Positions 1 through 64,000 of a DNA stretch of 64,000 nucleotides are shown here, piece after piece. The position numbers and the translations under genes were made by a program. This stretch comes from Lytechinus pictus. Lineage: Eukaryota. The stretch lies in assembly GCF_037042905.1 (NCBI RefSeq), contig NC_087245.1:2048001-2112000 (forward strand), in the 5' to 3' direction. Numbering within the stretch: position 1 is the stretch's first letter; the number at the start of each line of letters is the position of its first letter. The notes beneath the pieces were generated by a model. That model was not told where the DNA came from, ran no database searches, and saw only the letters and a list, made by a program, of their open reading frames with translations.

Positions 1-574
1 CTTCAACTTAAAGTTCTAGTAAATGAATTATCTGGACAGACAATGATCTCAGTTGTTGTTGAGTATACAGTATCAATATTAAATTGGATCTACGCTGAAA
101 TTCACTTCCGAACCCCATTTTGGATAAACTAACAAGATGAATAGAAGCATATAGAAGTAAACAAAATGAGGTATAGACTGAATTCTGGAAGCAAAAGATT
201 TTTCGAGAGCCGAAACAGGTGCGAAAAACTTCCTCTGTCAAACTGCGCACTAGTGATGCGCACTGGATTGGCCCGAATCTGAGGAGAAACGGCATTGGAA
301 TGAAGGTCGTCTAAACGCTGATTCTGTGATATTGTGATTCATGTTTGTGTTTTGAATCATGATTCAAATCATGATTCAAATCATGATTCAAATCATGATT
401 CTGGCTTGAGGTCGCATAAACGCAGCCCTAGTAACTTCCTTCTCCCTCCATGGATCTGACGATAACTAGAAGGATCCCTCCTTAGCTCCAGTATGATTAA
501 ATGAAACAATGTGACCCCTGTACCAATCTTATGAGAATTACTGAATTCATATAAAGTCAAAGGGTTTACATTAC

Positions 575-647
575 CTCTGAGGTCCTCTTCATCGTATATC
601 CAAGCAAGGGGATCTTCATCTTTATCAACTTTGACTGACCTACTCAT
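575..647 (-). CDS. Candidate alternative first coding exon of TRAK/Milton (MSRSVKVDKDEDPLAWIYDEEDLR + 1 nt)
   Basis: ATG at 647-645, 24 codons, then AG|GTAATG donor at 574. It is phase 1, the same phase as the donor of the 8887-9117 TRAK exon. No homology recognised. Confidence 0.45.
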
Positions 648-943
648 AATCTCTCTACCGAGAGTGCATGGAAGTCCAGCACCAACATCATGACAAGAAG
701 ATGAGAGTCATAATTCCAAATATAATATTCCTCTGGCTATTCAAGATCATATTGTATTAGAGTAGAAAGATGGTGCGAAAAATGTTTCAAGATATATGCT
801 GTAGATATCAACCAAAGTTATTCCAATATTTTAAACAAATAACAAATCAATCTATAAAACAGCTATCTTAGGTGCTTTCATACATTGCTTCAATATACAC
901 AGTTCTACAAGCAACATCAAGACTGAGGAAAACAGATAGGTCA

Positions 944-957
944 ATTTCCATGGCAAC
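944..957. promoter_or_regulatory. RFX X-box-like motif ATTTCCATGGCAAC
   Basis: 13/14 match to GTTTCCATGGCAAC; upstream (minus sense) of the 647 ATG. Confidence 0.35.
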
Positions 958-1358
958 AGCTCATCTTCCTTCTCATCCTTCAAAACGAAGACAAATTTAT
1001 CAATTTAACCATAATGCTCCTGAAGTAGTAAAACGACAGGTTCCATTACTTGCTATGTTAGCTATTTAATTCATTCCGCACAAATCATCCAGCAGATTCA
1101 GTATCCTCTCTTTGTTGAGAAACGCGAGACCGGTATTATGAAATGTAACTTTATCAACTAAAGAGATGGCAATATGACAATTAGATTGCAGAGTGTCATG
1201 GATGTATGCATAGTCTACAAAATCACATTATCTATCCCCTGTGTCGGTCAGTTGAAGAATAACGTCTTACGGATCACAAGGTCAGGTTTGAAGAGGATGA
1301 AGCTAACTCAAAGGCAGTTTTTCAACACTTCTCAGGGAGAGCTGTAAGCCATACTCAC

Positions 1359-1372
1359 GTTGCTATGGTAAC
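1359..1372. promoter_or_regulatory. RFX X-box-like motif GTTGCTATGGTAAC, abutting a minus-strand GTGAGT donor at 1358
   Basis: Near-palindromic match to the GTTNCYATGGNAAC consensus. Confidence 0.45.
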
Positions 1373-4300
1373 GATCAACAAGAAGAAATCTAGGAGACAT
1401 TCAAATCAGAATTACATATAGTTGCTCTTCAGACAAATGCCCATCCCTTCACTCCGTAGTAAACAGTGAAGTATTCAATCACACCTAGTATGCTGTTGAT
1501 AAAAGTAAAGGTATTTCAAACCTACAATTATCAATAGAAAAAAGAAAATATTTCCAATACTACATTAGTTGTTTATCTAATATCCAAGGATGAATGGAGT
1601 TGATACACAGAGAGAGAGAGACAAATGCTTCCAACAATGGATGGTACATGTAGATGGTAAAACAATACTCAATCTACTTCTCTCTGCTTATATGAAAATA
1701 CCCTGTATTCAGATTTTCACAACACCTCGGCGACCGTCAGCTGCCCTTGTTCATATTTGGTTTAGAGATGTGTCACACTTTACCATTCAATCCAGATAAG
1801 TTTAAAAAAACATCAGCCCTGGACAGTTTCCCATGTCATGGTTCATAGAAATCCTAGTGTGTCTTCCATCCACAACTTCACTATTGAATCTAAGCAGTAG
1901 TTGTCAGAAATACACTAGCAGTATCCCCTTCCAATGCAGTGTCACAAGTAAACAATTACCAGTCTTCAAATTTACATTTCCATCAGTCATATCATATATC
2001 TGTGGTATAAAACCAAATATGACATTTTGTACATCAATGCTTGCACACTTCAGCCGAGTAGAGTCCCCAAACCACATTCCATACCATATTTCAAACAATA
2101 AAGATTTCTCATTAATCCTGTATTAAAGCTATCATAAATTAAGGACTTCTCAAGTTCCACAGGTAAAGCGGTGTACGTGTAAAATGTCAAAGGCACAATG
2201 CTATTCACTCTCTGTTCACCATTCAAAACGTTGAGAATGCAAACAATCCGTCATTTCACCACTAGAGGATAGAGATATTAGCCCAGATGTAATTAACTCA
2301 ACCTTTCTCATCCACTAGAGTGTAACGCCATCTACACCAATGCGTTGACATATATCAAAAGAATGTAATGCATCATTATGCAGCTATACACTGTATGTGA
2401 CATATGACTAAAACTGAAACATTTCCTAAATAATGATTTTTTTTCAGATGTCATGTTTCTTCTGTCTTACATGTAGGAATAAAATATTATGCATTAAAAA
2501 AATCACAAAGGAGGTTTAATACGTAGACTACAATGCTATGAATGTCATGTCTATTGGATCATGGAAGGTCCATGATTGGACGATAACTAATTCGCAGATG
2601 CAACCCCTTATGTCAGGAAGTGAATGCAGAAAACAAAAGCAAGTATTTGTTGGCGTTCAGTGGTTTTGATTCTGATTCCTCTGATTTTGAAATGTTTTGA
2701 AAGCCCAAATAAAGCTTTGGTAAATGTGAATTCATCAATTATTACAATCATACAAAGATGAAGTGGCCATTGAATCTCTTTTCAACCATTAAAATTCAAA
2801 TTTGGAATTGCTTTGTACATTATTTTGCATTATCTCTCTGTATTACTTTTCTTTGAGTACTCAGTTAGTAAATTTTAATTGCAGTTGAACTAGAAAGCTA
2901 AAAATCAGCCAGCTTGACAAGTGGTTTTATATTTAAAAATGACAAAAATATGCAGATATCTTATTTTTAACCTGATCAAAATAAATGTTTATTGAAAATC
3001 ATAAAAAAAAATATATCCCCTGAAACATTACATTTAATACCATTCGCATAATTGTTTAGTGCATATGAATTGCAATAATGACACCCACCTTCTGAGGATT
3101 TACCAAAACCAAAGATACAATTTTAAAATGTCTATTCAAACATTCATTATTATCTGTGTGATTTGCTTATGATTATGAGATCCAACATTCACATCTTTAT
3201 TTAAAATAAGTCTTTTGTTAATACTTTTATTTAAAATTAAAAGCTACATGGAATACAGACAATAAAGGCATACTCAAATGAAATTAGAGTCAACTCAATC
3301 AAATATTAATAGACCCTGATATATCCATTCAGGTTGATAGCTTTAGAAAAATATTGAAGCATGCTTAACAAATCAACTCAGTAGCTTTGATATCATAGAA
3401 GCTAATGTCTGTCTTCTAATGCATCTCATTTCTGATGATTGCTAATACACTGTTTTTTTAATCTTTTTTGTCTCTCGTGTACATTACATGTATATCGTGA
3501 GTCTCAAACTCTCAGTCGATTTTAATATTGAAAAATGCCTTGATACAAACCTTAAATAGCAAAATAACCTCCTTGATCCACATCCAGACGAATGTTATCT
3601 ACATTGTATATTATGTACATGGAAAACTTTGCAGCATCTGATTGTATCAGTATCTTGAAAATCAGTTTTCCAGAATCTGAAAGACGATTCCACTTTCTCG
3701 AAAATAGTTCTGGCTCTTTGACAATAACTCTAGGATGTTTGCATTGGACTTTTTTCATTGCGCATCAAACTCAACCTCTATGTCCTTGCATGAAAAAGTG
3801 ACAACAGATGGATCGATCAAGATCTATTGTGATTGCTTCAGTGGGTCTATTGTTATCTGTTAAATAAACCGATATTGATCCTTGGTGGGAAATTTATTGT
3901 TATTCTGTACATGTAAGGAAAAGTAGGGAGATGATAATACTTTCAAGTATGAGAACGGGTACAACTAAATCCTGATTTCTATCATATTTTTTGTACAAAA
4001 AATTGTAATGAGTCATTGTTTTTAAATAATATATAATTTTCCCCTCTTTGTTCACAAATGGAATATTTCGAATGATATATAAGCTTCATATGCACCTAAA
4101 AATCAAGGCGAACAAGATGTACTCCTGTTTATGATAGATGTATACTGAAGGATATAAATTCCAGTTCATATAAATATTGAGAATCTATTACAAAATTAAA
4201 TTATAAAGCTACATGTACTTGTTGAATGAGCAATAATGTGTTAACAGCTTTCAAATATTTTAATAAACAAATCACTGGAAATTTCAATGATATAGTGAGC

Positions 4301-7300
4301 AAAAAGTTCGAAATTATGAAAGTCAATAATTGAACCAAATTGGTGATACATAAGTAACCCATTGAAGATAAAGAGGGGTGACTCATGAAATATCTGACAT
4401 TTTCCATGAATTCTCGCAGGATCATTAATGTATTGTACATACATGTTATTCCCTGCACATACATGTACACACGTACATGTAGGATAAATGTGCATGATAA
4501 CTTCTGAATTTCATATTCAAAGAAATAATGATTCCTAGATTATAAGTTTAACCTGCACCCATGTAAGGCATATTAAACCAAATGTTAAGAATATACAGTT
4601 AAAACTACTTTGAAAACTATATTTGCTATTAGACATGATATCCTGCTTGTAAACAGAATAGCAGAGAACTATATATACAGGAAAGAAACATGCTGTCTCG
4701 GGGGGGGGGGGATGATGTTGTGGTCTGGATTTTTTTTAATGTAAAGGTTTCACTGGTACAATCTAACTAAAAGATACTGAACAAGCTTTGGTATAATCAT
4801 GGAAAAATTGTGATTTTTGTGATCTTTTTGCTGATTTGTTCAATACAACGTGAAGACATAAAGTAGGCCAAAGTAATACTGTATCTGTCAAAGGATTGAA
4901 GCTAATCCATTCGAAGGTTTTTATTGAAAGTATCATTATCATGTGTTATATTTTCTTGTAGCAAATCTAGTATCAATGGTGTATTATTGAAAAAGAGAGC
5001 AATCACTGATAACTGGTACTCATGCTACAAATATGCATGTCCACAGACTAGTTTTTAAAGGGAGGGGCTGACCATACAAAAAAACACCATCAAATGATCA
5101 GTGTTTACGTTTTTGTACTTGTTTAAAGAAAAAAGTGGGGGTGAGCGCCTGAAGCCATCCCTGCCCCTCCGCCCCTCCCACTCCTTCCATGTCCCTTGCT
5201 AAGTTGCTGAGGAACCAAAGATGAGAATGCACTATTTTAAAAGTCCTTCTACATTATAGTTGAATTTGAAACTCAAAGGGTAGGTATTCCAGCTCCAATG
5301 CACTGCAGACGCAGACTTTTAGTTTTTCCTACTTTCAGTGCATAATGCAGTCTTAATGTATTGAGACTAGATTTACTCATGGACTGTGGCTGCTGCTTAT
5401 AAAACAAGTATTGGGTTTGGAGTCTAGTCTCTCTACCCTTGACATGGTATTATTAGTTAAAGTGTCAAATTTGAGTCTGTGCTTGAAGACTACATTTACA
5501 TGTGTGTGTGTGTGTGTACTTCAATACCAAGCATTCAGCGTGCCAACATGCATACACACACACACAATCCACAGTGATCTTGGTTTTGTATGCACCAAAG
5601 GGACCGGTATTGTGTGCCAATTTGTGTGCGTATGCTGAGCGTTCATGCAGCTCGCATCCTGTATTGATTCAACGTAGCTACAACCATTTCTGATTGGTCA
5701 TTCTTCTCATGAATATGCAAACATGAAGTGGCTGCCAGCAGTAATACACTGGATAGCCATAATTTTCATTTAAAACCTGATTTTTCACAAATCTAATTAT
5801 GGATATGCATAAATTTTTTTCAAGTTCTTTTATCTAAAGCAACTATACTTATGTATATAAACAGAACCACTGAATACTGGAGGCAATTATATATAAAATG
5901 GTGAGTATAATGGTGAGCTTTGAAACTGGTAACCATACCTATATGGTACTATGGATATCTTCATATACTATTCACTACCCCTCCACATCACTCTGGTTTC
6001 TCTGCAATACGCATAAATCTTTCGCCTTTTACTAAAGATTTCCGTGCAGAGGAACACATTGATGAGTCTATAAGATTTTTCTCCTGCCCAGTGGAAACAC
6101 AGGGCATGCAATACAACAATGTAAAGAAAGAAACAAGCCAACCAAAACATGTTCCTAAAAATGTATACCATTAAAATTTGGAATTTAATTACTATTACTT
6201 GCTTGTACATGCCCACTATAGAGACAGTTAAATAAAGAGTAGGCCTATAAATTAAATTTGTTGGAATATCAGATTTAGTACTCAAATTTTTGGCAAATCA
6301 TTATCATTCTTAGGAATCTCATTTCTCCCAAATTTAGTACGATTTTTATTTCCTTTATTTATTGGGGTACCACTTTTCCAGCTATATTTGCTGTGGAATT
6401 CTGTAACTGTACTGATGCAAGCATAAATCAAAGAGATTTACATGTACCATTACTGTACTGAAAGAAGTCATTGATAAAAATCACAAAGGCCTACACATAC
6501 AATGGTACATACATGCACAGTATTCAGATATCCTAATGAATTATGGATGCTGCAAACTGGAAATTTTTTATTATGAAATTGTGGACTTCATGGACTTTTA
6601 TGTTCAATGTATATCCTTTTTTTTTAATTGAAAAACATTATAATGGTACATTAGCTATTGCATTAAATAAAGATGAGTTACAAGTTTAAAATAATGAAAT
6701 TGATCAGATAGATAGATAGAAAAATAGGTTTATTAAAAGATCATCGCAGCCAAAGGCCGAATTGTGATCAGTTTTACAATCATGCAAGTTACATACATGT
6801 ATAAAGTTTTCATACAAAGTATCATAACATTTTCTGAATGATACACAAACCTATATGTAATGTGATCTTAGAAGACAAAAAAGAGTGTCAGAGGAGAAAA
6901 AGATAGGTGAGTGAAAAGCAAACTAGACGAATGAAAATGGAAGTCGTGAAGGTGTAAGGAAGTAAATGGAGAGAATGGAAAAGAGAGGAGAGAAAAGGAG
7001 GAAAAACTAATGTGAACAAAGGAAGTAAGATTATAGGTAGCATGGTATTTCTTAATTTTTTTAATCCATATTCATAATCGTCTATGACTCTTATGAATGG
7101 AGGCAACCATATTGTGCACACTTGTCACAGCAGCTTCCTTGAGATCACAACTAAATTACAGTCAGACCAGCTCTGATCCTAGCCTCCCCTTCTCCGAATC
7201 ATTTTATTATTTGGACACAAACTTGCCGAGATTTTTTTTTTTCAGTCTAGTATGTGGGGAAATGAGATTTCAATCTAAAATCAAAATTCCTATGCAAGCT

Positions 7301-8085
7301 CACTTTGATTACATACATTTTCCAATATAGTCTACCTACAACCACATTATTTTTTATGAAAAACATCAACACATGCCTCGCGGGCTCAGACCTTTGTCAT
7401 CTATCATGTTTGAGCATACAGCCAGTATAAGAATGGCTGACTTTGCGACGCTGCGATGATCCAATTTTCAAACAATTCATTCTCTTTTTTTTCGAGGTAC
7501 ATGCCGGGGGTACATGTATGCTCGATGTATTCATTTCAGCAGGTAAATTATCTAAGAGTTTTGGCAACCGATCGATTTAATGTCCATAAAAAACGCCTAT
7601 GATTTGCACTGACAGCAGTGAAATACTGTCTGTGTACGCCCACTACATAGATTACGCGTAGCGACCGTGCATTGGGGAGGCAGCTCCCAGATCAGGATGA
7701 ATCCCTTATCCAGATTGGTGGTAGTCCCAACGTGTCCGGATAAGAGAGGTCGGACTTTACATGTAGTGTATGCATCTTCTGAGGCGAAGATCATGCAGGT
7801 GATATTCATGCAACTTCCAACTATACATAGGTGGTTTTGATACACTTTCACAAATTCTGTTTTAATACCACACAAGGGTATCTGATAAAAGGAGAGGTAT
7901 TGCCATGAATATAGAGTCATCTGATAACTGAACTAATGCGACATAGTCATTATACCGTACGGTATAATGACAATTGTCTTTTTAATGTAGAATGCAATTT
8001 GATATGTATTTGGTAGATATACATGTATATGATACATGATAGGAATTTGGTTGTGGGATGGTGAAGCACAACACACTCTGCAAAA

Positions 8086-8820
8086 CTAAACTCCTCAAAA
8101 AAAGTTTGGAAATCTGACTTTGATCAATAGTCCCTCCTCGGTTTTAGTGAATATTAATGTGTGATTGATATCAATGAATAGATCATTTATTGTCTTTAAA
8201 ATGACACCCTACATGATATGATTATGGTTCACATGGAGGTGCAGTGCCTTGAAATGTGGGGCAAGGTCAAAGTTCGAAAGTTGCAAAATGACACAGTATT
8301 CAAAGTCACTGTTCTTTTTTCTGTGGTGATGAGTGAGTTTCTCAGCGATTTCTTTTGTTTTCATGCACCTTAACATCAACATTAACATGAAATCAAACAC
8401 ACGTCTGCACAAGCGAACACATAACAAACAAACATGCATGGGTATTTCAAAACACGACTCAAACCATGTTAAATCTCACAAAACCATCACTACATAAACC
8501 AAAACAAAACATATAAAATGAAGAAGCAGGGGCTTGATTTGCATGGATTTTCATCTCTATTGACACAGACAAAAGAATCATGTTCTTTATTGACCCTTCA
8601 TGACGATTTCTGCTCGTTTTGCAGCTTTTCAATTCAGACCTCATCCAACACTTTTGAATCCTGCTCTTTTCTTGATGGCATGATTATAACAAGCATGGTA
8701 TCATTTTAAAGAAAATTAAATGATCTTTTGAATGATATCTAATATGCATTGTGTAAAATTGGGAGTTGGGAGGAATTGATGGCCAAACTCAGATTTCCAA
8801 ACTTTTTTGGAGGGGTTTAG
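8086..8820. mobile_element. Non-autonomous TIR element, Tc1/mariner-like
   Basis: ~33-bp TIR ctaaactcctcaaaaaaagtttggaaatctga / tcagatttccaaacttttttggaggggtttag; TA on the right flank. Confidence 0.65.
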
Positions 8821-8886
8821 TATGTATGAAGAGTTTGATAAGAGGACTATAATTAAAGCAGAGCAAAATAAAAATAATAATCTTAC

Positions 8887-9117
8887 TGAAATACTTGAGA
8901 GTCTCCTCCATCATTTCTGATGAAAGGATGTACCGGTCATCCTCATCCATGTTTTGACCAGATGCTACCAATCCGGCCGAGGCAGCCGGTCCCAACCAAT
9001 CATCATGTTCATAGCTATAGTGTGAGGTAGTATCCGCTCGCAGGGTGTAGAGAGGGATCTGCTCTTCAAGAAGACTGATGATCTCCACTTCAGGAATGTT
9101 TGAAGTGTTGTGAAGAT
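8887..9117 (-). CDS. TRAK1: TRAK/Milton (trafficking kinesin-binding protein) exon, N-terminal part of the HAP1_N domain
   Basis: Translates (D)LHNTSNIPEVEIISLLEEQIPLYTLRADTTSHYSYEHDDWL...EMMEETLKYF, matching the TRAK/Milton PEVEIISLLEEQ..Y.LRAD..HDDWL..EETLKYF signature. Polypyrimidine-CAG acceptor, GTAAGA donor, phase 1-1. Confidence 0.93.
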
Positions 9118-10228
9118 CTGACAGAGAGAGAAAAAAAATTGAAGATATTTTCTGCCTACTGGATCAATTATATATTTAAAAGCAGCTTGGGGACTTTATA
9201 GCAAAGACAATAAGCATGTAACAAATTGCATTAAAAATAGTATACCATTATGATCCACAATGGATTCCTTGAACATCTGACTGAAGAAAATTTCTGTCAC
9301 AAGAGGCTCATTTTTTAAAAGCAAAAATATTATTGTCTTCATGACATTATTTTGGAGTGTACTAGATTCAACTTTGCCATCAAGTGTTTGATATTATATA
9401 TTTTTTTTAATCACTGAATTTACTGTGAGATGAGTGTTTTGAATCATATTAAAGTGATAATCAAATTGTTGCTGAGCAATTTTCAAAAATTAACAGTTTC
9501 AAACAATGGGTCTACCCCACAAGCCCAGATGTACTTTGATTAATTCTGAAAAGAAAAAAATATTACAACATGAGGCAAAAGGGGTGAAGGAAATAGTAGG
9601 ACAATTATTTGATTTTATAGTTGCAGGGATGGTATACATGTAAATTTTCAATCATAAATAAACATTTTGGACGAACCCTGAAAACAATTTTTTGTTTCAA
9701 CTGAGAATAGACTGAGTACGATGTCATTTTGAAATCATTACCAAGATTGGCAGTTGACTCTAAAATGTTGCCATGCCACAATGCACATGTATCTTCTCTT
9801 TTCCCCCATTTTCCACTCAGCCCCTTTTCTATTTGTAATTACCGGTACCCCCATCTTCTTAATGCAACTAATCTTTTTTCTTTTGGTCTCCCAGTCACTC
9901 TCTTGCTTTCTTATCCCTCACTCGCAAGAAAAATAGCCTGCCCAAGTTCAAGCCAAAGCATGTTGCTAGGGGAACAGCAACGTCAAGAGTGCATTAAACT
10001 GAATTGATTTGCTAGTTCAGTCTCACGTCCCTGGTCAATCCAAAGGGACTCTAATGGTATTCACATGATGTAACAAAATATCACACATAAAGTGCAAACC
10101 TTCACAAGAATCGTTCAGCTACTGGGTTACTCGGTCGTTAGTTTGAAAATATTTCAGGAAAAACCATTGATATGTTCACAAGTGTTCCTGATCATGCACT
10201 TCATGATGTATCTTTACTAGCAGATTGC

Positions 10229-10822
10229 TTAAAGGGGAATGAAACCTCTGGAATAAGTACGCTTGTGTCGAAACAGAAAAATCAAAGAATAAGAACAAAG
10301 AAAGTTTGAGAAAAATCGGACAAATAATGAGAATGTTATGAGCATTTGAATATTGCAATCACTAATGCTATGGAGATCCTCCCATTGGCAATGCGACAAG
10401 GATGTGTGATGTCACATGTGAACAACTTTCCCTTTGATGGACTATAAAATAGCCTCAAAATGTCTATTGAACTGCTTTTTCTTGTGGTGATACAAACTCT
10501 TTATCCATGATGTATTCTTTAAAAATCTGTATTACATACCCTCCGATAGAAAGAACATATGATCTACTGATAGATGTGATAAAAGAGGCAATTTAAGTGA
10601 AATATATACTAAAGTAATGGGGAGAGTTGTTAACAAGTGACATTGCACATCTTTGTCGCATTGCCAATTTGAGGATCTCCATAGCATTAGTGATCGCAAT
10701 ATTCAAATGCTCATAACTTTCTCATTATTTGTCCAATTTTTCTCAAACTTTCGTTGATCTGTTTCTTTGATTTTTCTGTTTTCACACAAGCTATCTTGTT
10801 TCAAAGGTTTCATTGGCCCATT
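10229..10822. mobile_element. Kolobok/T2-like MITE (TTAA-AGG end, long internal inverted repeats)
   Basis: ttaaaggggaatgaaacc ... ggtttcatt; same family as 38119-38688. Confidence 0.7.
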
Positions 10823-12039
10823 ACAGTGAAGGTAGTGAGGACATGTTAGAAATCCAAGTCACAAAATGCTTTACAATAAAATGTACATGTAGGAATGTTG
10901 AATGCACGCTTGTAGTTTACAATGTCTCAAGTACTTTGCTCCATGTACACATTGGCATAGACAGATCATTCCTTTCTTACATGTAGTATCCCGCACAAAA
11001 TCACAAAACTATGACAAGACACCATAAAATCACAAAACCTCTTGGTAAAAGCCTTATTGCATACTATTGACTCAGTTATCTTTGACTTCTTGTGAAATCA
11101 AGTCCAGATCGTTCACATGAAATCAGATGAAATCAGGTGCATCCTTCCAATGCTTATAATACAGAAGAGGCATCCATTTCAACGAGACACTGTCAAAACA
11201 AAGCGATACTCCTTGGGTCTCTATCTTCCGATTGACCACACAACAAAGGCAATTTTAGCACTTTCAATGCAAATCACGCTTTTCCGCTGTGAATCTCATT
11301 TTGAGCTAAAGGTACCTTAGACGCACACACATGTACGCATCTCCAAATCTCTTGCCAATGTGTTTCCAATGCATCCACGTGTGCAACCAAGCCTCATCAT
11401 TTCGTCATCTGTCTCTATGATACATGATTCATCCTCCCCATCCTAGAACCCTATCCTCTATATACATGTAGTAGTCTACAACTAGACTTCAATTTCATAG
11501 CTATGAAAATATATTGTACAATGTTTTGTACAGATTTAAAACCTTTGTGGATTTAAAGTGTGAAATATAAAAATTCACAATTTACTTTCAAACAGGAGAT
11601 GATCAATGGCCTTGCAATAACAAAGGTATTCTGTTGATTTCTGAATTCACACAATAAGACCAACTGTATCTTCAACAATAAATAGAAAAATATAATTCTT
11701 GGTATTTCATCACAAAAAGAATTTTACAAAAGACAAGTGCACATAGTATCTCAAGAAGAAACTAAATATCGTCATAAGAGGCATCTATGGTGTCTTCAAA
11801 TAATTTATATCTAAATAAATAGAGAAAAATTCACAGAGCAAAATGTTGAAAATTTCATAAAGATTGGATAACAAATAACAAAGTTATTGAATTTTAAAGT
11901 TTATCAATATTTTGTGAAAACAGTTATATGCCCATCGTCATGAATATTCATTAGGTGGGTTGATGATTTCACATCCCCACTTTCCCTGTTCTTGTTATTA
12001 CATGAAATCATAATTGTTTCATTTTTTCATACATTTTGA

Positions 12040-12450
12040 AACAAGTGGGATGCCTCTGGCGGTCTCACCTGCATCACGCAATTCAATATAACAGCAGTGC
12101 TGACTTTAAACTACAGAACTATAAAATAATTATTCACAAAAAACACCAATCATATGATACAATACTACATTCATTGATATTTGACCTTGATCATGTGACC
12201 TAAAACTTGTCAGTGATACTTGATTATCCCGATATCCACATTTTATACACTATATCTATAGACTTTGAAAGTTATGACAGCAATCTAATAATTACCTCTA
12301 AAATGACCAAAGTTCAAATACCTTAAATGACCTTTGACTTTCGTCATGTGACCTGAACCTCGCATGAGATGTTCAGTGATACTTGATGAATCTTATGTCC
12401 AAGTTTTATAAACTAGACCAATATACTTACAGACTTATGATGGTAATTCA
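12040..12450 (+). mobile_element. Partial Helentron/HINE-like element with TGACCTTTGA repeats
   Basis: Shares the aacaagtgg.atgcctctggc.gtctcacctgcatc start and internal repeat with 26037-26997. Confidence 0.65.
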
Positions 12451-13920
12451 CATTTTTCTTCTGCTCTAACAGCTTTACATTTAAAAAAAAAAAAAAATCT
12501 GGGGTCAGTTTTAGTCATTTTGGGGGAGGGGAAACTTACATCAAATTATGCCATATTGTAGACTGATTCTTGTGCAAGTTCAGAGCTGCCTATTCTGTAT
12601 AGATGTGTTACCATGACAACATACTCATTGACATGAACTGTGATATACACAACCCCCAGTGCCAATTACCTTGGGTCTGATTTATATCAGTTTGAGTAAT
12701 AAACACCCAGTGATATACAGTTTATTTATAAAGTAACATTAACAACTTTCACATGGAGGGACGGGGTAATCTGACTGATTGAAATTGTATGATTTTACAT
12801 GTACAGTACAGGAACCCTTTGAGAAGAAAATTAAACACAAATACATGTATTGATGAGCTCTAAATTTTGGAAAATCATGATTCATGTCTGTTTCTTCTTC
12901 TCTTATTTTTTTTTATCAAAGAATATGTTTTAGGATTATAAATAGAAATGATACAAACAAGGAAACTATATGTGAATGTTTAAATAAAATTTGAAAGATG
13001 GATTTTGGAGCAAGGCATGATTGATGTTAGTGATATTGAAAGGAGCTTTCATTTGAAACCATTGTTCCTGATGATATGCCTGATATGCCATCTTCTAACT
13101 CAAGAGGGCAGCATTCCAGACTCTGTGAGAGATGGATAAAGGTACATAATGTAATAGCCTTGAACATGCTTTGAACATGTTGAATAACTTGAGCATGCCT
13201 TTGGACCTAGTCATGTAGCCCTCTCAAGGCCACCCACCACACAACTTACGACTGCTCCATGATCTTATTTTTGGCACAAATCGCATTTTGCTCATTTTCA
13301 GAGAATGTGAATGAAAATTATCTTATTTGAGGTAAGAGTAAATGGAATAAATTTGAATGATTGCAAGCCTTTACTTGTGAGTAAATGCCAAATTATATTC
13401 AAATTGTAGCCAATCGTACAACTACTATGACGTCATTACGAATACGGTAGATATCAAATTCGCTTTCTGACGATGATAGCATAGTCACAGATTTGAACAA
13501 AGGGTATTCGTACAATGATTTAGAACATTACACAGTAAGATATTCCATGTCTCAATATTCGCGTCAAATACTATATTTCATTCCAAAATTGGGTCACAGA
13601 CCAATCATAACGTGTGTGGTAGCCTTAACATGTAAATTGGAGGAGGTCATTCTAAAACAAAGTTCCTTGATGACAAAGCGGGCAGACTAGTGAGTACATC
13701 ACATGCTGACATGCAAACTGTAAACAAAAGCAAGACGTATTCGGTAATAATGAAGAGAAAATACTGAAGGAACAGGTGGCAGGTCTAGAGAATGCTACTC
13801 AGAAAGTGGAGAAAGTGCTAGCATTATATAAGTCGGAATCAAATTAATGATCAAGTAGCTGTTCATATGTTTAAACATGTTTTATTTATAAAAGATATCA
13901 TTATTTATGTTGATAATAGC

Positions 13921-14050
13921 AATGCTGATGATGATGATGATGATGATGAAGATGATGATGATGGTGTTGATGTTGATAATAATGCTGACGATGATGGTTA
14001 GGATGATGGTGGTAACTGTAGTGATGATGATGACTGTAATGATTATAATT
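13921..14050. repeat. Degenerate (GAT)n microsatellite
   Basis: gatgatgatgat... tract. Confidence 0.9.
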
Positions 14051-14062
14051 ATAGTGTCACAC

Positions 14063-14309
14063 AGGTCATGTGGTCTACTGGAATAGAGCATTGGACTCAT
14101 AATCACAAGGTTGTGAGTTCAAATCCCCACTCTGCCATTGTCTTCACTTTGATAAAAAGGCCCGAGAGTAATATCTGTCATCTTTAAGATGTGACTGATT
14201 AAACTATAGACATAAAATGTTTCCTAGGTAATCGGTTATAAATCAGCTTGGCTTTTGTCATGCCAATTTCCTACGGAAGTTACCATAAAAAGAAACAGAA
14301 ACAGAAATA
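14063..14309 (+). mobile_element. tRNA-derived SINE (Met-like head)
   Basis: A-box-like gtggtctactgg, ctcataa loop, B-box gagttcaaatcc, then a non-tRNA body ending in (gaaaca)n. Confidence 0.7.
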
Positions 14310-14352
14310 TGATGATCATAATAAGGTAAGATTGAAATAATAATTAACCAAC

Positions 14353-14484
14353 CTGTGAGGGTTCCAGCTTCTTGTATACCACTGGTCACCGCATCGTCTT
14401 CGTTATCTGAATGGCCAGTTGTGAAATACTCTTCAGTAAGTCTTTGGTTGCGGTCAGACTCTGTGTCCGTTGCCAGCTTGACCA
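14353..14484 (-). CDS. TRAK1: TRAK/Milton exon (VKLATDTESD...EAGTLT)
   Basis: ttttctcctgatctgccacaccAG acceptor and G|GTTGGT donor. Splices in frame to 9117 to give ...GTLTDLHNTSNIPEVE, like TRAK T.TD.....PEVE. Confidence 0.8.
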
Positions 14485-15370
14485 CTGGTGTGGCAGATCA
14501 GGAGAAAATCAATGATAGTAGTGTCTTTTTGATGGCAGGTGTGTACTAGCCTGTTGACGCCATGCTCTTAATAGATGAGATCTCATTCACATGAATCTGT
14601 AGGCAAATAACAATACAGCAAAGTGCAATCAATATTAGTGATAGAAATGTATGTTAATAGTAGAAAATCAAAAATGTTCATGTCCAAGCTAATTAGGGTT
14701 AATGAGAATAGAATCAAACTCAAAGTAACCGTGGACAAAATCATGGAATAATCCGGAAAAAGTAATTACTATATATTTCAGATTGGCTCAAGAAAATGAT
14801 TGCGAAAGGAAAAGGAAGTGAACCCAGCAATAGCAATAGACTTGCACAAATTGCAATCTTGATTTTAAATCAGCAAGATGTTATATGGATACTTAAAATT
14901 CAAAGTAAGCTTTGATCTAACTTTTGACTTGACCACCAGAATAATAATACACACAAAGTAAATTGAAGATACAAAGATGCAACAATCCAAGATGACTCAC
15001 AGTCAAATGTGACAGGAAAACAGATGGGTATGAATTATTCACATAATTATTTTAGTTTTATGAGTCACTGCATCAGACAAATATAATCCAGCAAATTACC
15101 TCTTTTCAATCTAGAGCAAGATTTTGGCTGACAAAAAGCTCCTAACCATGGTTAAGCAAACTAAAATACATGCACCACTGATCGACCCTGGCATGGCCTG
15201 ATTTGCGCCACCTAAATACATTGTACCCTTAACCATGTTCAGTCCTAGTTAGATCATGGAACTGGTCCATGACCACTTCTTTTCTAGTTTCAAATGTTTG
15301 GCCAACCAAAGATCTTTCAAATATTAATTTTAGCCAGCCGAGTATGACTTTCTATATGTTGATTAAATAG

Positions 15371-15424
15371 ATAGTCAATTGTGGCAGTGAAAGGGTAAAC
15401 CCTTTCACTGCCACAATTGACTAT
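15371..15424. repeat. Perfect 26-bp-arm hairpin, probably two piggyBac-like ends back to back
   Basis: atagtcaattgtggcagtgaaagggt-aa-accctttcactgccacaattgactat. Confidence 0.85.
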
Positions 15425-15427
15425 TGA

Positions 15428-16100
15428 CCATTGTCAGCACTGCTACCATTGCCAGCACTGACTACCATTGCTAACACTGACTACCATTGGCAGCACTAGC
15501 TGACCCTCATTGGCAGCACTGACTACCATTGCCAACACTGACTACCATTGGCAGCACTGACTCTCATTGGCAGCACTGACTACCATTGCCAACACTGACT
15601 ACCATTGGCAGCACTGACTCTCATTGGCAGCACTGACTACCATTGCCAACACTGACTACCATTGGCAGCACTGACTCTCATTGGCAGCACTGACTACCAT
15701 TGGCAGCACTGAATACCATTGACAACACTGACTACCATTGGCAACACTGACTACATGTACCATTGGAAACACTGACTACAATTGGCAGCACTGACTACAA
15801 TTGGCAGCACTGACTACATGTACAATTGGCAGCACCGACTACAATTGGCAACACTGACTACAATTGGCAACACTGACTACCATTGGCAGCACTGAATACC
15901 ATTGGCAACACTGACTACAATTGGCAACATTGACTACCATTGGCAGCACTGACTACCATTGGCAGCACTGACTACCATTGGCAACACTGACTACCATTGG
16001 CAACACTGACTACCATTGGCAACACTGACTACCATTGACAACACTGACTACCATTGGCAGCACTGAATACCATTGCCAGCATTTGCTAGCATTGCCAGCG
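15428..16100. repeat. 19-bp minisatellite, about 35 copies (CACTGACTACCATTGGCAG)
   Basis: Contiguous tandem units with ordered variants. Confidence 0.95.
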
Positions 16101-16200
16101 CTTGCTTTCTTCAAACATCTCTAATCAAACTCACATGACATACATGTACATGTACATGAATCTATCCATCATTGCTTTTTTTAATGTTTACATTTCATTT

Positions 16201-16827
16201 TTAAAGGTCAAGTCCACCCCAGAAAAATGTTGATTTGAATAAATAGAAATAAATAAAACTAGCATAATGCTAAAAATTTCGTCAAAACCGGATGTGATTG
16301 TAAAATAAGAAAGTTATGAAATTTTAAAGTTTCGCTTATTTTTCACAAAACAGTGATATGCACAACTCAGTGACATGCAAATGAGACGAGGATGATTTCC
16401 CTCACTCACTATTTCTTTTATTTTTTATTGTATGAATTATACAATGATCAATTTTTTACAGATTTGACAATAAGGACCAACTTGACTGAACAATATAGTA
16501 TTAAACAATGCTAATTCCACATGTTCAGGGAGGAATTACGGTAACCGTTGTTGCACTTGACAATGAGAAAATTAGAATATTCCATATTTCATATAATAAA
16601 ATACAAAAGAAATAGTGAGTGGATGTCACCAGTCTCCTCAGAGTCCTCATTTGCATACCAACCAGGATGTGCATATAACTGTTTTGTGAAATTAAGCGAA
16701 ACTTTAATAAAAAGTCATAGCTTTCTTATTTTACATCTGATTTTGATGAAATTTTCAGTGTTATGCTTGATGGACTATTTTCTTTTTATTCAAATCAACT
16801 TGTTGTTGGGGTGGACTTGTCCTTTTA
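16201..16827. mobile_element. Kolobok/T2-like MITE
   Basis: ttaaaggtcaagtccacccc ... ggggtggacttgtccttt; relatives at 28581, 40807, 56355. Confidence 0.8.
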
Positions 16828-18030
16828 TTAAGTCATTTGCCATCATTCAGTGTTTCACAACCTTTAAATGCATTTTAGATACAACCTTTAAACGCAATCT
16901 ACATTAGAAGTCAAATGTTTCAAATAATGCTTACAAAGAATGAAAGTAAAAACAATATTGAATTTATTAAGTATATCAATTAGCAAAGAGTAAGCTGAGA
17001 AAATAAATAGGAAAATTTTCTCAAATACATACTGTATTCTAATGATAAGATCTGGATTCCCCCACCATACACAATAATATTGCTAAATGGTGGGGAGGCA
17101 AAAAAATAATCATTCAGTTATAATTAAACTACTGTATCTCAGCGAAAATTCAAATATTTAGAATAGTGACCAAAACTGGGTTGCCATTTAGTATCATCAT
17201 AAACAAAATTAAAGATGTTACATCTTTAAAGTGCATTAATAATGACATGAAATGCAAACAAATGTGCATGTTTACAGTGTTACGTCTAAATTTATACGCA
17301 AGAACTTGGAATAGTCATTTATTGCAAAGATTCTACTTGCCCCTTTGAATGTCAATTGGGATCATCTACAAGGTACATGTAAACATGATCGAGTGGAGTG
17401 AAGAGAGAACATGAGATGAAAGCTCGTTAATAATTGACAGCTGCCACAGTCACCCATTATCGAAACAAACAAATGCTTCTCATTAACATATCTGTGTGAA
17501 TCTGTCATTACAAAGTCACAATATTTATGATCATTAATGTTATACATCACAAAACTTCACCATGATACCATGGTTACAGGAGTTTTATACCTCTTGGAAT
17601 AATTTTACTTTATGAAATGATTTCATTTTCAAATCTGGTGGCATACATGTGTATACATACAAACAACAAAATCAATTTAATGCACACTATCCAGTGGATG
17701 TAAAGTGTACTAGATGAGATCTGGTATACTGTATGTGCAGGCGCATGCTATTTTAATAATACAAATTGACAAAGCGACCATTTGATTGGGACATGTACAA
17801 TGTACTCCTCTACAGTTTTTCAAGGGATCAATTAACTGTGACTGTGTTGAAAGTATTTGCAACTTTGCATTAAATTGAGAGGTACATTGTAAATGTAGTC
17901 ATTATAATCAACATTGGCAATACTAGTACATTATTACATCATTTACATGTACATGTACCATTTACATTTAAGTCTCTAGAAAAAGATCTATTTTTTTCAA
18001 AGAAAATACAACTCTTCATATACATGTATA

Positions 18031-20439
18031 CACAACAAAAAAAGTAAGTCCCCCCTTAAACAAACATCCATAATTTCCTAACCAATGCGAGTTTTTAATA
18101 CATTTTTACATGAGCGTGTAGGTAATTTCATAAGCTACCCTCTGAGTAAATGTCATGGACGTATTTTATGTCATGCTTCAGTGAGCTTCGCCAGAAGGCA
18201 AAATTGTCACTTTTCAAAAGTCACACGCCAAATATCATGATTTTGATTCCACTTTATTGGAACGAATTCCACATTCTCATCATGAAAAATAGTCAGAAGG
18301 CTTGTAAAAGACACTACTTTCTAAAAGACGATACAAGGTTTTTGTTAAATTTCACAGTTGAATAAACACAAGTTAAAATTTTCTATAATTGGAGTTTATT
18401 ACACATTTCTATCGATAAAAATGATCTAATATGATGACAATTATTTTTGGGAAGAGTATTTTCAACAATATTAATCATTTCACGAATCAATGAAAATTAA
18501 ATGAAAGCAAAAAATACGAATTTCAAATATCATAGGCAAGTATTGTTTCATTTTGGTAACTGAAATAATCTTTCCTCAACTTTTTTTGTTATGTTCATGA
18601 CCATTTAACATGCTGCAATGATTCAAATGCGTTTAATTAAACATTCACGCCTGAATGAACATGTGGAATGCGATTAGCTCTTTTTTTCGTTATTGGAAAA
18701 AATGCAATTGCTAACTATGGATATTTGTCACAAACCTCCTTGCATCGTTCATTTAATGTGATTTTTATGAAAATCCCGATGTTTAATGCTTCAGTGAGCA
18801 CACAATATTCGAAAATTATGCAAATGAGAAGAAAGTTTAAGGACTTAGCCCCACTCTGTGCCATATCGAATGATTATTTTGGTGTGCGCGCCTTTCGGAT
18901 AGTGTTAATCTAAAGCTATGTGCGAAGTTTCATGAAGAAATTGTTGGCAGAAGTAACAAAAACCGTCCATGAAACAAACCCTCATTTCATTTTTGTTAAA
19001 ATTTTGACTTCCTCTCTCATAGACATTATGTAAACTATGGGTGCATATGTTTAAGAATAAGTGACCCCTTATTCAATATGGTGGAACTTTTTTTCAAGGC
19101 TGTCTTTAGTGATGTCATTTAGCAGTTATATTTATCAACCTATGGGCAGAATTATGTGCAAAAATGAAATCGATATGTTTATTCATGGATGAGTGAGCAT
19201 GCATCAAAGTGGGCAAAGAGGCATTTTCAATGTCACAGACTCATTTTGAGGGGGTAATGAAGGGAATAATGGGGGCAAATTTGGTTTCAAACGTGACTTA
19301 ATTGCTGTTGTTTTTATCGTCCATCAGTTTTATCACCACACACTTCCGAACTTTTAGCATTTTCATGGTTGAGCGAGCACATTCGAAAACTTGGGAATGA
19401 ATACTCTGTATACTGCATAAATGCAGACCTTCATTTTTGAGGAGCGCGATCGCGCCGGCGCTCCTACCGCGCTCCTAAATAAAAATACGGAGAACAAAAA
19501 ATCGCGCTCCTAAAAAAAAATTAAAAAATTGAAAATTGCTAAAATTTCATATTTTACATCTCAGTTGAAAACTATCAGAAAAATGAAGAATATTCACCTC
19601 TTTCCCGACTCTTGTTTTTAATTCAAACTCGGTAAATATTGTAGTCTCATATATGTAGATTTTTATGGCAACACCATGGAAGTCTACATGTGGGACTACA
19701 ATATTTACCGAGTGTAAGTTCAGATCAGAGTCGGAAAAGAGGTGAATATTCTTCATTTTTCTGATAGTTTTCAACTAAATCAAAATAATTTCAAGGAATT
19801 ATGGAAAAAAAAAAAATTTAAAGCAGGAGCGTGATATTTTGTAAACGTATTGACCCAGGCCTAGTTTCACCACAGATTAATTAATAGCTACACAGCTATT
19901 GCATATATATACAATGTTAAGAAAAAAATCTACAATCTATCATACTTGAATTGATTTGAGCTCCTCAAGGAGAGCGATTCTGAGGAGCTCAATTGAGCTC
20001 CTCAAAAAAATAAGGAGAGCGATTTATTGAGCTCCACGAAATTATAAACGTGAAGGACTGTAAATGCATCCTTTTCCTAACAATTTCTCAGGATCAGTTG
20101 AATTTATGGACAAATCAGTGGTGGATCCAGAATTTTGAAATGGGGAGGGGCTGAGTAATTGGGGGAGCGACCAACATTTTCCAATTATAACATGTTTTAA
20201 CAAGTTGTATAGGGGACACTGCCATAAACCCCTATGATGATACGTCACAAAACATTGTGCTCACTCAACCATAAACATACGATATCAAAATTTGTGTGAA
20301 GTGGCTAAATGATGGATAGTAAAACAGCATTAACACCATAAAATTCACCTAAACCACCTACGAAATATCATATTTAAAAATTATTCCGTTCAAAAGTTAC
20401 AGCAATTTGATTTAGGGGGGACTTACTTTTTTGGTTGTG
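18031..20439. mobile_element. Non-autonomous Tc1/mariner-type element with CA...TG ends
   Basis: TA|cacaacaaaaaaagtaagtccccc ... ggggggacttacttttttggttgtg|TA; no transposase ORF seen. Confidence 0.85.
19424..20060. mobile_element. Nested TIR element with 6-bp TSD (taaatg), hAT-like CAG ends, and an internal ~215-bp palindrome (19563-19776)
   Basis: taaatg|cagaccttca ... tgaaggactg|taaatg; subterminal gaggagc repeats. Confidence 0.7.
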
Positions 20440-20519
20440 TATACATGTATATTCAACAGTGTATAATGTGATTGTTTTCCCCCCATTTTTAAATTTTTTA
20501 AAGAAGAACACAGTAGACC

Positions 20520-21045
20520 CTGGGGAGGGAGGGGGCAGTCAATGATTCAAATGTATTGCTGTACACATGCGTGACCAAATTATTATACCCCCTATTAAAC
20601 GAGTTTTTCTCTGTGTGCAAAATAACCCCCTAAACAAGTTTTTCATAGGCTTCATTTACACATTTTGGCCCCTAAACAAGTTGTCGCCAGAATATGACCC
20701 CTAAACAAGTTTTGTCTCGGGCCCAAAAACTTTTCAGAAATGAGGAAAAAGCCCTGAGGAAAAGCTTGGGGAAAAAACATATCCTAAACACGTATGGCTA
20801 GTCTTAAAAGAAAGGTTTGGAAAAAAAACATGTACCCTTTATGTTTGACCCCGCGATTGACCATTGACCAGTCTTTCAAAACCACCCTTTTTTTAAAATC
20901 AGTGTTTTTTTATACCCTTAACGAGTGCATGCGCGGCCCGCGGCCAAAACTGAAAAAAAAAAACTTTAATATCAAACACGTTTTCTTGGCCATGCATACA
21001 TGTGTACAGCAATATATTTGACTGCCCCCCCCCCCCCCCCCCCCG
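20520..21045. mobile_element. MULE-like MITE with G/C-run TIRs
   Basis: 9-10 bp TSD acagtagac(c) at 20510 and 21046; TIR ...gcagtcaa..tattgctgtacacatg. Confidence 0.75.
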
Positions 21046-22655
21046 ACAGTAGACCAAGTTCAGACTTCAAAGTCAGAGGAAGTCCTGATTTCTGAACCTG
21101 AAGGAAATCCTGAGATTTCCCTTCATTATGTATTAATGAACCCTACTTGCTACTACAGTTACTCAGGATCAAGCTATACCCGAGCCCCTTCCCATTAATC
21201 ATATTTCCAGGCAACACACTGCACATGGGTGTTATTGCAAATCAAGTGAATTCCAACAGCAGTGTACATGTACATGTGTAGATGGCTGATCAATCATATT
21301 TGATGGAGGTGTCTCACAAAACCCTGAAATGGAGATCTAAGGAACTGACTACAAGATCTACAGTGGTGAAGAATTAAACTTATCTTCCATATTACATGTA
21401 GTCCAGTTTGGCCATTGATAGAGGGTAGCTTCATGTAGGCTACATTGTACATGTACCTTTCCCAGAACCAACATAGGGAATAACACATGAGCTGAGAGGA
21501 TTGTCACTGGGTTAGGCAAGTCGGCTCTGGCAAAGCTAACTTCCCTCTGAACTACTTCCGCAAGGGCAAAGTACTCTAAATGTTCCTTAAGTTCAAGTTT
21601 GTAATAAAGTAGCCTAACTTCATTCTTCAAAGGTTACTCGTGGCCACACTATATGGCTCATCAATGACAACTGGTCATATCATCTCCCCACATGTAAAAT
21701 GTGTATCGATATGGACATACATGTATAGCCTACATCTACATGTTCAGTATAGGCCTCCATCATAAGTGGTCCAATATTTAACATAAAAACTAAAAAGATA
21801 TGGAAAAACATCTTTAAAAGTGTACACATGTAGGCCGACAAGTACAAAAGAGTACCAAAGTGTGACATCAATTTTCACTTTTTGCATTTCAGTGTTTTTT
21901 ATATCATATTTTGGTAGAGCATGATAACAAAAAACCACAACCCAAATTTGGTGAGAATCAGTCAATGGGGTCCCAAGATATGACCTCATGAATATGTAAT
22001 TAGCCCCATTGAAGTGAATTATTACTGGCCTGGTTCTCAAAGTTAGAAACCAGGCCAATTGACTTCAATGAGGCTAATTATGTATTCATGAGGTCATATC
22101 TCAGGCCCCCATGGACCGATTCTCACCAAGTTCTGGGTATCAAAATCGCTAAAATGCAAAAAAAAAGGTTTTGTGACGTCATCACTTCAGTACCATACTC
22201 TATTACATACATTGTATGATTTGTAATGTTCTACTGCTACATGGATGTTTGTGTATTTCATGTATTGTAACCACACTGTATTATCCCCGCACAAATTTTC
22301 ATAAAATAATTATTAAAAATAACACAAACACTAACAACAACAAAACACATACCTGTACAGGGAGAGATACGTACATGTACATGTAGAGACAAAGTCTTTA
22401 CACAACAGCATCTCTGTACAAATACATTTACGTTCTTAATAAATATGAAATGATATATTCTAGGAAGTCAAGGTTTCAGTCAACTCGGAAAAACAACAAT
22501 GCACTCAAAATTACAACATCATTTATCCCCCCAAATACATGTACTTCCTCAAATCGCAGTATACAATATGTCTATGCATACACTTCCAAATGAATACTGT
22601 CTGTATGTCTGCCTAATGAAAATACTCCTACTCAAGTCATTTCAAAACTTCTTTA

Positions 22656-24301
22656 AGCCCCCTTTACACCAGATGAAGTTCCCGCTATGTTGTTGAAATT
22701 CAAAAGAAAACCTAGGACCTGGCAACAAATTTGTTTGATTTCCTCGAACAATGTGAAATTGTCAAGTGCATGCTGCGTCCGTGCCACGTCCTTGTCAATT
22801 TTGAACTAAGTTTATTCTGCGCGCACAAGCGTTCCATGCTGCGAAATGATTCCCACTACGTTCGGACTACCGTACATCCAGCAAATGACACAATTTGTTG
22901 TACCTTGTCTATTTGGCATAGCTCCAACTGATACCCCCATTACACCAATGCTACGTCCATGCAGCTCTCGCTGCATCAAAGAAAAATGACTATGACGCAG
23001 TGGGAACCGCTACAGCATACTGAGAGCAAAGCGAGAACTACATGTATTATTGACTTGGCATAGTCTTCATTAGACCAAAAGCTTCGGTCTCTGTTACATG
23101 TATATTGGTTGTTCTGCTGAACTCCGTTGGCTCCACTCACCAATTACAGAGACCGTAGTTCTAACTCAATTTGTACAGGGACTCAATGGCAAAAGAAGAC
23201 AAGTTAAAAAAAAAACCTGATAAAACCATTTTTAAAGTAATAATTACTGTACATAACCTAGTATTATGAGTGCCATAATGATATTTGGACTCATTTCTTA
23301 CCCTAAATTCCCGCCTTGAAAGAAACTGATTAAAATTAATATCTTCATGTGATTCTAATCGTTTGTTGGACTATGTAAGCTGCCATGATGCCATCTTGGT
23401 TCTGAAAATGATGACAGACTCCACCCACGGAAATAAAAATGCTTTTTTTTTCTTTTTGGTGCATTTAAGGCCATAACGAAACATTAATCTTTATTTTGGT
23501 CCAGTTCTTTTTATATATTTTATGAAATAAGGACAAAATCATTTTTTTTGTATTGTTAACCCCCTAATGGCGGCTGCACGATCGTGAGCCATCTGTGTAT
23601 GAGGAGAAATGTAAAAAAATTTAAAATGTTAAAAAAACTCCTCAAAAAAGACGGCTGCCAGCTGTCTAAGTCTGCATGATCTCCACAGACCAAGTTTCCG
23701 CCACATATCCAAAGTCCAAGTAGCGGAAACCGTTTCGACGAAGTATGGACCGCTTCTTCGCCCACAATAAACCTAGTTCAAAACTGACAAGGACGTGGCA
23801 TGGACGCAGCATGCACTTGACAATTTTATATTTTTTTATAACATCAAATGTTAGCACCGCATCCTAGGTTTTCTTCAGAATTTCAACAACGTAGCAGGAA
23901 CTTCATCTGGTGTAAAGTATGTAGTGACAACGGAATATGCTTAGCGGCCGTGCAGTAGACATAGACAGAGTTGTTGCTAGTTCTTTATATTCCACCATGT
24001 CTATGCTACGTCAATGGAGCTGTTAATAGTAGGTGTCCTATGATGGTCCTTGCTGAGTCATTACTACATGTACGCGCTATTCAGATGGCGCTCCTGCTAC
24101 GTGGACTTTGCTTTGGACATGTTCAAAGTCCACGTAGCGGAAAATGGGTCTCCGGAGATCATGAAGACTACATGTATGCCACATCACTGACATTTCTCAG
24201 AACGCTCTCAGTACCCTGATGCAGTTCCCCACTGCATCACGGCCATGTTTTGTTGACGTAGTGAGAACTGCATGGATGTAGTGTTGGTATAAAGGGGGTA
24301 T
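22656..24301. mobile_element. Harbinger-like MITE containing an inverted copy of its own family (22931-23917)
   Basis: Outer ends agccccctttacacc / ggtataaagggggtat; inner ends atacccccattacacc / ggtgtaaag; A-B-A'-B' inverted-repeat pattern. Confidence 0.65.
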
Positions 24302-25632
24302 TATAGACATCACAAAGATAGATATTAATTTTTCAATCCTGGCCGAGAAACTATTTTCTTGTTTAAAAAAAATAGTAAGATAGCAAATAGGACCTCCCTC
24401 ATCACTGCTCTCGAAAAACCTGGACGATCAACTACTTTCTTTTTTACTTGGCCTAAAAGGAGTAACAAAGAGTAGAAGTCAACCAGTTAATATTGCAACT
24501 CACATCTCTATGTCGAGTGTATGATTTATGAATCCATCGTGTTGTACTACCCCCAGCCAGTACAAATGATACATGTACATAGCATATCTGTACATCGTTC
24601 TTGTATTTGGAGTAAAGGCCTCTCAATCCAGAGACAATAGCAAAATAAGACGGGTATGAGTCAGATTGCAAGTTCTCACTATCAGGGGCCAGGAGTTTAT
24701 TTGTAGTGTGTTACATTTCACTGCATGAAAAATTGAAGATATCCCAATAATAATCAATAATTCATTAGCATAACTGCAAATGCCTGGAACCAAAATAAAA
24801 GCATCCAAAGTCCCTAAATACTGTACAAAAAAAAAAAAAAGAGTCCCAAAATGTCAGACATTTGAACACTAAAACAATATTTTGCACATGCCCATGCACA
24901 CAATCTAACTGTTGAAACAGGACTGTTCCTCACTTGGAACATAAGTTTTGTTTTAATCTTGCAGAATTACATACTTTAATAGTAATACATGTACATGTAG
25001 ACTGTCCATACTTCCTTAGGTCACAACTCTTTTTAGAACAGTATACCAAGTCCTTCTGAAACTGAAAGTGCACTCTGTGTTACTTCCTGTGGCGACAGAC
25101 ATGTAATGCTACTTGTTAACACTTTAACAAGCTCAGCCTAATCCTGCCATCTCATTCCTCGCCCTTTTTTATCCCCACATTCCTCCTTTCTTAATCCCAA
25201 ATAACCCTACTTCTTGAATATGTGACTCGATCATTCAACATTGTAATTCAGAAGCACTTGATATGGTGTACTCAGCTAGTAAAATATAAAATAAAAACCC
25301 AAACCAAAGCTAAAAGCAAAGTTGACAGAGCTGCCAACCTTGTCACCAAATATTTGTTTTTCCAAAAAAAAAAAAAAATTTCAATCTCCCATCTTTTTTA
25401 AAAGAATGTATTTATTGACCTTTGTCATGCAGCTTTTTTCCAATACATTTGTTATTCTGAAATCAATAACCTCTGGGGTAAAATGTAAGTGGTTAAAAAA
25501 GAAAACAATTGGATCACCTCTGGCAGTCTCGCCTGCATGAGTTATTCAATATAGCAGCACTGCCAACTCTGAAAGTAACTAGAATATTTTTTCCCAAAGA
25601 GGGAAAAAAACATTCATTTCATAATTACACAC

Positions 25633-27676
25633 CCAGGGGGGCCACTTCCATTGACAAGTGGATACCGTGCGTGACCAAAAAAAAATATGTAAAAAGGATC
25701 CCTTTTTCAAGAAAGGGCACGTTACCGTACGTAAAAATTCTCTCTGAGTACAATTTTGTTCAAATTTGATAAACTTTATCCTATTCAATTTGATTGAAAA
25801 AGATGTAAAAGAACGTCCAGTTGATTTAATACGTGAGGTACAAACAATAAACATCAAATGAACAACAATAAATCAAAATAATCATTTAACAATCAATAAC
25901 AATCAAGAAAAAATAAACAATGTTAAACATTAAATGAATTGGTAAACAAGCAGGACAAACTGCGATGCAAAACCATGCGTTAAATCATGAAAAAAAAGAA
26001 TGGCTCTCAAAAACTGAAAATGGCTCTTGTAAAATGAACAAGTGGAATGCCTCTGGCCGTCTCACCTGCATCACGCGATTCAATATAGCAGCAGTGCTGA
26101 TTTTGAAAACTACTATAACTCGCACAAGATGTTCAGTGATACTTGGTTACTCTTATTTCCACGTTTTATGAACTAGACCAATACACTTATAGAGATATGA
26201 TGGCAATTCAACAAATACCCCCAACGTGGCCAAAGTTCTTTGACCTTACATGACCTTTGACCTTGATCATGTGACCTGAAACTCGCACAGGATGTTCAGT
26301 GATACTTGATTACTATTATGTCCAAGTTTTATGAACTAGACCAACACTTTCAAATTTATGGCTGTAATTCAACAAATACCCCAATTTGGCCAAAGTTCAT
26401 TGACCCTAAATGACCTTTGACCTTGATCATGTGACCTGAAACTTGCACAGGATGTTCAGTAATACTTGATTACTATTATGTCCAAGTTTCATGAATCAGA
26501 TCCATAAACTTTCAAAGTTATGATGGTAATTCAACAGATACCCCCAATTCGGCCAAAGTTCATTGACCCTAAATGACCTTTGACCTTGGTCATGTGATGT
26601 GAAACTCATGCAGGATGTTCAGTGATACTTGATTAACCTTATGTATAAGTTTCATGAACTAGGTCCATATATTTTCTAAGTTATGATGACATTTCAAAAA
26701 CTTAACCTTAGGTTAAGATTTTGATGTTGATTCCCCAACATGGTCTAAGTTCATTGACCCTAAATGACCTTTGACCTTGGTCATGTGACATGAAACTCAG
26801 GCAGGATGTTCAGTAATACTTGATTAACCTTATGGCCAAGTTTCATGAACTAGGTCCATATACTTTCTAAGTTATGCTGTCATTTCAAAAACTTAACCTC
26901 GGGTTAAGATTTGGTGTTGACGCCGCCGCCGCCGTCGCCGCCGCCGTCGGAAAAGCGGCGCCTATAGTCTCACTCTGCTATGCAGGTGAGACAAAAATGG
27001 CTCTCAATTTTTTTTTTAAATGGCTCCCTAATATTGAAAATTAATTTTTACACTGGTAATAAGGGTGTCAAAAAAACAAGAGTGTCGCTACTTAAGGCGA
27101 GCACATAATACGCCCACCTGCAACGCGGAAAATGGAGCTATTGGTGATTGGTCAAGCAAGTGGAAGGTGGCGACTTCACCTTTGACCTTCTGACCTCAAA
27201 ATTAAAAGGCTTCCTGTGATCTATGCTAGTATCATACACACCAAATTATATGAGCCTAGATTAAGTTCAACTGAAGTTATCGCATTTACAAGGACTGCAG
27301 AAGGGTAAGGTGAAAACATGTCACTGTGACCTTGACCTTTTGTATAAAAAGGGGTATATATTTCGCTAGGAAACGTGTTTACAGTCCAATTTGCGAGGGT
27401 ATAAAAAGAATAAAATATCTTCTTGCCCCAACACTACGTGTTTAGGGTCCGATTTGAGCGAGGTGTGTGGGGTGGAACTAAACCCAATGAAAGTAAAGGT
27501 AAAGCCGATGTCCCTGACCTAACCCCTCCTTGTTAAGGGTAGGGTTTCACACGCCAATACTTGTTAAGGGGGGCATTTTCAGAACATGGAAAATACTTGT
27601 TTAGAGTGCTTTTTGAAACCCCATGGTCACGCATGGTATCCACTCATTAATGGAAGTGCCCCCCCCCCCCCCCAGG
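25633..27676. mobile_element. TIR element of the CCGGGG-ended family, hosting the 26037 element
   Basis: gccacttccattgacaagtggatacc..gtgacc / ggtcacgcatggtatccactc..aatggaagtgcc; another end of the family at ~30620-30665. Confidence 0.7.
26037..26997 (+). mobile_element. Helentron/HINE-like element with internal ~160-bp TGACCTTTGACC tandem units
   Basis: Sub-terminal IR gtctcacctgcat / atgcaggtgagac, GC-rich hairpin cgccg..cggaaaagcggcg near the end, A-run flanks, no TSD. Confidence 0.75.
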
Positions 27677-28580
27677 AGTACACAGCACAAACACATGTAT
27701 CAAAAGTTCATTACAATATTTTGTAACCAAAAATACTATTACCATACAATACAGTTGCAATTTATTTTTCATTAGTAACTTGGGGATCTTTTTTTAATTC
27801 ACCAGAGCGCTCAAAAACTTGAATTTGGGGCATATTTTTGTGTACGCCCTCCATTGGTGGAAAGTAATATGGCAAGAAAATTGTAATTTTTCAGAAAAAA
27901 AAATAATTAAAAGAATCAAATTTATTTAAGAGCCAAGTTATATGATGAATAGCTGTAATGATAATGGCAACTGACAGTGTAAAAAAAAATCAAGTATTTG
28001 TCCAAAAGAAAAAGAGAAATATGCCAAACATTGCTAACCTTATTTTGCCACACACGTCTACACAGGGAGTACCAGTAACTTTGTCTTCTAGTTTTAACTA
28101 ACAGAGTCTCAGACTGAGTCAGAGAACAACTTGGTTACCATGCCTGGCCCCCACTCAGTGTTATTTAGGGTACGCCTATGCTCGTTCCCTCCCTTTCCCC
28201 TACATGTATCTCATGTCTGCCAAAATTTCTGAACCCCCCTATCGCGGGCTTTTCCTGCCTTGGAGACCCCTCTAAATCCGGAACACTGCTCAATGTACCG
28301 CCCTATCTAGGGTGAGCTCTCATTCCAACCCCCTATCTCAGGACAGACAACCTCCCCTTCATCTCAGGTAAGCTGTCACTACAATAGAGGTTCCATGATG
28401 TCATGATGGAGGACAAAACAATAGCAAAACCATGAAAACAATGACATTTCATAGTCTGATGCACAGGCTTTTATTGTTTGTCCTCCAATATGGCTGCTTG
28501 TGGGAACCCTCTATATCTTAGGAAAGATTCTTGAATTTCTCAGGAGTCCAAAGAGAGAGAAAAAGAAAAAACACCCCTTT

Positions 28581-29166
28581 TTAAAGGTCAAGTCCCCCCC
28601 CCCCCCATGAAATTTTTTATTTGTGTCGATAGAGAAAAATCAAACATGCATAACACTGAAAATTTCATCAAAATCGGATGTTAAAAAGAAAGTTATGACA
28701 TTCTAAAGTTTCACTTATTTTCCTCAAAACAGTTGTACGCACATGTCAGTGATATGCATGAGAAAGTCGATGTCCCCCACTCACTGTTTCTATTGTTTTT
28801 TGTTTGAATTATACAATACTTCATTTTTTACAGGTTTAACAATAAGTACTTACTACACTGAACTATAAAATCTTAAAACAATGGTAATTCCACATTTTCA
28901 TGGATGAATAAAACTTTATTTCACAGGACAATGAAGAGAAAATTAGAATATCTAAATGCTTCATATAAATCACAGGACAATGAGGAGAAAATAAGAATAT
29001 TTCATGCTTCATATAAAATTAAATCACATTACAATGAGAAAATTGGAATATGACATAACTTAATAATTTTACATCCGATTTTGATGAAATTTTAAGTGTT
29101 ATGCTTGTTGGATTTTTCTCTTTTTTATTCAAATCAACTTCATGTCGGGATGGACTTGTCCTTTAA
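28581..29166. mobile_element. Kolobok/T2-like MITE
   Basis: ttaaaggtcaagtcc ... ggacttgtcctttaa. Confidence 0.8.
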
Positions 29167-29741
29167 AGAAATATCAGGGTGAAAAGTCAAAATCAAATAG
29201 ACAAATACACCCCTTTTTTTACAATTCGCGGGCCGAACTTGTCCCGCGACAAAGTACCCCTTTATAGGACATTTTGGGAACACGCATTTGGTCCCTCCGA
29301 CAGAGGGGGGGGGGGGGGCCGGAGTTACATGTATGTATCATCATAACCTTGTAGTTGTATTGTTCATTTGAATAAGTGGATCATCATCATGACTTCATTA
29401 TATTTATAATGATTATTGATTATGTCTATCGATCTTGACTTGATGATGATCTTGTCTGCCTTTGAGTTTGAATCGGCGATAGGGATCATTGTAAAAAATA
29501 TCGAACTAGTAGAAGTCTAATGTTACGTCCCTTCTTTATTCCATCCCATATACGCGTATCCGAGATGCAATTTTTATCAGCATGCTAGGTCTAGCTGTCA
29601 ACCGCCGGGTACAGCGCGGCGGATAGCAGCTAGGTCTAGTGTCAACCGCCGGTTCGCGGCCCGTTCCTTACTCTACAAAGTCCGCAAGAAGTTATGCGGA
29701 GTTAAAGTGCTAGCTAACTCAAATTGAGTCTCGATACTTAC

Positions 29742-29918
29742 CGGTCGGTATCTCTTTCTTCAAATTGACGAAAATGACAATAATAATAAGAAAATCTCTA
29801 AGAGGGTGAGTAGTCCTTAAATGAATGAAAGAAAATAAATTGTCAAAATCTTTCTGGCGGAAGGGAAATTATGAAAACGGACCAAGCATCACAGTTCACC
29901 CAGTGCAGAGGAGAGTGT
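29742..29918 (-). other. Probable non-coding first exon of TRAK (5' boundary approximate)
   Basis: CG|GTAAGT donor at 29741 in a CpG-rich island, just downstream of promoter motifs. Confidence 0.55.
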
Positions 29919-29950
29919 CAGGAAGTCGCCATCTTATCAACGCATGCGCG
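29919..29950 (-). promoter_or_regulatory. Housekeeping-type promoter cluster: ETS (CAGGAAGT), YY1 (CGCCATCTT), NRF1-like (CGCATGCGC)
   Basis: Three motifs within 32 bp. Confidence 0.6.
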
Positions 29951-31073
29951 TAATCGTATGTTAGATATATATTATAGAGAACATTATGATGGCATACCGT
30001 ACCCCTAATATAAATTATATTAGTAAATGACAATAAAAAGATCCTCTCCGTTAGATATCTTATGGTCTTTGTTAGATTTTTGCACAAAAATTAGATGGTG
30101 GTTGGTCGGACCAGTGGGGGATGGCCAAATAAGGATTGATCAAAATCTAGCTAATGTGATCCAGGGCCAGCTTGGCCCTTTGGCTTGGCCCCACACCAGT
30201 ATAGCATGAGGGGCCAGGCCCCTACCTTCCAAACGTCGCGCAAATCGGACTCTAAACACGTAGTTTACCTTGATTTATTTACCTTGATGTTGGGCATAAA
30301 GTATAGAAGACTTATTTGCCCCTCTGCATCTTCTTAGAACTTGTCCTCAGTTATAAACGTAACAATTTCACATGCATGTGTGGGTTTGGACGATTTGTGA
30401 AAATTCTGTGTTGGAGCAAAAAGGACATCCTTTATAAAACATTAATTTAATTTTGTTTTATCATCCCCGCAAATTTGACCCTAAACACGTAGCTTTCCTA
30501 ACGAAATAGATACCCTTTTTTCATTATTTTTGTGTTTTTGACATCCTTATCACGTTACGTACGTATAACGTGCCCTATCAGGCTATCTTGAAAAAGACAT
30601 CCTTTTTACGTGTTTTTGGGGTCGCGCATGGTATCCACTCGTCAATGTAAGTGGCCTCCCCGGGGGGCCAGGATATATCTATTTCGATTTTGACTTTATA
30701 TTCAGAAAATTATATCGCAGGCACAGGTTTCGGATTTCCCCCCTCGGCCCCTCCCCCCTTCGGGTCATGAAACTTTTGTGTGGGCCGGGGTCTGAGTAAC
30801 CAACGATTCAGATGTATTCTTTGCAACCCCCACTCATCCCCTTTCTGTCTGCCTGAGTGTCTCACTCTTTCCGATCCGCCCGGTCTCTCCGCCTATCATT
30901 TTTTCCCAAGTGCACCTCTTTTGCCATCCAATGGTAACTAACCATGCATGGTGATGGGCCACTTACCATAATAGGAACTTTTGATGCAACAGGATCCAGA
31001 TGCCAATTTTTACCTGTGTATATTTGACATATAGTCATGCTATTGAACCAACTTTTATGCAACGCGGGGCCTT

Positions 31074-31229
31074 GGGCCCCGTTGCATAAAAGTTACAATT
31101 TCGCTAACTTTGCCATCCAATGGTTATTTGCATATAATCCATGTTTTTGATTGGCTGATGATCATCGTTACCATGGTAGTTACCATAGAGGGCAAAATTA
31201 CCATAATAGTATTTTTTATGCAACGGGCC
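31074..31229. mobile_element. Harbinger-like MITE (a degenerate second copy lies just upstream, ~30910-31071)
   Basis: ccgttgcataaaa ... ttttatgcaacgg TIR. Confidence 0.7.
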
Positions 31230-32822
31230 TTTATCTTTTACAGTCATGTACGTGTACATTCTTTAAAATTAGCATTCCTTAATTAGCCTAAAAACTTTGC
31301 AGCCTTACAACTTTCTGTTTCTATATCTCCTACATATACCTTCTATCTTTCCAACATTCCATTCAACTTTTCTCTCCCCTTTGCTCTACCTTCCCCCCCC
31401 CCCCCTGCCATCTTTCTCCCTCTCTACATTCCTGGATTCTATCTCTACCCCCATCCTTTATTCTTCATCACTACTGCTACACCGTTCTAGTAACTCTCAA
31501 TTCCAATGTTTTGTAGTTTAACTTGATGAATCTTGTTCATTATAGGGGAGACATGCATGGGTATAACACGGGCAGAAGCTCCTATATTCCTAACAGAAAG
31601 CTCTGGACACGGAGCATGTGCATTTCACAGCTCCGTATCAGTGGCGTATCTATATAGGGGGCAAGGAGGCACGTGCCCTGTGCGCCACTGCATGCAGGGG
31701 CGCAAAGAAAGCCTTGGGGCGCAATCAGTGGCGTAACAGGCGGGGGGGCAGGGGGGGCAAGTTGCCCCCCCTGGCGGATTTCACCGGGAAAATAAAAGAA
31801 AAGCGGGAAAAAAAAAAGGAGGGAGAAAGAAAGAAAGGGAAAGGGGAAGGAAAGGGGAAAAGGAAAGGAGGAAAGGAAAGGAAAAGGAAAAAATGAAAAG
31901 AAAACGAAGAAAAAACTTTTTTTAATAGAAAAGGAAGGAAAGCGGGAAAATATACGAAAGAAGAACATTTGAGAAAGAACAAATCATTCCGAAATAGGCC
32001 TATGTAATGCAATAGTACGGTGGGAAATAAATTAAAAGATGACAAAATGGCAAACAATAGCGGGAAACGAAGGTAGAATGTAATTAGTCAAAAGCTAATT
32101 TTTGGAAAACAAAGAAAAGGGACAAGAAAAAAAATAACACGACCGGGCTGCCGATGATTGATATTAAAGAGCGGGAAGAAAGATGGACTGCATACAACAC
32201 TGTGATATAAGCTTGCTAAATTTTATGCAAATAAGCTACCGGGGCTTTGCCCCAGACCCCACGCAGTAGGGGCTCTTCATTTATAACCTTCAAATGGCTC
32301 TATAACGCCCCCCGTTCACAATCACGTTCAATCACTGCACAGGCGCGGGGGGGGGTCTTGGTTCCACACCCAAGAGGAAATAAAATAAATTATAGGCGAC
32401 AACGTATAATTAAATGAATGGAAACATTGAATTGTGTTATTTGCTGAATATAATGGAAAAATCTATCACATAATTAGAATGTAATTTCAATAGGCAATTT
32501 TTTCCAGCTCGCTTTGCACGCTGGCAACGTTTTACAGATTTTTCCCACATCACTATGTTTTGCCCCTCAAAATATTTGGTTCATTACGCAACTGGGTTGG
32601 AAAAATGTGTTGTGTAAAAGCTATATCCTGTACATGCCCGCGATTTGATTAAAATAGCGCGAGGTTTAAGGACGTTCCACAGTTATGTTTGTGCGCATCA
32701 TGATCTGCGCATATTTTACACTCTGCGCGCTGACGTCACAATGGATGAACTGGCGATTTAATCAGCTGTAGGTATTGTGAGCTGATTTTTCTCCTTATCT
32801 GCATGCACTAACTGCAGATCTG

Positions 32823-32979
32823 GGGGGCGTTTCATGAAAGGACTTGTCGGACGTTTTATCCGACAAGTCCCATTTTATCCGACAGTTACCATAGGAACAG
32901 TGCCTCTCAGCCAATCAAAATCATGGAAAGATGTCAGATCTGACAACTTGTCGGATGTAAATATTGATGAAACGCACCC
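32823..32979. mobile_element. Harbinger-like MITE, CTG TSD
   Basis: ctg|gggggcgtttcat ... atgaaacgcaccc|ctg. Confidence 0.75.
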
Positions 32980-33499
32980 CTGATGTGTTATTTTATGAAG
33001 CTAATAAACTGGAATTATTCCATAGACCATTTTTTTTTATTCCTCTACAATTTCAAAATAGTTTCTCTGTAGTGCTGCAAAGTATGATGAATATGACCCC
33101 GAGTTTTGAATAAATGGAAAAGTGGTTCGGAAATTTCCCCCACATAGATACTGCTTTTGGCGCGTTTTATGATGTTTTAAGAAGCAAATTTTCTCTAATA
33201 AGAGTGCTGATAGTTTGAAAACAAGCACATGAACCCATATATTTTAATGTTTGCACCTCTTAGGTATACCTTCCTCTACAACTTTGCAAAGTTTGGTGAA
33301 AATGACATGGGTTTTGAATAAAGTGCAGCATTTCTTTTACTTCTCAAGTTTGTTATTGAAATTTGAAATTTTTGAGGTTGAGTATCTTTCCCGCAATTTC
33401 CAAGAACTGAGAGTGTTGTTAGACTTAAATGAGCAAACAATTGACAGCAATATAGATATATTATCCATCTTACGGATACAATTATTAATCATATTGCAA

Positions 33500-35260
33500 A
33501 ATTTGATGAAATTTTCATGGATTTTGGACACTGATAATTTGAAAACGAGCACATGGACCCCATAGTTTAAATGTCTTAACTTCTTCAGAATATATTCCTC
33601 TACAAATCTAGAGAGTATGATGAAAATGACATGGATTTTGAATGTTTGGGAGCGGAACTACGGAACCATTCGTATTTTAGACATTTTGGACGGTATTATC
33701 AGACTTTTACTTAATTTCGGCGCATTTTGGGCCGTTTCAAGCCAGCTCGCAACATTTTGGACACTGATAGTTTAAAAACGAGCACATGGACCCCATATTT
33801 TTAATATTTCAACGTCTTCAGAATATATTCCTCTACAAATATAGAGAGTATGATGAAAATGACATGGATTTTGAATGTTTGGGAGCAGCACTACGGAACC
33901 ATTCGTATTTTAGACGGCATTATTAGACTTTTGCACGTTTCCGGCTCATTTAGGCGATTTTCAAGCCAACTCGCAACAGTTTGGACCCTGATAACTAAAA
34001 AACGAGCACATGGACCCTATATTTTTAATATTTTAACGGCTATTGAATATATTCCTCTACAAATTTAGAGAGAATGATGAAAATGACATGGATTTTGAAT
34101 GTTTGGCAGCGAAATACGGGAACCATTCGCATTTAAGACGGTATTATTAGACTTTTGCACGTTTTCGGCGGCGCATTTTAGGCGATTTTCAAGCCAACTC
34201 GCATCACTTTGGACACTCATAGTTAAAAAATGAGCACATGGACCCTATATTTTTGATATTTTAACGGCTTTAGAATATATTCCTCTACAAATTCAGAGAG
34301 TATGATGAAAATGACATGGATTTTGAATGTTTGGGAGCGAAATTCAGGAACCATTCGCTTTTTAGACAGTATTATTAGACTTTTGCACGTTTTCGGCGAA
34401 TTCGGCGCACTTTAGGCGAATTTCAAGCCAACTTGCAACACTTTTGACACTAAAAACTAAAAAACGAGCACATGGACCCTATATTTTTAATATTTTAACG
34501 GCTATTGAATATATTCCTCTACAAATTTAGAGAGAATGATGAAAATGACATGGATTTTGAATGTTTGGGAGCGAAATTCAGGAACCATTCGCTTTTTAGA
34601 CAGTATTATTAGACTTTTGCACGTTTTCGGCGAATTCGGCGCACTTTAGGCGAATTTCAAGCCAACTCGCAACAGTTTGGACCCTGATAACTAAAAAACG
34701 AGCACATGGACCCTATATTTTTAATATTTTAACGGCTTTAGAATATATTCCTCTACATATTTAGAGAGTATGATGAAAATGACATGGATTTTGAATGTTT
34801 GGGAGCGAAATACGGGAACCATTCGCATTTTAGACGGTATTACTAGACTTTTGCACGTTTTTGGCGCACTTTAGGAGGATTTCAATATTTTCAAGCCAAC
34901 TTGCAACACTTTTGACACTAAAAACTAAAAAACGAGCACATGGACCCTATATTTTTAATATTTTAACAGCTTTAGAATATATTCCTCTACGAATTTAGAG
35001 AGTATGATGAAAATGGCATGGATTTTGAATGTTTGGGAGCGAAATGCGGGAACCATTCGCATTTAAGACGGTATTATTAGACTTTTGCACGTTTTCGGCG
35101 CATTTTAGGCGATTTTCAAGCCAACTCGCATCACTTTGGACACTCATAGTTAAAAAACGAGCACATGGACCCTATATTTTTAACTTCCCTACACCTTCGA
35201 TATGCATTCCTCTACAATTTAGCCGAATTTGATGAAAATGATATGGATTTTGAAAACAGT
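33500..35260. repeat. Tandem array of a ~230-bp unit, 7-8 copies
   Basis: aaacgagcacatggaccc recurs at ~33543, 33776, 34000, 34229, 34463, 34696, 34929, 35156. Confidence 0.95.
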
Positions 35261-36618
35261 GCAGCTTACAAAATACTTTTTTAATTTTTTAATAGATTCA
35301 CGTCTTTGAAGATTTGTTTTTTCCGAGTTTTTGCACCATTTTTGCCAAATGAGGGCGCTGCTGACTCCAAATAGATATAGTTTTACCAATTAAAATACTT
35401 TCTCTTACTTTGGTATCTACTTAGTTACATATTCTGAAAGTTTGATGAAGTTTGATGCGTTATCCACTGAGTAAAGATGACTTAAACTCATTTGGTGAAT
35501 TCGTGAGGTCTAAGAGAGGCATAATTCTCTTGATTGCGCAACATTTCATATCATTCAAATACGGCGACTTTGAAGACCAGTAGAAAAAAAATAAGCACAT
35601 GAACCTATATTATCTTTTGCATTTTAATAATGCATAGATACCAAAGTAACTCTCTGCAAAATTTGGTGAAAATTACATGGACTTCATTTTAACTGTGGAA
35701 CGTCCTTAAATGGCTTTGATATCAAGAAGTTCCGGGGGCTCCGCCCCGGAACCCCAACCGCACAGCACTTCGTATGGAAGGGTTGGGCCATGGCCCCAAA
35801 AAGTTCTACAAACAAGAACAAAAAAAGGAGGAAAGAAAAGCAAAGGAAAAGTGTAGAATTTGATTTTATTTACTGAATATAATACAAAAAAATAGCTCAA
35901 AGTTAGATTCTTCTTTGTTTGCAGTATGTGTATTTTGTTTCCTTTATTGCAAAGCGCGTAGAGAAACTTTCAGTTTATTATGCGCTATATAAGAGAAGTA
36001 TTATTATTAGTAATATTATTATCATGAAAAGGTGATTTTTTTTCTCGCTCGCTTCGCTCGCTCGGGACTTATATAAAGCAGCTTTTTAGCTCATGTGCTA
36101 TACTGCGCCCCTCGGTTTTTTTTTACTCTTCACGCTACTGCCACAAAGAAGAGTGAAATATATTATTCTCTGGATATCATGTCAAAATCTATCACAAAAT
36201 TGGATTTTTGTATTAAAAAGTCAAAATTTTTGATCGCTCGCTCCGCTCGCTCGCAACTTTTTTTAAAAAATAAATTCTGCCCGATACGCAATATCTGGCC
36301 TTCTCAAAATAGTCGCATCATTACACCATTACACCTGTTCATACCATGATATGACCGGGAAATGTTGGGCTCTTGCCCCCCCTGGCCACCGACCCCTGTT
36401 ACGCCGCTGGGCGCAATGATAAAGAAAAGGAAACAAGACAATGGAATAAAGGCACAGAAACATGCAGAATATACCACTGACATGACTGAAGCTGATTAAT
36501 ACCCCCGTCCTATGCTATTACCATGGTAATGCAGTTTCCAACACATTCAGTTATAAAAAAAAGAAATCTTGCATGTCTTTACTCATACAGGGATAAATAT
36601 TCGTGCCAACCTTTTATT

Positions 36619-36824
36619 AGCGATAGCTCAGTCGGTAGAGCGGGGATTCGTATTCTGGTGACCCGCGGGTTCGATTCCCAACTGGTGCGCTATAGTGTCC
36701 TTTGGTAAGGCATTAAACAATCCTCATTACCAGGTCCCTCGGGGAGGACCTTAAGCAGTCGGTCCTCTTGCTGGTTGCTTGCTTACAAGCATTCATGCTT
36801 TCTTAGTAATCAGGTAAAAAAATC
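36619..36824 (+). mobile_element. tRNA-derived SINE
   Basis: A box tagctcagtcgg, B box ggttcgattcc, then a non-tRNA body (tgtcctttggtaaggcatt...) and an A-rich end. Confidence 0.8.
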
Positions 36825-37233
36825 ACTACCATGCGTTTTCAAGAATTCCAACAAACAGTCCTTCCTCCTTAAATATTCATTTTTCAAACGCAAATATCAT
36901 AACTTTTCATCTCTTTTAGCTGCGGGTTTGCATTTTGATAGGTTACTCTTCATTAATTCTTACAAACAGTACTGAAATACATACCGGTTTAATTGCCAAA
37001 GCTATTCATCACGCGGAAATATTAATCCTCTTCATTAATTTTACAAACAATCATGAGAATAGCCCTTTTGATATAGGTGAGGATCAGCTCGAGCTTCGCG
37101 CTCGCATTATGCCGACGAGTTATACGTAACTATTCTTTTCATGATTTCTTACAAAATTTAAGGTCCTTAAAATGTCTCCCTTTTAGGTAAGTAAGCCTAT
37201 ATCAAAAGCTTCAGCTCATCCCACTTGCTTGCA

Positions 37234-37738
37234 TTAAAGGGGAAGTTCACCCTGAAAAAATTGTTGTAAAAATAGCAGAAAAACTAATTAAAAATTGGTA
37301 AAGTTTTGAGGAAAATCCATTAAAAATTAAAAAAGTTATTAGAATTGTAAATTTTTGACTTTTGACGTCATAAACGAGCAGCTGTCCCATAGGTTATGTA
37401 ATATAAAATGCATACATTTCATTTTTAGAATGGTTCATGGTGTATATTTGCCTTTTACGAACGGGTGAGAAATGATTTGTCTATTGAAATACTAAAGGTA
37501 TACAGTAAAAACAATTTTCAGTTTTCTGAGAAAATGATATTTCATTAATTTTTTACCATTATGATAATTTTGTAGGAAAGCTGCTCGCATATGGCGTCAT
37601 AAATCAAATAATTAAAATTTTCTAAAATCTTTTTTATTATTTGTTGGATTTTTCTCAAACCTCTGCCAATATTTTTGAATTATTTTTTTTCTGCTATTTT
37701 TACAATAAACTTTTTGTCAGGGTGAACTTCCCCTTTTA
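37234..37738. mobile_element. Kolobok/T2-like MITE
   Basis: ttaaaggggaagttcaccctga ... tcagggtgaacttccccttt; relative at ~63253. Confidence 0.8.
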
Positions 37739-38118
37739 TTGCCTAGTTAGATGCGCATCTTTGGATTACTTCTCCCTAAAATGTCTCGATTTCAGGTCTA
37801 AATATCATTACTTTTCAGCTCGCGTTTCGCGTTCGCATTATTGTTTAGAATATGCACACCTTTAATGATTACAAAAAGTGCTCAGAATATTCAGTCTTAA
37901 TATCTTAATATTGAAGAAAAAACAGGTTCGCGCTTTGCCCTCTTATTAGGTCGATTTATTCAACCTATACCACCTCTATGAATTCCTTGAAGTGTCTTTT
38001 CGATGTTCCTTTTTCATATCTGAATATCAATCATTTTCAGCTCGCGCTTCGCACTCGCATTATTGTTTAGATATGCATCATGTTAATGGTCACAAAAAGT
38101 GCTTTAAAATATTCATTC

Positions 38119-38688
38119 TTAAAGGAAAATGAAACCTTTGAAACAAGATAGTCTGTATTAAAACACAAAAATAAAAGAAAGATCAACAAAAGTTTGAGAA
38201 AAATTTAATAAATAAGTTATGAGCATTTGAAGTTTAGATCATTATCATAATGTAGATCCTCTAGTTGGCAATGTGACAAAGATGTGTGATGTCACTTGTG
38301 AACAACTTTCCCATTAGGCCCATTACTTTTTTATATATTTTACTTAAACTGCCTCTTTTATCACATCTAAGTAGATCATAATATTCTTTCTATAAGAGGG
38401 CATGTAATACGGAGTTTTAAAGAATACATAATGGATAAAGAGTTTGTATCACTATAAGAAAGAGCAAAAAGAGAAATTTTCGGGGTATTTTATAGTCCCT
38501 CACAGCGACATCTTTGTCGCATTGCCAATGGGAGGATCTCCATATAGCATTAATGATCGCCATATTCAAATTATGCTCATAACTTTCTCATTATTTGTCC
38601 GATTTTTCTCAAACTTTCTTTGATCTTATTCTTTGATTTTTCTCTTTCCACACAAGCCAACTTGTTCCAAAGGTTCATTCCCCTTTAA
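38119..38688. mobile_element. Kolobok/T2-like MITE
   Basis: ttaaaggaaaatgaaacc ... ggttcattcccctttaa. Confidence 0.8.
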
Positions 38689-38995
38689 GAAATATGCTCA
38701 CGCTTCGCCCTCGTATTAGGTCGATTTATTTATTGAGATACCTATCATCAGTCTTTCCTAAAAAAGGGTATTTTTATGTGTTCCTTTTACAGGAATATCA
38801 ATAATTTTTTTAGCTCGCGCTTTGCGCTCGCATTGATTGTTTGCGTTAGATACGTTCATGTGAACAAAAAAAAACCTATAGAATATTCCGTCTTAACGTC
38901 TTAATATTGAAAAATATTCGTACTAGCATTCATATTATGTTTTATTTTGACTGGTCGTGGGTTTTTATATATATTCTCCTTTTGGAACAAAACCC

Positions 38996-38998
<3 letters not shown>

Positions 38999-39043
<45 letters not shown>
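38999..39043. repeat. (TA)n microsatellite
   Basis: About 22 AT units. Confidence 0.95.
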
Positions 39044-39050
<7 letters not shown>

Positions 39051-39845
39051 GAAGGGTTTTGTTCCAAAAGGAGCTAAATCCACTTTTGGTATTTTTCTGT
39101 AAGGTTTTTTTTACCACTTTCCCTTAGCCACTGTACTGTATTTTGATATATATAATAGTGCTATCATCTTAGATTAATTAAATCATGATTTCAAAAATTT
39201 AGCATTCTTTATCAATTTTTAAAGAACTTTTGACATTTTTTTAATGGATTTAGCTCCTTTTGGAACAAAACCTTAGTAAAATGTTAAATTTTGCCAATTT
39301 AAACATGTTTGATATTGGAAATTGACACGAAACACGTAAATATGGCTAGCAGAATACATTTCACCTCTTTTCTGATGTTTATCCATTGAAAATTACAAAA
39401 AGAAAAAAAAAAGATATTTTGTCATCTTTTCTAAGGATGGCGACTTTTTGAAATATAATTCCAAAAGGAGTTAAATCCAAAAATATTCATAAAAATTGTA
39501 AAATTCTGTTATTTTCAGCAAAATTTGCACTGATGTTGTAAACTTGTATCCACAATTTGAAAATATGAATGCATAACTTAAGGTAAAATTGGAAAAATAA
39601 CAAATTTTAAATAAGCATATAGTGGATTTAGCTCTGTTTGGAACAAAATTGTTTTGGATTTAGCTCCTTTTGGAACAAAACTCAAATTTGCAATCCATTT
39701 TTCGAACCTTTCCCCCCAAAAAAAATTCAAAAGCGATATGTTGCATTTGATTTCCACGGCAAAGATACTTAATTATATTTTGTGTCAAAAAATCAATTTT
39801 GGTCAAAAGTGGATTTAGCTCCTTTTGCATGGAATCAAGCTCTTC
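39051..39845. mobile_element. TIR element with repeated gtggatttagctccttttggaacaaaa motif, superfamily uncertain
   Basis: gaagggttttgttccaaaaggagctaaatccac start; inverted motif repeated internally and at the end. Confidence 0.6.
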
Positions 39846-40806
39846 ATATTATATATGCCCCGAGGGTGGTTCGTAAAACTTTCAACGTCTACATGTGAGC
39901 AGGCAAGTAATATTTCACATTATACCCATGCACTTTTTTTATTCTGGACAAAATAGCTATAGCTGTCATTTTCATATGATTAGAAAATGTATGTTCTTAG
40001 GCCTGTATTTGACTAACATTTCAACGACGAATAACATAGAAAATATATATGTATATTTCCAAATGTGGCTGCCCGCCTTGGGGCAGATGTGACAGCATCT
40101 GCCCCTGTCTCTGTATAAACTGTTAAAACTAAATCTCAGAAAATAGAATTGTATAACATGGAACGTATCTGTCAATCACTAATTTTGTTTACAAGGAAAA
40201 GAAAGCCTTGATTATAAATTTAGAAATAAGATCTACATGACTTTGAACATATCTGTCATATTTGTTTTGTTATAATGCAAAATATGAATTTTGTCCAATT
40301 CAGTTTGCATTTGTTTCATTGTAATCAGAACCTTCAGTTTTGTGGGGGGGGGTTGGGGGTCTGTTTTTTATAACTTACTATCACTTTACAAGAAAAGAAT
40401 AAATTGAATAGCCTCTTCTAATTTCAACAGAGTAAATCTTAGTAGACTTGGAAATAAAAGAAAAGCACATGCAGATCTCGTAGATAAGATCAAACTGTGA
40501 TCTTCATAAATTTGAACGTATCTTAATGCTTTGTTTCAAGGAAAATGTAACCTTGTCAATCAGCTCAGACATCAGAAATAGATTGAAGTTTGAACATATT
40601 TTTGCAAACTTACAGATATTCAAAAATTATTTTTGTTATAATGAATTGAAATTCGCAGCCAAGGACTGAATCACTGACATGAACCTGTAAAAAGTACAAT
40701 TCAGTATAATTTAAATAATTTAATAAAATGCCTAATACCCCTATACATTAGGCATTGATATATGTTCTTATATCCCAGTGGGATATACAGAGAGGCCAAT
40801 AATTTA

Positions 40807-41495
40807 TAGGTCAAGTCCCGGGTCAAGTCCACCCCAGAAAAATGTTAATATGAATAAATAGAGCAAAATCAAACAAGCATATAACGCGCTGTAAATTTCA
40901 TCGAAATCGGATATAAAATAAGAAAGTTCTGACATTAATTAAAGGTCAAGTCCCGGGTCAAGTCCACCCCAGAAAAATGTTAATATGAATAAATAGAGCA
41001 AAATCAAACAAGCATATAACGCGCTGCAAATTTCATCGAAATCGGATATAAAATAAGAAAGTTATGACATTTTAAAGTTTCGCTTATTTTTCACAATACA
41101 GTATTATGCATACTGAACTCATTTAATGAGAGAGTCGATGATGTCCCTCACTCATTATTTCATTTGTTTTTATTGTTTGAATTATACAATACTTCATTAT
41201 TTAAAAATTTGACATAATGACCAACTTGACTGAACAAAAAAAAAGTTAAAACAATGGTAGTTCCACATGTTCAGAGAGGAATAAAACTTTATTTCACATG
41301 ACATAGAGCTAGGAGGAAATTATTATTTCATATACAGTAATATAATACAAAAGAAAGAGGTGAGTGAGTGATTTTTTACCAGTCCCCTCAGTTACATAGC
41401 GACCAGAATGTGCATATTTACTGTTTTGTGAAGAAATTTTCAGCATTATCCGATTTTTCTCTTTTTATCAAATTTTACTTTTTGTTTGGTGGACT
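40807..41495. mobile_element. Kolobok-like MITE with its first ~134 bp tandemly duplicated
   Basis: aggtcaagtcccgggtcaagtccaccccagaaaaatg at ~40808 and ~40942. Confidence 0.7.
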
Positions 41496-42254
41496 GAAAG
41501 AAGGAACATGTCTTTCGTACAAATGATCTCTGAATAAAACAGTAATGAGGGATTGGATACGTTTTATTAGGTAAATAAATATTAATTTTTTCCCCCGAAA
41601 ACACGGCATATATGTTTTAAATTGATATCAGACAAAGGTTTCATTTCCCCCCGCTTAAATAACTTTATTTGGAAAACTAAAAATGCATTAAAGTTAAAAA
41701 TCATAATAAGGTATATAGTGATTTACCACAATCGCCATTTAAAGAGATGCTGGGCATGTTTCATGGTCAAAGTAGATACAGAACCCAAACAGAAATATTG
41801 TTGCATAGTTCTACAGTTAAAAGGGTATATAATAATAAAGCGACAACAAAAAAAAAGTCAAAACGTCCCCCATATACATGATATAGCCGTGGAAAATATA
41901 GGGTGAGTCAAGCGTGATTATGTTTTATGTTATATGGGGCTAATGTTGTTTGAAATTTGTTAAAATCTTGGATCTGTGCATAACCTTTGATAAAGAGAAA
42001 AAGTTTAAATTTCATGTGTTACAATTGCCCCATAAAGGTGTGTTACAATTAGCAATTTTTAGGTCTACCCTTTGTTTTGACACTCGAACTTTTGTTTTGA
42101 AATGATAATGGCTTCTAAATTATTTTTGTTAACAAATCTATTCACATATCAAGCCAAGGTGTGCATATTTTGTTTGGGTTTAAGCAAGTATTTAGCTTTT
42201 ATTAGTCAAATTTTGTAAAAATGTGTTACAATAATTGTTTCCGGTCTCTCCTAA

Positions 42255-43267
42255 AACAAGTGGAACGCCTTTTGGCAGTCTGGCCTGCATTACGCGATTC
42301 GATATAACAGCAGTGCTGACTTTGAAAACAGCTCTTGAATAATTATTATTCATTATAAAATATACTATGTCCATTGACCCAAAATGACCTTTGACCATGA
42401 TCGTGTGACCTAAGACGTGTGCAAAATTAACAATTATTCATACTTGATTGCCCTTGTGTCTATGTTTCATGAACTATAGATCCATAAACTTTCTAAGATA
42501 TGATGCCAATTCAACAATACCCCAACACTGCCAAAGTTCATCGACCATAAATGGCCTTTGATCATGGTCATGTGACCTGAAATGCGCACAGGATATTAAG
42601 GGATATGGTTGCTCTTTAATATGTTATATGAACTAGATCAATAAACTTTTTAAGTTATGATGAAAATTCCACAAATATCCTCGATCAACAGTACCAAAGT
42701 TTGTTGACCCTAAATGACCTTTAACCTTGGTTACGTGACCTGAACTTCGCACAGGATGTTCAGGAATACTTGATTGCTAGTATCCGTTTCATGAACTAAT
42801 ATAGATCAATCAGAAACTTTTTAAGTTATGACGGTAAGTCAACACTAATACCCCCAACTTGGCCAAAGTCCATTGACCCTAAATGACCTTTGACCTTGGT
42901 CATGTGACCTGAAACTCAATGTCTAAGTTTCTCATGAACTAGGTTAATACTTATAAGTTATGATGACCAATGTTGCTTAAGATTTTGATTCCCCATGTGT
43001 TTACTAGTTGATTGACCCTAAATGACCTTTGACCTTGGTCATGTGATGACCTGGAACTCAGGCAGGATGTTCAGTAATACTTGATTAACCTTATGTCCAA
43101 GTTTCATAAACTAGGTCCATGCATATATACTTTTCTGAGTTATGTCATTTCAAAAACTTAACCTTCTGTTATTTGATGTTGGGGATGTTGACGCCGCTGC
43201 GCCGCCCCGCCGTCGGAATAGCCGCGCCTATAGTCTCGCTCTGCTATATATGCAGGCGAGACAAAAA
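42255..43267 (+). mobile_element. Helentron/HINE-like element, diverged copy of 26037-26997
   Basis: Same start, internal units, hairpin and gcaggcgagacaaaaa end. Confidence 0.75.
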
Positions 43268-43293
43268 CTGCTCAGGATGTTTTAGGTGTAACT

Positions 43294-43438
43294 CACTGGC
43301 AGATCCGTGGGAGCTCAATTTTTTTTCGTGGACGAAATGTCCTAGTTATTGGTTGAAGACCCCCTTTTTTTTTGCTTGTCAGATTTTTCCTCGGGAAAAT
43401 GTGCCCCCCCCCCTTGGAAAATCCTGGATCCGCCCCTG
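43294..43438. mobile_element. hAT MITE
   Basis: 8-bp TSD gtgtaact; cactggcagatcc / ggatccgcccctg ends. Confidence 0.85.
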
Positions 43439-43652
43439 GTGTAACTACTTGAAATGTAAAAAAAAAAAGGGAAAAAAGAGCTCTCAATTCACTAGCCCGC
43501 AATTCTTTTGACAAGTTGACATCGGAGTTTGATGCCATTTTTCCTAATAATATGTTTCCCGGGATTGTTTTACCCGACGATAATTATGATTGCGATGAGT
43601 ACCAGGTTCGTCGCATGAGGGAGGCAAACAAAATAATGAACTATGACCCAAA

Positions 43653-43675
43653 CCGGAAATTCGGTCTCTTTTCTC
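43653..43675 (+). promoter_or_regulatory. RPS26 core promoter: ETS-like CCGGAAAT and TCT/5'TOP tract (tctcttttctc)
   Basis: Polypyrimidine initiator about 20 nt before the ATG, typical of ribosomal protein genes. Confidence 0.8.
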
Positions 43676-43685
43676 GGCATCCAAC

Positions 43686-43688
43686 ATG
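43686..43688 (+). CDS. RPS26: 40S ribosomal protein S26 (eS26), exon 1 (ATG only)
   Basis: caacATG|GTAATA after the TOP tract; an ATG-only first coding exon is the conserved RPS26 layout. Confidence 0.85.
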
Positions 43689-44130
43689 GTAATATTTTAT
43701 TTCACAATCTGCCATAAAAATGGCATACATGATATATAATTAAATACCTTTTTAAAGTTTTGATGAAATGAAATTTGCCCCTGGTATTAGTTTAATCGTT
43801 TGGAATCTGTAGATTATGATAAAACGTAATAGAAATAGGGAAATTATAGATATAAATCCCGATCAATTATCGCGTGTTCTGCGACTGCGCCCATTGCATC
43901 GTTCCCATTCGGGCCACGCATTGGTTACCGATACTGTATCTGAAAACGTGTGCTGGAATCCATGGTCATGGAACGCTGCGTGTGTCATGTGCAGATGTGT
44001 GTTGTGTTCAGCTGGTTGTGTTGGTGAGAAGGGTCGTTGGCTAGCCTACGGCTAGGCTAGTAAAAATCATTTACTAACCTATGCTTACTCTCCACAGAGC
44101 CAGGGATTCTATTGCATTCATCTAACTTTA

Positions 44131-44741
44131 CATGTATACCCAGTTGTTGTGTGTCCGGACAGGTTGTGTGTCCGGACGATCAGTTTTAGAAAGTCATTTG
44201 GAAAACTTTACAAGCAAAGACAGTTTCATAAAATGTTTAGTACGAAATGTTAGGTAATATTATAGAGAACAAAACAGAAGATGATTACAATTATTGAATT
44301 CGTATTTTTAGTGTAATCCAAAGACAAAAAAGAAGGCTTCAAAAATATTAAGTGTCCGGACACCCCACCCCCCATCCTACCTGGTATTGCCAAAAAACCT
44401 CAAAGTCAAACTTTCGCCCCCGAGATTTCTACTTACTGTACCGTACCTTCTAAGTTCTATTTTTTCTATCTATTTCTAAAAAGGATCTAGGCCCAGCCCT
44501 AATTAAATCATGTATACCCAGTTGTTGTGTGTCCGGACGATCAATTTTAGAAAGTCATTTGGAAAAATTTACAAGCGAAGTTTCATCAATTTTTAGTACA
44601 AAATGTAAGGAAATATTATAAAGAACAAAATGGAAGATGATTAGGCCTACAACTATTGAATTCATATTTTTAGTGTAATCCAACGACAAAAAAGAAGGCT
44701 TCAAAAATATAAAGTGTCCGGACACCCGACCCCCCATCCTA
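44131..44741. repeat. Two direct copies of a ~230-250 bp sequence (44131-44380, 44509-44741)
   Basis: catgtatacccagttgttgtgtgtccggac ... cccccatcctac occurs twice. Confidence 0.85.
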
Positions 44742-45233
44742 CATGGGATACAACGTCATATCTACGAAATTGATGTCATTTTTAAACAAGAATTCATTCA
44801 AAAATGAGAAAAACTATTTGAAAAGACGGGGATAACTTGCCACCGTGATGACGTCGCCATCTTGATTTGATTTTCTTTCGCTTGGTGACAGCACGCAAAC
44901 TGAGCGATTTGCTCCATCTAGATGTATTTTGTTTCAAATTTGTTATTCTATCAACAAGTGAGTAATGTCTCTGCTTGCTCTCTCACTGGATCTGGTCAAG
45001 CCTCTTGAACATAAAGACAATTTCTGCATTGACACAACATCGCACAATACCTCTTGCATCATCACGATAATGCTTTGATCCTTAATAAATAATAAAATAA
45101 AATAAAAAAATAAATAATAAAACCACATCAAAATGCAGCCTTTCTCATAAAAAAATCCTAGAATTGTGTGTGTGAATGGGTGCAGATATTTGGCAAAATG
45201 TTTAATTTGAAAATGGCTGGATGAGGATTTTTC

Positions 45234-46964
45234 TAGTGCTGTAGCCGAATTGCCGAACGGAAGTTCGCCGAACGTGGCACAACCGAACCGAACGCAAAGG
45301 CCTGGTTCGGTGGTTCGGTAAAAAAAAATAGGCACATTAATTTTGCAAAGTAATATGCATAACAGCAGGGACTACATAGATTTGAGTATAAAATAAACAT
45401 TTTTATTGGTTAGTGATTGTGCACAATAAGAATTCCACACAAAATATTTTTAAAATCCACTATGAAAGCTCCCATCTCGTCTTTGATTAAATTGTCATCA
45501 ACTTCAGAATTTTTTTATTAACATGAATGTATTATTTCTTCATAAAATGAGGGGACATTTGAAGCTAAACTCGGTATAAAATTGTGGTTGAATTACATAT
45601 TGCCGTAATCGATCGTAATCGGACCTAATTATGTTGTATTTAATAAAGAAAAAGGACCAGACATAAATTCATTCCTCGTAAATGACTAAGTATGACAGCT
45701 TCGGTCTCGTCTTAGATTGAATTTTTATCAGTTTCAATTTTTTTTTATAAACATTAATTTATTTTTTTCTTCATAAAATGTGGGGACATTTTTTAAGCTA
45801 AACTCAGTTAAAAAGTGTAGTTGAATTACATATTGCTGTAATCGGACATACATGTAATTGTTTTGTATTAAAAAAAAAGACAAGACATAAATTAATTCCT
45901 TGTGACTGACAAAGTAATGGTAAAGTATGTATATTTCACCTTCTGAAATGTCCATATTATTATAAAAGATAAATAAATAAGAGATGAAGGAATGAGGGTA
46001 GAAAAAACAGAAAAGATAAAAATTTAAAGCAAATCAACGCATGTTCCCTGATCGCGATCTGGAAATGGTTGGTAAGGAAGGTTGGAACAGGAAGTCCAAA
46101 CAACCTGCTCTCAGTTGCTATTATACAGGTAAAATTCATATTCCGAATTTGAAACGTTTTTCCGTTGTCATTATTTTCTAAAAAGTGGTTTAATCTGGTC
46201 AATTACTGAAAACGAAATGATATAAATTATCAGTTCCGTCTTGGTTCTGAAGATCAACGCCGAGTGATTTCACAACACTAAAATACACAGTACTGTCCCA
46301 TGTACTCATTTTCGTGTTGGAAATATGTTTGAAGTCACGTAGCGTCGATCTTTCTTGACCAAGAATGGACTGATATTTTATCTGTTTAAAGTAATTGATT
46401 GACCAGATTTAACCACTTTTCACAAAATGGGGACTTTCTAGAACATTTCATATTCTTTGGAATGTGAATTTTACCAGTATAATAACAGTTGAGTGGAGGT
46501 TGTTCACTGTTTCGACGTTCTTGATCAACACTTTCCAATCGGAGAAGCTGCGTTTGCAATGACATTGTAATCGATCATGAGTGACCATAGCTACATGAAA
46601 TAATCATGAAAAAAAATATTTGATCTTTGTAATTCTGTTTGTCCTGATTCTCTCGTTATCAATATTTTTTTCTTTGTTCTTTTTTTATTTCATTTTAAAA
46701 ATCAAAGTAGAAATGACTCTTATTTTTGTTTAAAGATTAAAATAAATAAAAGAAAGTTATGCAACAATTTTTTAAACTATTTTTAGAAACAAAATTTATT
46801 ATAAATATATGACAGATCTTTGTTGGGATTATCTGTCCGAGGGTCGAAAATCCTTTATTTTATTTGTTAATAATTCAATTTGGCATTTATTGCCGAACCC
46901 CGAACCGAACCAAAGATCAGAAAAAAATTGCCGAACCGAACATGCCGCCTGACTTGCAGCACTA
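45234..46964. mobile_element. Non-autonomous hAT element in RPS26 intron 1
   Basis: 8-bp TSD gatttttc; tagtgctg / cagcacta ends; subterminal CCGAA repeats. Confidence 0.85.
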
Positions 46965-47330
46965 GATTTTTCGAAAGTATTTTTCTCAATTTCTTATGAG
47001 ATTTTTGGCACTATTATATAAGAACATCAACTGAAAATTTTGCTGGAATTTTAAAAGATATTCATGTTTTAGTCTTAGATCTGGGTTAAATTTTAGTTGC
47101 GCGTGAGGCTACCCTTTATACAGTTTGATAGGCTATGACTGGTCAAAAAAAATTGGCCAAGTTAAGGAGTATAAGAAACGACGGTTATAGACAAATTTCC
47201 TGTTTTTGGTCCTCACCAAACTGCCGATTTACGAAATTAAATTTGCTACTTTTTTATTTTTTGCCTGTTGAATTCTCAAAAAAGTATTGATGCAAAGGTT
47301 TTTAAAGACTTAAATAAGTCTCCACAACTC

Positions 47331-47672
47331 TTAAAGGGACCTACCATTGACAAATCATGGGGAAATGGAATCAATACGAAATTTGCAAAAGACCAATTGA
47401 ATTGCATATATAATCTGTCCGTCATGAGAGCCTGTTGGACTAATGCAATAAAAGTTCAAACAGCACAAATTTGACCAAATTGACCCCCAGGCAGTCTGCT
47501 CTTCCATATCATAAGCCGTTTTCTCATAGAGCGAAATATGAAACGGGGCAATAAATTGTGGCACTTGGAACAGACTATCTTAGAAAGTCAGCCAAGTGAA
47601 AGACTTGAATCCCTTATCTGTTCTGAGATGTCCTTGATTCCCCCATGATTTGTCAATGGTAGGGTGCTTTAA
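47331..47672. mobile_element. Kolobok-like MITE
   Basis: ttaaagggacctaccattgacaaatcatgggg ... ccccatgatttgtcaatggtagggtgctttaa. Confidence 0.8.
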
Positions 47673-49146
47673 AAATAACTTTTTACCCTGCTATTTTTTA
47701 TACAGATTTGGGTGCTTCGTGAATTGGTTTCTTCTAATCGTGTTTTATTTAGTATATTTTTTTCTTCTACCCATCAGTGACATTAATATAGATTTCTCTC
47801 TTCATAATGCCTTTGGGTATATGAAATGCAGCAGATTGCACAATTTGACTCTGAAAAAAAAAATACTTCACACCATTGGGGAGGGGAAGACCCTCTCTCC
47901 TACCCTCAATCTGCTCATTCTGGGTTGGGTGCTTCACGCCCTCGCATCATTTGTAGATTTTATATACCAGGATTTTTTTGGGGAAAGGGGGTCTGACTAC
48001 ATCCCTGAAAAATCTTAACAAAATTTGAGCATAATATAATTTACAAACATAAACTTCTTAGTTTGTCTTGAAGATGAATTTCTTATGAAAAAAAATGGCC
48101 TGCCATTTTCATGATTTTGCCCCCATGTCCTCACCCACCCATTCATTGTATGCATGATCTTGCCATCAATTTGGCAGATTTTAATAAACTTTGTGTATAA
48201 GAGAAATCTTTTATTTTTCTATAAATGTGCATAAAAATATGGTCATCCCATAGACCCAAGACTTCTTATTATGAAAACAAAATATTAACTGTCATTTGAC
48301 AGGTGACTTAAATTCTGTATTTTTTGTCCAGAGAAACCCAAATGAACTAAGAAGACAATATACGATCCTAGTAAAGGAAGATCCACATTTTTAAAGTGGC
48401 ACCTCTCCTGATAATTGTGCCGCATGTCTGCATACTCATTGATTATATGATGGGAGTGGGACCAAAAGCTATGTACAGTCAAAATTATGAAAATTTGGTG
48501 GTAAATAAGGCCTTTTGAAAAGATCAATACCGGTACCCTAGAAGAAAACATTTGGCCCAAGTCATCTTTTTTTTTAAACCGGTGACTGCGTTTTTTTTTT
48601 TTTCCGGCAAAGACCGGTGGGCAGCTTAAATAAAGAATTTATACAAGAGCAATTTTTTATCCCAAAGACATTATTGACAAAGTTTATCTAGATGTATGTA
48701 TCAATCTTATTCAGATGATCCTATAGGGTCTATTTTAAAACCTTGATCAACTATAAAGGAGAATTATGAAAATAGTGTGAAGCAGGATTTCTCAATTGTC
48801 TTGCTTGAATTTATTGACCTGAAACTTTATCTGTTTGCTACCAACAAACGTAGAGGGTGTTGACTATATTACAGCGTAATTGTTACCAAACCAACAGAAA
48901 AATCAAAATATCAAATTAACTTCCCTAGTTCCTTACACTAGTACGTAGTTATTAAAAGGGGATCATTCAAAACATTATGTTTGTGATTAAAATTTGGCTA
49001 TAAGTCGTCTGCTAAATCCCATTGCTGCAAGGGACCAGTAATTATTTTTTTTGTAGTAATGATTTTGATTATAAAATGGAAGTTTTTTCAACACCCTTAA
49101 AAATATTTTTAAACAACTTTTGTTATGTCTTTTTCCCTTTTTTTAG

Positions 49147-49324
49147 ACTCAGAAGCGTCGAAACAACGGACGCAGCAAGAAGGGGCGAGGCCATGTTAGG
49201 CCCGTCCGCTGCACCAACTGTGCCCGCTGTGTGCCTAAGGACAAGGCCATCAAGAAGTTTGTTATCAGGAACATCGTTGAGGCTGCAGCTATCCGTGACA
49301 TCCAGGATGCTAGCGTCTATGAAG
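49147..49324 (+). CDS. RPS26: RPS26 exon 2
   Basis: [63 protein letters not shown] boundaries; 178 nt. Confidence 0.98.
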
Positions 49325-49353
49325 GTAAAAAAGCAGACCTTCCCTGTATCTAA

Positions 49354-49801
49354 GACCCCGTTCTCATAACTTTCCTAAAACTAGTTTTGTGGAAACAAGT
49401 TAAGTGGAAACTAGTTAAACGTGTTATGGGAATGCTGGAAGCGGTCTTGGAAGCGATCTTCCAATCTGATTTGGAAAACTATCTCACGATGTAGTTTTGA
49501 AGACCGCTTTGCCATGATAAACCAGTCTCAATTTAGGTAAAGACACAATTGTTCTTTGGGAAGCCATTTTCGCACTCCACTAATGAGTGTAGAATGCATT
49601 CACTGTGGTTTTAAATTTTTGTTTGAAACATGTGATGCCACTGAGAGTGTTCCCATAGCAACAAGACCGTTTTACGTGAAGTGATTCTGAAAACCAATTG
49701 AGGAGATGGTGATGAGAATGCTTGTAAAGCATTTTTGTAAACTGGTTTCCTAAATTGGTTTAAGGGAAACCAGGTTAAATAAATAAACTTAGAGCAGGGT
49801 C
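49354..49801. mobile_element. Harbinger-like MITE, TAA TSD
   Basis: taa|gaccccgttct ... agagcagggtc|taa. Confidence 0.65.
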
Positions 49802-50429
49802 TAAGATTATAACAATAAAAAAAATCATCTAGTTGGGCAGTGTTCATCTTGTCTAAGATCTTTAGCTCAGAGGGGGACAGGGTTCAAGTTGAATGTAAAT
49901 TAGAACTGAAGACTTAGAGGGAAGCTCCTGGCTGAAAATATTATTTTAACAGATAAAGAAAAGTCAGACAAACAAAACATTGAAAATTTGATCAAAATTG
50001 GACTAGAAATAACAGTTATGGTATTTTAAAGATTTGCATTATTCCAGTGAAACAGTTCTAGACATGTCTTCTTGAATATTCAATGAACAAACTGATGTCA
50101 TATCCCCACTTGTTCTTTTGTATTTTATTATATCAAGTAAGGTTTATTCAATATTTTTTCCTCCAAGAATTAAAAATATTTTATTGACAACTGATTCAGT
50201 GCATAAGATACACTCGGCAAAAAAAGTTCTTGGACACTTAGAAAACTTAAAATATTTCATATAGATATTTGATTAAAGGCAAATTATTGTATGTCAACAT
50301 GACCACACAATATTCCTCTTCCAGTATCACATGACATTTTCATGTGAACAGTCATGCATGGGTGGTTAAATGCTTTTAACAATAGCAATGTCAGTAAAAG
50401 AAAATTGCAAGAAATGGACCATTCAATAG

Positions 50430-50787
50430 CTAATGATCATGGCCATCCTGTAGGCATACATTCAACAATTTCAACAGGGGGTTGTCCCCATCGAGCGAAC
50501 ATTGTCCAAAGATTTCTGGATGACCACAATGTACAGCGCTTGGATCCATGGCCCGCTTGTTTACCAGACATGAACCCGATTGAACACTTGTGGGATCAGC
50601 TAGGAAAATCGGTCAATCAAAGAATTCAACCAGGAGACACTCTTCAAGATGTCCGGCGTTATCTCCTGTAACGTGTGTGTAAGAATGGGACAAAATCACC
50701 CAAGGGCAAATTCGCCGACTTGTGACAAGCATGCGACGTCGATGTGCTGCACTCATTAAGAGCCAGGGTGTACAAACGAGATATTGA
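50430..50787 (+). pseudogene. Remnant of the Tc1 DDE transposase C-terminus (frameshifted)
   Basis: PHRANIVQRFL...WPACLPDMNPIEHLWDQL... then, in another frame, EWDKITQGQIRRLVTSMRRRCAALIKSQGVQTRY*; matches the Tc1 WP..SPDLNPIE.LW and SM.RR..A.I...GG.T.Y motifs. Confidence 0.9.
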
Positions 50788-50874
50788 ATTTTTTTTTGCT
50801 TATGCCAAGATACTGAAATTTGACATTTTTTCATCGACTAACTTTGACTTAAAATTCCAGTGGAATAGTGATGC

Positions 50875-51720
50875 TAGGCCCGTTTTGAAAGTCCATTTTT
50901 GATGCACGTGTACACGGCGTGTTTTTCGGTCGTGTACACGTTGTAAACACTCTGAGAGCGAGTTGTTTTCATGTCGACACGGACCTGCATCAACATGTCA
51001 TTAAAAAGGGGGTCTATATAGCCTAAGTCACGGTTTTAAAGCTTACCAGAGAAGTTTGAAGTATCAATCCACAAAAATTGGTGCAAATTAAAAGTTTACT
51101 CAGCTTAGCAGCGCATTAAATTAATAAAGAATGCAAAAGAAAATCAGTGCAGGGCCCTGCTAGCGCCGACGCTCGTTGGATGCGCATTTTGTATACTGTA
51201 CCGTACGTGCATGCACAGATCGCTGCAGAATTAAGTGTAACTGAAGTTATCGATTGATTTTCATTATTTTGTTGCCAATTTGAGGAGCGTTTGTTTGTAG
51301 GCTTGTAGCACATGTGTACGAGCGTATAACACGTAAGTTGTAGCAATGATCGCTGTTGCAATTGGTGATTCTCAAATTGGCTATGAGTGTGATTGAGCAA
51401 CACTTTCGAGACCGGAGGCGGAGCAGACCCATTTCGTGGTACAAAAACTTGAGTCTCCAGAATGTATGTGGATTAAATCGGCGATTTTGGAAGTGAACTC
51501 ACTCTAGATTAATTGAAATATATTGACATATTAGTAATTAGAATATGTGCAGTGTCTGAGAACTATGATTTAATGTGAGGCTGTGAGCTTGTTCACTGAT
51601 TTTGTAGTCCCATGCAAGCTTTATGCAGATGCTACCGTGTACACGGTGATGGAATTTAGTACACGTGCACTGACTTGACCGTGCGTGTACACGTGTACAC
51701 GTGTACCCGAAACGGGCCTA
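50875..51720. mobile_element. Non-autonomous hAT element nested in the Tc1
   Basis: 8-bp TSD agtgatgc; taggcccgttt / aaacgggccta ends; subterminal cgtgtacacg repeats. Confidence 0.9.
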
Positions 51721-52592
51721 AGTGATGCATCCAAGGTGGATAACTTTCTCTTCTCTTTTAGAGTGGTATTTGACTTTAAGTTTGCTTTTATCATTTAATG
51801 GATATTTATGCCACATAAACTTTCACAACTGAAAGAATGACTGATCGTTTTATTGCAATTTTCTTTTACTGACATTGCTACTGTTTAATGCCTGTAACCA
51901 TCCATGCACTGACTGATCCATTTCTTGCAATTTCTTTTACTGACATTGCTATTGTTTAAAGCATTTAACCGCCCATGCATGACTGTTAACATGAAAATGT
52001 CATGTCATACTGGAAGAGGAATATTGTGTGGTCATGTTGACATACAATAATTTGCCTTTAATCAAATATCTATATGAAATATTTTAAGTTTTCTAAGTGT
52101 CCAAGAACTTTTTTTGCCGAGTGTATTTATTGTGCTGCAACTTACTTCACATGAGGGGAGACATAACATTCACACATGTATGAAAAAAATAAAAAATTGT
52201 GATTTGAAGTAATAACATAAAAAGGAAAGTAGGGATGTGACATCATCAGCCCACCTAATGAATATTCATGACGACTTGCATATAACTGTTTTTACAATAT
52301 ATTGCTAAACCTTAAAATTCAATAACTTTGCTATTTGATAACAGATTTTGATGGAATTTTCTGCATTTTGCTCTGTGAATTTTGCTCTATTTATTTACAT
52401 ATGAATATTTTCAGCCAGGAGTATCCCTTTAACATGAGATCTTTGAAATTTGTGATCATACTGGTACATAAAAAATTCAAGGTTAAGGTGCATGTATCAT
52501 TTAACTTCTGCCTAATTGATTAAATGAAATACAGTACTGTGGCTAGCATGGTCAAGATTAAATATACTATTATGTTTCATCCTTTGCTTCAG

Positions 52593-52726
52593 TGTATGCT
52601 CTGCCCAAGCTGTATGCTAAGCTTCACTACTGCGTGAGCTGTGCCATCCATTCCAAAGTTGTCCGTAATCGTTCCAGGGAAGCACGTCGTGACAGGACAC
52701 CACCCCCAAGATTCCGACCAGTAATG
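52593..52726 (+). CDS. RPS26: RPS26 exon 3
   Basis: (V)[47 protein letters not shown] acceptor, GTAAGT donor. Confidence 0.97.
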
Positions 52727-53906
52727 GTAAGTCGTAGCAGCTAAATTATCAAACATCCGAAAAAAGGGATCAATCATCATGAGCTGCATTTCAATTTGAC
52801 TGTTGAAAAAAAATCCCATCTGAATTTGTTGCATGATTGTAACATATGATAGCAACTTCCACATTATCCTTAATTTTTATTTGCTTTAGGGCAATTCCAT
52901 AAAATATGTATGCCCGACCCCATGTATGTGAGACCTTCATGAAGTCTCTGATTTCTAGTTATTTTGACAGTCTGTAATGCTCTAAAATTATGAAGTGAAG
53001 TCAAACTTGGGAAAAATGGGGTCAGATGTACAAAAGGGTTATTTTACGGCATTGCCCTTTAAATACTGTAACAATGTTATAAACAATGCAAGTTACCATG
53101 ATAGGAATGCTCATGCATTTCTAGGACGTTCACTTTATTACTCTTATGTAGTATAGAATGGAAGAGTGACCAACACTTTTAGGGTATCAAATTCATTGTT
53201 ATTCATAATATTACATATAAACCTCTTAAACAACTGGAATATGTATGTGCCTAAGTGTAGAGCCAAAAGATTTTCTGATGTATAAAATTTCAAAGCCCAT
53301 CTAAAGCTTTGGTGAGGGGTCAGTAATGTTAATTCGTGTTAAGAGTGTCATCTGACGTTTCAATATTCCAAAAATGTAGCAGTCATCGAATGTGCTTTCA
53401 GCTGATCAAATTTGAATTTGACTTTTTTTCATCAGTTAAGGTTTGAATATGGCAATTTGCACCCTCGGAAATGCTTTTATTCTTATTTGAAATAGCCATT
53501 TGAAGACTTTACATATTTAGTACTTGGATATTAAGAAAGCTATTGGCAAAGATCATATCTTTACATCTTCAGCCCATTCAATGCGTAAGAAGGGGTTTTA
53601 TACAATTTATTTTGATCGGGCACCTGATGAAATTAGATTTTGCTGTAAAACCTGTAAATTTGTCTAATGAAACACTTTGTTAGTTCATATCCTTGACATC
53701 ACAACCGTTTTAGGACATGCACATTCATATCTATTGATTGGAATAGTGATTAGTGACATGCATTTTCGGGGGATTTACCAAAACTTAAGAGCGGCTTTTG
53801 AAGGTCCTCAAATGATATTTAACCTTGAAACTTCATTGGTATTTTGTACCATCTTCATAATTTATAAAGGATATTTATTATTATTGTCTTCTTTAATCTT
53901 CTCCAG

Positions 53907-54026
53907 GCCTCTGGTCAGAACAGGCAAGGAGGAGGTGGCGGCGGTACTGGCGGCGGCGGTGGAGGCGGCGGCGGCGGAGGAGCAGGTGGTGGTGGTGGTG
54001 GTGGAGGCGGAGCTGGACGCTCTTAG
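53907..54026 (+). CDS. RPS26: RPS26 exon 4, glycine-rich tail
   Basis: Strong pyrimidine-CAG acceptor, phase 0; ASGQNRQ G6 T G11 A G9 AGRS*; poly(A) signal 143 nt later. Confidence 0.85.
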   Translation, partial: ASGQNRQGGGGGGTGGGGGGGGGGGAGGGGGGGGGAGRS

Positions 54027-54168
54027 ACCAAACACTTTCCTGAATCACACCGAGGAACTCACACCATATCCCAACAAACAATGTCATTTGGATAGCAAAG
54101 TTATCACAAAGGACTTTGTATTTGCGTATTGTTCATACTTATGTGTTTGTGAGGATGATGATTGGTGA

Positions 54169-54174
54169 AATAAA
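54169..54174 (+). terminator. RPS26 polyadenylation signal AATAAA
   Basis: First AATAAA after the stop, followed by a T-rich downstream element. Confidence 0.75.
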
Positions 54175-54522
54175 ACATCACACCAGCAACAACAAAAATT
54201 TAATATAGCTTAGACATTTTTTATTACCTGTTGTCCAGTATTTAGATTATTGGCAAAATGAAGTCAGATGAGTGTGCTAGTTATCTAGAATTCGGGTTGT
54301 GTTTTTAAAGGTGCTAACATAAATAAAAAGACAATCTAAGTCTGTTACATTAACTATTTAGCTCACTTCTTGACATATACACAAGGCCAGAGTCAACTCA
54401 GAATTTATCTTTTTGCTTTCCAAATTCTGGTGGTATCTTTCCAATTGGAATCCAATACTTTGATTAAATAGATGTCAGAAACTGGAAAGTACATTAGTGG
54501 ATGTACAATTTTTCATGTTCCC

Positions 54523-55358
54523 AAAACCCAGACCGGACCCAAAAGTGAAATTGACAAATTATATGCCAATCAAAAACTTGTAAACTACCAAACATAGCAA
54601 TGCAATCTTTATTAATTTTCACTACTTACCGGCTGAGCTTTTAGCTTAAGAAACATGCTTTCTTGTGCTTTTCACTGGCTTCAAGACTGACGTCACGTGT
54701 TAGAAGCGCTGTGATTCCACAGGTTTGTTCACAGAAAAACAAAGTGATTTTTCTGCTTTTCAGATTACATATTTTCTTCTATCTCATATCATATGTCATA
54801 AAAAAAATTTCCTGTAACTTTGAATTTATGAAATCTGCTTTGGACAAGTTATAGCCATATTTTATTTCCTAGTGAAGAGTTGAAGCTTTCCATCCATTTG
54901 AGCACTGAATAATTTTCAGTGCTATTATCTTCTGCAAATTGAAAGAAAAATTTGATTCATATATGAAACGCAGAAAAATCACCAATTTTTTTCTATGTCC
55001 AAACCTATGCGATTGCAACACTTCTAACACAACATGACATGATCTTAATTTTCAGTGCTATTATCTTCTGCAAATTGAAAGAAAAATTTGATTCATATAT
55101 GAAACGCAGAAAAATCACAAATTTTTTCTATGTCCAAACCTATGCGATTGCAACACTTCTAACACAACATGACATGATCTTGAGGCCGATGAAAAGCGCA
55201 AGAAAGCCTATTGTCGAAGCATGTTAATATGAGTTTTTCTTAAGCAAAATACTCCGCTGTCAAAGTGGTGAATGGGCTTAAAACTTACATTGTTATACTA
55301 TGTAGCATGTATATTTTCCATTTGTCAATTTCCCTTTTAGGTCTGGTCTGGGTCTTAA
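54523..55358. mobile_element. TIR element with an internal ~136-bp tandem duplication (54910-55180)
   Basis: acccagaccggacccaaaagtgaaattgacaaa / tttgtcaatttcccttttaggtctggtctgggt; shares its TTAA with the next element. Confidence 0.7.
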
Positions 55359-55982
55359 AGGGGAATCCAACACAAATAAAAACTTGTTTTTATAAGAAAA
55401 AGAAAAATCAGACAAGTCGATAGGTGAGAGTTTGAACAATATTGGACAAACAACAAGAAAGTTATGAATTTTTAAAAGTTGTAAATATTGGTAATCACTA
55501 TACCCATGGAGACTTCAAAGTGGCCACATATGGGATGTCATAGTGATGTAAGGCAAGGACTACTCTTCTATGTACTCCAATACATATTATGGCTAAAATG
55601 TGATTTTTTTTTTCCAAAAGTTTTATTTCAAATTATATTTTTCTTTCATGAGGACATAAAACAATATACTACCTGGGTTATATTTAGATTACTGCCCCAG
55701 GGGAATGGGTACTTAGGAGAAAACCACAAATCCCTGATAATAAAGTACATGGCCTATGGAAAAGTTGTCCTTGCCCCTTGTCATAATTTACTTACCCATT
55801 GTCATAATTTACTTACCCAGTTGCCAATTTGAAATCTACATAGTATTAGTGATCTAAATTTTAAAGCAGCTATAACTTTCTTATTGCTTGTCCGATTTCT
55901 TTCAAACTTTCACCACTCTGTTTAATTTATTTTTCTCCTTCCCAACACAACATTTAATGGCCAAGGCTGGATTCCCCTTTAA
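55355..55982. mobile_element. Kolobok/T2-like MITE
   Basis: ttaaaggggaatcca ... tggattcccctttaa. Confidence 0.85.
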
Positions 55983-56354
55983 ACCTTTATAACCTTGGCT
56001 ATTTTGACATTGCTTGGCGAGGCTATGGGGTGGCAGTTTATTCTGCCTGCTTCCTTCAGATCTTTATCGCAACAAAAATTGGCACACACATAACCCAAAA
56101 TGTAATCTACAAAATTGTTCTGTAAGATTCCAGTTTGCAGGCAGTTTGAAGACCTTCGGTCGAGTCCATGAAACATTCTTTGAAATTCATTTTTTGTATA
56201 CTGAAGATAATAGATTATCAATAGCATAATCAAGGACAAACAATTACTCCTTTATAATGCACAGTGGCTTGCCTTTCCTTTGATATATTAATGCGTAATA
56301 GTTCTTTGCTATTGCTACCAAGGTTATCAAACAAGCCTAATTCCTCTCATATGA

Positions 56355-56921
56355 TAAGGGCAAGTCCACCAAAACAAAGAGTTTATAGGAATGTAAAGTG
56401 AAAACCTTATTTCATCAAATTCGGATATAACATACAAAAGCTATGAAAATTTAAATTTTTACTGTATTTCTGAAGACATATATGTACATCCTGGTTGGTA
56501 GGCAATTGAGAGAAATGATGATGTCGGTTACTTTTTATTGTATTATAATATGAAATATTTTATTTCTTATTTTAATGAGAAACAGGATTTTATCGGTCTT
56601 TGAATATGTGGGATTGTCAATGCTGCAAACTTGGTTCTATTCATGATTCAATGAAGAAGCTTCCTTATTGCCAAATCTGCAAAAATTGAAATATTCCATA
56701 TTATATATAATGAAATGCAGCAAAAATAATGTGTGTAACATCATCAGCTCTCTCATTTGTTTGTCAATGGTTCGTGCCTATAACTGAAAATAAGCGAAAA
56801 TTTAAAAATCAGAACTTGCATATTTTACATCTGACTTTGATTAAATTTTCAGCATTATGCTTGTTTTTATTTTCTGTAATTCAATTCTACTTTAATACTG
56901 TTGGGGTTTACTTGCCCTTAA
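56355..56921. mobile_element. Diverged Kolobok-like MITE
   Basis: taagggcaagt ... acttgcccttaa; body related to the 16201 family. Confidence 0.7.
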
Positions 56922-56956
56922 ATAATACTTTAAAAGCATTTTTTTTATAAGCCTTA

Positions 56957-57412
56957 TGCCCCGTTGACACTAGCTGGCATTGTGGTTCCCGCATAGTTTT
57001 CGCACAAGCATGAACTCGTGTGCTAATGCGGGGATCCTGATTGCCCTTTTGTGGCCTCGAAATAGACATTTTGTGGCGCAAAAGTTCTGGCACACTCCTC
57101 GGGGCAGTGGCGTGCAGTTCACAACAGGATCGCTCATACTTTGCGCATAGGCTAAGCACACTTCACGCAGAGTTTGTGAATGATACGCGCAAAGGTTGTT
57201 ATTGAAACCATATGATCAGCGTAAGTGTCCTGACCAACAGACATAGAGGGCGTCAACATGTTGAATGTTGCGTGAATAATGCTCGAGCAATGCGGAAACA
57301 TGTCAGCTATTTTGTGAATGTTTCGGGACAATGCGTACACTGATACAGGCAAGTCGTACCATAAATTGTCCCACACTGGCACGCATCAATGCAGGCAAGT
57401 GTCAACGGGGCA
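56957..57412. mobile_element. Harbinger-like MITE
   Basis: tgccccgttgacact ... agtgtcaacggggca; tta/tca flanks. Confidence 0.75.
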
Positions 57413-58339
57413 TCAATCAGTTAGGTCCATATCTTGAATAATCTTTTGAAAGTGATTATAGAGGGAATGTTTGGTGGTGTATTGTTGGAAAGGTGTGTGG
57501 TACACAAGTGATTTCAATAACTGTTAGTGATATGTCTGGTTTAGAAATTCAATAGAGAGACTTTCATAATCAGTATGCAGATGCTTTCTACAACTTACAA
57601 ATTCCTATGAAAATGCAAGTCAAATAACAGCTTAGAGGTTTTTGTCAAAAGTTGGTGGATCGAGATAGCAGATTGTTTGAAGATTCAGACTGGACAAAAA
57701 ATTGCAATGTTGTTTGTCCAGAGTCCAGGACGAAGCTGCTGTATTGATTCACTGTTTTTCGACAAAGACTTTTATCATTGAAGGGCTTTTGACAAAAGAT
57801 TATCTACGTTATTGTAACTAGCATCTGATAGTGAATACTACCTATTACTGATATAGGTAACTCATGAGTTTAAGGCTTGTGCATGATTGTCCCAACTAAG
57901 TCACGTACCAAAAGTCTCAAAAAGTTAATTCTGTGAGAAATTGCACCGAGATTTCTTTAATACTGAATGCAAAAAACATAAAAATAGCCAAGTAATGCTT
58001 GTTTTCCTTAAAATTTATAAAGCTCTGACAATTTACACTTGGCTTAAAAAAAAGACAATTCTGTTGGTTCTTTTTTTATTTTTTATTCATTATTATTTTT
58101 AGGAGGGGGAGGGTTATGGGAAGCATTAAGATTCTAACACCAAACTTGAAATCATGATATCCTAAACCCCTGAGAGATAACTTGTGTGAATGGGAATATT
58201 GCACGTTGATTTCTAACATACTGTGGTTTTTTCAGATCAGTAGAGATTTAACCCCAGCTTCCAACGCATTGCTGGAAATACCTTGTATTATTAGTTTTTC
58301 CAAACACCAGTTTGATTTGAAGTACAGTGTACACAGGTG

Positions 58340-58549
58340 CACTGGCGGATCCAGGGGGGGGCACAGCCGGCCCGTGCACCCCCCCCCCCCCCCATAGAAG
58401 CAAAATTTGTAATGTAAAAATGCTGTTGAAACAGAAGTGTGCCCCCCCCCCCCTTTGAAAGTCAAGACCTTTTTTATTTTGCTTGTTGAATTTTTCCTCT
58501 GAAAAATGTGCCCCCACCCCCCTTTGGAAAATCCTGGATCCGCCCCTTG
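58340..58549. mobile_element. hAT-type MITE related to 43294-43438
   Basis: cactggcggatccagg ... cctggatccgcccc; TSD not evident. Confidence 0.65.
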
Positions 58550-61359
58550 GTGTTGGTATGGACAGGGCACCAACACCATCTTTTTACACTCTTGAAATCA
58601 CCCGGTGACTATCTATACAACCGAACAAAATACATTCAAGAGAACATCTGGATTCATGCCAAACAAAGACTTTCGACAGAGTTTTATTTTTTTTATTCAC
58701 TCTCATTTAAAACGCCTTAAAATTTTATTTATTGGAACAATTTGCTAAAATTTGAAATATCTAAACAATTATAATCCAGACAAAAAAATGGAGAGTAGAT
58801 GGATTGGGAGCAGAGAGAAATATCGAATCCACGAAGATTGAAGATGACTGAGCACCAGAATAATACACCATTTTAGAGGGGGCAATGATTTCAATATTTG
58901 TCCAAGAATGAGGGCCACATTTGGGGACATTTTATGATTTTAAAAAAAAGGGTCACATACCAGTGACAAATATCTGATCATTGTGATTACACCTTTTATG
59001 GTGATATATTTGAAGAAGATTAAAACCATGTTTCTTTAGTTATAAAATTAAGTACTTTAGCCCAATACATGAAATTAGAATTAAAATGTGTACTGTTTAG
59101 TAACATATAGATCTAAATAACCAATTCTTAATTCAAATTTCAATTTTGAAGGGGGTGGACCAGTTCGAGGAAGGGAAGTCCCCCTTCCCTCAGCGTATTC
59201 TTTAACTTAAACAAATACGAACCAACAGCCATGTATAGCACCATCTCGAGTCCTCAACTAGGGCCTACTCATATCTGGACATATAGTCCCAGAATGCAAC
59301 ATTCTGAACAGTGTATAGACCATAACCCACTAATACACTACACAATATACTGCAACAAATACAAGAACCTTCCCTTTCCCCAAAAAAATATTTTCTCTGA
59401 AGAATTTTTTGTATTAGTGATATATTATAGACATAGTTATCTCAGAGGTCATGACCGCTCACAGTGGGGGAGGGGCAGTTGCCCCCCATAAGATTTGAAA
59501 ACTTGAAAAAATGACTGAAATTGTCACAAAATTCAAAAATATGCACGAAATTTTTTAATTTCATTTTACAAAATGCAAGAGTGCCCCAATGACAAGCTAA
59601 TTTGATTCACTCCCTCGCTTTTTAGTTAAAAAAAAAAAGTTTACGCGTCCTGTCCCAGAGCCAAAAAATTATATGTACAGCCATGTAAGAGGTATAGTTA
59701 TAATGAGTTGTCAGTTTGCTTCCCCTTTAAACTATTAGGATTTTGTGCCGTCACATGCCAACAGTTTCCTCATGTTTTCTCAGAAAATTGTATACCATTT
59801 TACCAGTATACCCCTTTCTATTTTTTTTCTTTAGTCATCATTAACCATTAAAAAAGATGAATTCCATTACCATGGCAACACAATTTCCGAAAAAGCAAAA
59901 AAAAATGTTTCTTACACATCTCCTTACCTTAAGACCAAGGTGTGTTCCAAATTTCATGAGAATCGGTTAAAAACTGAGGAAGTAGCTCAAAATGGAAGAT
60001 TGGCATAAATTCTAAAAATTTGTTGGCCATGATTTTGTTTGATTTAAACCAGGCTTAAACTGCCCCCTGTGCGAGTCTATTTGAGGAGTCTATTTTTGAG
60101 GATTTATTACCACACTTGGACCAGGATTAACTTAAACCTTGTTATAAGAATACGTAACTTAAACCTTGGTTTAAATATGGTGGCTTATTTCCACACTTAG
60201 ACTAGGGTTAGTAAGTTAAACCAGGCTATCAGAATACGGGCCATTGAGTTTATATTTAATGGCCAGCCGCTTACACACGTTGTCACATATTGAAAAGGTA
60301 CACTGATCAACAAATAAATTATAGTGAAAAGGAAATGCAATTCAGCAAGGCAAAATGGTCAAGACAGACTAGTTTGAAATAACAAAAACAACAGTATAAC
60401 TTTCTTATCCTTTGACGAATTTTTTTCAAACTTTCACCAATATTTTTTTCTATAATAATTTGTTCTGCTTTAATCAATGCCAACTTATCATGCAGTGTGA
60501 ACTCAATTGACTAGGATTTTTATGACTATTATATATATATCAATAATCAATTCTATTTTAAAACAAATTTTGATATACCAATATGAAACAGGAACATTTT
60601 AATAACTGTTTCTAGGAAGTTTATGTAGAGGTCCATATCTTACTAATCAAAATACGAGCGCGTAGCGCGAGCTGAAAATTGTTTATATTCAGACCTCAAA
60701 CAGGACGTTTCAATCAAATTTATAATTATGTACAGGAAACATATCTAAGTCAACTATCAAGGCAAGCGCGAAGCGCGAGCTGAAGTTTTTTGTATATTCT
60801 TAACTGAAAACTTTTTGTCAACTTTGAACTGGAAAGTATCCAACTAAACAATTGATGCGAGCACAAAATTTTTGATATTCTCACGTGAAAACTGGACATT
60901 CTAATAACTTTTTTAACCATGATCTAGATCACGGATATCTACCTAAACACTAAGCAAGCGCGAGCTGAAAATTTTGAAGGCGAAGTATTAGCTGAAAATG
61001 TTGCTATTTTGACCAGACAAACAACTAGACATTCTAAGCACTGTTTGTAACCTTTTAAGCTGGGTAGTATCTAACTAAACAAATGATGCGAAGCGCAAGC
61101 TGAAAAGTTTTGCTATGCCGAAATGAAAAAAAAAAGGATTCCAGGGACCGTTTGAAATCATAAACAGGATAGGTTTAAAACTAAACATGAAGTGCAAATT
61201 GCGAGCTCAAAATTGATTTTGATTTTTCCTTACACGATTAGTGGTCATGCGAGGGTTTCACAATTTTGTTTTAAAAAATAACTAAAATATCTTCCCATCA
61301 ACATTCGTCCTTTTCACCCGTTTCCTTTCCACACATCTATTTCCCCTCTCTTTCCTCTT

Positions 61360-61820
61360 CACTCTAAAAATAGTGGGTAAAAATATTTGTGTCCAACTAA
61401 TATTGGGCATTTCTTTTGGGCATTTTAATTTATCCAGTGTGATGAAAAATTTTCCCGTTCTAAAGTAATTGCTGCTACCTTACTGGACAATATGCTTCCC
61501 GCATTGGGTAAAATACTGCCCGAAATTGGTTGGACACAGTAGCGTAAGCAGGGGGGTGGTTGCAGGGGTTCAACCCCCTCCCCTTAATTTTTTTTTTATA
61601 CTCCACCCCCCTTAAACTTTTTGAAGACCTTTTTTTTGCATGTCATTTTTTTCTTGAGATACGAAACGACGCTAAATTTGTGAGAAAGACCTTTTTTTGT
61701 TATGAACATTTCATTTAGCTTGACCACCCCCCCTTAAAAAAAAATCCTGCGTACGCTATACTGGCTGGACATACCCTCGTGCTGGTTAAAATTTTACCTA
61801 ATACTTTTTTTTTTACAGTG
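61360..61820. mobile_element. CACT...AGTG (EnSpm/CMC-like) MITE with a nested hAT MITE (61537-61763)
   Basis: tt|cactctaaaaa ... ttttacagtg|tt; inner cagtagcgta / tacgctatactg with TSD gttggaca / gctggaca. Confidence 0.7.
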
Positions 61821-62372
61821 TTTCACTTTCCCTTCTCTCCCTTTTCCTTTTCTCTGTTATTCTTTTCTTTCATTTCTCCCTTTTCCTTTTTTTTTCTTCT
61901 TCTTCCCTTTTTCTTCCATTTCCTTTGTTTTCCCCTATCCATTTTCATTTTTGTCCTTCTCCTTTTCTCTTCATCACCTTTCTTTTCTCTCTCAACTTTT
62001 CCTTCCCCTTCTCTCTCTCTCTCCCTTTCTTCTCCCTTCACTTTTCTCCGTCTCTCCCGACCCGGCCCTTCATTTTCTCCCTCTCCTCCCTTTCCTTTTA
62101 TCTCCCTCTCCTTTCTCTTTCACCCTCTTTCCTTCCTCTCTATTCCTTTTCTCTCCCTTTTCCCCTTGAATTATCTTCCTATCCCCTCTCTTTCCCTTCT
62201 TCTTTTCACTCTTCCTCCTTCCTTTTCAATCCCCTATTACCTTACTTTCTTTTCCTTCTCTTTTTCTTTCCCCTTCCTTTTCCCCTCTTCTTTTATTTCC
62301 CTTTTTTCTCTTTCCTTCCTTTTCTTCCCCTTTTCACTTCTTTTTTTAATTTTTTTATTACCATTTTTTTTT
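61821..62372. repeat. Long C/T low-complexity tract
   Basis: About 550 bp almost purely pyrimidine on +, ending near a hAT-like terminus (~62419). Confidence 0.9.
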
Positions 62373-62998
62373 TTGGGGGGGGGGGCAAGGCCCCTTCGGC
62401 TCCCCTGAATCCGCGGCTGGGTGGGCATGGCTTGTCGTTGTCGAATGATGACATAATTCTTTTCTTCGTTCCTTTCATAATTTTGGAAAAACTGTGCTCG
62501 TAACTTTATGTAACATAGCGCCATCTCAATCTCAAGCGAACTAAATAGCATACTACTCCTGACAAATAACCATAGAGTTGAAATCACAATCCGACACCAC
62601 CACGCTTTCTGGCCTCAATCTCTCGTAACGCAAAGCTCCGATAACGGAGCGGGCGACGTTACACTAGACTGCGAGCGAGGTGGCTTTGATAGACCTAATG
62701 CAGTCACTTTGGGGGTAGTGTCTTGGGGTACTAGTTATAGGTACCGACCGGTACACGGCAGAAACCATACACCCGAAATGTAAAACGTATAAGGAAGTTT
62801 CTTCGCAATGTGTTTATCGCTGGTAAGACACACGTCTAGTCTCGGGGAAACAAATTTCAGTCTGCATGGGACTTCAAAAACTTGACCGACTATTTTCAAT
62901 AACTTTTCAGAAACTTTACAACTTACTAGTTACTGGATCACGTAACAGTTAGAGGAGCCTAAATCTTCGCATAAGTTTATAAACTTTGTCGTTTGAGT

Positions 62999-63134
62999 AT
63001 GGGAGCTGAATCCAGCGATCGCAGTATGTCACGTAAAGTGGATGCGGTTAAGGTGATTGTGGCTTTCAGCCTAATGCTGGTCGCGTGGCCCGCCGTCGCA
63101 TCGGGGGAGGCGGTGGCTCTGAATGCTGATCGAG
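62999..63134 (+). CDS. First coding exon of an unidentified secreted or membrane protein (alternative ATG at 63026)
   Basis: MGAESSDRSMSRKVDAVKVIVAFSLMLVAWPAVASGEAVALNADR: basic n-region, hydrophobic core, AVASG cleavage-like site; phase-1 AG|GTAAAT donor; CpG-rich upstream region. Confidence 0.7.
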
Positions 63135-64000
63135 GTAAATGTTATGTACTTCTGTTATTTCCTCTCTTTTCACGGCAGAGCAAAACTTTTTTTTTTAGAT
63201 TTAAGGAAATTTCGATAATAACGTCATAAAACAGTAAAGAGTGACAAATATGTTAAAAGGGAAGTTCCCCGGGAAGTTCACCCGGCCCTGACAAAAAGTT
63301 AATATTTTTATAATTATAGTAAAATTATCTGATAATTTTGAGGGAAATCAATCTAATATAAAAAAAATATTAGTATTTTTTTTAATTATTATTTGCGACG
63401 TCATATGCGATTAGCTCCCCATATATCATGTAGTAAAAAGAACCAATTGAATGAATGAATGTTACTTTCTCCAAAAATTGAAAGTGTTTTTTTTTTGCAC
63501 CTTCAGTATGTTAATAGGTCATTTCACACCCGTTCCTGAAAGAAAAAAAAAGAATGATACATGCAGTCATCATGGACCATTAAAAATATTATATTACATA
63601 ACACATATATAGGGCATCTGCATGTATATGATGTCACAAATAAAAAAAAAAAAATTTCGAACAACTTTCTCAATCTTTATTGGGTTTTCATCAAACTTAC
63701 TTTCACCAATATATTTTTTTTACATTTTGGGGGTATTTTAAAAACAAACTTTTCTTGAACATTAAGCCTTATTTAGACTAGTCAGAGTGTGATGATGGTA
63801 ACTTATTAGGGCCTATTTCTTTGTGACCCATTCCCTTTAGATATCAGAACAAATTGATGAGGTTACCCAATGTTTGCCTCAGCAATTAATATGAAAAATG
63901 CTATCCAGAAGTTTAAAACCTTTTTAAAATTATGTCTCTAGAGGAAATTGGTTTGAAGGAAAATAAAATTTTGATTAGGCCTATTCAGTTCACTAAAATG

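Follow-up and report, generated by a model that had tools for sequence, protein, structure and literature searches.

Why does a single octamer, TACATGTA, crowd one part of a gene and nearly vanish from the DNA beside it? In the window (the whole stretch analysed, 64,000 bases), TACATGTA occurs exactly 45 times, with 43 copies between positions 1645 and 29333 and the others at 44129 and 45849; the exact word is absent from 29,334-44,128 and from 45,857-64,000. One hundred dinucleotide-preserving shuffles of the window gave a mean of 1.41 copies and a maximum of 5, and 0 of 100 reached 45. For positions 1-30,000, Markov models of orders 0-5 predict 1.0, 0.9, 1.8, 3.1, 8.4 and 21.1 copies, and because the models were trained on 1-30,000 itself, CpG depletion is allowed for; in 30,001-64,000, 2 copies were observed against 0.6-1.2 expected. 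The sequences flanking the 45 copies are unrelated to one another, so the copies do not form a repeat family. These counts bear out a sequence-only reading of the window, which had placed about 43 copies in 1645-29333 by eye, had seen none in 30-43.6 kb or 54-64 kb, and had reported iterated forms at 16141, 17944, 22372 and 24986, all four of which were found; the enrichment persists over a background that takes account of CpG depletion. Genome-wide, TACATGTA is present in 224,046 copies (0.276/kb). A full-text literature search for the octamer, outside of which most subscription journals lie, gave no relevant paper among those listed, and no description of patches of these copies (hereafter scars) was found in the literature searched.

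Extent of the patch and anatomy of the host gene

Extending the window by 100 kb on each side gave 264 kb containing 103 scars. The whole dense patch runs from -13,929, to the left of the window, to 29,326, and holds 60 scars in about 43.3 kb (1.39/kb, vs 0.195/kb around it), with density forming a flat plateau that ends abruptly on both sides. It coincides with TRAK's three long 5' introns. At the 3' end of the gene, 21.8 kb carry 2 scars, vs 60 over the 5' 43 kb (per-TA Fisher p = 1e-8), and the upstream 13.5 kb carry none. At the right edge, CpG-depleted DNA switches to CpG-rich DNA (Table 1), which on its composition is a candidate TRAK promoter or first exon; the most 5' coding exon found lacks an in-frame ATG, so a further 5' exon is needed upstream.

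Table 1. Coordinates of features in the window
Feature	Position	Strand	Remarks
Window part of the dense scar patch	1..29333		43 TACATGTA
TAGGCCTA, second TA-bounded palindromic octamer	6240..6247		In the window also at 31995, 44642 and 63976; internal control
TRAK exon, HAP1_N region	8885..9127	-	aa 47-127 of P0001, 88% identical
TRAK coding exon	14354..14494	-	aa 3-49 of P0001; most 5' coding exon found; open frame without in-frame ATG
Two scars in a ~19-bp tandem repeat	15752..15822		Adjacent units are shorter by exactly six letters, the gap being at a TA
Double scar TACATGTACATGTA	16141..16154		Also 17944-17957, 22372-22385 and 24986-24999
2.4-kb non-coding TIR element (18029-20441)	18021..20449		Sits at the central TA of a double scar; TACATGTA adjoins both ends
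TA-flanked TIR element, 1.25 kb, Tc1/mariner-type layout	22665..23914		Ends CACCAGATG...CATCTGGTG
Scars 23039 and 23095 inside an old TA-flanked TIR element	23039..23102		Paralog comparison
Scar within a dispersed repeat	28201..28208		6/6 paralogs read CCC-TA-TCTC, without the six letters
CpG-rich 500 bases, right edge of patch	29501..30000		29 CpG, o/e 1.27; candidate TRAK promoter or first exon
Isolated scar	44129..44136		Second at 45849-45856; both between CpG-rich 43,501-44,000 and the first RPS26 coding exon
RPS26 coding exons 49,147-49,329 and 52,586-52,720	49147..52720	+	Scar-free
TA-flanked Tc1-like element, RPS26 intron	50,209-52,125		Ends CACTCGG...CCGAGTG; DDE_3 remnant

A second patch, picked on scar density alone (two patches were examined in all), takes up the long introns at the 5' end of a TGF-beta-receptor-1-like gene. 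It begins 3.9 kb into intron 1 and stops in the middle of intron 3, 3.1 kb short of the next exon; 2 scars lie in 13.7 kb of upstream DNA and 4 in the 11.6 kb of its 3' part. Both patches are thus contained in a transcription unit and end near its 5' end, and they measure 27-43 kb with sharp edges. Scars concentrate where certain genes have long first introns, not across whole genes, and double scars fall into just ~7 groups over the contig's first 4.1 Mb. The earlier proposal that the word saturates the TRAK gene body therefore stands as to its tie with gene anatomy (2 of 2 patches) but fails for the body as a whole, given the sparse 3' part. Its placing of the patch boundary at the TRAK first exon needs correcting, the most 5' coding exon found being 14,354-14,494 and the CpG-rich stretch at the edge a candidate for a further one; and the two outlying copies that it had assigned to RPS26 have the positions it gave but fall upstream of the coding exons, at best in a 5' intron. 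Pfam searches of 50 ORFs in 43.3-46.7 kb gave no match; in the right flank (the 64-164 kb side), 150 ORFs were searched out of 275 usable ones, with one weak match.

The further proposal of a process at work in transcribed or methylated gene bodies is not borne out by CpG depletion, which does not predict scars. The TRAK 3' part, where CpG o/e is as low as in the patch or lower, has its 2 scars, the CpG-depleted stretch at 52-60 kb has 0, and other CpG-depleted stretches have 0 to 0.44 scars/kb. Across 81 bins of 4 kb, scars and CpG o/e are not significantly correlated (Spearman rho = -0.14, p = 0.22), and CpG o/e was rejected as a predictor, the relation being hump-shaped and driven by the two patches. 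TpG/CpA o/e is 1.32 in 1-30 kb. DNA age was also rejected as the cause of the patch: 4.7 kb of the scar-free 29.4-44 kb consists of young transposon DNA, a hAT within which a piggyBac-like element is nested, but the other ~10 kb is equally free of scars. As an internal control, 4 of 22 copies of TAGGCCTA lie in the patch, equal to its 16% share of the length, vs 60 of 103 for TACATGTA (Fisher p = 0.0008). Because TAGGCCTA is evenly spread, the patch, which is specific to the TACATGTA scar, is explained neither by the age of the DNA nor by how accessible TA sites are in general. Several palindromic TA-N4-TA words other than TACATGTA are also in excess (22 observed vs 1.4 expected for TAGGCCTA, 7 vs 1.0 for TACCGGTA and 13 vs 3.0 for TAAGCTTA).

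Nature of the word

Comparison with paralogs indicates that TACATGTA is a six-letter insertion at TA and not a product of CpG decay. At all six sites with usable paralogs (15752, 15815, 23039, 23095, 28201 and, in the right flank, 93934), there are paralogs lacking exactly six letters, and the empty site is TA at five of the six and TG at the other. For scar 23039, the six letters are absent from 4 of 4 paralogs; for scar 23095, they are absent from 6 of 8, one of the remaining two having the same scar and the other a 6-bp insert of another sequence at that TA. (A paralog search over the 103 sites yielded 5 with paralogs, of which 3 were clean and 2, at 45849 and 144483, were too diverged to read.) In the paralog alignments, the flanks do not template the inserted letters, which are constant across sites and foreign to each. 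The CpG-containing precursors that deamination would require, TACACGTA and TACGTGTA, total 1 in the patch and never occupy the scar position in paralogs of the six sites, where an empty TA is found instead. An origin by deamination, which the sequence-only reading had named among the findings that would overturn it, is thus contradicted. One-letter variants of the scar are in excess by about 19 beside 60 intact copies, corresponding to ~4% divergence per site, and on this measure the scars look young.

The unit also has a defined phase. TACATGTACATGTA is present 9353 times genome-wide, vs 2537 for the same hexamer repeat in another phase, and this 3.7-fold difference indicates that the unit is bounded by TA and is not a microsatellite; the 264 kb contain no triple scar. 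Scars cluster beyond what the availability of sites gives. In the patch, 6 gaps are of exactly 6 bp (0.45 expected with scars at random TAs) and 17 are shorter than 100 bp (7.8 expected; 3 of 5000 simulations reach 17), and CATG stands next to the TA of a scar in 37 of 344 flanks, vs 4.3 expected. Where scars lie close together, the linkers between them are TA-CA-TA and TA-CAG-TA. Such pieces occur in the patch only as linkers of this kind, and the spectrum of related scars (+4, +5, small deletions) that end joining would be expected to give was not found there.

Candidate source elements and known footprints

A scan of 324 kb for terminal inverted repeats recovered TA-flanked candidates with CA...TG ends, two of which, in the window, were checked end by end. 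The 1.25-kb element demonstrates that CA...TG ends beside a TA duplication do occur here, but neither it nor the Tc1-like element in the RPS26 intron is linked to the scars. The one element that adjoins scars on both sides is the 2.4-kb element, the only young element in the patch, from a family of ~650 copies whose ends are near-identical. The family was rejected as the scar maker since CATG precedes 13 of ~1300 ends, about the level expected by chance from the frequency of CATG; the window copy and two longer copies (L045 and L046) contain no transposase-like ORF of at least 80 aa. No donor or final resting copy tied to the scars was found in or beside the TRAK cluster, and no occupied allele was seen at a scar site among the best-supported 12 of 331 indel rows, the mapped DNA reads being those of a relative (shares 0.09-0.18, most pieces 90-95% alike, depth mostly from repeats). 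The Minos footprint has the same net gain of six letters, composed of the TA duplication and four terminal letters. A Minos-type origin, however, would need elements with CATG...CATG ends, and none was found in the 264 kb around the window save the special case at 18021-20449, in whose family CATG does not otherwise precede the ends.

In the passages of the literature cited here, Tc1/mariner footprints consist of 2-4 terminal letters, from either end of the element, enclosed by TA copies (PMC6943129), and Tc1 excision in C. elegans leaves mostly +4 scars, TATGTA or TACATA, in 78% of somatic events (PMC12632400). The scars described here resemble those of Tc1 in that insertion is at TA and the duplicated TA retains terminal CA or TG letters, but they differ in being +6, with CA and TG both kept. 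The Tc1-type words number 27 (TACATA) and 21 (TATGTA) in the 43.4-kb patch, with no enrichment over the rest. The sequence-only attribution to a Tc1-type excision footprint is supported as to the presence of TA-flanked CA...TG elements in the window and not as to Tc1's own words. The canonical Sleeping Beauty footprint, TACAGTA or TACTGTA, keeps 3 letters of one end (+5; PMC6943129) and shares the arrangement of TA, terminal letters and TA; as that passage describes it, it arises by non-homologous end joining of 3' overhangs from a cut inside the element end. These words, at 2 and 10 (12 together), show no excess in the patch either. Tc1/mariner, P and Ac elements all hop locally, with quoted ranges of 100 kb for P and 5-15 Mb for Sleeping Beauty (PMC2874221), and re-insertion near a donor would give clustered scars, although sharp-edged clusters of 27-43 kb, in which many re-insertions would have covered no more than 100 bp, imply ranges far narrower than those quoted. 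Excision scars also form a lasting genomic record in rice, where, in the cited portion of a two-species survey, 8 of 94 excisions were perfect and deletions and filler were common (PMC4423477); here one uniform word recurs 224,046 times in one genome. Because repair in rice is so mixed, a scar this uniform needs a very regular repair outcome.

Weighing of the explanations

The account that we favor, at about even confidence, is that the scars were left on excision by TA-inserting elements with CA...TG ends, which hopped repeatedly over short distances without leaving a 5' intronic domain. A cut-and-paste transposon would enter at a TA and duplicate it, and its excision would leave two letters of each end (CA and TG), converting TA into TA-CATG-TA with a net gain of 6 bp. 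The element or elements would then re-insert tens of bases to a few kb from the last site, often in the TA of an earlier scar, and would stay within one domain, the long 5' introns, with the promoter as one border. To our knowledge, nearly all Tc1/pogo-type elements end in CA...TG; many families sharing these ends would leave the same word, and one octamer could in this way reach 224,046 copies. We infer excision as the maker of the scars, local hopping, and a chromatin or contact domain that set the limits. Against this account, no element family is tied to the scars, and the family of the one element that abuts them on both sides does so at chance level; the Tc1- and Sleeping Beauty-type words lack enrichment, the quoted hopping ranges are far wider, and a flat, sharp-edged plateau is less readily produced by free random walking than by a domain with set borders. 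The edges might instead be recombination break-points, the assembled chromosome having received a 43-kb piece of one hopping-scarred haplotype. This modification of the favored account agrees with the youthful look of the scars (~4% divergence per site) and with the plateau and its abrupt ends, but we consider it improbable, since two independent patches end near the 5' end of a gene, a coincidence that random break-points would not produce unless promoters are preferred sites of crossover.

In an amended version of the sequence-only proposal, chromatin could also direct integration with no local hopping at all, elements from anywhere inserting, or later excising, only where a germline chromatin state distinguishes long 5' introns in a subset of expressed genes. 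DNA in this state would be transcribed but would exclude the heavily methylated, H3K36me3-type 3' part, and the scars would map the state; we regard both the targeting and the state proposed as possible but doubtful. The location of both patches in long 5' introns is what such targeting predicts, as are the low counts upstream (0 in 13.5 kb and 2 in 13.7 kb) and in the 3' parts (2 in 21.8 kb and 4 in 11.6 kb) and the coincidence of the first patch's right edge with the CpG switch. However, TAGGCCTA scars do not share the preference, other CpG-depleted stretches stay at 0 to 0.44 scars/kb, the ~7 double-scar groups in 4.1 Mb are far below the expected number of expressed genes, and the limits of the second patch fall 3.9 kb inside intron 1 and in mid-intron 3. 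If transposon excision is set aside altogether, a TA-directed process such as a nuclease-and-repair route that adds CATGTA would explain why no source element is tied to the scars, why the scar is unusually uniform, and why TAGGCCTA, TACCGGTA and TAAGCTTA are in excess as well. It seems unlikely because the flanks do not template the inserted letters, because a pair of inverted ends would be expected to leave a palindromic core, and because the cores CATG and GGCC suit different element families and differ in spatial pattern. Slippage of a (CATGTA)n microsatellite, or composition combined with CpG decay in a methylated gene body, could draw on the TpG/CpA excess and the iterated forms, but is highly improbable: 43 copies exceed the 21 expected even under the region's own fifth-order model, the TA-bounded phase prevails with no triple scar, the six sites have empty TAs in paralogs and never TACACGTA or TACGTGTA, and equally CpG-depleted regions lack the word.

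Excision footprints are normally studied event by event, whereas here ~224,000 uniform scars in one genome include sharp-edged patches. The same octamer is over-represented in the non-coding DNA of another eukaryote, Phytophthora, where the passages cited read it as a promoter motif or transcription-factor site (PMC11134190, PMC3520976). The scars described here caution that an over-represented palindromic non-coding motif need not be a binding site. If the patches do reflect short-range hopping in a bounded domain, they would constitute a sequence-only record of transposon activity, travel distance and germline borders, and the scars would in addition represent a considerable, site-specific supply of 6-bp insertions into introns. 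More tentatively, the scars may be a base-resolution fossil of germline organization, in which TA-transposons could come, go and return only inside a particular chromatin or contact domain, one made up of long 5' introns in certain genes and closed off by the promoter and the exon-dense 3' part. If so, scar density would record the boundaries of ancestral germline domains, readable from sequence alone.

Abundance and origin of the octamer

The window contains 45 copies of the octamer TACATGTA (TA-CATG-TA, here called the scar), 43 of them within 1645-29333 and the others at 44129 and 45849. The clustering claimed in an earlier, sequence-only reading is thus reproduced, along with all four iterated forms that it listed; dinucleotide-preserving shuffles gave a mean of 1.41 copies (n = 100), and none of the 100 reached 45. 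The excess persists against a background that takes account of CpG depletion, since Markov models of orders 0-5, trained on positions 1-30,000, predict 1.0 to 21.1 copies there versus 43 observed (about 1 expected and 2 observed in 30,001-64,000). The sequences around the window copies are unrelated, so the octamer is not a repeat family. Across the 812-Mb assembly, in which the window spans C1:2,048,001-2,112,000, the octamer occurs 224,046 times (0.276/kb), compared with 85,448 times for its letters in reversed order. The doubled form TACATGTACATGTA, in which two overlapping scars share the middle TA, occurs 9353 times genome-wide versus 2537 for the other-phase version of that hexamer repeat, and the unit is therefore TA-bounded and not a simple microsatellite. 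Runs of at least 8 nt of C or G are also frequent in this AT-rich window, many of them located at transposon ends, and CCCCCCCC/GGGGGGGG, counted 70 times, is among its commonest 8-mers.

Insertion predicts an empty TA at homologous sites and CpG decay a CpG-bearing precursor (TACACGTA or TACGTGTA), the decisive comparison, which the sequence-only reading had named; paralogs stood in for the homologous sites. Of the 103 scar sites in the window and its 100-kb flanks (264 kb in all), 5 have a paralog running across them: at three (15752, 15815 and 93934) the paralog cleanly lacks 6 bp at a TA, and those of 45849 and 144483 are too diverged to be read. Three further sites were compared with repeat copies elsewhere in the genome by aligning short pieces. 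Of the eight copies compared at 23095, six lack the six letters (TGT-TA-TATT), one carries the identical scar and one carries another 6-bp insert at the same TA. The six letters are likewise absent from 4/4 copies of 23039, where TG stands at the expected TA of the window copy, and from 6/6 copies of 28201. Neither TACACGTA nor TACGTGTA was found at the scar position among the paralogs aligned, and the two words combined occur once in the TRAK patch described below. These alignments, which come out on the side of the empty TA, indicate that TACATGTA is a TA plus CATGTA whose added letters are foreign to the site. As far as paralogs show, an origin by CpG decay is excluded, given that gaps were seen and a precursor never was. 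In the repeat at 23071-23190, one TA bears TACATGTA in two unrelated copies and the 6-bp TAATGTTA in a third (loci L052 and L053 are among the copies); some TAs have evidently been struck repeatedly and independently.

Scar-dense patches in long 5' introns

With 100 kb joined to each side of the window, the limits of the scar-dense patch are -13,929 and 29,326, enclosing 60 scars in 43.3 kb (1.39/kb) versus 43 in the remaining 220.7 kb (0.195/kb). The exons of TRAK were mapped with an echinoid TRAK protein (91% identity across the query exon; see table). Another 5' exon must lie upstream of the exon at 14.4 kb, since the latter lacks an ATG in its open frame, and the sole CpG-rich stretch, 29,501-30,000, is directly at the patch edge. 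Scar density differs strongly between the 5' introns and the 3' part of TRAK (per-TA Fisher p = 1e-8), and a 6-kb intron within the latter holds 1 scar. The sequence-only reading had taken the octamer as a map of transcribed or methylated gene bodies, which is not borne out in that form: the 3' part, with just 2 scars in 21.8 kb, is CpG-depleted at least as strongly as the patch, and the 52-60 kb stretch of the window is CpG-depleted too and has none. The patch therefore neither coincides with the gene body nor tracks the methylation footprint. At about -28,400 to -32,700 (flanking loci L011-L012), TRAK also contains an exon-derived tandem array of ~44 copies with a 98-bp period and a CpG o/e of 0.04, each unit of which translates like TRAK protein residues 466-494; because 98 is no multiple of three, most copies cannot be in frame.

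A second region, 60 kb around a double-scar cluster and picked before its content was known, has 69 scars, 61 of them inside 27 kb (2.26/kb; patch 2). It holds a TGF-beta-receptor-type-1-like gene, whose 5' introns differ from its 3' part (p = 1e-5) and from upstream DNA (p = 6e-8). For this gene as for TRAK, the nearest named proteins come from echinoids. Patch 2 starts 3.9 kb into intron 1 and ends mid-intron 3, where 10/10 scars lie within the first 1.8 kb; its edges are not exactly at exons. Within intron 2, a 2.7-kb internal duplication (31,594 and 34,308, local to the 60-kb region) repeats four scars. Each of the two patches examined is thus placed within a gene's long 5' introns. The TGF-beta-receptor-1-like gene also has a Kunitz-domain exon (local 42,504-42,818), which is the first coding exon of one named isoform (100% identity over 105 residues).

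Features of the TRAK and TGF-beta-receptor-type-1-like (TGFBR1-like) regions and candidate elements. Plain coordinates count from the window start, negative ones lie to its left, and C1 is contig NC_087245.1.
Feature	Position	Strand	Length (kb)	Scars	Remarks
TRAK exon	14,354-14,494	minus			no ATG in open frame
TRAK exon	8,885-9,127	minus			echinoid TRAK protein match
TRAK intron	after exon 8,885-9,127	minus	24
TRAK remaining exons	between -15,268 and -37,096	minus			tightly packed
TRAK upstream intergenic			13.5	0
TRAK first long 5' intron			14.9	25
TRAK second long 5' intron			5.2	6
TRAK third long 5' intron			24.2	29
TRAK 3' part			21.8	2
TGFBR1-like gene	within the 60-kb region C1:3,820,001-3,880,000	plus
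TGFBR1-like upstream			13.7	2
TGFBR1-like intron 1			6.3	3
TGFBR1-like intron 2			22.1	50
TGFBR1-like intron 3			4.9	10
TGFBR1-like exon-dense 3' part			11.6	4
TIR element	18029-20441		2.4		occupies exact middle TA of a double scar
TIR element	22665-23914		1.25		TA-flanked; ends CACC...GGTG
Tc1-like element, DDE_3 remnant	50209-52125		1.9		TA-flanked; ends CACT...AGTG

A second TA-bounded palindromic octamer, TAGGCCTA (GGCC core), served as a control. Among all TA-N4-TA words in the 264 kb it has 22 copies versus 1.4 expected, those in the window lying at 6240, 31995, 44642 and 63976; its flanks are unrelated among copies, and at 44642 it shows as a 6-bp insertion, GGCCTA being absent at the TA of one paralog that lies 479 bases away. 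Just 4/22 copies lie in patch 1, which makes up 16% of the length, versus 60/103 for TACATGTA (Fisher p = 0.0008), and 4/9 in the second region lie in patch 2, which makes up 45%. Because TAGGCCTA is evenly spread, neither greater age of the DNA nor a general openness to TA-inserting elements suffices to explain the patches, which are part of the CATG scar's own history. CATG directly adjoins TAGGCCTA in 7/62 flanks versus 0.8 expected (e.g., TACATGTAGGCCTA at -3808), and other words in excess in the 264 kb are TACCGGTA (7 versus 1.0 expected) and TAAGCTTA (13 versus 3.0).

Fit to transposon excision and age of the scars

Tc1/mariner elements target TA, which is duplicated upon insertion, and Minos excision leaves four terminal letters behind. 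Published work describes end joining after Tc1/mariner excision as leaving the element's first or last 2-4 letters between two TAs, with TACAGTA or TACTGTA as the Sleeping Beauty footprint (PMC6943129), and gives TATGTA or TACATA for 78% of somatic Tc1 events (PMC12632400). The scar differs from both in footprint length: TA-CA-TG-TA requires that both two-letter ends be retained or, in a Minos-like alternative, that the four terminal letters of a CATG-ended element remain. The sequence-only reading had proposed a Tc1-type footprint of elements with CA...TG ends, and TA-flanked elements of that layout do exist in the window, with more candidates listed in the 324 kb scanned, but the +4 and +5 words show no enrichment in the patch. 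Also against excision, the 264-kb interval centred on the window yielded no CATG-ended element, and no occupied allele was seen at a scar. The linkers between close scar pairs are TA-CA-TA or TA-CAG-TA, and CATG forms the next four letters in 37/344 scar flanks versus 4.3 expected; scar TAs have therefore been re-used.

The family of the 2.4-kb element at 18029-20441 has ~650 genome copies, which are non-coding and ~2.05 kb long, with near-identical ends (TA)TACACAACAAAAAAAGTAAGTCCCCCC. TA-TA stands before each of the 24 ends read, and three copies yielded no transposase ORF. CATG precedes only 13 of the family's ~1300 ends, on which ground we rejected the element as the scar maker and regard it as a later arrival. 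A young hAT-type element at 31,726-36,410 has an 8-bp duplication GGCGCAAT and ends CAGTGGCG..., and shares 97-99% identity with other copies. It is interrupted by a piggyBac-like element that has TTAA flanks and 85-94% identity to its own copies.

One-letter variants of TACATGTA in the patch show a modest excess, ~19 over background versus 60 intact scars, suggesting a divergence of ~4% per site. Since scars are present inside repeat copies 83-93% identical to their paralogs and absent from the young 2.4-kb element, scar activity is dated between the two.

A proposed bounded domain of short-range movement

The best-supported account, to which we give about an even chance of being right, is that TACATGTA copies are excision scars of TA-inserting CA...TG elements and that the TRAK patch reflects many short-range cycles in a bounded domain. 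Such an element would enter a TA, excise and leave TA-CATG-TA, and repeated insertion and excision inside one domain would build the patch; both the clustering statistics of the scars and the repeated use of their TAs support the short range. The domain could be bounded by the chromatin state of long 5' introns, an amended form of the sequence-only idea, by a contact domain with the promoter as its closing end, or by recombination break-points at the ends of a haplotype block that carries the scars. Excision scars with so tight a range and so uniform a sequence would be unusual, because the hopping ranges given in one published account are far wider (PMC2874221) and rice excision scars are described in another as very mixed (PMC4423477). 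A literature search leaving out most subscription journals found no paper describing genome-scale scars of this kind; two papers on Phytophthora report TACATGTA as an over-represented promoter motif (PMC11134190, PMC3520976). New here are a patch that stops inside a gene, a second patch with the same anatomy and a control scar type without that anatomy.

Follow-up and report, generated by a model that had tools for sequence, protein, structure and literature searches.

A dense field of TA-CATG-TA insertions in a putative gene body, probably left by excision of a TA-targeting transposon

Transposon excision footprints as such are already known. Worm Tc1/Tc3 excision yields a TA-CA-TG-TA footprint, and that of Minos is six bp long, a net gain of TA plus four terminal bases. 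Tc1 excision generates 2-nt non-complementary 3' overhangs (PMC4490562), as does that of ISY100 (PMC2170065), and the footprints of Tc1/mariner elements measure 2–4 bp (PMC7913693). Tc1 footprints in the C. elegans germline are described as highly variable (26 kinds in 103), and in the absence of polymerase theta a single class dominates (32/39), possibly through blunt ligation of little-processed ends (PMC4490562). The typical somatic Tc1 scar of the worm is termed '+4' (78%; PMC13148408), a label that does not give its letters. Sleeping Beauty excision is reported to keep one overhang only (PMC7827188, PMC8151067), the target preference of ZB is given as AT repeats, ATATATAT (PMC7913693), and mosaic methylation has been described for invertebrates (PMC11292947).

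The 64-kb stretch of DNA analysed here (the window) is rich in the octamer TACATGTA, that is, TA-CATG-TA, and we consider it probable that each copy of this word marks a place where a cut-and-paste transposon of the IS630-Tc1-mariner kind, which targets TA, was excised in the germline and left a scar that became fixed. The locus resembles C. elegans Tc1/Tc3, as far as the sources cited above describe them, in its TA target, and CA...TG ends with both 2-nt overhangs kept spell TA-CA-TG-TA. It differs in that the worm '+4', if the empty TA is the starting point of the count, would read TACATA/TATGTA, a pair of words without excess in 1–29500, and in that the worm germline footprints are varied, whereas a single scar type occupies ~2% of intronic TA here. 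With Sleeping Beauty and ZB the locus shares the TA duplication and the terminal element bases left by end-joining, as outlined in PMC7827188, PMC8151067 and PMC7913693. However, their 3-nt one-end footprint (CAG) or 0–3 bp was not seen in excess in 1–29500, and the ATATATAT preference of ZB is not clearly seen at the window scars (p=0.06). The net +6 of Minos is the same as that of the window scar, but a Minos-type origin would need a CATG-ended element; the element at 18018–20452 can be read so, among other readings. The surroundings resemble invertebrate housekeeping genes with gene-body methylation in having a CpG-poor body that ends at a CpG-rich promoter, methylation being deduced here from CpG depletion. 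In the literature searched by title and abstract, with older and subscription papers largely outside its scope, neither scar fields in animal genes (density, uniformity, gene-body confinement) nor a link between gene-body methylation and scar density was found. The present analysis adds a proof in cis that the word is inserted, a test of whether the two array scars are independent, the finding that resident repeats lack the scar, and a pair of candidate elements.

Empty and filled TA sites

A 19-nt minisatellite of ~34 units at 15427–16099 (no strand assigned; TRF period 19 nt, 34.6 copies, 84% matches) is the source of empty TA sites. When the array is parsed from 15456, 2/33 units are 25 nt long, namely a C-type unit at 15745–15769 on the plus strand, with TACATGTA at 15752–15759, and an A-type unit at 15808–15832 on the same strand, with TACATGTA at 15815–15822. 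Each is a normal unit extended by CATGTA at its TA and measures 19 nt once CATGTA is removed; unit 15808 is then identical to the neighbouring empty units 15770 and 15789, and unit 15745 is one base off the empty unit 15726. Because neighbouring units show the empty TA, the array sites are 6-bp insertions that turned TA into TA-CATG-TA, deletion from all other units being unparsimonious. The empty neighbours thus bear out the initial annotation, which had proposed a 6-bp insertion at TA and not a point mutation. The array is not scarred above the local rate (0.6 expected, P(2 or more)=0.12), with 2/35 of its TA scarred against 35/1635 in unique DNA (p=0.18). The array unit gave no match in a pattern scan of metagenomes. 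Inside the array, a perfect 3-unit (57-nt) higher-order repeat is present in three copies at 15517–15687. A 54-nt near-perfect palindrome (96%) lies at the left edge of the minisatellite (15371–15424); its arm resembles an array unit, and the fold-back may be linked to the origin of the minisatellite.

The two scars had also been proposed to be independent, since they sit on different unit variants. The variants do differ, by the C/A base directly 3' of the insert in 15745 and 15808, and a tandem duplication of the intervening 63 nt is ruled out, because any 63-nt frame containing scar 1 has 6 or more mismatches to the 63 nt that follow it; shuffling of variants within units leaves the question of independence itself unsettled, and we give it even odds. 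On the other side, with the same weight, a single insertion may have reached both units through short-tract conversion or unequal exchange that had its breakpoint between insert and C/A position; this alternative bears on independence alone and is compatible with a transposon scar. The two scars are just 3 units apart, a breakpoint anywhere within the three bases that follow CATG would suffice, and one variant at unit position 7 occurs on three different unit tails. Moreover, all four combinations are present in 5/20 variant pairs among 29 array units, which indicates that variants have been shuffled within units in pieces smaller than one unit; owing to these four-gamete violations, no reliable tree can be drawn from the 19-nt units. 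Against copying, the sequence identity around the two inserts extends over just 16 nt (7+8+1) and ends one base past the scar, the 63-nt blocks are no closer to each other than random blocks (3-unit block pairs across the array have a mean of 6.0 mismatches, and the genuine 3-unit repeat at the array start has 0), two hits are consistent with the background (P=0.12), and scar-to-scar gaps of at most 70 nt occur at the expected rate (5 vs 3.4).

Elsewhere in the window, a collapsed-site search returned one probable empty partner. Of the two copies of a 231-nt tandem duplicate, one carries TACATGTA at 45849–45856 (no strand assigned) and the second probably shows a single TA there, in an ambiguous alignment: the single-TA reading needs a 10-nt local duplication and 2 substitutions, and MAFFT and a global aligner prefer a different gap pattern, with more mismatches. 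As judged from this alignment, 45849 is a probable third empty/filled pair. The initial annotation had named a slippage duplicate with no further empty/filled pairs as the outcome that would count against it; what we found is that simple slippage fails and that this ambiguous but probable pair exists. The partners for 23039, 24169 and 44129 lose homology at or before the scar site, and none of the 22 six-nt gaps in the self-alignment of the window outside the array is CATGTA.

At most 0.17 of the words of 16130–25990 were present in any public run, and contigs were obtained from 4/16 runs (3 samples) with 82% likeness; as many differences are common to all four runs, these look like a sister species or a distant population. 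Among the 32 other-sample pieces listed, at least 6 window letters are missing in 10/12 that span a scar and in 7/20 others (p=0.012), a weak support because the gaps are unplaced and the pieces overlap and are not independent. In the pieces covering scars 17374 and 21718 neither scar is missing, and both are apparently shared; four pieces begin or end at or beside a scar. No CATGTA indel was seen among the indels listed between other samples and the window (12 of 287), all 12 of which lie in repeats. Neither in the window nor in the other-sample contigs, which are dominated by high-copy repeats and do not include the array, was a TA site seen in empty, element-filled and scarred states, which is why we present excision as the probable cause of the scar and do not hold the footprint class as proven.

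The scar field and its putative host gene

TACATGTA occurs 45 times in the window, against a mean of 1.41 and a maximum of 5 in shuffles; 43 copies lie in 1–29500 (1.8 expected) and 2 beyond (0.8 expected). With tandem doubles merged, 39/2205 TA are scar sites in 1–29350 compared with 2/2669 beyond (odds ratio 24, p 8e-12), at a boundary that was chosen after seeing the data. The best change-point fit is 25000 (37 vs 4 sites), and 29350 was used because scars are present at 28201 and 29326 and a CpG-rich stretch starts there. The field of 39 TACATGTA sites (1–29350) has a CpG o/e of 0.45 and, on the plus strand, an AT skew of +0.043 and a GC skew of -0.046. About 1 in 50 (~2%) of its unique TA, which we take to be intronic, carry a scar. 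One-mismatch neighbours of TACATGTA are in excess in the field (40 vs 25.3 expected; 17 vs 19.6 in the right part), pointing to aged scars with a divergence of perhaps roughly 4–5%. Four exact tandem double scars were observed at 16141, 17944, 22372 and 24986, and decayed doubles or triples at 16141 and 21265; the doubles could be repeat hits or products of slippage between two TA.

The resident repeats of the gene are free of scars. With the two array scars and two element-end scars set aside, and with a mask made of self-similarity plus the interiors of two TIR elements, 0/530 TA in resident repeats carry a scar (11.3 expected, p=8e-5) compared with 35/1635 in unique DNA; either these repeats post-date the scars or they were avoided by the process. 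Tandem repeats free of TACATGTA are found at 26117–26920, 42369–43273 and 33523–35254 (163-nt and 234-nt families), the 163-nt family being present at several places in the window. Interleaved inverted-repeat pairs at 22662–24301 (22662–22859 with 23720–23917; 22931–23027 with 24204–24301) combine into an unusual structure, either nested or rearranged.

The window is AT-rich, animal-type DNA (GC 0.30–0.43), and the AT skew is positive in 15/15 two-kb bins up to 30000. The last field scar (29326) lies just left of a CpG-rich stretch at 29351–30350 (no strand assigned; o/e 0.93, and 1.27 in 29501–30000), a putative housekeeping promoter in which motifs near 29920–29955 resemble, by eye, what we take to be YY1 and NRF1 sites. 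With CpG depletion as the sole indicator of methylation, 1–29350 would be the methylated, CpG-poor body of a minus-strand gene that starts at this stretch. A minus-strand reading frame at 8792–9163 matches the beginning of Pfam HAP1_N (E 4.7e-6; 26.5 bits against a cut-off of 33.9) and is presumably an exon of a TRAK/Milton-like gene; an Atlas search returned no hit above 0.80 and no support for this frame. Across 60 of the longer frames in the window, HAP1_N and DDE_3 were the sole credible Pfam matches. Further minus-strand frames that look protein-like by eye, without a Pfam match (393–707, 1904–2122, 3552–3764, 14258–14497, 21358–21633 and 24453–24710), are possible additional exons. The frame at 43110–43508 has a sub-threshold match to Toxin_28 (E 0.0017), probably by chance.

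Candidate elements and the origin of the insert

The insert sits at a TA, the TA is duplicated, and 4 bp (CATG) separate the two TA copies. This combination is specific: the other 15 TA-palindrome-TA octamers occur at most 3 times each in 1–29350, as against 43 copies of TACATGTA, and CATG lies between any other repeated dinucleotide at most 6 times. The flank logo of the scar sites is nearly flat, and a ATATATAT context, found at 5/70 half-sites against a background of 0.03 (p=0.06), is at most weakly favoured. Sister footprints show no excess in 1–29500 (TACATA/TATGTA, 32 vs 37.5 expected; TACAGTA/TACTGTA, 9 vs 6.6; TATA, 187 vs 193).

Two elements in the window are candidate makers. The first is a decayed Tc1-like element on the plus strand (50209–52125), with TA on both sides, CA...TG ends, 207-nt TIRs at 96% and a DDE_3 remnant (E 4.7e-5, under the cut-off); it is nested in a TTAA-type inverted-repeat element (49914–52432). 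Its terminal bases equal those between the two TA of the scar, and it belongs to the type whose ends would, judging by these letters, give a TA-CA-TG-TA scar. Since CA...TG comprises 2+2 bases only, the end match does not name the element family of the scar. The second is a high-copy TIR element of 2.4 kb (18018–20452; no strand assigned) with 47-nt arms (94%) and TACATGTA at both outer ends, its high copy number being derived from read depth in other samples. The scars at its ends (18021, 20442) are in mirror position, and each lies in a 12-nt palindrome that doubles as a direct repeat. Three readings fit the letters: an element with CATG ends in a ATATATAT site, one with CAC ends flanked by two scars, and a carrier of a 12-nt duplication. 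The element is a possible CATG-ended scar maker. Its TIR gave no match in pattern scans of viral contigs and metagenomes. At 44129–44749, two tandem copies of a ~250-nt TIR-like repeat both start with CATGTATAC; TA precedes the first copy, giving a full scar, and not the second. Element ends are abutted by 3/41 scar sites (18021, 20442 and 44129), and the gene has about 39 scars for every 1 or 2 TA-flanked CA...TG elements.

The insert thus has the sequence properties of a Tc1/mariner footprint: TA duplication, 4-bp length and agreement with resident ends. For the probable transposon scar, we propose the following multistep scenario in which (i) an element would insert at TA and duplicate it; (ii) a staggered cut-out followed by end-joining would retain four element bases, either CA and TG from the two ends or a single CATG end; (iii) the outcome is the change from TA to TA-CATG-TA observed in the array; (iv) the open body of an active gene would receive most of the insertions; and (v) full elements would leave or be purged, while 6-nt scars would drift to fixation, a presumed history behind the observed density. 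The minisatellite would be a bystander, hit once or twice, whose neighbouring units preserve the empty state. One scar type at such a density calls for unusually faithful repair or a CATG-ended element, together with near-complete element loss. Against this scenario speak the lack of excess of the shorter footprints known from model elements, the one-overhang scar of Sleeping Beauty and the variety of worm germline Tc1 footprints, the want of a clear ATATATAT preference, the surplus of scars over TA-flanked CA...TG elements, and scars 17374 and 21718 being present in other samples.

The same density and uniformity leave some room for a TA-targeted process in active genes other than ordinary transposition, in which abortive integration, a domesticated transposase or host repair removes insertions almost at once without a lasting element stage. 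The single uniform scar lacking sister footprints, its confinement to the gene body, the 0/530 TA in resident repeats (11.3 expected, p=8e-5) and the few matching resident elements are consistent with such a process. However, CA plus TG is the expected leftover of an ordinary Tc1 element of the window, repeats younger than the scars would equally give the absence, and no protein of this kind was identified; we regard this explanation as unlikely. The corresponding broader picture, likewise doubtful, is a germline hit-and-run that marks ~2% of TA in the bodies of active genes with an invariant 6-nt scar, spares silenced repeats and has hardly any elements in residence, either because a transposon directed to transcribed chromatin is removed again almost immediately or because the host itself removes new insertions.

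Mechanisms that need no mobile DNA have a much lower probability. Local template switching or slippage could build the palindrome from flanking DNA (TACA and then its reverse complement); the A-type unit has TACA at its empty site, and the 4 exact tandem doubles could be made by slippage between two TA. This context is lacking in the C-type unit and in 27/35 unique sites, where the insert is nevertheless unchanged, and CA after or TG before is found at 8/35 empty sites against a background of 0.166 (p=0.36), so that flank templating is very improbable as the source. TACATGTA is dense where CpG is depleted, as would be expected if it arose by point mutation (CpG decay) or were kept by selection as a protein-binding site. 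Precursors and alternative products of CpG decay are nonetheless at background (TACGCGTA, 1; TACACGTA/TACGTGTA, 1; TATGCATA, 3), the filled units are 6 nt longer, a gain that refutes point mutation for the array sites, and selection leaves the one-step creation at TA unexplained; we hold either origin to be highly improbable. The fixed and palindromic nature of the word would also fit a ligation junction, as an assembly or library artefact, but decayed copies are in excess, the limit at the CpG-rich stretch is sharp and two scars are apparently common to other samples, which leaves this explanation a negligible chance.

Meaning of the scar field

Excision footprints are normally met as rare assay products. 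Here, one footprint type lies on about 1 in 50 unique TA of presumed introns, halts at the putative promoter and skips resident repeats. The minisatellite serves as an internal control in which empty and filled states are adjacent on one molecule, turning a k-mer excess into a demonstrated insertion. If the less likely hit-and-run process were true, it would amount to a class of mutation whose rate is a considerable fraction of that of point mutations, and it would record long-term transcription in the germline in the sequence itself. If the field, as the probable scar of a TA-targeting transposon, proves general, such scars would count transposition that left no element, would mark germline-active genes and serve as low-homoplasy markers, and would add a 6-nt insertion class to the mutation models of such animals.
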